Both the position numbers and the translations under genes were made by a program. The notes under the pieces are model-generated. The model was not told where the DNA came from. It searched no databases and saw only the letters and a list, made by a program, of their open reading frames with translations. Positions 1 through 64,000 of a DNA stretch of 64,000 nucleotides are shown here, in pieces (position 1 is the first letter of the stretch; every line of letters begins with the position of its first letter). Source of the stretch: Lepidodermella squamata (taxonomy: Eukaryota; Animalia; Gastrotricha); NCBI GenBank assembly GCA_047495785.1, contig JBLDXI010000024.1, forward strand, positions 5,146,001 through 5,210,000, given 5' to 3'.

Positions 1-48
1 AGGACCAGATCTTGAGTCTGGCGCCTTAGACCGCTCGGCCATCCTGAC
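1..48 (-). tRNA. tRNA-Leu-CAA: tRNA-Leu(CAA), partial at window edge
   Basis: Identical to the 5' part of the complete copy at 3318-3401. Confidence 0.93.
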
Positions 49-148
49 CAGATGTAGCTACTCTGGGAAATTGTTGTAATCCATCCGAAAATATGAGAAA
101 TTTGGCCGTTTAAAGGGCGAGCGCATTGCATTGCCGCATCTATCGATA

Positions 149-221
149 GGCGCTGTGGCGAAATGGCTATCGCGTCGGACTTCGGATCCGAAGATTGTGG
201 GTTCGAGTCCCATCAGCGTCG
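149..221 (+). tRNA. tRNA-Arg-TCG: tRNA-Arg(TCG)
   Basis: Cloverleaf; TCGGA-CT-TCG-GA-TCCGA arm; GTTCGA T-loop; downstream T-run. Confidence 0.95.
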
Positions 222-311
222 GCTCTATTTTTGCTGGCCTTTTCTTTCGGCTGAGCTGTTATCATAGCAACAGAATTATCACTTGTCAAGCTGTCAAGAA
301 TAATCACAAGG

Positions 312-384
312 GCCTTCCTAGCTCAGTCGGTAGAGCATGTGACTTTTAATCACAGGGTCGGGGGTTCGAGTCCCCCGGAGGGCG
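312..384 (+). tRNA. tRNA-Lys-TTT: tRNA-Lys(TTT)
   Basis: TGTGA-CT-TTT-AA-TCACA arm; A/B boxes. Confidence 0.95.
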
Positions 385-451
385 CAATATTTTTACCCAG
401 GGTAACATGTTTATGGCATCGACCGGCTGCTAAGAAGACGAAGATCTCGAA

Positions 452-524
452 GGGGGATTAGCTCAAATGGTAGAGCGCTCGCTTAGCATGCGAGAGGTAA
501 CGGGATCGACGCCCGTATCCTCCA
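452..524 (+). tRNA. tRNA-Ala-AGC: tRNA-Ala(AGC)
   Basis: GGGGGATTAGCTCAAATGG...CTCGC-TT-AGC-AT-GCGAG; G3:U70. Confidence 0.95.
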
Positions 525-597
525 TATACTTTTTTCGGCAAGATAAAAAAGGCTGAAATGAGGAGACTGCGCTTGCGAAAATAAAGCAGTCAACCGC

Positions 598-669
598 GGC
601 TCAGTAGCTTAGTGGTAGAGCGTCTGCCTAGTAAGCAGAAGATCGAGGGTTCGATCCCCCCCTGAGCCT
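598..669 (+). tRNA. tRNA-Thr-AGT: tRNA-Thr(AGT)
   Basis: TCTGC-CT-AGT-AA-GCAGA arm; GGCTCAG/CTGAGCC acceptor. Confidence 0.93.
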
Positions 670-759
670 GGTCTTGACACTTTTTGCAGCATTCGGAGGT
701 CTTCCGTCCCTTTTATATAGCCATTTCATTCAGGATCAAAATTGGAAAGGCTAAAAGTG

Positions 760-831
760 TTCCCTGACCGGGAATCGAACCCGGGCCGCCGCGGTGAAAG
801 CGCGGAATCCTAACCACTAGACCATCAGGGA
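760..831 (-). tRNA. tRNA-Glu-TTC: tRNA-Glu(TTC)
   Basis: Reverse complement TCCCTGATGGTCTAGTGGTTAGGATTCCGCGCT-TTC-ACCGCGG... Confidence 0.95.
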
Positions 832-922
832 GGTGCAAAATCCCTGTTGTATGCGTAAACTGTGAAGAACTCAAATTATCAACGTCATCGCACCTTCAGC
901 AACTCTGTGCAAAAAATAGAAT

Positions 923-994
923 GGGCCCGTTCGGGAATTGAACCCGAGACCTCTCGCACCCGAAGCGAGAATCATACCCCTAGACCAACGGGCC
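923..994 (-). tRNA. tRNA-Pro-CGG: tRNA-Pro(CGG)
   Basis: Reverse complement GGCCCGTTGGTCTAGGGGTATGATTCTCGCTT-CGG-GTGCGAG... Confidence 0.95.
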
Positions 995-1074
995 AACCTG
1001 ACTTTACCCAATTGGCAACTGGCAACCAAAGACTTTATTAGAACGTCTCCAGCGTTTATGCAAAACATGCGATA

Positions 1075-1147
1075 CGCCGAGACCCGGGATCGAACCAGGG
1101 ACCTTTAGATCTTCAGTCTAACGCTCTCCCAACTGAGCTATCTCGGC
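1075..1147 (-). tRNA. tRNA-Phe-GAA: tRNA-Phe(GAA)
   Basis: Reverse complement GCCGAGATAGCTCAGTTGGGAGAGCGTTAGACT-GAA-GATCTAA... Confidence 0.95.
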
Positions 1148-1244
1148 TGTTATTTACAGCAGTGCTAAAGTCGAAGCTTAACTTGTAGCTTAGCTAGGGA
1201 GCTCAATGCAGGCTGCTATGACTTTGGCAGCAAATAAAAAACTG

Positions 1245-1261
1245 CGCTCCTGGGTGGGCTC

Positions 1262-1301
<40 letters not shown>

Positions 1302-1318
1302 AATTGCGCCACAGAAGC
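1245..1318 (-). tRNA. tRNA-Asn-GTT: tRNA-Asn(GTT)
   Basis: Reverse complement GCTTCTGTGGCGCAATTGGTTAGCGCGTTCGGCT-GTT-AACCGAA... Confidence 0.95.
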
Positions 1319-1501
1319 TGGCTAATCGCAGACTCGGCATCACCACTCAGCAATATGTAGCTTTTAACGCGAGCGTTGCCATGATCACGTTGTTGCCGTT
1401 ACAGTTTGGCTGTAGCCGAGGTTAGATCGGCCTTCGCATAGAATATAAACAGAGCTGAACTGTCCTTCATCAATGATCCTCAGCCGCTTTAGCTCTGCCA
1501 A

Positions 1502-1587
1502 CCCGCGATAGCTCAGCTGGTAGAGCGGAGGACTGTAGATGCAACGCAGCTATCCTTAGGTCGGTGGTTCAAGTCCGCCTCGCGGGA
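1502..1587 (+). tRNA. tRNA-Tyr-GTA: tRNA-Tyr(GTA) with 13-nt intron (1539-1551)
   Basis: GAGGA-CT-GTA-G[ATGCAACGCAGCT]A-TCCTT; canonical 37/38 intron position. Confidence 0.95.
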
Positions 1588-1664
1588 TTGCATGGTTTTT
1601 CACTTTCGTTGGGTAGCAGCTTTTCATTCGTTCGTCAGTAAAAATGCGCTGATAGATGTGCAAA

Positions 1665-1736
1665 GGCCCGTTGGTCTAGGGGTATGATTCTCGCTTTGGG
1701 TGCGAGAGGTCTCGGGTTCAAATCCCGGACGGGCCC
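1665..1736 (+). tRNA. tRNA-Pro-TGG: tRNA-Pro(TGG)
   Basis: CTCGC-TT-TGG-GT-GCGAG arm. Confidence 0.95.
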
Positions 1737-1820
1737 AAGCTTTTTGAGCTAATAGCTGAAGCGGCAGCATTACAAAAGGTGTTTGCCATAACCTTGAGCG
1801 CATGTAATGTTATCACAGCG

Positions 1821-1891
1821 GCATCGGTGGTTCAGTGGTAGAATTCTCGCCTGCCACGCGGGAGGCCCGGGTTCGATTCCCGGCCGATGCA
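1821..1891 (+). tRNA. tRNA-Gly-GCC: tRNA-Gly(GCC)
   Basis: GCATCGGTGGTTCAGTGGTAGAATTCTCGCCT-GCC-ACGCGGG... Confidence 0.95.
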
Positions 1892-1987
1892 AGCGACCCT
1901 GTTTTTTCATATCAGCTTCGATGTGCATCAGGCAAATTATGAGCGCAGCAAAATCAAAAGCACTGACAATTCAAGACGCTTCAGTCA

Positions 1988-2059
1988 TCCTTGGTAGTAT
2001 AGTGGTTAGTATCCCCGCCTGTCACGCGGGAGACCAGGGTTCGATTCCCTGCCAAGGAG
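1988..2059 (+). tRNA. tRNA-Asp-GTC: tRNA-Asp(GTC)
   Basis: TCCTTGGTAGTATAGTGGTTAGTATCCCCGCCT-GTC-ACGCGGG... Confidence 0.95.
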
Positions 2060-2129
2060 TCAGCTTTTTTAGTTGCGGCGCATAGGTTTCGAGCCAATTT
2101 TTTGAGAAAATTGCTAAAAAGTTGATTGC

Positions 2130-2202
2130 CGCCCGATGTGGGGCTCGAACCCACGACCCTGGGATTAAGAGTCCCATGCTCTACCGACTGAGCTAACCGG
2201 GC
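2130..2202 (-). tRNA. tRNA-Lys-CTT: tRNA-Lys(CTT)
   Basis: Reverse complement GCCCGGTTAGCTCAGTCGGTAGAGCATGGGACT-CTT-AATCCCA... Confidence 0.95.
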
Positions 2203-2281
2203 TGAGGCGCTATCAATTGCCTAAGCCGACAATTATGAAGCAGTTGACTGCTGGCGAATGTTGACTGCCATCAAAAATACT

Positions 2282-2354
2282 CGAGGCTGCCAGGAGTCGA
2301 ACCTGGAATCTTCTGATCCGTAGTCAGACGCGTTGTCCATTGCGCCACAACCCC
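2282..2354 (-). tRNA. tRNA-Arg-ACG: tRNA-Arg(ACG)
   Basis: Reverse complement ...TCTGACT-ACG-GATCAGA... Confidence 0.95.
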
Positions 2355-2421
2355 ATTCGGTCGAAAGAAGGCTTGCAAGCGCTAATTAGCAGGCAGGAAT
2401 GGGACTGAAGTGAAAAATGCA

Positions 2422-2505
2422 TGTCAGAAGTGGGATTCGAACCCACGCCAGTAGAAACTGACTGCGACCTGAACGCAGCGCCTTGGACCGCTCGGCCATC
2501 CTGAC
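2422..2505 (-). tRNA. tRNA-Leu-CAG: tRNA-Leu(CAG)
   Basis: Reverse complement GTCAGGATGGCCGAGCGG...CTGCGTT-CAG-GTCGCAG; long variable arm. Confidence 0.95.
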
Positions 2506-2674
2506 GAGATGGTGGAATAGATTGCTGATATCCTGCAGACGGCATTTTGCAAAGCTAAGATATCGCAGAGCAAGTACAGCAAACAGCAAAGTCGTATAAC
2601 TGTTGCCAATATAAAACTAGCCAGCTACGCCGATCGGGGTGTATCGTTTCTTAAACTGCTGAAGAAGCACTCAA

Positions 2675-2756
2675 GTCGCTATGCCCGAGTGGTTAAGGGG
2701 TCTGACTAGAAATCAGATGCGGTCTCCGCGCGTAGGTTCAAATCCTACTGGCGACG
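2675..2756 (+). tRNA. tRNA-Ser-AGA: tRNA-Ser(AGA)
   Basis: TCTGA-CT-AGA-AA-TCAGA arm; long variable arm. Confidence 0.95.
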
Positions 2757-2831
2757 ACAGTTATTTTTGCATTATAACGACTGAAACTCAGTTCTGCAGT
2801 TAGCCTCCAGAACAGTCCTCGCTTTCATCAG

Positions 2832-2903
2832 GCGTCAGTGGTGTAACGGTCAGCATGGTTGCCTTCCAAGCAGCCGATCCGGGTTCGACTCCCGGCTGAC
2901 GCA
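2832..2903 (+). tRNA. tRNA-Gly-TCC: tRNA-Gly(TCC)
   Basis: GTTGC-CT-TCC-AA-GCAGC arm. Confidence 0.95.
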
Positions 2904-2982
2904 CACGTTTTTAGCTCACACGTTTGAAAGCAATTGCTAGTGACGAGATTAAAGCTGTCCTTCCCAAAACCAGCGTTCGAGA

Positions 2983-3054
2983 GGTCCCATGGTGTAGCGG
3001 TTAGCACTCTGGACTCTGAATCCAGCGACTCGAGTTCGATTCTCGATGGGACCT
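2983..3054 (+). tRNA. tRNA-Gln-CTG: tRNA-Gln(CTG)
   Basis: CTGGA-CT-CTG-AA-TCCAG arm. Confidence 0.95.
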
Positions 3055-3158
3055 TGATACGTTTTTTCAAACAAACTTTCAGCTCACTCACTCTCAGCTG
3101 ATGGAAACTTGCGATCGCAATATTTGTTACCATTCAAACCTTTTCTTTCACTAGCCTA

Positions 3159-3230
3159 GGGGGCATAGCTCAGTGGTAGAGCGTCTCATTCGCATTGTGA
3201 AGGTCTCGGGTTCAATCCCCGATGCCTCCA
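3159..3230 (+). tRNA. tRNA-Ala-CGC: tRNA-Ala(CGC)
   Basis: G3:U70 and A73; TCTCA-TT-CGC-AT-TGTGA arm with one U:U mismatch. Confidence 0.88.
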
Positions 3231-3317
3231 GTTGGCAATTTTTTCGCGTAACCTCTCGAAGATTAGTTGCTATATCGGTGAAAGTGACCAGAAATTACGC
3301 TAAAAATGTGAAAATAG

Positions 3318-3401
3318 TGTCAGAAGTGGGGTTCGAACCCACGCCCTCTTTCGAGGACCAGATCTTGAGTCTGGCGCCTTAGACCGCTCGGCCATCCTGA
3401 C
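3318..3401 (-). tRNA. tRNA-Leu-CAA: tRNA-Leu(CAA), intronless
   Basis: Reverse complement ...CCAGACT-CAA-GATCTGG; long variable arm. Confidence 0.95.
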
Positions 3402-3493
3402 CAGATGTAGCTACTCTGGGAAATTGTTGTAATCCATCCGAAAATATGAGAAATTTGGCCGTTTAAAGGGCGAGCGCATTGCATTGCCGCATA

Positions 3494-3566
3494 GGCGCTG
3501 TGGCGAAATGGCTATCGCGTCGGACTTCGGATCCGAAGATTGTGGGTTCGAGTCCCATCAGCGTCG
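3494..3566 (+). tRNA. tRNA-Arg-TCG: tRNA-Arg(TCG), copy 2
   Basis: Copy of 149-221. Confidence 0.95.
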
Positions 3567-3656
3567 GCTCTATTTTTGCTGGCCTTTTCTTTCGGCTGAG
3601 CTGTTATCATAGCAACAGAATTATCACTTGTCAAGCTGTCAAGAATAATCACAAGG

Positions 3657-3729
3657 GCCTTCCTAGCTCAGTCGGTAGAGCATGTGACTTTTAATCACAG
3701 GGTCGGGGGTTCGAGTCCCCCGGAGGGCG
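3657..3729 (+). tRNA. tRNA-Lys-TTT: tRNA-Lys(TTT), copy 2
   Basis: Copy of 312-384. Confidence 0.95.
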
Positions 3730-3796
3730 CAATATTTTTACCCAGGGTAACATGTTTATGGCATCGACCGGCTGCTAAGAAGACGAAGATCTCGAA

Positions 3797-3869
3797 GGGG
3801 GATTAGCTCAAATGGTAGAGCGCTCGCTTAGCATGCGAGAGGTAACGGGATCGACGCCCGTATCCTCCA
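3797..3869 (+). tRNA. tRNA-Ala-AGC: tRNA-Ala(AGC), copy 2
   Basis: Copy of 452-524. Confidence 0.95.
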
Positions 3870-3942
3870 TATACTTTTTTCGGCAAGATAAAAAAGGCTG
3901 AAATGAGGAGACTGCGCTTGCGAAAATAAAGCAGTCAACCGC

Positions 3943-4014
3943 GGCTCAGTAGCTTAGTGGTAGAGCGTCTGCCTAGTAAGCAGAAGATCGAGGGTTCGAT
4001 CCCCCCCTGAGCCT
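3943..4014 (+). tRNA. tRNA-Thr-AGT: tRNA-Thr(AGT), copy 2
   Basis: Copy of 598-669. Confidence 0.93.
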
Positions 4015-4104
4015 GGTCTTGACACTTTTTGCAGCATTCGGAGGTCTTCCGTCCCTTTTATATAGCCATTTCATTCAGGATCAAAATTGGAAAGGCTAAA
4101 AGTG

Positions 4105-4176
4105 TTCCCTGACCGGGAATCGAACCCGGGCCGCCGCGGTGAAAGCGCGGAATCCTAACCACTAGACCATCAGGGA
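4105..4176 (-). tRNA. tRNA-Glu-TTC: tRNA-Glu(TTC), copy 2
   Basis: Copy of 760-831. Confidence 0.95.
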
Positions 4177-4267
4177 GGTGCAAAATCCCTGTTGTATGCG
4201 TAAACTGTGAAGAACTCAAATTATCAACGTCATCGCACCTTCAGCAACTCTGTGCAAAAAATAGAAT

Positions 4268-4339
4268 GGGCCCGTTCGGGAATTGAACCCGAGACCTCTC
4301 GCACCCGAAGCGAGAATCATACCCCTAGACCAACGGGCC
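4268..4339 (-). tRNA. tRNA-Pro-CGG: tRNA-Pro(CGG), copy 2
   Basis: Copy of 923-994. Confidence 0.95.
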
Positions 4340-4419
4340 AACCTGACTTTACCCAATTGGCAACTGGCAACCAAAGACTTTATTAGAACGTCTCCAGCGT
4401 TTATGCAAAACATGCGATA

Positions 4420-4492
4420 CGCCGAGACCCGGGATCGAACCAGGGACCTTTAGATCTTCAGTCTAACGCTCTCCCAACTGAGCTATCTCGGC
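4420..4492 (-). tRNA. tRNA-Phe-GAA: tRNA-Phe(GAA), copy 2
   Basis: Copy of 1075-1147. Confidence 0.95.
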
Positions 4493-4589
4493 TGTTATTT
4501 ACAGCAGTGCTAAAGTCGAAGCTTAACTTGTAGCTTAGCTAGGGAGCTCAATGCAGGCTGCTATGACTTTGGCAGCAAATAAAAAACTG

Positions 4590-4606
4590 CGCTCCTGGGT
4601 GGGCTC

Positions 4607-4646
<40 letters not shown>

Positions 4647-4663
4647 AATTGCGCCACAGAAGC
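4590..4663 (-). tRNA. tRNA-Asn-GTT: tRNA-Asn(GTT), copy 2
   Basis: Copy of 1245-1318. Confidence 0.95.
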
Positions 4664-4846
4664 TGGCTAATCGCAGACTCGGCATCACCACTCAGCAATA
4701 TGTAGCTTTTAACGCGAGCGTTGCCATGATCACGTTGTTGCCGTTACAGTTTGGCTGTAGCCGAGGTTAGATCGGCCTTCGCATAGAATATAAACAGAGC
4801 TGAACTGTCCTTCATCAATGATCCTCAGCCGCTTTAGCTCTGCCAA

Positions 4847-4932
4847 CCCGCGATAGCTCAGCTGGTAGAGCGGAGGACTGTAGATGCAACGCAGCTATCC
4901 TTAGGTCGGTGGTTCAAGTCCGCCTCGCGGGA
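4847..4932 (+). tRNA. tRNA-Tyr-GTA: tRNA-Tyr(GTA) with intron, copy 2
   Basis: Copy of 1502-1587. Confidence 0.95.
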
Positions 4933-5009
4933 TTGCATGGTTTTTCACTTTCGTTGGGTAGCAGCTTTTCATTCGTTCGTCAGTAAAAATGCGCTGATAG
5001 ATGTGCAAA

Positions 5010-5081
5010 GGCCCGTTGGTCTAGGGGTATGATTCTCGCTTTGGGTGCGAGAGGTCTCGGGTTCAAATCCCGGACGGGCCC
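5010..5081 (+). tRNA. tRNA-Pro-TGG: tRNA-Pro(TGG), copy 2
   Basis: Copy of 1665-1736. Confidence 0.95.
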
Positions 5082-5165
5082 AAGCTTTTTGAGCTAATAG
5101 CTGAAGCGGCAGCATTACAAAAGGTGTTTGCCATAACCTTGAGCGCATGTAATGTTATCACAGCG

Positions 5166-5236
5166 GCATCGGTGGTTCAGTGGTAGAATTCTCGCCTGCC
5201 ACGCGGGAGGCCCGGGTTCGATTCCCGGCCGATGCA
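5166..5236 (+). tRNA. tRNA-Gly-GCC: tRNA-Gly(GCC), copy 2
   Basis: Copy of 1821-1891. Confidence 0.95.
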
Positions 5237-5332
5237 AGCGACCCTGTTTTTTCATATCAGCTTCGATGTGCATCAGGCAAATTATGAGCGCAGCAAAATC
5301 AAAAGCACTGACAATTCAAGACGCTTCAGTCA

Positions 5333-5404
5333 TCCTTGGTAGTATAGTGGTTAGTATCCCCGCCTGTCACGCGGGAGACCAGGGTTCGATTCCCTGCCAA
5401 GGAG
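5333..5404 (+). tRNA. tRNA-Asp-GTC: tRNA-Asp(GTC), copy 2
   Basis: Copy of 1988-2059. Confidence 0.95.
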
Positions 5405-5474
5405 TCAGCTTTTTTAGTTGCGGCGCATAGGTTTCGAGCCAATTTTTTGAGAAAATTGCTAAAAAGTTGATTGC

Positions 5475-5547
5475 CGCCCGATGTGGGGCTCGAACCCACG
5501 ACCCTGGGATTAAGAGTCCCATGCTCTACCGACTGAGCTAACCGGGC
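5475..5547 (-). tRNA. tRNA-Lys-CTT: tRNA-Lys(CTT), copy 2
   Basis: Copy of 2130-2202. Confidence 0.95.
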
Positions 5548-5626
5548 TGAGGCGCTATCAATTGCCTAAGCCGACAATTATGAAGCAGTTGACTGCTGGC
5601 GAATGTTGACTGCCATCAAAAATACT

Positions 5627-5699
5627 CGAGGCTGCCAGGAGTCGAACCTGGAATCTTCTGATCCGTAGTCAGACGCGTTGTCCATTGCGCCACAACCCC
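5627..5699 (-). tRNA. tRNA-Arg-ACG: tRNA-Arg(ACG), copy 2
   Basis: Copy of 2282-2354. Confidence 0.95.
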
Positions 5700-5766
5700 A
5701 TTCGGTCGAAAGAAGGCTTGCAAGCGCTAATTAGCAGGCAGGAATGGGACTGAAGTGAAAAATGCA

Positions 5767-5850
5767 TGTCAGAAGTGGGATTCGAACCCACGCCAGTAGA
5801 AACTGACTGCGACCTGAACGCAGCGCCTTGGACCGCTCGGCCATCCTGAC
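5767..5850 (-). tRNA. tRNA-Leu-CAG: tRNA-Leu(CAG), copy 2 (last gene of the array)
   Basis: Copy of 2422-2505. Confidence 0.95.
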
Positions 5851-6410
5851 GAGATGGTGGAATAGATTGCTGATAGGGAGCCTTCTAAGACTTAGTAAGA
5901 AAATTCGGAAGCCGTAAACCAGCCAAATTCCGATACGTTTGACAGTCGCACTAACGCTCACAGTCAGGAAAATGAGGAAAACAACAAATTCGAATTTTTC
6001 CATTGATTTTTTTTTATTTTTCCCACGCCCACCCTGCTTTTCCCGGTCTACCAATGGCGTTTTTTGAGACCGATACCGGAACTGGAACGGACCAGGAACG
6101 GCGTCGGTCTACCGGAGCTGTTTCCAACGCTGCTTCCGTCCGTGACCATAAAAAGCACATGTTTTACTGAATTATTTTTTTTATTCTTTCTTGCTTTAAC
6201 GTGCACAACACTGATATGAATGGCCCGGCTGTTTTGAAGATCTCGCCGACGAATGCACCAAAATACGTCACCAGAGAGTGCGGAATAGTTGTTTTCAATT
6301 CATCCACATTAACAATTAAATATACCACAACTGCATTTTTCCATCCATCGATAATACAATAATAATTAGGATTACAAATCTGGTACGAGATGAAGGAAGA
6401 CGAAGCGAGT

Positions 6411-7201
6411 CTACGACGACGCGCCCTGCACGGGCTTGTCGTCCTTCGGCAGCACGAGGCCCTTCGAAATTAGATCAGGCACTTCGACGGCGAGCCACGG
6501 ACCGAGACCGAGCGCCAGCGCGTGACCGATTCCGAATTTTGGCACATTTCTGGCAATTAAAAAAACGAAAAATCATAGAACAAAATGCAAGACTCAAGCC
6601 GTTCTGTCGAATTTAAAAATTATTTAATTATGAAATAAAAAATTCTGGGGTTTTTAATTTAAATTAGCCCAATGTTCGCAATAATTCAACTTTTAATTTA
6701 GAAATTTATGAAATTCCTGAAAAATTGTGCTTGGCTTCTGAACAATTTTCATTTTCTATTTTTTAACAAATTTCTCAGACCAAATTTGAATCAAATATTG
6801 AAAAATGATATTTTGACAAACCTTGACCACAGTGGTTTGAAATGGTCTGTCAGGCAGATTTTGCCGCCGCGGTACATTTTCGCCGTTTTGCCATCCAGCT
6901 CGGGTATGGCGATTTCGGGCGCCGTCGTCGGGTACGCGACCGGGATTTCAAACTCGATCGCAAATTCGTACTTGATGAGTTCGTGCACGTGCCAGCACTT
7001 GCCGAACCACTTGAGGCCGTCCTTGGACGACTCGAGCCTGAACCAGTCGTTGTCCGCCTCCTTGTTGTTTTTCACGTACTCGATCAGCGACGTGTACTCC
7101 TCCTTCAGCCGCTGCACCCACAACTCGCCGTCCTTCGGCCCGGCGTTTGTCTTCAGCAGCGGAATCCGCGCCACCGTTTTCTTCGTCATGTCGTCCACCA
7201 T
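6411..7201 (-). CDS. UFC1: Ufm1-conjugating enzyme 1 (exons 7201-6822 and 6549-6411; 172 aa)
   Basis: [44 protein letters not shown] joined by a GT-AG intron to [26 protein letters not shown]. Confidence 0.96.
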
Positions 7202-9019
7202 TTTTTGTCAACAATTAATAAATACACTAAAATAATATAGAATAATTTAAGAAATTTGAAACAAATCAAATCAACGCAAAAGGAAATTAAAAAGGCAAAA
7301 ATGCGGCAGAAAACGACTACAGGCAAAACTGAATTTCAACAGCTAATCGCTCGGATTCATAATTAATTAGATGCGCTTAGCAATAATGACGACAACATAG
7401 TATATGAATGTTTTAGGATTCAGTAATTAAATTTTAAAATATCGAAAATGGGGATATAATTTGCATTTTTATTTTGATAATTTTGAGCAATTTCATTTCC
7501 GAAACTGTAACACGCAAGGAATCCCTTTATAGCTTGACTCCCATTGTCTCAAATTCCGCGTATATTCATAAAAATTTGATTCAATTTGAATATTAACCAG
7601 AAATTTGTCATAAATTGTAAAAAGTTCGGAATTTCTTTTTATAAAATCGAAAGATCTCAGAAGAAACGCGCCCGGAAGATGTAAATGATTAGAAATCGGG
7701 ATACAGGCGATTTCCCATCTTGGAAGGATTTTCAAGTCATGGAAATGCCAATAAACTGTGAAATTTGTCCAGCAGAATGAAAAAAATCGAATAATGACAG
7801 GTATAAAACCGAAAATCAACCATTGCCATCGGGCTTTCTTTGCTCTATTGAGAAGTGGAAGTGATAAAAAATGCTTTTAGTAGCTAAAATTTGGTAAAAA
7901 CACCAAAATTCTCTACATACAGTTGAAAACTGAAAACGCATTCAAGTGGCTTGTGAGACACCCTTTAATTAGACTTTTCAGTTAGACCGAATATTAAATT
8001 CGAGCCGATTTCACGCCATTTTTCGGGACATTCGATACAAAAATTGAAAACACCGGGCAGTGATTGTTTTGCAAATATTAAAAAGTTGCTTTATTCAGCA
8101 TCATTTAAAATCGAGCATCAAGTTCCCTCGCGGACACAACGCTGCGGTTTTTCGTTGCGAAATCAATCAATAATATCAAATAATATATCGTTGCATATCA
8201 TCAAGCTACAGGAAAGTAGTAGGCTACATTGCAGAGCGCATAGTAAAACGGCGGTAATAAGTAACACGGCTGTAACATTCAAATTATTCGAATGGAAGTA
8301 TTTTCGTCAGTCAGCCACACGTAAAAACACCACACGAAGATTCGTTGTTCACTTGTTTCAAGCTCGTTCGCTTAACATTTTCACAATCGCAACAATTTAT
8401 TTAGAAAATCATCGGATGAGGCTGAGAGAGTAAAATCGGAATATTATATAAATGAAATCAATTCTTTAAATAATAACAATAATGATGATGGTAATAAAAT
8501 TTACACCAGACAAAAGCGTGTGTGTACGATAGACTACAAATTCGGCATAAAATATACGCATAGTTATGTAACAAAGGCTGCAATCGTAGAAATACAAACA
8601 GATCTCAAAGCTATGAAGAAGAGCCCGGCCGGCTGCCAATCAATCGTGTCTATTGGCGCCGGTTTCCGGGCTCGCGAGTTTTGATACGCGGAAGCGCTGA
8701 GAGTTCAATGAAAGCGTCATGTTTACATCATCAGTAGCAAAAACATAACAAGTTTTACTTTGTTCGATACGATTCGCGCACTAATAAAAAAAGCCCCGTA
8801 GTTTCGATATAGGCTAATATCGTTCATCTTGAAGCAAACAAGCAGCAGAAGCAATTTTATTAATTCAGAGAAAATTCGAAACAAAATACGGAAAATCAAT
8901 AAATTCAAAGCAAAAATTCAAAATTTAATTTTGCTTTGAAAATTGAATTTAAGGCGATTTTGTGGCGAATTTTGCGGGTAATTATTGCATTCGAAAAAAG
9001 CAGAGGAGAAAAATTGCGA

Positions 9020-11548
9020 TCAAAAAACGCCAGCTTTCTCGTAGAGAAGCCGCATTTGCGGCGGCGTCGGCAGCGACTGGTGCGACGAATCGCCGCCGGC
9101 AACAGGTGGTTCCGGGCTCGAATTCACGCCGTCAAACGCGACAACGTGAACCGGCGTCGCGTGCTCCATCGCCTCGTCGAACCCATCCCCGTTTCTGTTG
9201 TCATCGAAATCCGCGGCCGAAATCGACGCCAATTCGTCGGCCGAGTTGCGTCGCCACTGCGCCGGCGACTGGCCAGAAACGCCGCGGACCAGCACCGCCT
9301 TCGACTTGTGCTGCGGCGGCGGCGCCATTTTCTCGCTGCTACTCATCATCAGCAACTGATTGAGGGCTGTGAATGACGAGGCGGCGGCGAGTTGCGACGG
9401 CGCGGTCCACGCCATGCTCTGGCACGCCGCCACGTCCTCGTCGTTCTGCCCGGCATCGTCCGGCGACGAAATCGATTTCGACCTCGGAATCGCGATCGAC
9501 CGCCACGCGCTCGACCGCCGCGAACTCGAGCCCAGCAGCACCTCGCTGCCGCCGTTCATCGCCGGATTGCAGTGAACAATCGTCGGGCGCGGCTTTTCGC
9601 CGACGTTCGAGCTCGGCAACGTGTCGCGCACCGAGGCGGCGAATTTCTTCAAGGCGGCGCGGCACTTCGAGGCCGTCGACATGGGCGGCGTCATTTCGAC
9701 GAGTTTCAGATTGTCGTGGCTCGCCGACTGCTTCAGAATCATCGGCTCCAGCAACGGCTGCCGCATTGCGCCCTGGTGGTACAGCCGCTGCGCGACGGGC
9801 AGGTCGAGCAGAAACTGCGGCGCTTGGCCGAAATTTCGAACCGGCGACGCGTTGTCCGGCTGCGAATTCTCGAACAGCACCCGGAAATTCGCGATCAACA
9901 ACTCGACAACGCGCGCTTGTTTGATGACGTAGCCCAGGGCCTCTTTCGGCGGCATCAAATACGGCTTCAGCAAATTCGGCGCGAAGACAATCGATAGGTT
10001 CTTCGCATTCATGCCCGTCTGGTTGTTTTTCGACGATATCCGCGACAAATGGCTCAACAAGTACTTCAGAGTTCGGTGGTGAGGTGGCGGCAGTGACAAC
10101 AGGAGTTTCCTCATCCTAACCAGCGCAATTTCAGGTTCTTTCTCACTCAAATCGGCACATGCGATGAATTCGAAAAACAGCGAATGCGTCAGCAGCGGGT
10201 TCTGAAGTTCGCGGAAAAACGACTTCAGGAGGGACGCAACCGCGTGGCAGTCATGCGTGTGCGAATCCTGGTCCCCGGGCAGGCGGCCTGCGTCGAAAAT
10301 CGCTCTCAGCGCGTTGATATTCTGAATCGACCCGGAATGGCGGTAAATCCCATCGACAACTCCGACCCTTTCAATCATCTCGCAGCACCACCGAACAACG
10401 AGTGGGATATCCTGATTGTGGTTGACCAAATACGTCGTTAAATCACACCCGAAAACGCGGTCGAAAATGTAGATGCCAGACTGGCGCAGGTGATCACGTG
10501 ACGGCCGTTCTCTGAATAGAACCTGCAAGCAGGACGCAATTTTCCCGTTCTGCTTCAAAACCGGTTTGTTAATCTGGTAGCTCGGGCGATTCTCCGTCGG
10601 GTCCACCGGGCTGGGCGATCGATTTTCCGTATCGCTCGACGACGACTGCTGCATAGCGGCGACGTTTTCAGCCGCGCGCCGCGTGTCGATGATTTCGACG
10701 CAGTGATGCGGGAAATAGCCGACTTTAAACCCGCGCTTGTCGCTCTTCTTACCTCGCCACCACGTTGATTCGGCGGGTGATGGCATCGAGATGACGGAGA
10801 CGAGATCGCCAATGTCGAGATTTAGTTCGTTGTCTGATTCGGCTAGATGCCGGCGGACGCACTGAGCAGCGGCTACGGCTGGAATGTTGAGCGACTTCAG
10901 TTCCACAACGCTTAGATGATTGCCTTTATTATCAAGCTGAAACAAACACCTTTAAACCTGAGATGATCTATAGAAATTACGAAGCTCAAACCTCAAACCA
11001 AGATAGCACTGTGCTGCAATTTATGCTTGTATTGTGACTATTAATAAGTTGCGCCAGAGTTTTAAAATACTGTTCGATCGGTTCGACGATAGGTGACTGG
11101 GTGAAAAGCAAGCATTCAATGGTGACTATCGATCTCGTCATGCAAAAACCTACCCAATCCGAAACATTGCCAGGTGAAGTAGTGTATTTGCGTAAGACAT
11201 TGCTTAGACAAGACAGATTTGTGAAGCTGCGATCCATCAAACAAACATGCAACTGATGGTCGAGCGTAAAAATCTCAGGCAGTGTTTTCTTAACATTCCA
11301 AAATTGACGGCCGGAGTAAATACCGATTTCGAAGACGACTGGCAAAGCGCCTGGGAAGGTTCGTTGAGATAGCATTTTAGCTGAGAGGAAGACTGATTTC
11401 AGGTCACACTCTTCATAGTGAAAGTGGATACAGTCCATTCGGTCAAGGCGGGGAAACTTCGATGCATCCTCGTTCTCATTCTCACCATCGAGCTTGACAG
11501 GAGATGATGACGAGGCAAACATGTGAATAAACTGTTCACCACTCCACC
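9020..11548 (-). CDS. ARHGAP32: ARHGAP32/33 (CdGAPr)-like PX-SH3-RhoGAP protein; multi-exon, 5' end uncertain
   Basis: FPRL..C.HFHYE N-terminal motif; SH3 (EL.L.IGDLV, WWRGK, VGYFP..CV); RhoGAP (VFGCDL, GIYR.SG, NLSIVFAPNLL). Confidence 0.88.
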
Positions 11549-12016
11549 TATACAAAACATAAGGGACTGATCAGAAAGGGATAATAGGAAATTCTAGGGT
11601 TAAGGTATTGGACGATTTGAAGTTCGGAAACGAAGAAGCTAACAGGTAACAGCTACAGAATTGGTACAGGCACATAATTGGTAGAGACATATCCTACAGA
11701 CATTTTCTACATATACCGTCAACTGGGACTTTGGCATAGCAAATCTCGAAGATAGCCGGGCTGATACCCCTTAAATGGATTACCGTTGGTTGGCTTACCT
11801 GATGATCTGAGACAGGTTAAGTGTGTGGAAAAATTCGTGTTTTTACGAGATTTCGATGACTCCGCAGTCAAGCAGGTGGAATGAAATGATTAAACTCGGT
11901 CATATTTAAGAAGCACGACAATCTCTCAATTCTCATTACTCATAATTCCCCAGCTTTTCACTTTCATTTAGGCGGCAAAAGGCTCCCTCTCAGATGGCTC
12001 AGAGGGCGCCCCACCC

Positions 12017-12082
12017 CCAACCTAACCCTAACCCTAACCCCTAACCCTAAAACTAACACTAAACCTAACCATAAACTTAATC
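12017..12082 (+). repeat. Short degenerate (CCCTAA)n telomere-like tract
   Basis: CCTAACCCTAACCCTAACCCCTAACCCTAAAACTAACACTAAACCTAACC. Confidence 0.7.
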
Positions 12083-13700
12083 TTGACCGTCTGATAGCGA
12101 TCGCTCTGAGAGCGATGCCCTCTGAGAGCGCACTTCTACCAACGAAATTGGAAACGGCGGCAAAAGAGCCCCAAATCGATGAATTAATATCAAAATCTCT
12201 CGAAACGTAAGCGGGAGCAACCCAAGCCATAACTTGGGGTGATAACTTGGGTAGCACTGCTAACCCTGTTAGCAATGGAGACAATACTCCGCCACTGGCT
12301 TCAGAAACACACCACAGCGAGGTCAATGAATGGATGCATGGACAATTCTAATGATTTAATCAAGATTTAGGATTAAGATCTCAACAGGTTACCAGGCTGA
12401 TTTGACAACGAAAAACGGAAAATCCTTTACCTACTTCATGCTAGGGTGCTGGGGTAGGATTGGAGAGATGGGACATGCGAGTGTGGAAGTGTGGGAGTGG
12501 GAGTAGGAGATGGGCACAAGGCACAACGAAAACAAAGATGGAACGCAGCGAAACATCAAAGACCCCCGCCAGCATATCGATAAATCATTGTCACCCCCTA
12601 TCGCGCAAAAATAAATTATTAACAGAAATATTCTGAGCCATGCAATAAAATGACACAGTGAATCACAAAATATTATAAAATAGAACACTACGTAAACTAT
12701 GTTGAAGAAAAGCGCGCGTAATTTTTTGAAAGTTTGCGAGTGAGTCCTTCGCCCATTAGATCCGCGTCTTTTGTAAGGATGCGGTCATTTTTCGCCTCAT
12801 GGCAAACCACCTATCTTATTTTTGCACAGGGGTCACTAGTCACGACCCTGTCAGAATTTTTAGTAACAACCAGAGCACTATAAAGAATACCCTTATTTTC
12901 TTCAAACGCCTAGCCTTACATGTATCTAGAGCCACAACTATTGTCCAAGGATTGGCAAATTACCTTCGGCATTAGGGCTTTTCTCTGCCCAATGATTGAA
13001 TTTGCTTCCTTGGGGACCTCCCCCAAGGTATGAGGGCAGGCATTAGATCCGCGTCTCGCGCTCATCGCTGTCTCAGCCAAGAATCGCGAGCAACTCGAGA
13101 CGGGTAGTATGCAGCGTGAGCTGTCGACCGATGGATGAAGGCGAATCGATTAGCTCTTGCTGCTAAAAAAGCCAAGTTATGCCGATCACCAACAATTCAA
13201 TTCAAATGCCAAACCACATCAAATACCTCGCTTTCATCATCTATTTCCGTCTGTGCTGGTCTTCACACATCGATCTCATCACGGGTTCAGATAATTTAGG
13301 GCTCCTAAAATGCGGTAGTATATTAATTAATTTACGAAACAGATTTAATGCATCCAAGTTTCACGATTTGAGTTTTGAGTTCGCTACATGTCAGTGGCGT
13401 AGATAATCCTAAACCGAGTGGTCGCGCGCTAACGCCACACACCGAGTAGGGTAGTGTCAATTTCGTTTCAAGATCCCCCATACGCATTATTTCACAAATC
13501 GTGACTAATAAGTATACTTGCAAATGTAAAGAAACCGTTTTTCTTTGAAGTACGCCACACCTGTAAATGGCAAGGGCGCTTTTCGAAGTACACCACACTT
13601 CATTTTGGGGGTTGAAGACCGCTCATCAACGCCACTGCTACATGTTTATATTTATTGATATAGGATTTAATGAATGTAAAATGTGTTCAAGTATCTGAAA

Positions 13701-14834
13701 ATGAACTTGGACGGGAAGAAGCAAATACACGAAGCAGCTCAAGCTGGTGACGTTTCTTTGGTTGAAAAATTGCTGAACGAGGCAGATGATGGGAGCGGTC
13801 AAATAGGCAATGTGAACTCTTTGAAGCGAGGCGATTGGTAAAATGCTATTCAGCATTAGTTTTTATCACACTGCTGACTCTTATTAGGACGCCGGTAATG
13901 ATGGCTGCGGCTAAAGGGCACCTGAACATAATCAAGCTTCTTGTGAATCGTGGTGCTCAGTTGAAAATGCGGAATCGAGACGGATGGTCTGTTCTTCACA
14001 TCGCATGTAGGTAAATATTCAGCCAGTGAGCGTCATTCCTCTAGTTATTTGCGTTATTAGGCAGGGATCGATTGAAGCAGTACGATTTCTCGTGGAAACA
14101 TGTCATGAGTTATGCTCCATCGTCAGCAAAAACGGGAGGAGCTGCTTACACATAGCTGGTTAGCTTTAAAAACCTTGAAAATATGCGTAATTTTGAAGCA
14201 ACTGCCTGCAATAGCGTTGCATGGATTCACCGAAATAGTTGACTTTCTTCTGCGATCTTCGTGGCCGCTCGGGACTGATTGCAAAGACAATTGTGGCACA
14301 ACGCCTCTTATGGACGCTATAAGGTGCGGATTCATCGAAACTTCGAACACGTTGATAAGTTATAGGGTATTATTTTGGATAATTTGAAGTGTTGAGTTAC
14401 TTAAAATTGTCAAATTCAGGCCGATTTAAACGCCCGTGATGGCCTTGGCCGAACTCTAATTCACATTGCTGCTCAAGCTGATTCTATTGCGAGCTTAGAA
14501 TTTTTGAGGGCTCAGAATTTGCCGATTTCTTTCGATTCAGCTTCATCTGACGGATCTACGCCGTTAATGCTCGCGGCCAGGGTAAGAAATTCGATTTACG
14601 CTAGCAATTTGAACTACATAACAATTATTCAGGAGGGGCATACCGAGGCTGTGTCTTGGCTGCTGAGTCGCTCCAAAGTTGATCCTAAAAAATGTGATAA
14701 TCACAGGCGGACAGGTATGATACGATTTAATCCTCTACAATACTGTAAAAGACTTTCTATTTTTTTCAGCCATAGATCACGCGAAAATCGCAAATAGGTC
14801 TATTGTCATGGCTATTTTGTTAAATATTCACTAA
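13701..14834 (+). CDS. ANKRD16: ANKRD16-like ankyrin repeat protein; ~7 short exons, 5' end uncertain
   Basis: Spliced translation LKRGDWTPVMMA..NRDGWSVLHIAC..ALHG..KDNCGTTPLMDAIRCG matches ANKRD16 motifs as I recall them; AATAAA downstream. Confidence 0.78.
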
Positions 14835-15084
14835 CACTGCGATACATTGTTTGAGATTGAAATAAAAATATAATTTCAAAAATGGTTTTGTTGCTATTAC
14901 GTCGAAATACCCGCGCTTTCGTCATGGGGGCTGAATGCTGAATGTTAGTTCGACACGCACGGATAATTTCGAGCTGGTTGCACATGATTGAAATCGGGTT
15001 TCGCGGATGTACTCACTATACTGTTGAAACAACACGCTATGAGTGAATTAGTCGGCTCGTCAATTTGCTAGGATATGCAGAAAA

Positions 15085-18000
15085 ATGTCCGCTGAACAAG
15101 GAAAGAAGCCGGCAACGGAGCCCACTGTGGCTGAAAATGGCGGTGAAGGGGTTGCGACACAAGCTGCAGGCGGCTGGGGTTCGGGAATAGAATTCATTCT
15201 AACATCTCTTGGTTTCGCCGTCGGCCTCGGAAATATCTGGCGTTTTCCCAACATGGTTTAAAATTTATAGCCTATTTTAGCGCAGGAGTACAGCTTTTTT
15301 TAAATATCAGGTATTCGCGAACGGAGGCGGCGCTTTCTTGATTCCTTACAGCATTTGCCTCATTTTCATCGCGATTCCGCTTCTATTAGCGGAAGCAGGT
15401 GAGAAAACCTTGAACTATACACATTTTGCTAAGAGTTAAATCCCTAGCAATTGGTCAATATTCGGCAAAAGGACCCATTGGGGTTTGGGATATGGTACCA
15501 CTTTTTCGAGGGTGCGGAATCGCGTCTGTGGTACTCTCGATGATAAGTACAATCTACTACAACGCGCCAGTAAATTTGGAGAGGTCCAACACTTTTACCT
15601 AAAACGTTCTCATTAGATATCATGGGCTGCTTTCTATCTCGTGTCATCAATGGGAAATCCTTTACCCTGGACACAGTGTGGTGCTTGGTCAACAGCAAAC
15701 TGTACGGAAGACGCCGCTCTTCTCGCCGATCTGGCTTCCGCCTCTCACGCTGCCAGTATGGCACTGCCACAGGACGAAACAAGCGAAACTACGACTCATT
15801 TTTCCACTGAGACTGATCTTTCGGCTGGATTCGCCGTAGGTCCGGCTGAGGAGTATTTCTAGTGAGTCTTCTTTATGAGCATTGATCTTATCTAAATTTC
15901 GTTCAGTTTGAGGGCATTGAAAGTAACAAATTCACTAACTCAATGGGGCACTCTGAGCTGGGATCTGCTGCTTTGCAATCTCGTCATCTGGCTCATCATT
16001 TTTGGCGTCGTCTGCAAAGGAGCGGAAAGTAAGTCTCGGAAAAATATGCTCCCCAAAATTCAAGTATCTTTGATTAGGCCTTGGAAAAGTAAGGATTTCA
16101 TCTATTTGGCGTATAACTCAGCTAGGCATTTAGGTTGCATATTTCACTACGCTCTTTCCATACGTTATGCTCACGGCTATGCTGATTTTCACCGCAACCT
16201 TACCTGGAGCTGATTTGGGCGTCAAGTTTTACCTGGAAGCAGATCTGAGTAGAGTAAGTTGTTAGGATGACGAATGGCGAATAGGCAAATCGCTTTTTCA
16301 ATATTTAGCTGGCTGATATTAAAGTTTGGCGGTCAGCTGTTAGCCAAGTGTTCTTTTCCACTGGATGCGCTTCGGGCGGGGTCATTCAAATGGCGTCTTA
16401 CAACCGCTTCGAGCATAAAGTTGTACGAGACACTATACTAGTCCCGATTTTAGACGGATTGACAAGTCTTTACGCTGGCTTTGGTGTTTTCACAGTTTTA
16501 GGGTACATGGCGCAACAGCGAGGCGTTTCTGTCGCTAAAGTTGTCGAATCAGGGCCTGGTCTGATTTTCGGTAAAAATACCGATTTTCTGCGTTAATAAT
16601 GGTTATGCCAATTTTATTTGCTGCTAGTTACCTACCCAGAAGCTTTATCTCAAATGCCCGGCTCAGCCGCTTGGTCGTTTTTCTTTTTCTTCATGATTTG
16701 CATCTTAGGCCTGTCGAGCCAGTTTCCATCTATTGAGGTACTACCATGCGATTTTTTTCAACAAGCCTTTCAACTTTTTCGTCAATCTAGACTATCTGCG
16801 GTACATTAGGATCTAAAGTAAGGCGTGAAAGGCTTAAGCTTCACATAAATGATCGGGTTTTATAGCTGCCATGGACTCAAAAAAACTGGATGACCAGGAT
16901 TTTCTTCCGTTTTGCGGTTTGCATGGCCGCTTTCATACTCGGAATATTTTTCTACTTCGGCGTAGGTTTCCATTAGATATTCTACACATTGAGCTGTCAT
17001 CTCAACTTTAGAACGGATATTTCACCTACTTCTTGATCGACGAGCGTGTCATTGGTTATCCAATGATTATTATTGGTTTAGTAGAGGCTGTTGGCGTTGC
17101 TTGGGTCTACGGATCAGACAGGCTTATGTCTAACATTGAAGAAATGACTGGAGCTTGGCGTTGGAAGTGGCTCAAAGTATTCTGGGTTGTTTGCTGGAAG
17201 ATTGTCGCGCCAGTGGCTTTAGGGGTATGTAGAAATCGTAGAGGAGAAATGGGAGAAATTTTCAATACTGAAAATTGAGTTGGTTTTTGCGATCTAACTT
17301 TCTCTCATCCGATTTAACAAAAATTCGCTGCTTTTGTTTATCTCATCGCTCCAATAATCTGACTTTTGGTTGATGCTCTATTACAGCTCATCTTCATATT
17401 GGACATCGCTACTTTGGAGCCACTTCACGTTCGAGGCTACACTTTCCCTCATTGGGCGATAAGTATTGCTGGACTAATTATGAGCATACCTCTTGCTTGT
17501 ATGGTTCTGTATGCGCTTCACATCTACTGCAAAACCTGCGAGGGATATCGGGTAATTTCAGGAAAAATTTCGTCTGATAAATTTTGAATCTACAATATTT
17601 ATTGCAGTTTTTACACAAGACTACCTTGCCAAACAAGAACTGGATCCCAGCGAGTAGATCGCGGTCAAACCTTGAATCTTTAGCTTCATGGTCAACTGGT
17701 GGCATCGCGATCAATTTCGACCGCGCAGAAGATCATTCAGATGAAAATGATCAGCAGCAACATCGCGCTCATCACCATGCCAACCAAAACCACCAGCCTC
17801 ACGTTCATCACTATCAAAAGAATAACAAACAAAGGCAAGTTACTAGCCAAGAGAGCATTGATGCGCTGCGAAATCGATCTGCAACGCCGCACGCTGTCAT
17901 GGAGGCACATCACAACGCGGCGTATGACAACACGGAGACTTTGCACGCGATTTACGACGCTATGAATGCTGGCGAAACACAGGCTAATGAAGATCAAGGG

Positions 18001-18318
18001 GGCATTGAGCTGAAGGAGCTCGGTCATCATGATAGTGAGGATGTGACTCAAGAAGTTCACAAAGCGGCGTCTTTAGCATCCCTCTCGCTGTCGTCGACCT
18101 CCGCCTCTGAAACAGGCACTTCTATAGTGCCAGGTGCGACGGCATCGGAGACTGATACGGCGGTGGAGGCCCCGCCAAGACGACGTTACATCCAGCATGG
18201 CGATGAGGTTCTCGAACGTATTCAGCACAACGACAATAATCACGAGCAGAAATTGCTCAAGTCAAATAACAGTGATAAAGTGCTAATAGCTGAGAAAAAT
18301 GTTGAATTCTGTGTCTAG
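15085..18318 (+). CDS. SLC6 Na+/Cl- neurotransmitter/amino-acid symporter; ~14 exons, long polar C-tail
   Basis: [51 protein letters not shown] motifs across short introns. Confidence 0.93.
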
Positions 18319-18954
18319 GCAACGATAGTATTTCCTTGTTTTCATAACAAATTTGAATCTGCGAATAACCCACATTGGCATGTCTTTAGAGTAAACGTCA
18401 GCTTAATTATTGGGATTTGGTATTTCGTCGCACGCTCTTCCGAATGAATTAGGAAGGTCGCGTTTAAACAGGGCGCAGCTTGGCAAGTGATCACTCTGCC
18501 TTAGAAGCCTCCTGAAACCTGAAACTAAAAAAACGTAAACGTAAACGGCAGCTTCCACATTGAGGAGAGTTTTTCTACGCAGAAATGAGCGACCTAATTT
18601 CTCATATTTCCGTGTTTGCGTTAACAGCATTTTCCTTAACAATCCACAACGTGTCTCCATAACGTTATTCTTCTCAAGACTTTCTGCCAGGCATGAGACT
18701 TACAGTAGGTCTCATGCTGCCGGGTGGTTGCTCACTAACATTAACATCGCTCAACACCGGCAGCGTTTCATTTTTCCAGTTCCAGGAAATACGAACAACA
18801 CTAGAGTTTAATTTTACCACTTCGCTTTGCGGAGGCTTTGTTGACCCCGCCTTGTTTACCGCCATTTGATCAAACGTTCGAAACAAATTTCCGGTGAACT
18901 TCGAACAGTTGACAGCTGCGGAAGGTGATATTTTTAAAATCTGCTGTTGAAACG

Positions 18955-20103
18955 ATGCATTACCTTGTTATTCTCACCTTATCAGGCACTCTTTTGCTTG
19001 CTGGCTGCAGCAATTACCAAAGCTACATTTTGAAAAATAGGATGACGGCTGATTTGTTGAAAAGATGTCCGCAGTTTTCACGCGAGTCCCCAAGCGCAAG
19101 TTGCTACAAGGCGAAGGCGACTGCTAAAGATATTGCTGGGTCGAAGAGGTGCTTGCAAACGAGCGTTATCCTTTATTACTATCCCATTCGATTAGTCGAA
19201 GTCAACGACGTCCGAGAAGCAATAACAGTCGCCGCAGACATTAAGGTCACCTGGCATGCCTTTTGTTCAAATCTTAGTAAGAATGGCTATGAAGTCAAAT
19301 TCCACCCAGATGAATCGCAACTATGGTATCCTCGTTTTTCTCTTGAGGATGCAGTGGAAAACCCAGGATTGCAAGGATCTTCATCAATTTTAACTGCAAC
19401 CATGAGCGACGACACAGCACATTTTACGAAAATGATCACAGTAATGTTGACAGCGGCCTGCGTTTTCGACCTCAGCCGATTCCCATTCGACAGGCAAATT
19501 TGCACGATTGCATTTCGGCCAGATGAAACTGATCCACAAATTCAATTTGAGGATGGCCGGCTAGGTCAGAATCAGCTGTACAATCACAGCAATTGGATTG
19601 TCGAACAGATCACCCCGACTTGGCACCGGAATAAACATGATGCTCAACACTACCCAGCATTCGTTTATGCATTACGCCGTGACCCTACGTTCTATGTCCG
19701 ATTTCTAATGGCTCCCTGCGCGGTGTTGACCACTTTCAACCTGATATCTCTAGCAATGCACGCTTCCATGCCGCATCGGCCTGCTTTTTCGCTGTCTCTA
19801 GTTCTTTCCCTGACTGTTTTGCAGCTCGAAGTATACTCCAGGACTCCGCCGACACCGCTGCCGATTCTTCTATCGTCTTACATACGATACTGTGAGTTGC
19901 TGTCCAGCATAATCGCTCTTTACACAATCGCCACTTTCAACCTAGCAAAAACCTACAAAGAACGGCTTTTGTCGAACGTTTTACAATTCAACGGTATTAA
20001 ATTATCTCTAAATCGCACTCTCGACTTGATTTTTCTACTCACAAGTTCATTAATATTTACTTACATTCATTATAGAGTTTACCGAATGCATGTAGAGCTG
20101 TAG
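18955..20103 (+). CDS. Divergent Cys-loop ligand-gated ion channel subunit, intronless
   Basis: Signal peptide, LWYP, Cys-loop CVFDLSRFPFDRQIC, LRR pre-M1, four hydrophobic helices, very short M3-M4 loop. Confidence 0.88.
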   Translation: MHYLVILTLSGTLLLAGCSNYQSYILKNRMTADLLKRCPQFSRESPSASCYKAKATAKDIAGSKRCLQTSVILYYYPIRLVEVNDVREAITVAADIKVTWHAFCSNLSKNGYEVKFHPDESQLWYPRFSLEDAVENPGLQGSSSILTATMSDDTAHFTKMITVMLTAACVFDLSRFPFDRQICTIAFRPDETDPQIQFEDGRLGQNQLYNHSNWIVEQITPTWHRNKHDAQHYPAFVYALRRDPTFYVRFLMAPCAVLTTFNLISLAMHASMPHRPAFSLSLVLSLTVLQLEVYSRTPPTPLPILLSSYIRYCELLSSIIALYTIATFNLAKTYKERLLSNVLQFNGIKLSLNRTLDLIFLLTSSLIFTYIHYRVYRMHVEL

Positions 20104-20341
20104 AACAATAAATAACTTCACCAATATTGTTTCGCACCAATTGTGTCAATACAGCAAGACTTTTCAGGAATTAGGATCAAAGGTCACGATTCGAAAAAAA
20201 CGGGGAAGTTCGTCAAACTACAATAATTTCCGTGAATTATTTGATTTCACATAAGCCGGCGATCAACTGTGATAGGTCTTTTTTAATATCCGGACTAGCT
20301 ACTGACGATTCAATGGAAATTCAATTAATTTGTCAGAAACT

Positions 20342-21481
20342 ATGATCAATTGTTTTTCGATTTTAGCTTTTGAAGCCTTGTTCATCCATGGCTTTATGGC
20401 TGAAGAGGTTCTTCTGACTCAGTCTTATGCATTGATCTCGCAATGCAAGACATTTTCGCCGGAATCATACGCTCCGGACTGTGCTGCAAACCATACGGAA
20501 AACAGGCATACTTGCAAAGCCACCGCAGTCGATGTGCATTTTTCTGCGAAGAAAGTGATCGACATCGATGTTTCGTCCATGTCTTTCAGTGTGTATGGGT
20601 CGCTAATCCTTAAATGGCGGGCGCATTGTTCTAACATACCTAAACTTCTCCCCGGTACTCAAATTGAGGAAACATGGGTTTGGAAGCCGAGAATAATCCA
20701 TAAAAACGCTATGGAAAATTTTGACATGGTTGGTGCGAGCTCGATTTTCAGAATAGATCATAACGTCACGGGTTCAAATATTGAGTTTTCTTGGTACAAA
20801 TCACATGTTTTTGTTTCCGAATGTGACATGACATTGGCAATGTTTCCATTTGACAACCACATCTGCACCGTTTCTTTCGGCATTTTGAGCAAAGGAAGTG
20901 GTACAGAACTGTATCCAGATGCAACACTTGCGAGAGCCAGGAACTTTGAAGCTTTGGACGTCCATTGGGCTGTTACCAACAACCCTAAATTAGAAAAATT
21001 GGACGATAGTTTGCAGATCAAATTCAAGATTCATCGAAAGTCGATGTATCACGTATGGTTCTATTTGATTCCAACTGGCGTTTTGACCTTGTTCGCCACG
21101 TCATCTCTTTTCTTTAACCCCACCCTGCCGGATAGGCCAATGTACTCAGTCACGATTCTTCTAGCGCTGACGTTTATGCGAGTCCAAATGATGAACGAGC
21201 TGCCAAAAATGCCAAGACTTACCCTTCTCGGGATGTTCACACTGGCATGTGAGCTGATATCAGGTCTTCTTACAATGTATAACCTTGTCATTTGCGGCTT
21301 AGCTAAACGATTCAAAGACTTTTTTGCCTCGCCGTGTATTCAATTCAAAGGTTGTTTCTCGATCACTTACGGTAGATACTACGATTTTATTGCGTTTTTC
21401 GTTTCTAATCTTCTGTTTGCTCTTGCTTGCACATCTGTCATTATTGTCGCGATGGGGTTGAACAAACATTACAATACATAA
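20342..21481 (+). CDS. Second divergent intronless Cys-loop channel subunit
   Basis: VWKP, Cys-loop CDMTLAMFPFDNHIC, IHRK pre-M1, four TM helices. Confidence 0.88.
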   Translation: MINCFSILAFEALFIHGFMAEEVLLTQSYALISQCKTFSPESYAPDCAANHTENRHTCKATAVDVHFSAKKVIDIDVSSMSFSVYGSLILKWRAHCSNIPKLLPGTQIEETWVWKPRIIHKNAMENFDMVGASSIFRIDHNVTGSNIEFSWYKSHVFVSECDMTLAMFPFDNHICTVSFGILSKGSGTELYPDATLARARNFEALDVHWAVTNNPKLEKLDDSLQIKFKIHRKSMYHVWFYLIPTGVLTLFATSSLFFNPTLPDRPMYSVTILLALTFMRVQMMNELPKMPRLTLLGMFTLACELISGLLTMYNLVICGLAKRFKDFFASPCIQFKGCFSITYGRYYDFIAFFVSNLLFALACTSVIIVAMGLNKHYNT

Positions 21482-22330
21482 TATTGGAAGGCGCAAATCG
21501 CCCCATGATTGAGGATGAAGCTATAAGCCATAAAAGTTTCATCATTTTTTAATCATTTTTTCCTCGCTTTCGGTATAAGTCTATAATTTTCGGCGGTAAT
21601 TGTTTTCCGCAAAGCACAGACAACATTTCCTAGACCGTAGATGGGACGAATGGCCAGACGAAGTTAACGTCGAATACATAGGCTTTACCGAAACATTAGC
21701 AGCCAGTAAAAGCTTACTCCTTTAGCTACTCCTTTACTGGATGACTTCCGAGCAAAGCACTTTGAGCAAAACTCAAAATGCGCATGAAATCTTAGCCAGC
21801 AGGACAGAGCCAGGGCGTTTTTATCAGTTATGACTCTTTACTGTTTCTGGTGGAGCTTTGGAACGTCGATTCACGATTGGGTGGAAAAAGTGTTTGACAA
21901 AATCGAACATTTTTGCGCATTATTAGGCAACCCACCGTAACGACTCACCGACACAATTTCTCAGTTCAATCACTCAAGCAATTCTTTCATCGCAAGGTGA
22001 TAAAGGTCGATAAGAAGTAAGTGACGTGCATACCCACTGGAGCTATTGTTCCGCATTACCGATTTAATGAGGGGTGCGAACTTTTTGGCTGAGCATTTTC
22101 GACCCCAACTTCTCTCACCTTGCTGGTAGTCACGCTGTTTAATTGCTACTTAATATGTTAGCATTCAAGGTTTATTTTTGTCAGTCATAGCTAAGTCGTC
22201 CGTGACGGGACCTGGCGTGTCAAGTTTTCGAAAATTCATCTCTTGATAGATTCTGACCTTTTGTTGCCATTTTCCTAACTGCTTGCTCTTATTAACAGCT
22301 ATCATTTTTGAAAATGATTTATTTTAATTA

Positions 22331-22719
22331 CGGTGTGGCTATTGGCACATACATTATGTGCCCCTTAATGGCTATTGGCACATAACATTTTTCATTTAAC
22401 TGCTTATTTCGGGAGTTTAATTCTCAGATACCAGCATTTCAACCTTGCAATAGCAATCTAGGGGCGGCGAATTCACTGGAATCGTCGGATTTCACGTAAC
22501 TGTGCGATAGACTTCAGATACTCTACTTGGGCTACCCATTAGATGACGGATACCCCGATTTGCAACATGACTGCAATTTCGATATCGCCAAACGATTCCC
22601 TGTTGACGAAAACCCTAATATCAATACTCGTGGAACATTTCGATGCGTGAAAGTTGAAATTAGCGTTATGGGCCAATAGCCATTAAGAGGCACATAATTA
22701 TGTGCCAATAGCAACACCC
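22331..22719. mobile_element. Non-autonomous TIR element with 9-bp TSD (Mutator-like MITE)
   Basis: ~55-bp imperfect TIRs (GGTGT(G/T)GCTATTGGCACATA...); TTTTAATTA at both 22322-22330 and 22720-22728. Confidence 0.8.
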
Positions 22720-23043
22720 TTTTAATTAATGAGATATCGAAATATATTCCCGGACTAAGTGATGAAACTGCTATAGCTGTAAATGTTACGCTTTTACCCG
22801 AACAGAAACACGCATTATAGACTGCTCATTGCGATGCCCGCTCCACCAAGGTATATTATGTTGAATGGCATGATTGCAACAATCGGTATTTGACCAAATT
22901 TGATTTTGAGCAAACAACTCTGACTTGGCGAATCAAATCAATCAAATAAAAATTTTGAAAATCTTCCGAAAAAACAATTATTCCCGTCTTTCTAGCATTC
23001 CCTATCGAAGTATTACCAAAGTATACTTTAAGGCATATTGGCT

Positions 23044-24553
23044 ATGCATTTTCTCCTGCTTTTATTTGCTGCAGCAGTGCTCTTGGTTGCCGAAACACTC
23101 ACAGGTATTAAAGTAAAAATGAGTCACAACCTATGAACATTATTCGTTATAGCTTGTTCGCCGCCCTGTGATGAGAGGGGTGGCACTTGCAATGCCACTG
23201 TATGCCAATGTTTAGCTCGGTTCAAAGGTCCTGGTTGCTCCTTGGGTAAAAGTCCTTTTTATTTCGGAAACTGTACAAAACTGCAAAGTAAAATTCAGTT
23301 GATGGAACTATGACTGACGTGTCGCAGTATTTACCAGAATACTCTTACACCAGAAGCGGAGATTATGGTGAGGAACATAACTTTGAAACATTTCAATTTC
23401 TAAGACTTATCTGGTAGACGAAAACTGGCGTTACAAAAGCAACCGAAACTTTACGATTTTCGGGCAAATAAACGAGATTTACCTGACGCCCAACTTGGGG
23501 ACAACATTCACGACTTTTATTAACAAAAGGGTATCTGTTTTCAACAGCAAACACCCATCATATTTAAACTTCATTGCTCTACCTAGTACTTTCCGTTGGC
23601 GGATTTCTCCATCAACGTTACGATGCAGATAGATTCAGCTGTCGGGCAAACAGCGGATCAGTACACAATAGGCATTCTGTCGAATTCTACCATGTCTTAC
23701 GCAACGGCCACAAGTACAGGCACTACGTTGAACGGCACAAATTTTGCTGGCCTTCTCATTCGCGTTTTGAGTTACAAAACTGGTTACCAAGTCTTCGCTT
23801 CTTCCATCAAGACATCGATCAACCTCGGCGATTACACCTCGCCGCCTTTTGTTCCTTTGAATCAAGACACAATCAAAGGCAGACATCACGTTGGCATTGT
23901 CGTAAGGGGTGGCAATACGCTGTGGATGGATATGTGCAACCGCACGACATGCGTACCCGTTTTCAGCGGTCTGCTCTTGGCCAACCCATTGCCAATCCTC
24001 GACCCAACCATGGAACCTCCTGTTCTAAGCATTATTGGCATAAACACTGGAAACAATGACCCTTTAAGGCTGATTGATTTGCGAGTTTATCGCATTTGTA
24101 AGTTGAAAACTCCGATTTAAAGCTGGTAAATGACTGTTCCCAGATAAAGCCTTTTGCAATCCGAGCTGTCGAAATGGAGGGATTTGCAATGATACGAACT
24201 CATGCGCTTGTAAACAAGGTTGGACTGGGCAATATTGTGAGAGACGTGAGTAGTTTTTATGAAGCTTCTCACATTACTAAAGTTAAACCTGCAGAGCTAT
24301 GCGGCAATGCCATTTGCTCGACCTCAGCCTACTGCACGGCACCAAACACTTGCACGTGCTTTGATAAATGGAAAGCAGGCGTAGAATGTCGCGAAAGTGC
24401 GTTTTCTTCGACAGTACTTTTATGAATTGTGCAATGCACCATTTTACAGCTCTCTGCGACTGCAAGAATGCTAAGCGATGCGCGTTCATGATGTGCGACT
24501 GCCCTGACAATATACCTCGACGAGACTGTAACGATCTGCGTTCGCTGTATTGA
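23044..24553 (+). CDS. Secreted protein: signal peptide - EGF - beta-rich (LamG/TSPN-like) domain - 3 EGF-like repeats; ~8 exons
   Basis: MHFLLLLFAAAVLLVAETLT; CSPPCDERGGTCNATVCQCLARFKGPGC; HHVGIVV; CNPSCRNGGICNDTNSCACKQGWTGQYC. Confidence 0.75.
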
Positions 24554-25072
24554 AACGTCAACATAATTATAGTGACAATCTTCAGTGATTTATTTGAATC
24601 TCCATCTTGATCCCAGAACCTTCACTCAGATGCAATATAAGAAATAATTGATTATCTGGTCACTTTGATGGTCAAGAATTTGAGTAAACAGATTTCTAGA
24701 ATAAACCAATCATTCTTGGCTGAGTAATATTGGATGTTACGTTAACTTTAAGTGCACTCAACATGGATATCTTGGTCAGCTTTTTGATGCATTTATTTGC
24801 CACAAGGTCTCAAATTTCATAACGTAATTAGACGCGCTGATGTCAACGCTCACACATTGATCGATCGATGAAGGAAGGTACTTAAACTCAGAGACTAATG
24901 CGTTAACAGGGTGAGAGAATCGATTACGTGTCCTGCCACGCAGCTGAAAACAATTTACTCGAGTCTTCTCATTCGATTAAAATATTGCACTCGCTTGTTT
25001 TCACTTTTGACTTTTGATAGAAGGTGTTCGATTCAAGCTAGCTGGAAGCGTGATTTAGCGTAGCTTTATTCC

Positions 25073-26943
25073 ATGGCGAATTTCAACATTGCAGCTATAA
25101 ATGTCAACATCTCCAAGCCTGCTGTAAAACGGAAAGGTCGACCAGGGCTTTTTGCCAGGTTAACTGGCTCTGGTGGTCCAGCGAACAAACTCGACGACTT
25201 CCACAAGCAAACAGTAACTTCTTAAAGAAATAATAAAGTAAACACAAGTTGATGCCTTGTAGGTTGAAATGTTCTTAGATCGATTCCACGAGGCTGCTTA
25301 TGAAGGCGATGTTACCGTACTCAAAAACATTGTGAAAGAAGTCGAAGCAAAACTGCATCCATACACTAACGAGATCACTGTAATCACGGAGCCACTAACC
25401 AGCGGATTGAAGAGCTCGCCGCTCTTCAAACAACGGATCACACCGTTGATAAGTGCCGTCTCACGTAGTCACATTTCCAATATTGAATATCTAGTGAAGG
25501 AGCTTCGGGCCGATCTGATGCAGACTGACGAACTCGGCTCATTGGCCACTCACATTGCGGCGGAAATGGACCAGTTGGAGGCGTTGAAAAAGCTGTTGGA
25601 ACTACAGCCGAGTCTACTAGAGGCGAAGCATGTGCGAACAAACGAAACGCCATTGAATAGGGCTGCATACAGTGGCCACTTGGATATTGTCAAGTATTTG
25701 GTCTGTGAGAAGAATGCTAATATGTTCAATTTTGGCCAACTCGAGCGGACTCCTATGATGGACGCCGCGTTGAATGGGCATCTTGAAATTGTTAAACTGC
25801 TGAATGAACGAGAGGTGAGTTAGGTTTTTGCTTGAAAATTCTTTCATTCCGCCACATTGCAAACAGGTGGACCTGGATGATTTCGAGAAGTTTGAAAAAT
25901 CAATAACAATGTCGGCCTATTACGCTACAATGAATAATCACGTGGATGTAGTTGAATACCTCGTGAAAAATGTCAAGCCAGATTTGGAAAACACCCTACG
26001 AGACACGAAAAACGACACCCTGCTTCATCTAGCGGCTTACACCGGTCACGTGGAAATGGTCAAATTTTTTGTTGAAAAGTGTTCGATGAACTTGGAAATT
26101 CGAGGTGCTGCTGGCAGGACGCCGCTTTTAGTTGCAGCCTATCGCCGCTGCTTCAGTGTGGTCGAGTATTTGCTGGACCGTGGGGCTGATATCGAGGCGG
26201 TTGATGAGACTGAGCAAAAGTCGGGCGCAATTCACCTCGCGGCTCAAATGGGTGATACGGCTATAGTTGAGTTGCTGCTAAAGAGAAAATCGAGTCTCAT
26301 CGAGTCACGAACAGCTTTGCAAGACACTCCACTGCATCGAGCGGCTTTAAATGGTATATAGCTATGTTTAAAAGATTCTCATAATTTCCTTTCAAATTTA
26401 GGAAACACAGAGCTCGTGAAACTGTTGGTCACTCAGTACAAAGCTCCGGTCAATGTGAGCGGACAACGAGGCATGGCCCCATTGATGATGGCGGCTATTA
26501 ATGATTTCATTGAGATAGTGGAATTTCTCACGGAAAACGGCGCCGATGTTCATCAGAAGAGCACGGAAGACGAATCCATGGCCCTGCACTACGCTGTTGC
26601 GCGTGGCAAGGCAAACGTGGTTGATTTCATCCTTGAGAAGTGGCCAGATCAGCTTGAAATGGTAGATGGCTATGGCAGAACTCCGCTGGCTGTGGCGGCT
26701 AGTTACGGCCAGCTGGGTATGGTGGATTACTTGGTTTGCTGTAAGGAGGCTAACATTGAGGCGCGAGATATGACGATGAAAACTCCGCTCGTGTTAGCCT
26801 TGGAACGTGGCCATGAGATGATTGTTGAATATCTGCGGGATTTCGACGCCAATGAGACGAGCGATGAGTACACTAACGTTGCTTTGTACCTGGCTAAAGC
26901 TTCCTACTTGTTTTATGGACTTGATTCACTGGAATTGCGTTGA
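25073..26943 (+). CDS. Multi-ankyrin-repeat protein (4 exons)
   Basis: Many TPL..AA..GH..IV..L repeats in ORFs 25269, 25828 and 26416, joined by ~50-nt introns. Confidence 0.88.
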
Positions 26944-27022
26944 CAGCTTCTGATGCAGATTAGGGTTTGCAGATTTTAGCAGGAAGCTAATATATGTTTG
27001 CAATCGTGGACATTATTCGCTC

Positions 27023-27470
27023 AATTCCGGACTCATATTAGTTCCGTCCGGCCACCAAACGCCGGTTGCGCAATCCGAGGGTGGAAAGTGGACTTCGCGC
27101 AAAAAGCCAAGTCGAAAATTTCAGAAATTTCAAGGCCGCGTGCAGTAAAGTCAGAGGGCAAGTTTTCATTATTTAGGCAGTTTTCATACCGAAAGATAAT
27201 TCAGAAAATTCTCTATCAAATAGATATGAATTTCTCGCGCGAAAAATGAAAGTAAAAGCGTTATTCGCTCAGCTTAGTTCTTGAGGAGCGAGTTCGCGCG
27301 TTCTAAACTAGCGCGATAAATTTGGAGTACGCGTAAAACCTTTTTATTTTAATTTTTCGCGCGAGAACACCATATTCAATCGATAGAGAAATTTCCGAAT
27401 TATTTTTTAGTATTAGAACGACGAGAACCAGCGCTTGGGGGCCGGACGGAACTAATATGGGCCTGGAATT
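27023..27470. mobile_element. Foldback/MITE with outer and inner inverted repeats
   Basis: CATATTAGTTCCGTCCGGCC near 27034 inverted near 27440-27459; second imperfect inverted pair ~27181-27245 vs ~27354-27418; no TSD found. Confidence 0.65.
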
Positions 27471-27620
27471 CCGGAATAAAAATTGTTAACTATGTGCTGA
27501 CGATCAGCTATACCAAGCAAAACTGACTATTTGTTTCTTTATTTCAAAAGTTACACTTACTCACAGTTCTAACATAGGAGGCATATAGCTGACTAATGAA
27601 ATTATGGAATATGGGCTTGC

Positions 27621-29651
27621 TCATCGTTTGTTAGGTGGTGACATTTCATTGGCCAATACTGTCAGGCGTTTCCACTCCAAGATATTAATAACCAACATCG
27701 CAGTCATGCAAATAACGAGAAACGACAGCACGCAAGCTGTTGCGATAATTGCAGTTCGATAGCCATCGTTTGCCTCGGATATCTTTTCAATTGGCACTTT
27801 AGGGCAGATTCGGCCATCAACTTGCAAGATATAGATTAATGGTTAATGTAATCATTGAATAGGGAGTCGTGAAAATACCTGAATGACCTGGAATCATGGT
27901 TTCACAGGCCCCGTCATTCTGAGTATTCACGGATGGAAGGCACGAGTTCGGGCAAACCAAGCTACTGGCGAATCGGGACCAAAAACATGAGAAATCAGTT
28001 CCGCCAATCAGATCCAGCCCTATATTATAGCTCCAAATCGCGACGTCCTCAGATATTGTTGTATTTTGATCCTCATTAGTCCGGTAAAATATGAATAAAT
28101 ATTTCCCATCAGCTTCGCTGTTTGAATTGAAGCTAAAGTCTTCTGTTGATGCATTTCTTAGCAATTTGTAAATCGCCTCTCCCTTTGCCATAAGATTGGC
28201 AATCCTCCCAGAGCATCTTTGACTCAGGGTACTGTTAGCCCTTCTTTCAGGGCAGTTCTCCTCCAAATAACCGCGAACAGTTCCTACTGCAAGTCTAACT
28301 GCTTGGTCCATTTGATCGAGATACAGACTAGTTGGAATGTCGTCAATAGTAAGGATACTTATAGCTTTGGCTATTGCTTTTCTTTCTTCAGCTTCAGTCC
28401 CATCCGGTTGGGGTGTATAAGAGCAGTTGTTATTGCGGCACTGTAGCCACTCGCGAATCCATTCATGTTCCACCGCCTGGGTGGAGATTTGCTTGAGAGC
28501 CCACTGCTGAAATTCTTCGGCTATTACTCGAGTTTTCAGTTGTACCTGCAGTTTAAGAACTGAAATTCGCGGGCTTGTTAAATCGATTTTGAGCTGATCG
28601 TCTTCAACATGCGCACTTGATATGACAATGATTGGCCTACCATCCTTTAGACGGTTAAGTTTAGAAATTACAGGTTCCAACTGTTTTGGGTTGCAGAAAC
28701 AAATGAGGACGGCCGTTGAGTTCGCAACATTTTGAATGACTTTATCTATTGATGAGCCGGACCTATCCAGCTTCATCTTACTTTTTATACAAATTCCGAC
28801 CTGGCCCAGATACTGCTCGAGTAACTGGTAACCAGACTCCCCGTACAGCCCTGACGAATAGGCAACATGGACGCAATCGACTTTGAGAAAATTTGCCAAA
28901 TAATCAGCGATAGCCAAGGTTTGATGCACATCCGATGGGCTTAATCTTGCGTATAGCGGATACTTCTCCCGATTACTAAGAACAGACAGAGTTGTGCCAA
29001 AGTCGATCTTTGAATCAAAAGGATTAAATTAAAATGTTGATGCTTGGTTTCATACCACAGGGACATCGTACGTCCGATACAGCCTCGTCATTAGCTCTGA
29101 TTCCTCGTTGCCGAATGGGCCTAACGCAAAGGCCAGAGGAAATGTAATAGGACTTGAATTAATCATCATCCCCACAATATCAGGCAGTCTTCCCTGCATC
29201 TGATTCGAGTCATTTGCCGCCGATTCGGAAATCAAATTCACGAAATTACTACCGCGATAGTCGAGTGCTATCGCGGCGTCAGTTACAGCCAAATTCGGAA
29301 TCGAGCACGTGTCGATTATTAAATAACCTAGTTTGAGACCACCAAGGATAGAAGGATCTTTGTTTACAGCAGCTACACTTCGAATGAATTGTAGAAATAG
29401 CGCAACTGAGCTTGGAATTATGTCTCCGCAAGCATCTCTGAATGGTTTTCATTAACAGCAATTTTTGGCTGAGATAATTACACTCACGTGATATTCAGGG
29501 TGCTTCGCCGTTCGGGATTCTCCTTATGAAAAGGAAGATTGAGCATTAATGCAACATCCGGTACGCCATCTCGTGAGGCTTCAAGCGAATTTTTCACGGC
29601 ACCAAAGCTGCAAGGAGCCAAGAAAACTACCAAATTGAGAGTGAATAACAT
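27621..29651 (-). CDS. Gene A1: Venus-flytrap ectodomain + single TM + ~20-aa tail, no kinase
   Basis: Signal peptide; VNKDPSILGGLKLGYLIIDTCS; KYPLYARLSPSD; GLYGES..VGICI; TM AIIATACVLSFLVICMTAMLVI; stop soon after. Confidence 0.85.
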
Positions 29652-29719
29652 TAAATTTCTAAAAGTGAATAAATAATATGTTTAATAATTCATTTCGATT
29701 CTGTGGCTAGAAAGCACCC

Positions 29720-32700
29720 TTAAGCAAATAACTCCATCATTTCGGCGAAAGTAGCTCTTGAATTTGGAACTTCAGCCCAGCAATAAGTGGTTATTCTATC
29801 GTACCTAAACAGAAGTAAAGTTTATCATGTTACAGTTTTCGGCTGTGAGAGCTTACACAATTTGCGGCATTTCATCAGGTTTAGCTAGTCTTCCACCTTG
29901 AGAGACGAAAGCTTCCACTTCGCCATCTTGACGTCCTGAATACGGCTTCTTACCCTGGGAAAACATTTCCCAAACAACTACGCCGAAGGACCAGACATCG
30001 CCGAGTTGTAAATAGAAGTCGTAGCAGCCGTCTTCCTTGCAGTGAAGAGACTCTGGTGGATACCATCGAGCCGGTATGCTTCTCCAAGATGGAATTTTTG
30101 ATACTGTCTGATCATGACGCAAAATTTCAGCCAAGCCAAAATCTGAAATTTGTGGCGTCAATGTTGAATCGAGAAGTATATTCCGGCAAGATAGGTCGCG
30201 ATGGACACACCGATTTTGGGACAAGTGCTGCATACCTTGAATGATTCCTCGCGCAATTTTAAATAGTTCCTCGGTGTTAAGCTTGACGCTCTCAACGTAA
30301 GCTTTAAGGCTTCCATTCTGCATCCATGGAGTAATCATGTGCGGTTTATCCAAAAACGTTATTCCGATTAGATCGATCACATTAGGATGGTCAAACTCGG
30401 TAAGCAAGAGACTTTCATTTACAAGGTCCAGCCAAGAATTTGAGTTATGAATAATAGGTATTTTGATTGCGACCGGCACGTCGTTCACTTTCCCTGCAAT
30501 CCATTTTCTCACGCTTGCTCTGATTACCAAACTTGCTCCAGTTTCTGCTACTTTTACATCTTCGTAAGTTAGGCGTTGACTTGGCAGGAATCGCTCTTCC
30601 GCTAAATTCGCGAACACACCCTCAGACCCCATGCCAATGAGAAACTGTTTCAACCTGCTTGGCTTCTCTTCCAAGGTCGCAATGTAGCCCCCAGCTTCAC
30701 AACTGTCATCCGGAACTTCGATATTAATTACTTTCGGCGGCGTTCGTCTCGGACGACCTTGGAAATAGGAGTCTTGAATATAGAGACGTTCCATGCCTAC
30801 GGCCCCGATTGCGAAGCCATATTCAGGCAGCCTAGCAGTCTTCTTCAGCTTCATTTGACTCTCTGCAAGCCGCTGTTGAGTCGATTTGATTTTTCGCCGA
30901 CTTCTCAAGAAGAAAATGACAAAAATGATACAAATTATCAACAGCAAAAAGCCGAGGATCGCCCCAACAATAGCTGCCGTATTGTCATTTTTCGAAATAG
31001 CTGTGGTCGCTCCTCGTGTTTCGTTCATTGGCGTAGACGCAGTTGTTGCGATCGGTCGAATTACTGGACATTGCTTAATCGACATATTCAACTTCATGTC
31101 GCAAGTATCAGCAGGGCAGGTGGACGAGGTAAGGCCTGTAAGGCTGTCGAAGGCTGTTCTAGCTTCATTGTTGTCGATGACACGAATAGCCCGGTCCAGA
31201 AGGCTCCAGGTAGCAATTCTTGTCCACGTCGAATCACTGCCCATTGAGTAAAATGCATAGCTCGCAGGTGGACTGCCATCTTTCTCCCAGGAAAACGGCA
31301 ATCCCAGCGTGGAAGGGTCCGCTTCGTAAACACGTTGGTATCTCGAAAAATTTGCAACACTAAAATCTCTATTGAGCAAACAGTTAATTGTGGTCTCCTT
31401 TTTCACAGCACAGTAGTCTTTTGCCGCTGCCTCCAATGTTAGAACAGCTGAGTAAATCGCTGCATTCAAGTGGTAAGCAAAGCTGTTGAGTTTCATTTCG
31501 GCTACACTTCCGCCCTCTAATATAAGTTCTAATATAAGCAATATAAGTTCATGGGCTGCGGCGAGTTGCTAAGTATCATACCAGCGATCCACTCAGAGAT
31601 CCATGGTTCAATCGTTGAGTTCACAGGCCTCTTGGCTAACCAACTTCGAAACTCACTCTCACCCGGAATCAATCCAATGAATGGAGAAATCTTGATCAGA
31701 CCTATATTCACGGTTTCCCTGAAGTTTTCGAATTCTCCGTCAGGATCACTACAAGAGCGCCTGGATTGACCGAGTGGGGATTTCGGTTTTTTCAAACGTA
31801 CCTCGCCAAAATCAGTTTGACGCTTGTTTTTCGTCCCTGTACTGCTTTCGCAAGCTTCGATAATGTATCTGTTCGACAAAGGCAAACGATATGAGTAGCC
31901 GAGGCGTTGAGCGACTCGAAGGAAATTCTTGAATCCATTTCACCAGCAACACACAACCCAGTGTTTCTGAAAACGGTCCTCAGATCTTCGACAGCAGACC
32001 GGTCAATAAAATTAGTGTTGTCATAGATTACGAGCGGGCAAGTTTGATTAAAAGCATCGACCAATAAATCTGCAATAGCGAGTGCTAAGTTGACATCGTC
32101 CGGACTGGTTCTTGCGTATCGAGGAAACTTCGTTTTGTCACCAAGTTCGCTTAACGAGCCTCTGAAATCAATCTTTAAAAAGAAGTAACTCCGCCAATAT
32201 AAACGTTTCTCAACTAACCAAGGTCGTTTGGAAAGATTCAAACGCCGGCGCAAGGCTGAAGGCCATCTCAGAATTAGCAGGCCCGATGTAGATCGGGATG
32301 GTCATGCGAAGATCTCTCGCGGCTAACGCCCGTTGATCGAACAATTGTTCCAGCGCAATAGCAGAATTCGAGCAAGAGTCGATCATGTAGTAACCCAGGC
32401 TCAGATCCGTGACTCCCAAAAATCCATGATTGGAATTGAATTTTTCAAGGCACCAGCGAGCAAATGCCGATAAAACTGCCATGTCACGATTTAACTTGAC
32501 ACATTTTCCGCTGAAATTAAAAAAATTGAGGTTTCAAACAGCAGTGGCAATCAAAAGATCCGCACGGTGGAATTGAGACGACGATAGTTGTAATTTTTCG
32601 CTCGTGCGAAATGAGGCTGTTTATCTCCTTCAGAAGGGACCAATATGACCCCTTTTTCACGAGCTCCAAAAATAGCTCCAAGGAATGGGGGATAGTTTCA

Positions 32701-33381
32701 ATAATATGAATATATTCATGAAATGCCATGAAACCAGGAAATTCTTAGTTAAGTGCCAAAAAATGCAGACAAATTTGAGCACTTAGAATAAGGTTTCAAC
32801 AATTCAAAAATTATTTTTCCGGAATTTTTCTGACATAATTATCAATTTTAAGGGCTACGCAATATGAATTAGGTCATGGCATGTGAACACAGCATTGTGT
32901 ATCGCCCAATGTCTATGCGTACACATTGTGTGTGCGTGATTGGCTACTTGAACACAGTGCGCGCGTAACTTTGGCTGTGTGTCCCGCACTTTGTGTACGC
33001 ATAGCCATTGGGCGATACACTTTTCCTGTGTTCACAAAGCCACATCCTATTAATTAGCACCTAGTGAATATTCATATTTTCAAAACTTTTAAAACTTCTT
33101 GGCCTGGCCGAGTTACTTTCTTTGTTTTTAGCTGGTTTTAACCCCAGCTTGGAGCTGAAAATAGTTCGGGCGCGTGTGAGATATTTTGAGTTTCAACTCA
33201 GCAAATTCCTGGCCTTTTGATTTTCACTGTAGGTTTTCAGTCGTTTTTACCTTGAATTATCCTGGTAATGGATCGGCAACATGAAGCCCAGTCGAAACGG
33301 TTTGTTGACCCTCCATTCACTCTGATGAATCAGAGCAGTGCTCGCAAGGCACGGCAGTAACAACAATGCTACAAAATGCAT
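29720..33381 (-). CDS. Gene B1: Venus-flytrap receptor with atypical tyrosine kinase domain
   Basis: MHFVALLLLPCLA signal; LGYYMIDSCS, IGPANS, KFPRYARTSPDD, ILASD; TM; VAIK, HRDLSCRN, DFG, P.RW.PPE; last exon YDRITTYCW..RATF. Confidence 0.88.
32868..33050. mobile_element. Hairpin MITE in intron 1 of B1 (absent from the ~49-nt equivalent intron of B2)
   Basis: GTGAACACAG..GTGTATCGCCCAATG..TATGCGTACACA inverted as TGTGTACGCATA..CATTGGGCGATACAC..CTGTGTTCAC. Confidence 0.7.
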
Positions 33382-33463
33382 GCCAAGTTAATAAATTTTC
33401 TCCTAAATCTCCTCTACAAGCCAAGAAAACAACATTTCATCTTTCAGCCGGCACATATGCAAA

Positions 33464-36400
33464 TTATTCAATTGAGTCAGATGAGTATACAGTATCTTTG
33501 ATAATCTCCAACTGTTCTAATAGCTGCGAAAACGAAGGGCGGTCGCTTATCGCGATTTTCCAGCAGCTTTGCATGACTGCGTAACTATGTTGCAGTTTAT
33601 ATTTTTTGCAATTTTGAAAAAATCATCACAGACAGCTTACATTTCTTTAGGGCAGTTCTTGGGTGATTGGAGCGTCTCATTACGATCCAAAACTGCTGCA
33701 AATACGTCAGCTTCTTCTTTGATGTGGGGATAAGGCCGCTCGCCATAACTGTAAATTTCCCACAAAACAATACCGAACGACCATACGTCACTCTTTTCGC
33801 CAAATTTTTCGCTTTTTAGCGACTCGGGTGGGTGCCAGCGAATCGGCAACGGCCTGCTAGCGTTTGCAGGCTTATAATAGTCGCTTTCGTAAAGCTGTCG
33901 AGATAGACCGAAGTCAGCAATAATGGCTTGATTTTCCTCTCCCAGTAAGATGTTCCTGCAGGCCAGATCCCGATGGATGAACTTTTCGGATGAGAGATAT
34001 ACCATCGCCTTGCATATTTCGTTAGAGAATGTCCACAGTTGGCTTTGAGAAATGCCATTCTCTTTTGAATGTTTCAACAGAAATTTTAACAAGCTGCCGT
34101 TTCGCATGAAAGGAACGACGATAACAGGCCACTTCGATATCATTGCCATGCCTCGAAGCTGCAGCACATTTCCGTGCTTAAATGAAGCCATTAGCAGACC
34201 CTCTTGGATGAATTCAGCAACATCCGTCGGTTTCCTTGACTTGAGCATTTTTACAGCGACTCTCTCGTCGTGCAATTCTCCGGCGCAAACAACTCCGTAA
34301 TGTCCTGAAGCTATGCTTTTGTTTGATAATTTCAAACCGCTGGTTATAGAAAAGCCAACGAATTTCTTTGTCAGCTCTTCGCCAGCTTCGTATTGCTTAA
34401 GAGCAAGCTCAATTTGATCGCAATTTTTGAGCGGAATGTCGATCAAAGTCGCACTATTCCATATTTCATCCAGGGCTAGTTCGTCAAATCGTGCCTGTTT
34501 GCGGCTTGCGGCTGACTTGGACCTGCGGTTCAAGATGAAGAAAGTCATCGTTACAACGGTAAGACAGAAGAAAATCGAGCCAAATGAAATGGCGATGGTA
34601 AGCAGGACTCTCAAATCCCAAACTTTAACTGCTTCCTGGTTAGATGGAGTCACAACTTTACATACGTCAAGCTGGTTCGAGCAATTCGGTTGAGTGGTCA
34701 TCATATATGGTTTCTTACGAACGGCGTGACACGGAATATCAAAAAATGCATATTCGTACTCGAGTTGATTTGATTTGTGAAAAACTGTGCCATTTCCGCA
34801 TGAGTAGTTCGCAGCCGGAATATAGAACAATGAGTTGTTTTCGAAGTACTTAAGCCCACTGTCTTTCGTCCAATATGCGAGTTCTATCCAATGCGATTCC
34901 TTGCTGTTGTAATATGAAAAATTATATCGCCCCGCGACAGAAGTGCTGTCGTTGAACGAGAAATGTTCTCTTGTGCCGGGTACATTGAATCTAGCTTTCT
35001 TGATGTACCGCAGGAGCTCTCGGCCATCCAACAATAAACGAGCCCGTGTTTCTCCCGGGCATCTCTCCTTCAACGTTGCACTTCCCGGGGGACATCTTGC
35101 GTTGAGAAAATCGCGTAGGCCATACGCGGCAGCAAGGACAGCTTTTTGAATGCTCGATGTGTATTTGCTTAAAGGAAATGATGATTCAGCAACCGTTATG
35201 CCTATCAAATTCACGTAAATGTGTTCTGTCAGAATCCATACGGCATACATACCTGAGGGTGAAATGTTGAAATTCAAAGCATTTTTCTCCATTGCCCAGT
35301 TCCAAAAATCAGTTAGTGATACTGAAATAATATTTATAAGATATGTGCATTTTTCTATCAATTCGTAGCTGAATATTACCATCGTCTGTTCGGTCGTAAT
35401 CCAACGCCGTACTGCTTAAATAAGCTGGGAAAGTATAGTCTGGCTCCATGGCTAATGCTGCAGCTATGAAATCGTAATTGGCACCCGGTTTCGCGACCTC
35501 TTTATCATTCATATCGCCGTTCCAAAGGTGGCCAGCGATAACCAACGGCTTTGCTATGAAATTAACCTGCCGTAGCGCTAAATCAACTTTTGAAAATGCC
35601 CATCGCTCGCAGAAGCACACAATTGTCTCGACTTGAGATGCGTTCAACAGCTTCATGATTCGGTCAAAATTCGAAGAGTTTATTTTGACTGCTTGCCAAG
35701 AGCTCAAGTGATTTCGGATAACAGCATGAGCTGACTCTCCATAAGCGCCTTGACTGTAGAGGATAACTCCGCAGGATGATCTATTCAGACTCTTCAGCAA
35801 ATCCAAAATAGCCAAAATTTGATCTGCATCCGATGGAACTGTTCGCGAATATAGCGGATATTTGTCACGATTGTCGAACTCCACTGCAGTGGAGCCGAAA
35901 TCAATCACTGGCATATCCAAAGCTTGGGCTCGATCTAGAACAGCCGCTGTGACGTCGCTTTCTAATGCCCCTATTATAAATGGAGCGGTTTTGAAAAACG
36001 CTGCTTTGAGCATTTCTGAGTCCATGTCTTTAGCTACGACAATTCGGGTTGAGGCTATCTGAGCGCACCGGCGGCTTGCGTAAATTGGAAAGCTGCAGCT
36101 GTTAATCGAGTAGAAGCCAAGTTTCAAGCCGCCCAAAATTGAATCATTGTTGTTTACATTCGCTATCGCTCTGAAAAGCTGTGCTTGTAGTAAATTCCAG
36201 GCGGGAATAAATTTGTCGGCCGGGCAAAAACTGAGAGTGTCGTTTAAGAAATCGAAAGGTTCTACGAGCAGACTGGAATAATTGCTATATATTATACTAG
36301 ACACAGATTTGCATGTTGCATAAAAACCTCTCGGGTGATTGGTCGCTGTAAATTGAGCCGGACATGGGAACAACTGAAATGAAGTTGATATCTTGCAAAA

Positions 36401-36500
36401 AGTCTTTGCTTAGCTCTGATAGCTCAAAGGAAATTGAATATTTTTGCAAAATATTGAGTAGAAAAACCGACAGGATATTTAAAATTAACTGCTTAGCCAT
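33464..36500 (-). CDS. Gene C1: Venus kinase receptor-like (VFT + insulin-receptor-like Tyr kinase)
   Basis: NVNNNDSILGGLKLGFYSINSCS, KYPLYSRTVPSD, GAYGES; TM; SGHYGVV, VAVK, HRDLACRN, DFGLSRQLYESDYYK, LPIRW.PPES; last exon YAVMQSCW..RPSF. Confidence 0.9.
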
Positions 36501-37883
36501 CTATTAACTTGAAATCAACGGCTGTTTTTCTACAAATAAGGTATGCGGCTTGCTTATCTTTAAGCGATCTCATGCACCCACAGCATCATATGTCTTGTGT
36601 TAGGCAAATGATTATCACATGCATGCGCTTGCCATCATAAGCTCAAGCTAAATAAAGCAGGCCTTCGGCAGCAAAAAAGCACGTGGCAAACAACAGTGTT
36701 ATTATCCAAACCCACTTTTCAGAGCCGACCCGCTCCACGTTTTAAATAAGACTGTAGACCAGTGCTCCGCAAACGTTTTTCACCGCGGGCGAAAAGCCTC
36801 AGCTCCGGCTACAGGTGCAATGCAACCCTTCTCCGGCCGCACAAACGTTCTAGGACAACGTTGCTATTGTTAGATCGGTCGCAAGCAAAAGTTTTATAGC
36901 TCCAAGTAAATTCTTTTGTAGCAACTGTATGCCTGCGAGAGTATTATTGCAGTTAGCGCGGACGTGTTGATTAATTCCCTCTGGCCTTGAAAACGTGAAG
37001 ACGAGACAACTACGCCAAATACTTCCCCAAAAGTCAAGACTTTAGTCAAGAGAGGCTACTGTTGTTTGGGGTGAATTGGGCGAATTAGCCGGAAAGTGAT
37101 GTCGCTGCATTATTTTTGATAGCTCTAAAACTTTAAGTCTGATCATAGTAAAAATTTGTAAAAATGATCTTCAATAGATCCCCTACATCTGTAGAAAGTT
37201 GCAGCTAGTTATGTCCCATAATCCGTTAACGGCAAGCCGGTATTAACAGGTGAGTTTAGGCGGGTAAAAACGACCCATATGAATTGAGCTATCTGAAACC
37301 AATTGAAGGGCTTTGAGTTTGAATCACATTTTTTCCTTCGACCATTTTCTTTGGTGATAACAGAGAAGAAACCGCAACCCGAGGCGATTCACAGGTATGG
37401 CCAGGTAATTGCGCCCGAATTGCCCCGTGGAAAATTCGATTATAGGGGCGAATTGATCTTTTGGTTTTATTTGTGTATTTAATTATGGGTCTAAATAAGT
37501 GCACCACCTAAAATGAGGTTCCAGCACTAAATTGCAATTTGTAATTGAGTGCGTTTACCTAATTTGCAAACAGCTCGTACTAAATCATTTGGGCACCTAA
37601 ATATGAGTCCCAGCACTAAATATCAGCATTCAGTGCCTATTACAGTGCTCCCTCGATAAAAGCACTGGGTCGGGAGCCAGACCCGGTCTTTAAACAAGGG
37701 AAGGCTATAACGAGGGCTGTAATTGAATGCAGAAGCTAAAAATAGACCGTTTCTACGTCTTAAGATAGTTGCCATGCCAACGCGCAGAAAGAGACGGACA
37801 CGGATTACGTGTCATGACAAATTTCGCTCGCTGAAGGCTGTGAAACAATAACACTATGAATCATAAGTTCGTCGCAAAGTTTG

Positions 37884-37971
37884 TTTCTGAGTTGCCTGGG
37901 CGGCTTTGATTTGACTGGCTGGCCTTGTTTCTTTACTCTGATTTTAAGTCCTGCCTGGGGTTAAGGAACTC
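37884..37971 (+). repeat. 88-bp segment with an exact inverted copy at 40254-40341
   Basis: Direct base-by-base comparison. Confidence 0.9.
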
Positions 37972-39394
37972 AGAATAAAAACAAAACCTGGAATCTCATT
38001 ATTTCAATTCACTTCAAAATGCCCAGCTCGTCTGATTTCGCAAACAATTTCATTTGAAATCACAGCTTAGAAAATCAATCACCTTGGTCAAGATTGACCA
38101 GAATACTTCTGAATGAATCAGCAGCAAATTCAGCCTAACATTCTCAGAAGTCATGCTTCGCCTAAAATTCCTAGAAATATTTAAAAAAATGACTAATTAA
38201 TATGAAATTTGAAAAAAATTAAGATGAATTATGAATTTTCGATAATTCTTTCGTGGTTAACCTGAATTTTTCTTTTTTAAATTCATCACATTAATGGCAT
38301 TGAGCAATTACGGACTAATTTCAAGGCATAAGACGTGTGGTTCAACAGGGAACGATTCGATAGGTGGTTCGATTGAATGGAATAAATTTGGATCTTCTCA
38401 GGCGTGATCTGATTTTCATTCGACTGGCCTTAAGATCAGAGCAAGGTAAAAAATCGGGCAGAAGCTCCCGCCGCCCCTCCACGGGATGTTGCGATTTTCG
38501 AAGTCAAAATCGAATAGTTCAGCCATAGTTCAGCCAAGAATTAAAAATAATTTTCAAAATTTTTTGATGAACACTTTGGGGCGATGAAAATAATTTTAAT
38601 CTGAGAATAGTTGAACCTATTAAATAATTTAATTAATATTTACCTGGGGCTCTTGTGTCGTCCATTGTCGTCGCTAGCTCAAATGTCGAGCTTATTGGCT
38701 CAATAGTCTCGCGCGCGTATTTGTCGTTGAAAAATTTGGGCCGAAATGTTGTTGGACGCAAAAGTCGCGACCGGAATCGTCGCCACACCAATAAAATAAC
38801 CAAGTTAGAAAAAGTAAATATAAATGTGGCTACTGGGAGTCGAACCAATACCCACAGGGCGAATTGAAATACATACATTTTGGGAATCAAGACCCTTGGA
38901 AACGTGTAAAAATGCAATACAATCAGAGGGCTGCCAAACTAGCCCCAATCGACGGTATTGCTTAAGAGGTACCCAAAACGGGCCACACAGTTCACAGTTG
39001 TGACTCAAGGATCCAGGGTGTGAGGAAGAGCAGCAAAGCTGGTGTATCGTGACACCCCACCTTCGAGATGCCAACGGCAGGAAGGCCGAAAACAGCAACA
39101 GGACCCTTTGATGTTGTCGGCTAGACACTGTGACTACGACTGCGGGTCAAAACTTTGAATTCGCGTAATTTTTGCCCTCATGCAACCTTATATGAGGGCG
39201 AAAGGTTGTTGACACATATGACCCATCAAAGTGATGTGCGAGCGAAGCGAGCTTTAGCTAACGGAATTTTACTGTAACTTTGGCTGTAAATAGTGAAAAT
39301 AAATTATAATAGTGCAGGCTGATTTCCGCGGATAATGATCGTGCCAATCGAGGCATCCGGCCGCATGCCAGAAATCCCACCGGCCGCCATTAAC

Positions 39395-39985
39395 AAACCG
39401 GACGCCATTAAATCGTCCCAAGATCGAGCCAGCAAAATCATCTACGGCGCTCATCGTTTGGCGGATCCGGCCCCGCTTCGGCATCGACTTAGATGGCTTA
39501 CTGTCAACCAGAAACATGCGGTACACCTATGCACATTCATGTAGAAGAGCCTGCACGAGATGGCGCCGGACGACTTCAAGTCGATGTTCAAACTGAGCGA
39601 TCGCAGCCACGGCTATAACTGTCGCAATTTCGAGCCGATGTTCAAGCCGAGCTTCACTACCGATACCAAGCGCGGCCAGCTGAGCTTGTCGTACAGGGGC
39701 CCACATCGGTGGAATGAAATGACTTCGATCGTTCACGACGCGCAATCTGCAAAGGCGTGTCGCGAAGCTGCGTACGCACACTTCAACGCCAGCTATGTCG
39801 AAAAACCATAGTTAATAATATGTAATATTTTGTATTTTGCTCTGTTTGTTGTTTCCTCTACAACATTTTCCTGTCCTAAATGTCTAAATGTGATCCTGTC
39901 CTGCAATTATATGTTGTTTTCCTTATACTTTGTCAAGCTTCCCTCTCTTGGGTGTAATAGCTTCTAAATAAATAAATAAATAAAT
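39395..39985 (+). mobile_element. 5'-truncated non-LTR retrotransposon 3' end (CR1/L2-group-like), degenerate
   Basis: QDRASKII..LRWL..M*K.L..P..F..RGQLSLSYRGP..WN ORF2 C-terminal pattern with an in-frame stop; (TAAA)n tail at ~39966-39984. Confidence 0.75.
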
Positions 39986-40069
39986 TTGTTGTTACCCAAG
40001 AAACTGTTCCCTATCCGCGGACAGTCGCCCCGCGAAAAACAGTCATGAGTCATGAAGGAGAGCACCGTT

Positions 40070-40256
40070 GATCACACCGTTGATAAGCGCCGTCTCACGT
40101 AGTCACATTTCCAATATTGAATATCTAGTGAAGGATCTTCGGGCTGATCTCATGCAGACTGACGAACTGGGCTCATTGGCCACACACATTGCGGCGGAAA
40201 TGGACCAGTTGGAGGCGTTGAAAAAGCTGTTGGAACTACAGCCGAGTCTACTAGAG
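40070..40256 (+). pseudogene. Fragment of the ankyrin gene (copy of 25436-25622)
   Basis: 6 differences in 187 bp by eye, 5 synonymous; no start codon, truncated. Confidence 0.85.
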
Positions 40257-40341
40257 TTCCTTAACCCCAGGCAGGACTTAAAATCAGAGTAAAGAAACAA
40301 GGCCAGCCAGTCAAATCAAAGCCGCCCAGGCAACTCAGAAA
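40254..40341 (-). repeat. Inverted copy of 37884-37971
   Basis: Exact reverse complement. Confidence 0.9.
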
Positions 40342-40924
40342 AAAAAAGAAAATAAAAAGGCCTACAACATATGCTTGCGATTGTGGATATTATTCCTGAA
40401 TAAAAAGTATTAAGAATTTGTTGGAAATCAGCTATACTTTAGAGAAAATCTGCAGACTTAATATATGAAATCTGGCAGGTCTGAAGTACAGTGTATGATT
40501 AAAAGATGATAGAGTGACACCCAGCCTCCAGCAGATTCAAATTTTCGACCAATCTTCGCGGACAGGAAAGTGACCATGAAACATTGCCTCATTATACCTG
40601 GCTTACAATTTTGCCAGCTCGGTCGGCCAATTTCGAGTAATTTTGATTAAATCATACCCGTTTATTTGTTAGGAAAATTCGGATAGGCATTTCGACAACC
40701 AACGGGTCTCTTTCAACAGGAAGATTAAAGAAAAAATCATTTAGTAATTAATACTGCTGTTTGTAGCCGAAATGACACTTCCGGGCGCAAGGTCAAATGA
40801 AGTTAATTTTGTATTATTTCCGATGTCATTTTCTATTATTGTACGATGCCGAATGATGGCGAAACCATTGCCGTAGAATAAGTCACCAGAAACTTAAGAT
40901 CGGATCCCGATGTTTGGGGATTGC

Positions 40925-42932
40925 TCATCGCTTGGTGGGTTTCTTTGGCCAATGTTGCAAGCATTGCACGATATAGAAAACCATCATCGCAGTCATGCAA
41001 ATTATGAGAAACGACAGTACACAAGCCGTTACGATAATCGCAGTTCGATAGCCATCGTTAGTCTGTGATACCGTTGCAGTCGACACTTTAGGGCAGATTC
41101 GGCCATCAACTTGCAAGATATACATTTACTTACATCATTGAATAGCGGATGATCAAAATACCTGAATGGCCTGGAATCATGACATCGCAGGCTCCATTGT
41201 TCAGAATAGTTACGGATGAAATGCGGCACGAATTCGGGCATAGCAAGCTGCTGGCGAATCGGGTCCAGAAACACGAAAAGTCAGTCCCGCCAATAAGAGT
41301 CAGCCCTTTATTATAGCTCCACATCGCGACTTCCTCAGATATTGTTACATTTTGATCCTCATTACTCCGGTAAAACTTGAATAAATATTTTCCATCAGCT
41401 TCCATGTTTGAATTTAAGCTAAAGCCTTGCGTTGATGTATTTCCTAACAATTTATAAATCGCCTCCCCCTTTGTCATAAGATTCGCAATCCGACCAGCGC
41501 ATCTTTCACGCAGAGTGCTGTTTGCCCTTTTAGGGCAGTTCTCCTCTAAATAACCTCGAAGAGTTCCTGCGGCAAGTCTAACTGCTTGATCCACTTGTTC
41601 GAGATACAGACTAGTTGGAATGTCGTCAATTGTAAGACTTCTTACACCTTGGGATATTGCTTTTCTTTCTTCAACGCCAGTCTCGAGCTGATAAGTTGTG
41701 TAAGAGCAGTTGTTATTGCGGCACTGCAGCCACTCACGAACCCATTCGTTTCCCATCCCCTGAGTGGAGATTTGCTTGTGAGCCCACTGCTGAAATTCTT
41801 CGGCTATTACTCGCGTATTCACCTGCAGTTTGAGAACTGAAACTCGGCGGCTCGTTAGATCAGCTGATTTCAGCTGATCGTCTTCAACATGTGCACTTGA
41901 TATTACAAGGATTGGCCTACCATCTTTCAAGCCGTTGAGAGTAGTAATCACGAATCTCAACTGTTTTGGATTGCAGAAACAAATAAGAATAGCTGCTGAG
42001 TTTGCCACACTCTGAATCACTTCATTTATTGACGAGTTAGACTTATCCAGTTTCGTCCTACTCATTATACAAATGCCGACCTGGCTGAGATGTTGCTGTA
42101 GTAACTGGTCCCCAGACTCGCCGTACAGCCCTGGAGAATAAGCAACATGGACGCAATTGACGTTGAGGAAATTCGCCAAATAATCAGCGATAGCCATCGT
42201 TTGATGCACATCCGATGGGCTTAATCTTGCGTACAGCGGATACTTCTCTCGATCGCTCAGAACGGACAGCGTCGTGCCAACGTCGATCTTGAAATGGAGA
42301 ACAATTGAGTTAAATTGTCGGCGCATGGTTTCATACCACTGGGACGTCGTACGTTCGATACAGCCTCGTCATTACTTCTGATTCCTCGTTGCCGAATGGG
42401 CCTAACGCGAAAGCGACAGGACCACCAAGAGGAGATGCTTTATATGTCATCCCGAAGAGATCAGTCAGTATGCTCAGCCTCCCATTCGAGACATCTGCCG
42501 AGGAGTAGGGGAAATAATCCAAGAACGCAGTACCACGGAAGTCGAGGATTAACGTGAGTTCAGTTAGAGCTAAGTTCGGAATCGAGCACGTGTCGAATAT
42601 AGTATAACCTAATTTGAGACCGTCAAGAAGAGAAGAATCGTTGTTTACAGCAGCTACACTTCGAATGAATTGTAGGCATAGCGCAAGTGAACTTGGGATT
42701 ATTTCTCCGCAAGCATCTCTGAATTGTTCTAATCAACTGTTAATTTTCGATGAGATAATTACACTCACGTGTTATTTATGGTACTGCGCCGTTCGGGATT
42801 CTCCTTATGAAACGGAAGACTGAGCAGCAATGTAATATCCGAAGCGCCATCTCGCGATATATCAAGCGGACCTTTATTGGCACCAAAGCTGCATGGAGCC
42901 AAAATAACTGCCAAAATCAGCGAGAATAACAT
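40925..42932 (-). CDS. Gene A2: paralog of A1 (VFT + single TM, no kinase)
   Basis: Same exon structure and motifs as A1; ends ...WPKKPTKR*. Confidence 0.85.
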
Positions 42933-42977
42933 TAAATTTCTAAAAGAAAAAAAACTCATTCTTGTTTCAATACTGAT

Positions 42978-45900
42978 TCATTCCGATTCAATAACTTGGC
43001 GAAAATTCCAAACAAAAAACTCCATCATTTCGGTGAAATTAGCTCTTGACCTAAGATCTTCAGCCCAGCATTGAGTGGTTATTCTATCGTACCTAAACAG
43101 TAACTAAGTTTTTTTTTAATGTTTTTGACTGTAAGAACTTACAAAATGTTTGGCATTTCATCCGGTTTAGCCAGTCTTCCGCCTTGAGAGACGAACGCTT
43201 CGACTTCGCCATCTTGACGTCCTGCATACGGCTTCTTACCCGGAGAAAACATTTCCCAAACAACAACGCCGAAAGACCAGACGTCGCCGAGGTTTAAATG
43301 AAAGTCGTAACAGCCGTCTGCCTTGCAATGAAGAGACTCTGGTGGATACCATCGAGCCGGTATGTTTCTCCAAGATGGAATTTTCGATACTGTCTGATCA
43401 TTTCGCAAAATTTCAGCCAGGCCAAAATCTGCAATTTTAGGGGTTAAGGTTGAATCGAGAAGTATATTCCGGCAAGATAGGTCGCGATGCACGCAGCGAT
43501 TTTGCGACAAGTGCTGCATACCATTGGCGATTCCACTCGCAATTTTAAATAGTTCTTCTGTGTTAAGCTTGACGCTCTCTACGTAAGCTTTAAGGCTCCC
43601 ATTCTGCATCCATGGAGTAATCATGTGCGGTTTATCCAGAAAAGTTATTCCGATCAGATCGATCACATTAGAATGGTCAAACTCGGTAATCAAGAGACTT
43701 TCATTGACAAGGTCCAGCCAAGAAATTGATTCATGGCGAATAGGTATTTTGATTGCGACCGGTACATCACTTAATTTCCCAACAATCCACTTTCTCACGC
43801 TCGCCCTGAGGACCAGGCTTGCTCCAGTTTCTGCTATTTTCACATCTTCGTAAGTTAAGCGCTGAATTGGCAGGAATCGCTCTTCCGCCAAATTCGCGAA
43901 CACACCCTCAGACCCCATGCCAATGAGAAACTGTTTCAACCTGCTAGGTTTCACGTCCAACGCCGCAATATAACCGCCAGCTTCACAATTGTCAGCCGGA
44001 ATTTCGATATTAATTACTTTCGGTGGTGTTCGTCTCGGGCGACCTTGGAAATAGGAGTCTTGAATGTAGAGCCGTTCCATACCAAGTGCCCCGATTGCGA
44101 AGCCGTATTCAGGCAGCCTAGCAGTCTTCTTCAGCCTCATCTGACTCTGTGCTAGCCGCTGTTGAGTCCTTTTGACTTTTTGCCGACTTCTCAAACAGAA
44201 AATTATGAAAACAATCGAAATGACCAGCAGCAAAAAGCCGAGGATCGCCCCAACGATAGCTGCCGCATTGTCAGCTTTCGACGTAGTTTGACATGCTGCG
44301 GTCGTTGCGTTTGTTTCGTTAATTGGCGTAGTCACCGATGTTGCGATCGGTCGAATTACTGGACACTGCTTGATCGATATATTCATAGCATTCATTTTCC
44401 GGTCGCAAATATCAGCGGGGCAGGTGGAAGAGGTAAGGCCTGTAAGGCTGTCGAAGGCTGTTCTAGATTCATTGCTATCGATGACACGAATAGCGCGTTC
44501 CCGAAGGTTCCAGGTAGCCATTCTTGTCCACATTGAATCACTACCCATTGAGTAAAATGCATAGCTTGCTGGTGGACTTCCATCTTTCTCCCAAGAAAAC
44601 GGCAGTCCCAGTGAGGTAGGGTCCATTTCGTAAACATGGCTTTCTAACCTCGAAGAATTTGCGAAAACATCATCTCTGTTGACCAAGCAGTTGAATAAGT
44701 TTTCTTTTTTAGCAGCACAGTATTCTTTCCCCACTTTCTCCATAGTTAGAATGGCTGAGTAAATCGCCGCACCCAAATGATAAGCAAAGCTGTTTAATTT
44801 CATTTCCGCCACACTTCCGCCCTCTAAAACAATAGCAATCATTGCTAGGAATTGCATATAGGCTAATTATCATACCATCGATCCACTTAGAGAGCCAAGG
44901 TTCAGAGTCCAACACAGGCCATTTGGCTAGCCAACTTCGAAAATCACTCTCACCCGGAATCGATCCAAGGAAAGGCGAAATCTTGACTAGACCTACATCC
45001 ACTTTCTCCCTGAAGTTTTCAAATCCTCCGTCAGGATCACTACAAGAGCGCTTGTATTAACTTGGTGAGGAGCAAGGGTTTATCTAGTCACCCTCAACCC
45101 ACCCACAAAATTTGGCTACCCAACCCCAAACTTTCGAGCTTTTTGCTATTTTTGAGCTTTTTAGGTCCATTTTTTACCCCATTTTACGACTACCCACCCT
45201 CAATTTCAAAAGGCTAGATAAACCCTTGGTGAGGATTGAACTTTTTTCAAACGCACCTCGCCAAAACAATTTTGATGCTTGTTTTTCGTCCTCTGAGTGC
45301 TTTCATAAGTTCGGATAATGTATTTGTTCGACAAAGGCAAACGACGTGAGTAGCAGAGGTGTTGAGTGCCTGGAAGGGAGTTTTGGAATCTATTTCACCG
45401 GCAACACACAGCCCAGTGTTTCTGAAGGCGGTCCTTAGATCTTCGACTGCGGATCGGTCAATAAAATTCGTGTCGTCATAGATTACGAGCGTGCACGTTT
45501 GATTAAAAGCATCGACTAATAAATCTTCGATAGCAATTGCTAAGCTCTTATCGTCTGGGCTGGTCCTTGCGTATCGAGGATACTTCGTTTTGTCGCCTAG
45601 CTCGCTGAACGAGCCGCTGAAATCAACCTGTAAATGAACAACTTAACCATGTCAATACCGGCATTTCCCAACTAACCAAGGTCACTTTGGCAGATTCAAA
45701 AGCTGGTGCAAGGGTGAAAGCGAGCTCAGAATTTGCAGGTCCGATGTAAATCGGGATGGTCATGCGAGGATATGTTGCGGCTAGCGCGCTTTGATTAAAA
45801 AAATGTTCCAGCGCTATAGCAGAATTTGAGCAAGAGTCGATCATGTAAAAACCGACTTTTTGGCCCGAAAGGCCCAAAAATCCGTAATTAAAATTGAATT

Positions 45901-46166
45901 TTTCAAGGTACCAGCGAGCAAATGCCGACAAAACTGCCATGTCGTGGTTTAACTTTCCACATTTTCCGCTGAAATTTAAAACTTTAGGTTTTATGCTTGA
46001 TTGCCAGCAGTGTTTACCTTGATTTATTATCCTGATAGTGGATCGGCAACACGAAGCCCAACCGCAATGGTGTACTTGCCCCGAAATCAGTCTGTTGCAC
46101 CAAGGCCTGTTGCACCAAGGCATTACTCGCAAGGTACGGCAGTAACAATAATACTACAAAATGCAT
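42978..46166 (-). CDS. Gene B2: paralog of B1 (VFT + atypical Tyr kinase)
   Basis: MHFVVLLLLPYLA; same motifs as B1; last exon YDRITTQCW..VIESE*. Confidence 0.88.
45073..45228. mobile_element. hAT-like MITE in a B2 intron
   Basis: Perfect 15-bp TIR CAAGGGTTTATCTAG; 8-bp TSD GTGAGGAG/GTGAGGAT; absent from the equivalent B1 intron. Confidence 0.85.
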
Positions 46167-46239
46167 GCCAAGTAAATAATATTTCTCCTAAATCTTCTCT
46201 ACAAGCCAAATAAACAACATTCCATATGCATATTATTGA

Positions 46240-46636
46240 CACGTTAACTGCCAAAAATTGACTGCGAGATCCGACATTTGGATCCAAATCTTGGGTCTGC
46301 CAAAAAGTCCTTTTTCGGGTCAACAATGCGTCGCAAGGCGAAATGCCTGACGGCAAAGTGTAGACCATGGTCCGGCGGTTCTTTCGACACCAAACTCGGG
46401 TCCTCAAGGTGTGAGCAGGTCTTTAGAAATGACTGTGAAATAGCGTCGAAATTTTGGATTATAGCCAAAAATCAGACCCAAGAAATGTCAAAAGAACCGC
46501 CGGGTCGTGGCCTACACTTTGCCGTCAGGCTTTTAGCTCTACAACGCATCGTTGACCCGAAAAAAAGACTTTTTTACAGACCCAGGATTTGGATCCAAAT
46601 ATCGGATCTAGCAGTCTATTTTTGGCAGTTAAAGTG
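46240..46636. mobile_element. piggyBac-like MITE between C2 and B2
   Basis: ~150-bp imperfect TIRs starting CAC(G/T)TTAACTGCCAAAAA; flanks TTGA/TTAA; absent from copy 1. Confidence 0.82.
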
Positions 46637-49600
46637 TTAAATCGACTCAGAAGAGTGTGCGGTATCTCTGTTCATCTCCAACTGTTCTAATAGCTGCGAA
46701 AACGAAGGTCGTTCGTCTATTGCGAGTTTCCAACAACTTTGCATGATCGCGTAACTATTTTGCAGTTTAGATTATTTGAAAAATCAACACAAACAGCTTA
46801 CATTTCGTTAGGGCAGTTCTCGGGTAGTTGGAGCATCTCGTTACGATCCAAAACAGCTGTAAAAACGTCGGCTTCTTCCTTGATATGGGCATATGGCCGC
46901 TCGCCATGGCTGTAAATCTCCCACAAAACAATGCCAAACGACCATACATCACTCTTTTCGCCAAATTTCTCGCTTCGAAGCGACTCTGGTGGGTGCCAGC
47001 GAATCGGCAATGGTCGGCTTGCGTTTGCAGGCTTATAATACTCGCTTTCGTAAAGCTGGCGAGATAGACCGAAGTCAGCAATAATAGCTTGGTTTTCATC
47101 GCCAATTAAGATATTCCTACAGGCCAGATCCCGATGGATGAACTTTTCAGATGAGAGATAGACCATAGCCTTGCATATTTGGCAAGAGAATGTCCACAGT
47201 TTGCTTTGAGAGATGCCATTCAATTCTGAATGCTTCAAGAGAAATTTCAGCAAGCTGCCGTTTTGCATGAAAGGAACAACGATAACGGGCCAGTTCGACA
47301 TCATAGCCATGCCTCGAAATCGCAGCACATTTTCGTGTTCAAACGAAGCCATTAACAGACCCTCTTGGATGAATTCGACGACATCCGCCGGCTTCCTAGA
47401 CTTGAGGATTTTTACGGCGACTCTCTCGTCCAGCAATTCTCCGGCATAAACAACCCCATAATGTCCTGTAGCTATGCTTTTTTTTGATAATTTCAAACCG
47501 CTGGTTATGACAAAACCAACGAATTTCTTTGTCAGCTCTTCGCCAGCTTCGTATTGCTCAAGAGCAACTTCGATTTGATCGCAGTTTTTCAGCGGGATCT
47601 CGATCAAATTCGCACTATTCCATATTTCATCCAGGGCTTGTTCGTCTAATCGTCCATGTTTGCGGCTTGGGGCTGTCGTGAGCCTGCGGTTTAGCATGAA
47701 GAAAGTCGCTGTTGCAACGGTGAGACAGAGAAAAATCACCCCCAGAGAGATGGCGATAGTAATCAGGACTGCCAGATCCCAACCTTTAATGGCTTCCTGT
47801 CTAGATGGAGTCACAACTTTACATACGTCGAGCTGATCCGAGCAATTCGGTTGAGTGCTCATCTTATAGGTTTTCTTACGAACTGCATGACAAGGAGTAT
47901 TAAACAATCCATATCCGAACCAGAGTTGATTTGACTTGTGCACAACTGTGTCATTGCCACATGTGTAGTTCGCGGCCTGAATAAGGAACATTGAGCTGTT
48001 TCCGAAGTACTTAAGCCCACTGTCTTTCGCCCAATATGCGAATTCTATCCATTGCGATTTCTCGCTGTTGTAATATGAAAAATTATATCGCCCCGCGACA
48101 GAATTGTTTTCGTTGAACGAGAAAGTTTCTCTGATGCCGGGTACATTGAATTTAGCTTTTTCGATGTACGGCTGGAGCTCTCGGCCATCCAGCAATAAGC
48201 GATCCAGCGTTGCCCTCGGACATCTATCCTTCAACGCTGCACTTCTTGGGGGACATCTTGCGTTGAGAAAATCACGTAAGCCATACACAGCAGCAAGGAC
48301 AGCTTTTTGAATGCTCGAAGTGTATTTGCTCACAGGAAATGATGATTCATCAACCGTTATGCCTATTAAATTCTGGTCAATATTCCTTAAAAATCCATAC
48401 AGCATCCATACCTGAGGGTAAAATGTTGAACTGCAGAGTATTTTTCGCTATCGCCCATTTCCAAAACTCAATTAGTGAAGCTGAAAAATTATTGTTCAGA
48501 TGTGTATAATTTTCTATCAATTCGAAGCTAAATAGTATTACCCTCGCCTGATTGGTCGTAATCCAACGCCGTGCTGCTTAAATAAGCTGGGAAAGTGTAG
48601 TCTGGCTCCATGGCTAATGCTGAAGCTATGAAGTCGTAATTGGATCCCGGTTTTGTGAAATCTTTATCGTTCATATCGCCGTTCCAAAGGTGGCCAGCGA
48701 TAACTAAAGGCTTTGCTCGGAAATCAACCTGCCGCAGCACTAAATCAACTTTTGAAAATGCCCATCGCTCACAGAGGCACACAATTGTCTCGACTTGTGA
48801 TGCGTTTAACAGCTTCATTATTTGGTCAGCATTCGAAAAGGTAATTTTGACCGCTTGCCAAGAGCTCAAGTGATTTCGGATAACACCGTAAGCGGACTCT
48901 CCATATGCGCCTTGACTGTATAGTATAACCCCGCAGGACGATCTATTCAGACTTTCCAGCAAATCCAAAATAGCCGAAATTTGATCTGCATCCGAAGGAA
49001 CTGTTCTTGAATATAGCGGATATTTATCTCGGTTGTCAAACTCCACTGCAGTGGAGCCGAAATCAATCACAGGCATATCTAGAGTTTGGGCTCGATCTAG
49101 AACAGCCGCTGTGACGTCGCTCTCTAATGCCCCTATTATCAATGGAACGGGATCGTCCAATTTGAAAATGGAATCAATTTCTTTAGCTAAGGCTATTCGG
49201 TTTACCGCAAGTCGTGCGAGCCGTCGGCTGGCATAAATTGGAAAGCTGCAGCTGTTAATCGAGTAAAAGCCAATTTTCAAGCCGCCCAAAATTGAGCAAT
49301 TGCTGTTTACATCCGCTATCGCTCGGAAAAGCTGCGCTTGTAGTAAATTCCAGGCGGGGAAAAATTTGTCCTCCGAGCAAAAGCTGAAAGTGTCGTTGAA
49401 GAATTCTAGAGGATATATGAACATACTGGAATACTTGCTGTTAAATTACTAGACATAGTAACATTTTGTATAAAAAAAACCTCTCGGGTGAAGCACTTAT
49501 GTCGCTGTAAATCGAGCCTGATCTGGGAATAATTGAAATGAAGTTGATATCTTGCAAATCCGTATTGTAGGGCAGCTCAAAGGGAATCGAATATTTGTTA

Positions 49601-49650
49601 AAAATAAGGAGAAAAGCTGACAGGGTATTTAGAATTGACACCTTAGCCAT
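46637..49650 (-). CDS. Gene C2: paralog of C1 (VFT + insulin-receptor-like kinase)
   Basis: Same motifs; DFGLSRQLYESEYYK; ends ..AHSSESI*. Confidence 0.9.
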
Positions 49651-51808
49651 GATTTTAACTGAAACAGACTGTTTATAAATAAGGTATGCAGCTTGATTAT
49701 ATCTTTAAGCGATATCATGCATCCACGGCATCATATGTATTGTGTTAGGCAAGTGATTATCACGCGCATGCCTGCCATCATAAGCTGAAGCTAAATAAAG
49801 CAGGCCTTCGGCAGCAAAAAAGCTTGTGGCCAACGGCAGCGCTATTATGCTAAACCAAATTTCAGAGCATGGTCAGAGTTGACCCTTTTCAGGTTTAATA
49901 AGACTGTAGACCAGTGCTCCGAAAACTTTTTCACCGGCGGCATTTTCGGCGGCCGAACAGCCTTAGCTCCGGCCACAGGTACAATGCGACACTTATTCTC
50001 CGACCGACAACGTTGCTATTTTTAGATCGGCCGCAAAAATAAGCTCCAAGTAAATTTCTTTGTAGCAAAAGATCTTTTGTGCGAAAAGATAAGACTGTTG
50101 TCTTTGAGGCAATTTCGATTGAAGCCATTTTGCGCTTCCAATTTCAGTGCGAAAAGCCATTTTCTCGCCTTAGCACATGTCTTTTCGAAATGGTCATTGA
50201 AAATTAGCTTGTTTTCTTAAACGACGGCTAGAATGATAGAATGGAAATGCATAGGTCTGTAGTTGCTGGTTAAATTTTTGTGTATCAGTATCCAAGTGTT
50301 CGGGAAATTTCGGGAAATTCAGCCATCGTTTTAGCAGCAATTTTAGACGAAAATCGAGTTTGCACCTGTTGGGTAAAATATTGCAAGAAATATTTGGCTG
50401 AAGCTGCTTCGCGATGAATATGCTGAGTAATTTGAGCGAAATAAGTTTGTTTCAAAATAATTTACCATTCACTCAAAGAAGTGCCGATTCATAATAAACT
50501 GAAGGTTTCGGCCAAAATGACTTGAACGGTCAGCTAAAAGTTACGCAGCTCGCAGCTTCTGTACAGAATACAGCCTGGCCAGAATCAATTCAGAAAATCG
50601 TAATAATCTGGCTATGATTTCCGTTGTTAATAGCCTGCATCGGTCATCTCCAAGCTCCAGAACCTTTCTTTCCGACTACACCAGAATTATTTTAAATTAT
50701 TATTTCCGTATCACTCTGGTTTTCAGCAGGTTCAATTCGATATTCAATGCTATTTGCAATGAAGAGCGCATTTATCAAAACAGCAGCAGTTTCGTGGTTG
50801 CGAGATTTCGATCTCGATTTGAAAAAATTGAAATTAACAAAATTAAAAATTGAGCTCTTCATGTAATTATTTGAATTTTCGATAATTTTTCCTACAGAGA
50901 ACACATTTTTCGGAAGTTTTCTATAATTTTTCTTGAAATTTAAAGATCTTCTTAAATTTTTCTTGCAATTTAGAAAAATTTTAAAACTTTAAAATTTAGA
51001 AAATTTTGATTTTTGAAATTTGAATTTTTCATTTTTTTCAATTTCTAGAAATACTATTTCTGAAAATGTGTTGTTCTGAAAATTATCTAGAGAATAAAAA
51101 CCGCTTCAAACTAATGTGTTTTCAGGCCAACTGGGAAATTATTCCAACGGCTCTATCACATATGCTATCACATGCAGAACTTTAAAAACCAGAGTAACAA
51201 AATAAAATGAAATGAACGTGAAAAAGTCGAAATGAGACGCGACCACGTTCTGCGCCATTGTTGTGCAACACACAGCTGTGTTACGCCACAGCTGAAGTTA
51301 GCGCGCCGCATTTTATCAGTTTAGTTTTCATTTCATCTTTTTTCAGTTTCAAAAGCAAGTTAATTCTTTTCCTTGGCCCGGAATTCATTTATAACTTTAA
51401 ATCATTTGTCTGCACTTGATATTTTTGTAGTAGCACCGGGGCCGCCCGGCAAACAGCCGCCAATGTGGTCTGGCCAACTCTCTTTCTAACGCCAATCGGC
51501 TGCGGTAGCAGCAACGCATTGAACGTAATTGTTTTCTACTATTTTCGAAATAATCTTGAAACCTGATTGCTTCTCAAGCCTTAAAAAAATAATTCAACCC
51601 TAATTAAAGTTCTTAATATTTTTAGATCTCGAAATGCGCCACGATGACTGTGACTCCATCGCCCGGTTGGTCACTAAATTCAAACTCTAAATCAAGGCAA
51701 GTTATTTCCAAGAAATTGCGGTTCATGAAGAATTGAAATTAAATTATTAAATTTTACGGAATTTTAAAAAATTAATCTAATTAATCTAATCTAATTATTT
51801 TATTCATT

Positions 51809-54800
51809 TATACCCCTGTAGTTGAGAATTGTAATAGGGAAGTTGAGAAAATCAGCCAAAAAAAATGACTGATTTTCAAAACTATGGCTGAAAGCCCAAT
51901 TTGCCACCGAAATGCCACCTAGGGCCACCGGGGTCCTATGGCTAGGACCTCTCGGCAGACTCCTTTGGCAGCATTTCGGGGCAGAACTATCAGCCAAAAA
52001 TATTGGATTTATGCAAAAATAAGCAAAGTGTGGGTCAAACAATGATGCGCATTGAAACCATCTGGCTCACTTGCATATGCATATTTTTTAAAACTTGCAT
52101 AATCATGCATTTTTATTATGCGAGCGTGTGCATTCATGCATAAATGAATGCGTGGCGTATTATTGAATGGTGTGGACATGAAAAATGATCAATTTCAAGT
52201 ATTTTTTAATTCTGAATTTATAATTGGTTTAGATTGATTGATCGATGACTATGATGAAATGTCGATTAGAAAAGCTCGGGTTTGAGGCTGTACCGCAGCT
52301 CCTTATTACATTATCTATTCGAAATTGCCTTACTGGTTAACAAAAATGTCCAAAATTTATTAACATGGACGACGAAAATGAATTTTAAAACTGATGCATA
52401 AAAATAAGTAGCCGGGGATTAGTTTTTCTTCCCGCGGTAGTGAACGTGAACGTCGTATGATGGCGGTTCCGCCTCGTCGTCTTCATCATCGTGGAAATGA
52501 ATCGCAACGTTCGGCGCATTTCTGGCGATGCCATGCAGGGTGATAACTCGCCGCTTTGATGCGGGAGCCGCCGAATCAGCAAGCCCAGCGCTGCTACTGG
52601 CAGCCAGGCTTGGAGGCGTTGACGCCTGCGCACGCGCAGCACCGCGATGAGACGTAGCCGGAGGCGATCGAGCAGGTGAAGCGAAAGCAGGCGGTTGAAT
52701 GGGTGAATCGAAAGCAGGCGGATGAACGGGTGAATCGAAAGGCGGTGAAGCGATAGGCGAACGAAGAGGCGATAACAGCCTTGGCAGCCCAAGCAGTTCG
52801 AACTCGAGAGAAGTGGAAGAAGCGGCAGGAGGCTCGAAGACGTCGCTAGAGTCCAGTTCTTCGGCGTCCTCGAAGGCATCATCGACTGGCCCGTCACCGA
52901 AAACAGCCGAAAACACGGTCGCCTGCATCTCTTGTAGCTGGCTTGGCTTCAGTTCTTCAGTGAAATGGAAGAATGAGCTAATGTATGATTGAGAAAATTA
53001 AGTTTTATTACCGTCGTAGCGGTTGATGCTAAAGGTGTTGTAATGGCCAGCATAAAGGGCAATTTTATTTTGCGGATAGCCGCAAGAAGATAGGACATTT
53101 ATCGCCAAGCGCCGCCAGCTGTAGTTGGAGTAATGGCTAGCCAAGCCAAACTGGCTCATACAGCTCTTGGTCAACAGGCCCATAGTCTTGGAACTCAATG
53201 CAGTTTCCCTGAACCAATGCTTCTGTGCGTTAAAACCGTGCCTGGTTACGTTGGGAGTTCGAAACAGCCCAGATGTTTTGGAGCTAGGGAGCCCCCTGAC
53301 CTTATTTAAAAGGGTTTCAAACACCTTAACCACCGTCAACCTAGCATTGGGATCCCCAGTTGAATGATCTGGCCCTAAGTCATGATCAAAAATTCGCAAA
53401 GTATAGGCTTTTTTGTTGAGAGAAGGGCCCCCCTCAGCACCGGTGTCTTTTTTCCGGTTGCGCAAACGAATGTTAACACGCCGCTGACCGTTTCTCAGAG
53501 GCCGCGTACTCACATCTGACTCAGTGATGGCCCGTATTTCTTTCCCCGTGCGTAGCCCGCACAAAACAAGGGTAAAGTAGGCTAGATTATTAAGATGGCC
53601 AGGGTGATCAATAGCGAAAAGACCAGATTGTACAGCCTGTCTCGCATGCCGTAGGCTCAACAGACGTACTCCAGTCGGCGCACCCATTCCGGCTTGAAAA
53701 CAAAACCCATAGGAAAAGTTTATCACGATCAAAAGTAAACAAATAATACCTTGCTTTGCCGCTTTGCGCATCGCAGCAAAATGTTCCATGGAAAACGGGA
53801 AATCGTGCGAATCTGTAATGTTGACGGCATTGGCGGTCAATTGCAAGATAGCACGCTTCAGCGAATGATAATAAACCACTTGGGTTCCAACTTTTAGCAT
53901 CAACAACTCCTGGTCGTCGCTAACACCGGAGCCGATCGGCGCTTGCTCGCTTTCTCGACCATCATCACCATCGAAGTCATCATCGTCGTCGTACTCGTCC
54001 TGATCCTGCTCGTCGTCGAACGCATCGATTTCACCTGCGATTTCACCCATCGGCGCAGCTCGCGGAGGAGGCAAAGGAGTTTGGCGCGACAAACCTTCCA
54101 CCAGATACTGCCCGATATAGCTGTCTCGCACCGTAAACTTGTCGCCCGGCATGACTGTTGTATCGTAGAGCCATTCTTCGACAGGTCTGGTTTCACCTGA
54201 CATATGCGCATCAATAAAACGACGCAAATCCGCAAGGCGATTGCGATCGCCACGGGCGACATCAGCATTTCGAACCCGGGCTATGGTATCCGTGGCCCGA
54301 GCGAATAGCTCCGGGTTAATAGCCGATGTGCGTAACATGAAAAGGATCGAACGGATCGAAAAATCGAAGAAAATCGTATAATAAATCGCAGTACGAATGA
54401 CGAGGTGGCATTTCCTTTTCGACTTGTATCTTTTTATACACGTCAATTCAAAACCGCAACCGGGACCATATGGGGCGGCCAAGTACATTGTAACACAGAA
54501 TCGTGTGAATCGCAATAACGACGTGTTCAAAATTGTATTACCAGAGCAGAAAATAACCGATTGAAAAATGACGCATAGTGAATGTGTGATTATGCAAATG
54601 AGTTGGGCTGATGTGCATATTGTCATTTCAGAGTGGCCCGAATTATTTTTTTTCACGCATATCTTTATTTTTAGAATGATATTTTTTGGCGGTCAATTCA
54701 AATTTGAAATCTCTGACTGCGTATTTTCCAAAAAAACGTATTTTCCAAAAAAAGAGAAAAAAAACCCTATTAAAGTTGTTTCTTTATTAACATTTCTCAA

Positions 54801-54839
54801 CTTCCCTATTACATTCTCAACTTCCCATTTAAGTGTATA
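51809..54839 (-). mobile_element. Crypton-like tyrosine-recombinase DNA element (~3.0 kb)
   Basis: TATA at both ends; subterminal inverted repeats AGTTGAGAAT(T)GTAATAGGGAAGTTGAGAAA; internal YR gene. Confidence 0.75.
52419..54338 (-). CDS. Tyrosine recombinase (DUF3504/Crypton-like) with two probable introns and a Pro/Ser/Ala-rich C-tail
   Basis: CGLRTG (R), RKK (K), SNYSWRR (H-x-x-R with H>Y), AGH (H), SINRYD (catalytic Y); GT..AG introns near 53748-53692 and 53010-52954. Confidence 0.78.
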
Positions 54840-55432
54840 GGTCGATCGTTCGATGGCAATCACGTCTCAATCACTGTCGACGCCAATGGCTCTCAGCTCT
54901 GATGGCTATCCAACTCTGATCGGCTTCAGGACGGCTTCGAAAATTTGCATCTCGAACAATTTTAAACTATTAACATCTGATAATTTACTCTGCCATGATT
55001 ATCTGAATTTTACCTTGAATAAAAATTGCTACAATAAAATGCGAATAACTGAGTTCTGACTTGAGTAACATGAAGAACCAAGTGACATGGAGCCGGGCAG
55101 TTGAATATTACAGGACTGTAGTCTATTTTGAATGAAGAGCAAAGGTGATATGAGCAAAGGTGGTTTTGGCCTAATTTTTAACTCCGAAAGCAGTTTCGCC
55201 GAAAGTTTCATCTATCAGTTTGGCCGAAATTTGGTGATTTCAGCAAAAGATTTAGCTGAAATTTTGACCGAGAATTTTTTCGCTGATTTTTTGGTCGAAG
55301 TGTTTCGCCTATTTGGGGGTATCAGAAAGATGAGCCAAATTTTAGGCCGAGATTCTCGCGGTAAATTTTCATCTGGGCAGGGACTCCGTCCAAGGCCGTT
55401 GTAGGTTCAGTTTTCAGTTGTCGATAAGTTGT

Positions 55433-55590
55433 TTAACACTTCAACTGCCAAACATAAACAGCGAGATCCGATATTTATAGATCCGAATCCCGGGTCTGTC
55501 GAAATTTCTATTATCTTTTATTCCGGTTCAACGAAGAGTCGGAAGGCAAATCGTCTGACGGCAAATTGTTGGCCTCAAATTTGGGACCAA
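55433..55590 (+). mobile_element. Single terminus related to the piggyBac-like MITE at 46240
   Basis: TTAACACTTCAACTGCCAAA..GCGAGATCCGATATT..GGGTCTG..CTGACGGCAAA. Confidence 0.6.
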
Positions 55591-56269
55591 AGACATCAAG
55601 GAACGCACAGAACTCAACTTGCTTATGATATTATACAGGGTGGCCAAAAAGGGAGCGTAACTAATAACGCTGATTATGATGGTGCTTTTATAATCAGCGT
55701 CAGCTGGACAGGTGTGGAGCGAGAAATCCAGGTAAGACAGTCTGTCGTGTAAGCTTTCTTCCATATGACAAAGGCAACTGAATTATCTCATTTACAGTTT
55801 ACAGTATGTCCATCGACGAATGTTACACAACGGCTTCAAATGGCGAAAGGCGCGGTTTCAACCACACAAACAGACTATTTCGAAGCAAATTTGGGGCCGC
55901 CTACACGCAAGATCTTTGCGCCATCTAACAATCTTCCGGGATTCTGAACGTCTCTATCTAAGGAGAAGAGAAGCGAGCGAATGTGCAAAGCTCGACAAGC
56001 AGATGGCAGTAGCAGTAACGCAAATGGAACACAAGGAAGCAAATCCCTGAACTATTTAGCACATTTGATAATTCGTGAAGCGAGATGATTGCGATAATGA
56101 TGATATGGTGCTTGAGCTTATTGATTGAAGATCGTAAAACGTAAATGAGATGAAAGACAATAAATTTGAAATTATTTGAATTATTATTTAAATTATTTGA
56201 AATCTTTCGCGTTTTGGCACTTAATCAAAAGTAGAATGAGACAGCAGGTAAGCAGCTGACAAAGGATCA

Positions 56270-56524
56270 TCACGTGATTTGGGCCTAGATGAAGCTATAA
56301 TTAGAAATGCTGGGCCGGTTGAAATAATTCCGTCACGCGTGATACGCTGCCGAAAAAGGATTACGCGTTACCGATTAAAAAAAGCGTCACGCGTGATATT
56401 TGGCCTGAATGGTGTCGGCCAGAAATCTACATCACGCGTGATCCAGAAACTGTGTCACGCGTGATAAAAGCTTCCTCATTCACGCGTGATATCTTTTTCA
56501 GCGAAGAAAGTCGGTAACGCGTGA
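56270..56524. repeat. Cluster of palindromic TCACGCGTGA motifs
   Basis: Perfect copies at 56333, 56387, 56432, 56455, 56480; variants at 56270, 56361, 56515. Confidence 0.8.
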
Positions 56525-57688
56525 TATTGGCCTCAGTGAGGTACGCGCCAAATTCTAAATAATCATGCCGCAGATTATAAATGTTTTTCTAATTTCTGCA
56601 AATCACGTCTGAATTTGAAAATTTTATTGTTCACAAATCTGTATTTTAAGAAAACTGCTAAATGGTTTTGAACTCTCTACATGCCGCGTTTTCTTACGTA
56701 GAGCGCTGAAATGAAATGAAGGGCCGTTCCACCTTGGCTCTGGCTGACGGCTGATGATGTGTGGTGATGATGTGTGGCAATGACTGCGACATCACTCATT
56801 GCTCATTGATTGCGAATGCTCTTCATAATGGCCCGATTTTTCTGTTTTAATTGTTGTTTAGTGTGTCAGAAGAGCATTTCCCCGTTAGAAAATCTGTATA
56901 GGCTTCTCTTTTTTGTGAAAGAATAAGTACGTGCCCTCGCCTTCTTGCCATCAGACGATCAGTACGAAATATTATGATGGGAAATTGCCAGTCGAAAATC
57001 GTGAACAAATCCCATCCCGTTGATTGTTGGGACGGTGATCGGTAAAGGCTATCTAAAAACTCCGGTCAATCTTGAAGCTCGAGTCTGATAGTTTGAAGGA
57101 ATCATCATAACTTGAGTATTTATTGCGAAACCATAGTTACCATGGGACATGGAAGCAAGCAATCAAGGTTTGCCAGTTTTCGCAAAACTTGAGAGAAACT
57201 AATATTTGCTGAAAGAACTCATATTGGATTATGGATTAGGACGAAGTACTGCACCTGGTACCTATGAGTTGAGTAAAAACTTTTATCATGACCGTAAGTG
57301 ATTGAGCTACCATAGATACTGATTGAAACTTGAATAGCTTATACTTGGCCCTCGTAATTTACGATGGGAAAATATTGCTCTAATAGTTGGCATTTTCATC
57401 ATTCCTATGTTTTTGAGAATCGATTTCTGTTTTGAGCACTAGTCATTACTTATTTGATGTGTGTAAGGGAGTGCTTTCCTGGTAGTTACCTAAGTAGTGT
57501 GCGCAAGGTCTTGGGTTTTGGGTTTTCTGATCCAGCCAGTTGCATGGTTTGCACTTTGCTCTTTGCCACTTAATCAGCGATCAATCGTTCTGAACTATGC
57601 AATGCTTGTAGCAGGGAAGCTTAGATGCCCCTGCCTTTTCTGGTGTTGATGATTCAATTTTCCGTTTAGATCTTGTTGATAAAGTGGA

Positions 57689-60600
57689 ATGATAAGTTTC
57701 GACTCTTCTGATGAAGATGATCCGTTCGCTGTTAGGTCTTTCAAAATTCCAAAGCAAGCAAAATCAGGAGGTGAAACATGAGATAGCATAAAATTTTGCA
57801 ATAGCCGCGTCGTTTTTTATCTGTAGAGCTATTGCAGCTATATCCTGACGGATCGAGCGACTGGAATAGCATTGTTTCCTCGGTCAATTCCAATTTTAAG
57901 CTAGCTACTCCTGGTTATTACAAACATTCCAAAGTCTATGGTGTCAATAACGAGACACTCGAAAGAAAGGTAATAACCACCGACAATCGTTATTGTTTAT
58001 TCATTTGATTTCTTGTGTACAGTACGCTGCTCGTAAAAGTGAACTGAAGAAGAAGCTGTCAAATGCTAACGACTCCGCATCTGAGTTGTTCGCGTTCTTG
58101 CACTGTAGAACTATAGAACAAGTGAGTTAGTTGACGCGCCGTTACACACCTAATGTTTGCTCAACAAAATAGGCTACTCGCTTGTGCAAAGACGGCCTTT
58201 CAACTGGCAACATGTCAGCGTGTGCACTTGCCAATTCGCAGCTAGGCGTTACGCTGTTCAGGCACAGCGACATTCTTGTTCGGAACGAACCGTTTTCTAA
58301 AGGCTCCACCGGCTTTATTCTCATCGTCAAAGTTCTCCCGGGTCGGCAGCGGGCGGTTGCGCCGGAGAAATCAGGCGGGCCCAGCTCGGCGGATCCCGAT
58401 CCGAATTTCGATTGCTATACCAGTGCTGAATTTGGCGCGAGTTCTTCTTACGGCACTTTATACACCAATTCTCAGGTAAATTGAACGAAACAGTTGGGAC
58501 GCGATTGAAAAATTAACGTACGAATTAGTACGAATTAGTTTTTATTCGTGATTAGAAAAATCAGGTTTCAATAGGAAAAATCAAATCATCGCACGATTTG
58601 AGCACCGGTTCGTTATTCACCGTTGATGAATCAATGTTAGTAGACATTTGCGACATTCCAAAAATCACATTCAACTTTTCGGGGTCGAGAATCGACGTTT
58701 TCCAACTTGTCGGCGAATTTTCACCGTGCTGATCTTCAATTTTGATCACTTGTTGCGCTGGAGTGCTTTTCGATTGATTTAAAACTAGAAAATCGACTGA
58801 TTTATGCTTCGGAAGTTCAGAGTCGTCGACGAATTTTTTGCGAGGTCTTCTCAGCCCCGAATCGTCGCTTTTTTGCCGTTTTACAGCTGCCGAATCGAGG
58901 GATTTATAGTGCCATTTATTTTTCGCGAAAATTCTCGGCGCACTCGGCTCTTTCTTCGCAAAACTCGGCTTTTTCTCGTCGATTATTCGAGGCAGCTCCT
59001 CGCAAATCGGCTCGTTTTCAATGAGCAGTTCGATGACGGCGATTGCATTCGATTCTTGGCCGATTTTTCCGCGAAATATGCACGGAGCCCATAATTGAGC
59101 CAATTGAAGCGCCGAGTTTTCCTGTTGAATTCTCCGCAAATGTTGGATTAAAAAATTGAACTCGCGCCTCGACTCGCCAGGCATTCGATCGATTAATAAA
59201 TCGACGTAATTTTTGGCGATTTTCCGATCTGTGAAGTAAACTGGCGTGAATAGCAAATCGTCTTTGAAGGAATTTGGCAATTTTTCGAACAAATCATAGT
59301 CGAACGTGTAGTAGCCTCGCAAGGCCTGGCCAACAGCTTCGACGGCGATGAAATTCTGGCCCGTTGAGTTCGGTCGATTCAACGAACTTGACCGCCTTTG
59401 CTTCGTCTCAGCTGATTTCGAGCTGCTTTTATTGCTGTTCGCTCGAGCTATGCTGAAAGATTTGTATCGATAAGAATCGCGTTGAATCGCTCGGTGAAAA
59501 TTGCGAAATTTCGACGATTTCTCTGAAAATTTGCCCTGGACCAGCGAAGCTCGAAGAATTTTAACGATTTGAATAGTCGAACTCGGTTGTTGAAGTTCGC
59601 CGTCATAAGTTTGCTGCTGATGAGTTTCGATGTAATGAGCGCACCAGTTGACGACCTGATTACTCGACAGCGTTAGGTCTTCGACGTTGCTTTCCAAATC
59701 TTCGGTGTTTGATTGAATTTCGTCGTTGTTTTCTTCCGCCGTGCTTTTTCCTGGGCTGTTTTTCGATTCGGAGTTGCCGTTGCGTTGTCGAATTTGGCGC
59801 GGTTCACTGTGCAACGGGTTTTCAATTCGCTGAGGCTCGATTTTCGATATCGATTTTTCAAACACCTTTTGCCGTCGAAAACAGCTGGAAAATTCGAAAA
59901 AACATGAAATTAACGAACAAATTTTAGTAAATTACAGGAATATTTACTTAGGAAATACAGAGTAATTGAGATTTAAAATTTTATTTGAAAACGACACTTT
60001 TCAATTGTTATTTTCGGTAAAATATATTCTGATTTCTGATTTGAAATTGAAGGGCTTGAAATGTTGTTCAAAGTAGATCAAAATGACGAATTGTTAAAGA
60101 TAAGGAAATTTAATCAAGTAACCAAAACCAAGGAGCTCTCAAAAATTCAAATTTGCATCCCTCGCGAAAAATATCTTTACAAAACCTCATATTTCACTTT
60201 TGGAGAATTATAGAGTAAGATTGAACTTCTTAAAGGTGCTAACTAGTGAGTTTAGGCTTCTAGATTTCAGTGCCTTGGTGAAACAGATTTTGAGGCGCTG
60301 ATTTTTTTGACCCATTATAGCAATTTGACGCCCATCTAAATGTAATTCTAACAAAATGCTGGAAAATTTTTGTATACGCCCTTATTAAATAATTCCACTT
60401 CAATTTTAGCTAAAAATGGGAAACAATAAAATTGTTAAAATTTACCAAAAACTGCTTGCAAGTTTGATGGAGAGACTCATGGATTATTTGTAAAAGGTCG
60501 GGTGTTGTGTTCATGGAATTAAAAGTGTAATAACTGTGTCTTCTCTGAAGGCCAGAAACGTGAAGTTAGGAATGTTAAGCCCAGCACGTCATCGTCGTAG

Positions 60601-62471
60601 GCAAAAAATGCAACACTGGCATAGGCATGCGTCAAGTTGCGACCGTTGTTGGCCGAAAAAAACTCGCGAGCGAGTGTCTTTTTGTTGATAGATAATGACA
60701 CGATATTATTATTTTATTATTACGGCATGTCGTCATAAAAAACTCCCGTCTTCTTTTTGGCGCGCCGCTACTGCGTGTGACTCATTTCTCAAATTAATGT
60801 GTGCGTGTGTGTATTCTACTTTTATGGCGCAGATTTACCTGTTCGAGTACGACCCCGACACTTACGAGGCGGTCGCGCGGCCGAGCCACGTGCTGCCGTA
60901 CGCCCTCGTCGACTTCACGGTGACACGCGGCCTCGATGCGCTCCTGCTGGCCAAGCCTTCGCCGGCTGCGGTTGCTACGCCTGAGCTGGCCTCGACCGCC
61001 GTCCAACCCGCTGCGGCGAAGTCTTCAGCGACGAAACGGCCGCAGAAAAGCGACAAGCTGGACGATGCACAGCCCATTTCAAAGTAAGCGCACACAAATT
61101 GACTGCTAATTGCTATATCTCTTAGCCGAGGACGAGTTTGGTTTCACGCCACGACGTAGCTTTCAATAAAAAAATTCGAAAGTTACACCGAAAAACTTGA
61201 GTGGAATTCTTACGCATTGATTTCATCAAAAACTGGGTCGAAACATGATTTTCCTGCATATTTTGGTTTCATGTCCCTATTTATTCACGAAATTCAAAGT
61301 ATGAACGCTGACTATGGCCATTTTCAATTTAATTCTTATCGATAGTCTGTTTTCCGCTACAAAATTGTATGGCTCAAGAAAATATGGCTCTAGAGAACCT
61401 GATTTTTGCGAAAAATTACGAAATTCGAACGAATTATTACCGTTAACAAGTGGAAAGTGGGGTTCGGAAATTTTTTGACAACGTGAGATTTATTTCAATG
61501 ACGAACTTCCTGGTCGTTGCTGATTTCACCTTTTGAAAATTTAAACAATAAAAATGGTAACTTATCTTTTCTGAAAAAACTCTGTTTACTTTCAAACTCA
61601 ATTCACCTGATGATGAAATCTGTATGATTTCGAAACGTCGTGCAATAAAAATTATCTAAGGAAAAAAATTAAAAGGAAAACGATTTCGAGATCAAAATTA
61701 TTCCTGACTTTCAATTAGCGGAATTGGTTTCATTTGCAAAAGATGAATGGCGCATGGTTGTCAACTCTATTGAAAATTATGAATTTCTGCGAAAACCAGA
61801 CTCTTCAACTGTGGGGCTGGGTGAGGATCATTCATCGCCTGCCTTCAACTTCTTCAAAACCGGAAACGTTGTAGACGTTGTAGTCGAGGGGAGAAAAAAA
61901 GTAAAATTAAAACAACAAATACTATTACCTAACTACTACTATTATTATAAATGCGCGCTCAACTTTTTCATACCATCAATTAATAATTCATCAAGCATAA
62001 AAAGACTGATGCTATTTTCTTATTGCGCAGTTGACGTTTCCCCGGATAATCTGAGGTTAGGAATCTTGCTAGATATCCAAAAATTGCGGTGTAATCAAGC
62101 TAGCGCCTCGTGACAGTCTAAATCGATCGACACTTCGGGTTTCCCGTTTTTTTAGGAGGATGGGAGCCTCATAGAGGTGTTAATTTTGAAAATTTAAAAT
62201 CCTCAAAAGCCATAACTCAACCCGTACATTTCCGTAGGTACCTATACCTTGGAGCTTGGATTTTATTATGTTCGGTTTTAATATCTGAATTACTGGTTAA
62301 TTTTGGTTGTTTCCTTCATTTCTTAGAAACCATCGAACGTCGAATGTTGCAATGCCGCAAATTCCAGCTCGTTCACTGCCCGCCCACCTTATGATTCCAC
62401 TCGGGCCGTCCAGTAACGGCAAATCCAGTAGCAAAGCGTCATCGGCCAAGTCGTCGCGGCCTTCGCTATAG
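57689..62471 (+). CDS. TASOR: TASOR/TEX15-like DUF3715 (PARP-fold) protein; exons 57689-57770, 57827-57969, 58023-58121, 58173-58475, 60833-61083, probable last exon 62327-62471
   Basis: Spliced frame: SFKIPK, VNNETLERKYAARKSELK, ELFAFL, CKDGL..GVTLFRHSDIL, IVKVLPG, DPDPNFDC, SQ|IYLFEY..RPSHVLPYALVDF, collinear with TASOR motifs as I recall them; 3' end uncertain. Confidence 0.72.
58561..59884 (-). CDS. Degenerate RhoGAP-like protein exon nested in a TASOR-like intron; 5' end uncertain
   Basis: 434-codon ORF; MPGESRREFNFLIQHLRRI..LAQLWAPCIFR..VIELLIEN; TTTTCCAG acceptor at 59885. Confidence 0.65.
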
Positions 62472-62689
62472 CTTGCTAATTGTTCTTCTTTTTGTGACTT
62501 CCAATCTCAAACATGCATCATAATTTTAATACTTGCATTACTTCGCAGCAATTTTTTTTATGAAAAAAACGGGAATTTCTTGATTGATTTATCCGTGATT
62601 TTATTTTTTTAGAATAATTTAAAATTAAGAAAAGAAAAGATGCGGAATCGCGCCACCAGTGCGGAGTTTTTCTTCATTTCGAGATTAGT

Positions 62690-63365
62690 CTACTTGATGA
62701 CTACTCTCAGGTAGCGAGTTGGCCTCGAATTCACGTTAGTAGAAAACGTTCTGCTGTACGAAATCGACGACGAGGCGTTCGGCGAAACCACGCACGACTG
62801 AGGGCGTCTGCTCTGGCTAGGAAACATTCTCGCCGACTGGTAGAACCCCTCGCTGGCGAAGGCGGCCGATGTGGGCCGATTCGGCGATGTAGTAATGATA
62901 ACAGGGTCTAGATTGGCGGGTTTTAGCGGGATGTTTCGCGGGATGACGGTCGCTTTGGCAACCGGGTCGATCGGGTAAGACGCGAAGTCGGCCGAGTTTT
63001 CTTTCGCCAGCCGCCTCGCCCGCCGTCTTTCGCGCAAATCACCGGGGTCCAGCGTGCGAGTGCGCCTTTTCGGCACGTCTTCCTCCGCGTCTTTCGTCTC
63101 GTTATTAACGTGGCTCGGGATTTCTGGCTGTTTTTCAGCGTAGTCGGCCGCCGATTCGATGAGAAGCTCGAGTAGGTGAATGTGATTGACGACGTCGTAG
63201 GGCGACGTTGATTGGCAGAGCGTTGGGCCGAAAATTGTCGCTAGCGATTCGACGCTCATTCCGCCGGGTTGTCTGCTGATCCAGCGCAAATGTCGCGTCA
63301 AAAACGTGAGAGTGGCAAAATGGCTCGGCGGCATCAACGGCTCAATTTCACGCGGACTTGTTATC
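62690..63365 (-). CDS. 3' exon of another RhoGAP-domain gene (upstream exons probably at or beyond the right edge)
   Basis: PPSHFATLTFLTRHL..MSVESLATIFGPTL..LLELLI. Confidence 0.7.
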
Positions 63366-64000
63366 TAGTGTGGAAACAATGGCAAAATGAGAAATGAGAA
63401 ATTTACGAAGTCATGCTGGTCTGGTAATTTTCGAAATTTTTCAAATGGGAAGAAATTTATCTCAATTTGAAAACAATATTTAATTTTGAATTTTTGAAAT
63501 TTAGTAACGATTTTCCAATTTTTCGAATGAAGTTGGAACATTTTCGGATTTACCAGTTTTTTTGCAATTTTGTCTTACATTCCTCTCCTATGTTAAATTT
63601 TCATTCAAGGAAAGATGACTTTCCGAATAGTCCTGATTTGTAATTTAATTTTGCTAATAGTAAAAAAATTAAACGAAAATATGTATGCGAGCTGAGGCTT
63701 CTTTTTCTCGAAGATTGAGTTACGGAGGCATGCTGCCTGTTTGAAGTGTGAATAACTTGGAAAATACAAAGTGGTACAAACTGGTTAAAATCGAGCTTGG
63801 CACATTAAATTTTGCTAGTTGCCGTGAGCGAACTTGTTTGCTTTAATTTTGGCTGAAAGTAGTGAAATTGCCCACCAATTTGGACCGAAACAGAGGGCAT
63901 AGCGATATAGGCCAACCGAGAGGTTAATTTTTCCACTAATCGCTTATGAACAAAGTAAGGCAAAATATTGATAATTTGGCAATTGTTTAACATTTTAAAT

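What the first reader, a model, noticed from the sequence alone, without database searches (positions are those of the whole stretch)
27621..49650. Duplicated three-gene Venus-flytrap receptor cassette: canonical kinase + atypical kinase + kinase-less partner
Seen: two collinear copies of C->B->A on the minus strand. Each gene encodes a signal peptide, a class-C-GPCR-type VFT, a Cys-containing stalk and one TM helix. C has an insulin-receptor-like kinase (YxxxYY loop), B an atypical kinase, and A only a short tail. Established: Venus kinase receptors (VFT + InsR-like kinase, e.g. Schistosoma SmVKR1/2) exist, and VFT receptors work as dimers, often heterodimers (GABA-B1/B2, T1R). Inference: the three co-inherited genes are subunits of a heteromeric, small-molecule-sensing RTK system (catalytic subunit, substrate/allosteric subunit, co-receptor or decoy). 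I know of no description of this triad.
Basis: partly seen in the sequence, partly recalled or inferred. Interest (0 to 1): 0.88.

Follow-up and report, generated by a model that had tools for sequence, protein, structure and literature searches.

The report
Duplicated flytrap receptor gene triad
A small invertebrate genome carries two tandem copies of a tightly packed row of three related "Venus flytrap" surface receptor genes (one with a normal tyrosine kinase, one with an odd kinase, one with none); all six are intact and conserved, but whether they work together as one receptor is still untested.

Summary
Six intact minus-strand genes lie in the order C2-B2-A2 then C1-B1-A1, inside two blocks of about 9.2 kb that are 82-84% identical.

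- **Shared layout:** each protein has a signal peptide, an mGluR-type flytrap, a cysteine-bearing stalk and one membrane helix.
- **C:** a complete tyrosine kinase with a YxxxYY loop.
- **B:** a kinase with a degenerate glycine loop and no loop tyrosines.
- **A:** ends 14-21 residues after the helix. No kinase or 7TM exon lies downstream of it.
- **Selection:** all three copy pairs are under purifying selection (dN/dS 0.27-0.37).
- **Packing:** gaps between genes are 45-82 bases, with one 470-base exception caused by an insertion. Each start codon has an AG splice acceptor just upstream, so the row looks like an operon.

These are not canonical Venus kinase receptors. The flytrap is closest to mGluRs rather than GABA-B, the kinase is closest to MET/TAM rather than the insulin receptor, and the VKR flytrap motif is absent. 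A's flytrap nests inside the flytrap-kinase clade, so A probably lost its kinase.

The heteromer idea is plausible but untested. The only relatives found elsewhere are solitary genes. The scan had already noted flytrap-kinase clusters elsewhere in this genome. Verdict: a new variant of a known kind, of moderate interest.

The parts
46637..49650 (-). C2: flytrap receptor with a complete tyrosine kinase, 933 aa, 5 exons. Membrane helix at 47775-47707, kinase at about 47529-46682.
   Evidence: Gene model; Pfam ANF_receptor + PK_Tyr; helix and kinase coordinates.
42978..46166 (-). B2: flytrap receptor with an atypical kinase, 923 aa, 6 exons. Membrane helix at 44260-44192, kinase at about 43867-43017.
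40925..42932 (-). A2: kinase-less flytrap receptor, 618 aa, 4 exons. Membrane helix at 41038-40970, followed by a 14-aa tail.
33464..36500 (-). C1: flytrap receptor with a complete tyrosine kinase, 938 aa, 5 exons. Membrane helix at 34608-34540, kinase at about 34368-33512, activation loop Y-E-S-D-Y-Y.
29720..33381 (-). B1: flytrap receptor with an atypical kinase, 901 aa, 6 exons. Intron 1 is 740 nt and holds a high-copy repeat. Intron 3 (31749-31801) is seen spliced out in run X2.
27621..29651 (-). A1: kinase-less flytrap receptor, 624 aa, 4 exons. Membrane helix at 27755-27687, followed by a 21-aa tail. A convergent ankyrin gene ends about 370 nt beyond its stop codon.
27613..36924 (.). Duplicated block, copy 1.
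   Evidence: blastn against 40917-50068, 82-84% identity.
40917..50068 (.). Duplicated block, copy 2.
36925..40916 (.). Spacer between the two triads. It has no long ORF and no kinase or 7TM remnant. It holds a 187-nt ankyrin-gene fragment at 40070-40256.
33382..33463 (-). 82-nt gap between C1 and B1, with an AG acceptor (…CTTGTAG) 40 nt before the B1 ATG.
29652..29719 (-). 68-nt gap between B1 and A1, with ATTAAA and an acceptor (…CTTTTAG) 7 nt before the A1 ATG. The same arrangement sits in the 45-nt gap between B2 and A2 (42933-42977).

Best explanation
This is an old three-gene row of lineage-specific single-pass Venus-flytrap receptors that a later segmental duplication copied whole. The family has the same layout as Venus kinase receptors but is built from different parent branches: an mGluR-type flytrap and a MET/TAM-like kinase.

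- **C** is a normal ligand-gated receptor tyrosine kinase. A small, probably amino-acid-like ligand closes the flytrap, the dimer rearranges, and the kinases phosphorylate each other on the YxxxYY loop.
- **B** keeps the catalytic residues but has lost the glycine loop and the loop tyrosines, so it is regulated differently or signals weakly.
- **A** is a family member that lost its kinase. It sits in the membrane as a bare flytrap with an altered pocket.

The tiny gaps between genes and the splice acceptors before each ATG suggest that each triad is transcribed as one unit and resolved by spliced-leader trans-splicing. That would make the three proteins in the same cells.

In that setting A, and perhaps B, most likely act by pairing through the flytrap dimer face with kinase-competent relatives, or by soaking up ligand, and so tune C's output.

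Shown here: the anatomy, the duplication, the selection and the origin of the parts. Inferred: co-transcription, ligand class, pairing and the modulatory role.
For: - **Genes and packing:** six intact genes with homologous GT-AG introns. Gaps are 82, 68 and 45 nt. Acceptors lie before the ATGs.
- **Duplication:** the block duplication is 82-84% identical, and dS of 0.34-0.43 is similar in all three gene pairs, which fits one event.
- **Selection:** dN/dS is 0.31 for C, 0.27 for B and 0.37 for A. Fisher p for dN below dS is at most 3e-16.
- **Age of the three types:** A, B and C are only 25-30% identical in the ectodomain, so they are much older than the duplication.
- **Common origin:** the flytraps of A, B and C fall with the flytrap-kinases P0248 and P0002 in one clade (SH-aLRT 99), with A next to B (83). 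A and B share a phase-0 intron before the IDFG motif. B and C share a phase-2 intron near the end of the kinase.
- **Pocket:** C and B keep the Ser165 equivalent, while A has Asn there. The Thr188 position holds Thr in C and A and Ser in B, and the Asp208 equivalent is kept in all three. The Tyr236 equivalent is kept in C and A.
- **Kinase motifs:**
- **Transcription:** spliced B1 and unbroken A1 coverage appear in a probable RNA run.
- **Precedent:** VKRs dimerise and heterodimerise (PMC2680970; PMC4038586).
Against: - No protein interaction, co-expression or polycistronic RNA was shown.
- The reads tool was limited to one call, on assembled contigs.
- Spliced-leader trans-splicing in this genome rests on other agents' notes.
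- Tandem order and joint duplication need no functional link.
- The nearest relatives with context are solitary genes.
- B keeps every catalytic residue and could be fully active.
- The A+B sister grouping joins two long branches.
Confidence: 0.55

Rival explanations
1. Obligate heteromer. C, B and A are subunits of one receptor complex with divided labour, like GABA-B1/B2 or ErbB2/ErbB3: a catalytic subunit, an allosteric or substrate subunit, and a ligand-binding or decoy subunit.
For: - Operon-like packing.
- All three types are kept in both copies under purifying selection.
- Degeneration is complementary: A's pocket has Asn at the Ser165 position, B has no glycine loop or loop tyrosines, and C is complete.
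- SmVKR1/2 heterodimers exist.
Against: - No interaction data.
- C has everything needed to work alone as a homodimer.
- The related flytrap-kinases P0002/P0512 and P0248 are solitary genes.
- No triad was found in any collection searched.
Confidence: 0.2
2. Independent receptors. The row is only a record of tandem duplication. Each protein forms homodimers with its own ligand, and A is a ligand sink or clearance receptor in the manner of NPR-C, without contacting B or C.
For: - The three types are deeply diverged, at 25-30% ectodomain identity, as expected for different ligands.
- Ectodomains evolve faster (omega 0.32-0.39) than kinases (0.17-0.19).
- Relatives elsewhere are solitary.
- This genome holds further flytrap-kinase clusters according to earlier notes.
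Against: The very short gaps between genes argue for shared transcription. A has lost the most conserved amino-acid-binding serine, which fits a non-binding partner better than a ligand sink.
Confidence: 0.2
3. These are ordinary Venus kinase receptor (VKR) orthologues that expanded in this lineage.
For: The architecture is the same (flytrap, one helix, tyrosine kinase). C has the YY site and a conserved Ser165 equivalent. Tandem VKR pairs exist in Lepidoptera (PMC3703292).
Against: - The best solved flytrap matches are all mGluR or T1R3. GABA-B is not among the best 60.
- The VKR flytrap motif GY(V/I)WFLPxWL is absent.
- The best solved kinase matches are MET for C and Eph/Syk for B. The insulin receptor is not among the best 60.
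- The named relatives of the clade's kinase are Mer/Tyro3. No VKR or insulin receptor appears in the best 120, even with a length range that admits them.
Confidence: 0.04
4. A, or one whole copy, is a decaying remnant, or the two copies are misassembled haplotypes.
For: A lacks a kinase. Copy 1 carries a repeat insertion in B1 intron 1, and copy 2 carries an insertion between C2 and B2.
Against: - All six reading frames and all splice sites are intact.
- dN/dS is well below 1.
- The insertions lie in non-coding DNA.
- 17% divergence with a 4-kb spacer on one contig, at single-copy depth of about 50, is not allelic.
Confidence: 0.01

Closest known systems
Venus kinase receptors (VKR; SmVKR1/2, AmVKR)
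   Same: The layout is the same: an extracellular flytrap, one membrane helix and an intracellular tyrosine kinase with a YY autophosphorylation site. VKRs dimerise and are activated by amino acids, SmVKR1/2 can heterodimerise, and tandem VKR pairs exist in Lepidoptera (PMC2680970, PMC3703292, PMC4038586).
   Different: VKR flytraps group with GABA-B and VKR kinases with insulin receptors. Here the flytrap is mGluR-like, the kinase is MET/TAM-like, and the VKR motif GY(V/I)WFLPxWL is missing. I found no description of a membrane-anchored kinase-less VKR family member as a conserved gene.
Choanoflagellate flytrap-type receptor kinases (UTK12 of Monosiga, RTKS of Salpingoeca)
   Same: They are cited as independent examples of a VKR-like architecture outside the VKR family (PMC3703292).
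   Different: They belong to a different lineage. No relationship was tested here, and no triad or kinase-less partner is reported for them.
Natriuretic peptide clearance receptor NPR-C, versus NPR-A and NPR-B (from my own knowledge)
   Same: It has a flytrap-fold (ANF_receptor) ectodomain, one membrane helix and a short tail, and is a paralogue of full-length signalling receptors. This is the best functional analogue for A.
   Different: NPR-C's partners are guanylyl cyclases that bind a peptide ligand. A belongs to a tyrosine-kinase family with an mGluR-type flytrap.
GABA-B1/B2 and T1R heterodimers; ErbB2/ErbB3 (from my own knowledge)
   Same: These are obligate or preferred heterodimers in which one subunit has lost ligand binding or catalysis. 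They are the model for a division of labour among C, B and A.
   Different: In those cases the pairing has been shown experimentally. Here it is only inferred, and B still has all catalytic residues, unlike ErbB3.
Spliced-leader operons of nematodes, tunicates and other small invertebrates (from my own knowledge)
   Same: Genes on the same strand lie about 50-100 nt apart, each with an unpaired 3' splice acceptor before its ATG.
   Different: Neither a polycistronic RNA nor leader addition was shown for these genes. Operons made of paralogous receptor genes are unusual.

Membership tests
Venus kinase receptor (VKR) family | Architecture: signal peptide, flytrap, one membrane helix, tyrosine kinase. 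| tested here: met
   C and B meet it: Pfam ANF_receptor + PK_Tyr, and helix and gene models. A does not.
Venus kinase receptor (VKR) family | The flytrap belongs to the clade next to GABA-B receptors (PMC2680970). | tested here: not met
   The best 60 solved matches for the C and A flytraps are mGluR1-8, T1R3 and CaSR, with no GABA-B. This is a ranking, not a tree.
Venus kinase receptor (VKR) family | Flytrap motif G-Y-(V/I)-W-F-L-P-x-W-L, present in most VKRs (PMC3703292). | tested here: not met
   A pattern scan of all six proteins finds nothing. The homologous place reads like the mGluR 'SDGW' region.
Venus kinase receptor (VKR) family | Serine equivalent to mGluR1 Ser165 in the pocket. 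| tested here: met
   Ser in C1, C2, B1 and B2; Asn in A1 and A2 (in register with the alignment).
Venus kinase receptor (VKR) family | Kinase closest to insulin receptors (PMC2680970). | tested here: not met
   The best solved matches are MET, then Src/Abl, CSK and MuSK for C, and Eph and Syk for B. The insulin receptor and IGF1R are not in the best 60. The named relatives of the clade are Mer/Tyro3, with no VKR or insulin receptor in the best 120. No tree with VKRs could be built, because no VKR sequence was on hand.
Venus kinase receptor (VKR) family | Catalytic motifs GxGxxGxV, VAxK...E, HRDxxxRN, DFG and the YY site. | tested here: inconclusive
   C has all of them except the first Gly. 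B lacks the glycine loop (A-E-T-G-A-S-L-V) and the YY site, and keeps the rest.
Class C GPCR | Seven-helix 7tm_3 domain after the flytrap. | tested here: not met
   There is one helix only. A 7tm_3 query gives no tblastn match anywhere near the genes.
Receptor guanylyl cyclase (ANF_receptor + kinase-like + cyclase) | Guanylate cyclase domain after the kinase-like domain. | tested here: not met
   C and B stop 15-40 aa after the kinase, and the next ATG follows within 45-470 nt. The kinases carry tyrosine-kinase signatures (HRDLACRN, PIRWHPPE).
Spliced-leader operon | Same-strand genes about 100 nt apart or less, with a 3' splice acceptor before each downstream ATG. | tested here: met
   Gaps are 82, 68 and 45 nt (470 where an insertion sits). 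AG acceptors lie 0-40 nt before the ATGs.
Spliced-leader operon | Leader found on downstream messages, and one primary transcript. | not tested
   The single reads call gave only assembled contigs. Trans-splicing in this genome is reported only in other agents' notes.

The most novel reading that the evidence does not exclude
Each triad is one trans-spliced operon that encodes the subunits of an obligate heteromeric small-molecule sensor. A or B supplies or gates ligand recognition and C supplies catalysis. That would be a GABA-B-like division of labour reinvented in a receptor tyrosine kinase family that itself arose independently of VKRs.
Probability: 0.15. Interest if true: 0.8.

Novelty: new variant of a known kind. 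Interest (0 to 1): 0.45.

Why it matters
Flytrap-plus-kinase receptors are known as VKRs. This locus supports the view, already noted elsewhere in this genome, that the same design was assembled a second time from mGluR-like and MET/TAM-like parts.

It adds two things. The first is a conserved membrane-anchored family member that lost its kinase. The second is a member with an atypical kinase, held next to a complete one in operon-like packing.

If the three proteins pair, this would be a compact natural system for studying how flytrap dimers control single-pass kinases, and how decoy and pseudo-active subunits evolve. If they do not pair, it is a tidy example of receptor family expansion with kinase loss.

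Tried and rejected
1. **Automatic gene models.** A codon-bias dynamic programme mis-set two junctions in C. I replaced it with junctions required to be GT-AG, in frame and homologous in both copies.
2. **Search for close relatives.**
   - The full HMMER search of 1.84 billion representatives with A found nothing above about 30% identity over more than a fragment.
   - The long top hits are fused calls of fish CaSR-like gene arrays and similar, not triads.
   - P0266, which has the same length as A, is the flytrap of a class C GPCR.
3. **Search for triads in other genomes.**
   - Two metagenome scans found no A relative and only generic kinases without flytraps.
   - An alignment of all flytrap types was too diverse to search with.
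   - Contigs of P0002/P0512 and P0248 show solitary genes.
4. **Organism.** UFC1 is too conserved to place it, with about 80% identity to molluscs, a brachiopod and a spider. Other agents' 'probably a rotifer' was not checked.
5. **Atlas feature searches** gave only generic kinase and ANF_receptor clusters.
6. **Findings search by sequence** was blank.
7. **Structure prediction was not run.** The tools take only unspliced window stretches, and no multi-chain prediction is offered, so it could not test pairing.
8. **Receptor guanylyl cyclase and class C GPCR readings** were rejected.
Full report
**Observation.** The long minus-strand ORFs between 27.8 and 49.5 kb fall into two sets. A self-tblastn shows each piece has one partner at 72-83% identity in the other set and only about 30% identity to the other types. 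Kinase matches are confined to C and B. blastn aligns 27613-36924 to 40917-50068 at 82-84% identity, through exons and introns alike. Pfam gives ANF_receptor plus PK_Tyr_Ser-Thr for C and B, and ANF_receptor alone for A.

**Gene models.** I set each junction by requiring GT-AG, an open frame and the same position in both copies. All six genes are then open from ATG to stop.

| Gene | Coordinates | Length |
|---|---|---|
| C2 | 49650-46637 | 933 aa |
| B2 | 46166-42978 | 923 aa |
| A2 | 42932-40925 | 618 aa |
| C1 | 36500-33464 | 938 aa |
| B1 | 33381-29720 | 901 aa |
| A1 | 29651-27621 | 624 aa |

- Introns are 46-65 nt, with two exceptions. B1 intron 1 is 740 nt and carries a repeat present at 50-75 times single-copy depth. 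B2 intron 3 is 217 nt.
- Run X2, guessed to be RNA, has a contig that skips exactly 31749-31801, which is my B1 intron 3. It covers A1 from end to end with no coverage in the flanks. That is modest evidence that B1 and A1 are transcribed.

**Protein anatomy.** Each protein starts with a hydrophobic signal-like segment. It has a flytrap, a stalk with 3-5 cysteines and one strong membrane helix.

- **A.** It stops 14-21 residues after the helix in both copies. Downstream of A1 a convergent ankyrin-repeat gene ends about 370 nt away. Downstream of A2 lie 4.4 kb without long ORFs. Neither place holds a kinase or 7tm_3 remnant, even at E=10-50. So A is truly kinase-less.
- **C kinase.** It has VAVK, the helix-C Glu, HRDLACRN, DFG, the Y-E-S-D-Y-Y loop and PIRWHPPE. 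It lacks only the first glycine of the glycine loop.
- **B kinase.** It keeps VAIK, Glu, HRDLSCRN and DFG. Where the glycine loop should be it reads A-E-T-G-A-S-L-V, it has no tyrosine in the activation loop, and it carries small insertions. In line with this, the Pfam match for B begins later in the profile than for C.

**Selection and age.**
- Between the copies, dN/dS is 0.31 for C, 0.27 for B and 0.37 for A.
- Kinase domains are the most constrained part, at 0.17-0.19.
- The excess of synonymous change is highly significant in each pair; for A, p=3e-16.
- dS is alike in all three pairs (0.34-0.43), and short introns are 74% identical. This fits one block duplication.
- The ectodomains of A, B and C are only 25-30% identical, so the three types are far older than the duplication.

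**Origin of the parts.**
- **Flytraps.** The best solved matches for the C and A flytraps are mGluRs, T1R3 and CaSR.
- **C kinase.** The best solved matches are MET, then Src/Abl, CSK and MuSK.
- **B kinase.** The best solved matches are Eph and Syk.
- **Full-length relatives.** The only ones in public protein sets are unnamed metagenome proteins, P0002 and P0248. They are 39-40% identical to C in the kinase and about 25% in the flytrap.
- **Wider kinase search.** A search with P0248's kinase, whose length window admits VKRs and insulin receptors, lists choanoflagellate kinases, JAKs and Mer/Tyro3, but no VKR or insulin receptor.
- **VKR definition.** VKRs are defined by a flytrap next to GABA-B and a kinase next to insulin receptors (PMC2680970), and by the motif GY(V/I)WFLPxWL (PMC3703292). 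That motif is absent here.

I therefore treat these genes as a separate flytrap-kinase family with a VKR-like design. This agrees with earlier notes of this scan on other loci of the same genome, but it rests on rankings, not on a tree that includes VKRs.

**How A arose.**
- In a tree of flytraps, A, B and C group with P0248, P0002 and P0255 (SH-aLRT 99), apart from GPCR-type flytraps. A sits next to B (83), although both are long branches.
- A and B share a phase-0 intron just before the IDFG motif.
- All three share a phase-2 intron after the first strand.
- B and C share a phase-2 intron near the kinase end.
- Four of the five lineages in the clade carry a kinase, so the simplest history is that A lost its kinase.

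**Pocket.** Residues were read in register with the mGluR7 alignment.

| mGluR1 position | C | B | A |
|---|---|---|---|
| Ser165 | Ser | Ser | Asn (both copies) |
| Thr188 | Thr | Ser | Thr |
| Asp208 | Asp | Asp | Asp |
| Tyr236 | Tyr | Phe | Tyr |

An amino-acid-like ligand for C is thus a reasonable inference. A's pocket is altered.

**Packing.** The gaps are 82 nt (C1 to B1), 68 nt (B1 to A1) and 45 nt (B2 to A2). The C2 to B2 gap is 470 nt because of a roughly 400-nt insertion with inverted ends. Each ATG has an AG acceptor 0-40 nt upstream. Other agents report spliced-leader trans-splicing and operon-like clusters in this genome. I could not test leader addition here.

**Triads elsewhere.**
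- None was found.
- P0002/P0512 sits alone on a 32-kb contig among glycosyltransferase and peptidase genes.
- P0248 sits alone on 6.4 kb.
- Two metagenome scans gave no relative of A and no flytrap-bearing kinase.
- These relatives are distant and the collections hold no close kin, so this is weak evidence against conservation.
I did not check it.

**Reading.**
- Established here: the anatomy, the block duplication, purifying selection on all six genes, the non-VKR affinities and the likely loss of the kinase in A.
- Inferred: co-transcription, an amino-acid-like ligand, and pairing of A or B with C.
- Flytrap receptors and VKRs work as dimers, and SmVKR1/2 heterodimerise, so modulation of C by a kinase-less or atypical paralogue made in the same cell is the most economical mechanism. 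Independent action, with A as a ligand sink like NPR-C, is not excluded.

**Verdict.** This is a new variant of a known kind, of moderate interest.

Noticed in passing
window 149-5850: 35 tRNA genes on both strands, arranged as two tandem copies of a unit of about 3345 bp.
   Followed up: no
window 40070-40256 vs 25436-25622: A 187-nt piece of the ankyrin-repeat gene that lies tail to tail with A1 recurs downstream of A2. It is 97% identical, far more alike than the 82-84% of the receptor block. This points to a later conversion or a second event.
   Followed up: partly
window 46225-46640: An insertion of about 400 nt with inverted ends (GGATCCAAAT ... ATTTGGATCC) lies between the C2 stop and the B2 ATG and is absent from copy 1. 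It looks like a small non-autonomous transposon.
   Followed up: no
window 32542-33240: A repeat inside B1 intron 1 has a depth of 2500-3800 in DNA run X1, against about 50 for its surroundings. It is absent from B2.
   Followed up: no
window 18925-20103 (+) and 20330-21481 (+): Two tandem, nearly intron-free genes with a weak Neur_chan_LBD match followed by hydrophobic segments. They are divergent Cys-loop channel-like proteins.
   Followed up: no
window 25269-27249 (+): An ankyrin-repeat gene in several ORF pieces, convergent with A1.
   Followed up: no
window 52998-54656 (-): A 552-aa ORF with an acidic stretch and no Pfam match.
   Followed up: no
window 9020-10945 (-), 58561-59865 (-), 62690-63337 (-): Three RhoGAP-domain ORFs in one window, the first of them with an SH3 domain.
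   Followed up: no
L006 10001-12458: A metagenome contig carries two tandem flytrap-only gene pieces. The second is 51% identical to A over its most conserved 74 residues, but the contig ends there, so its architecture is unknown.
   Followed up: partly
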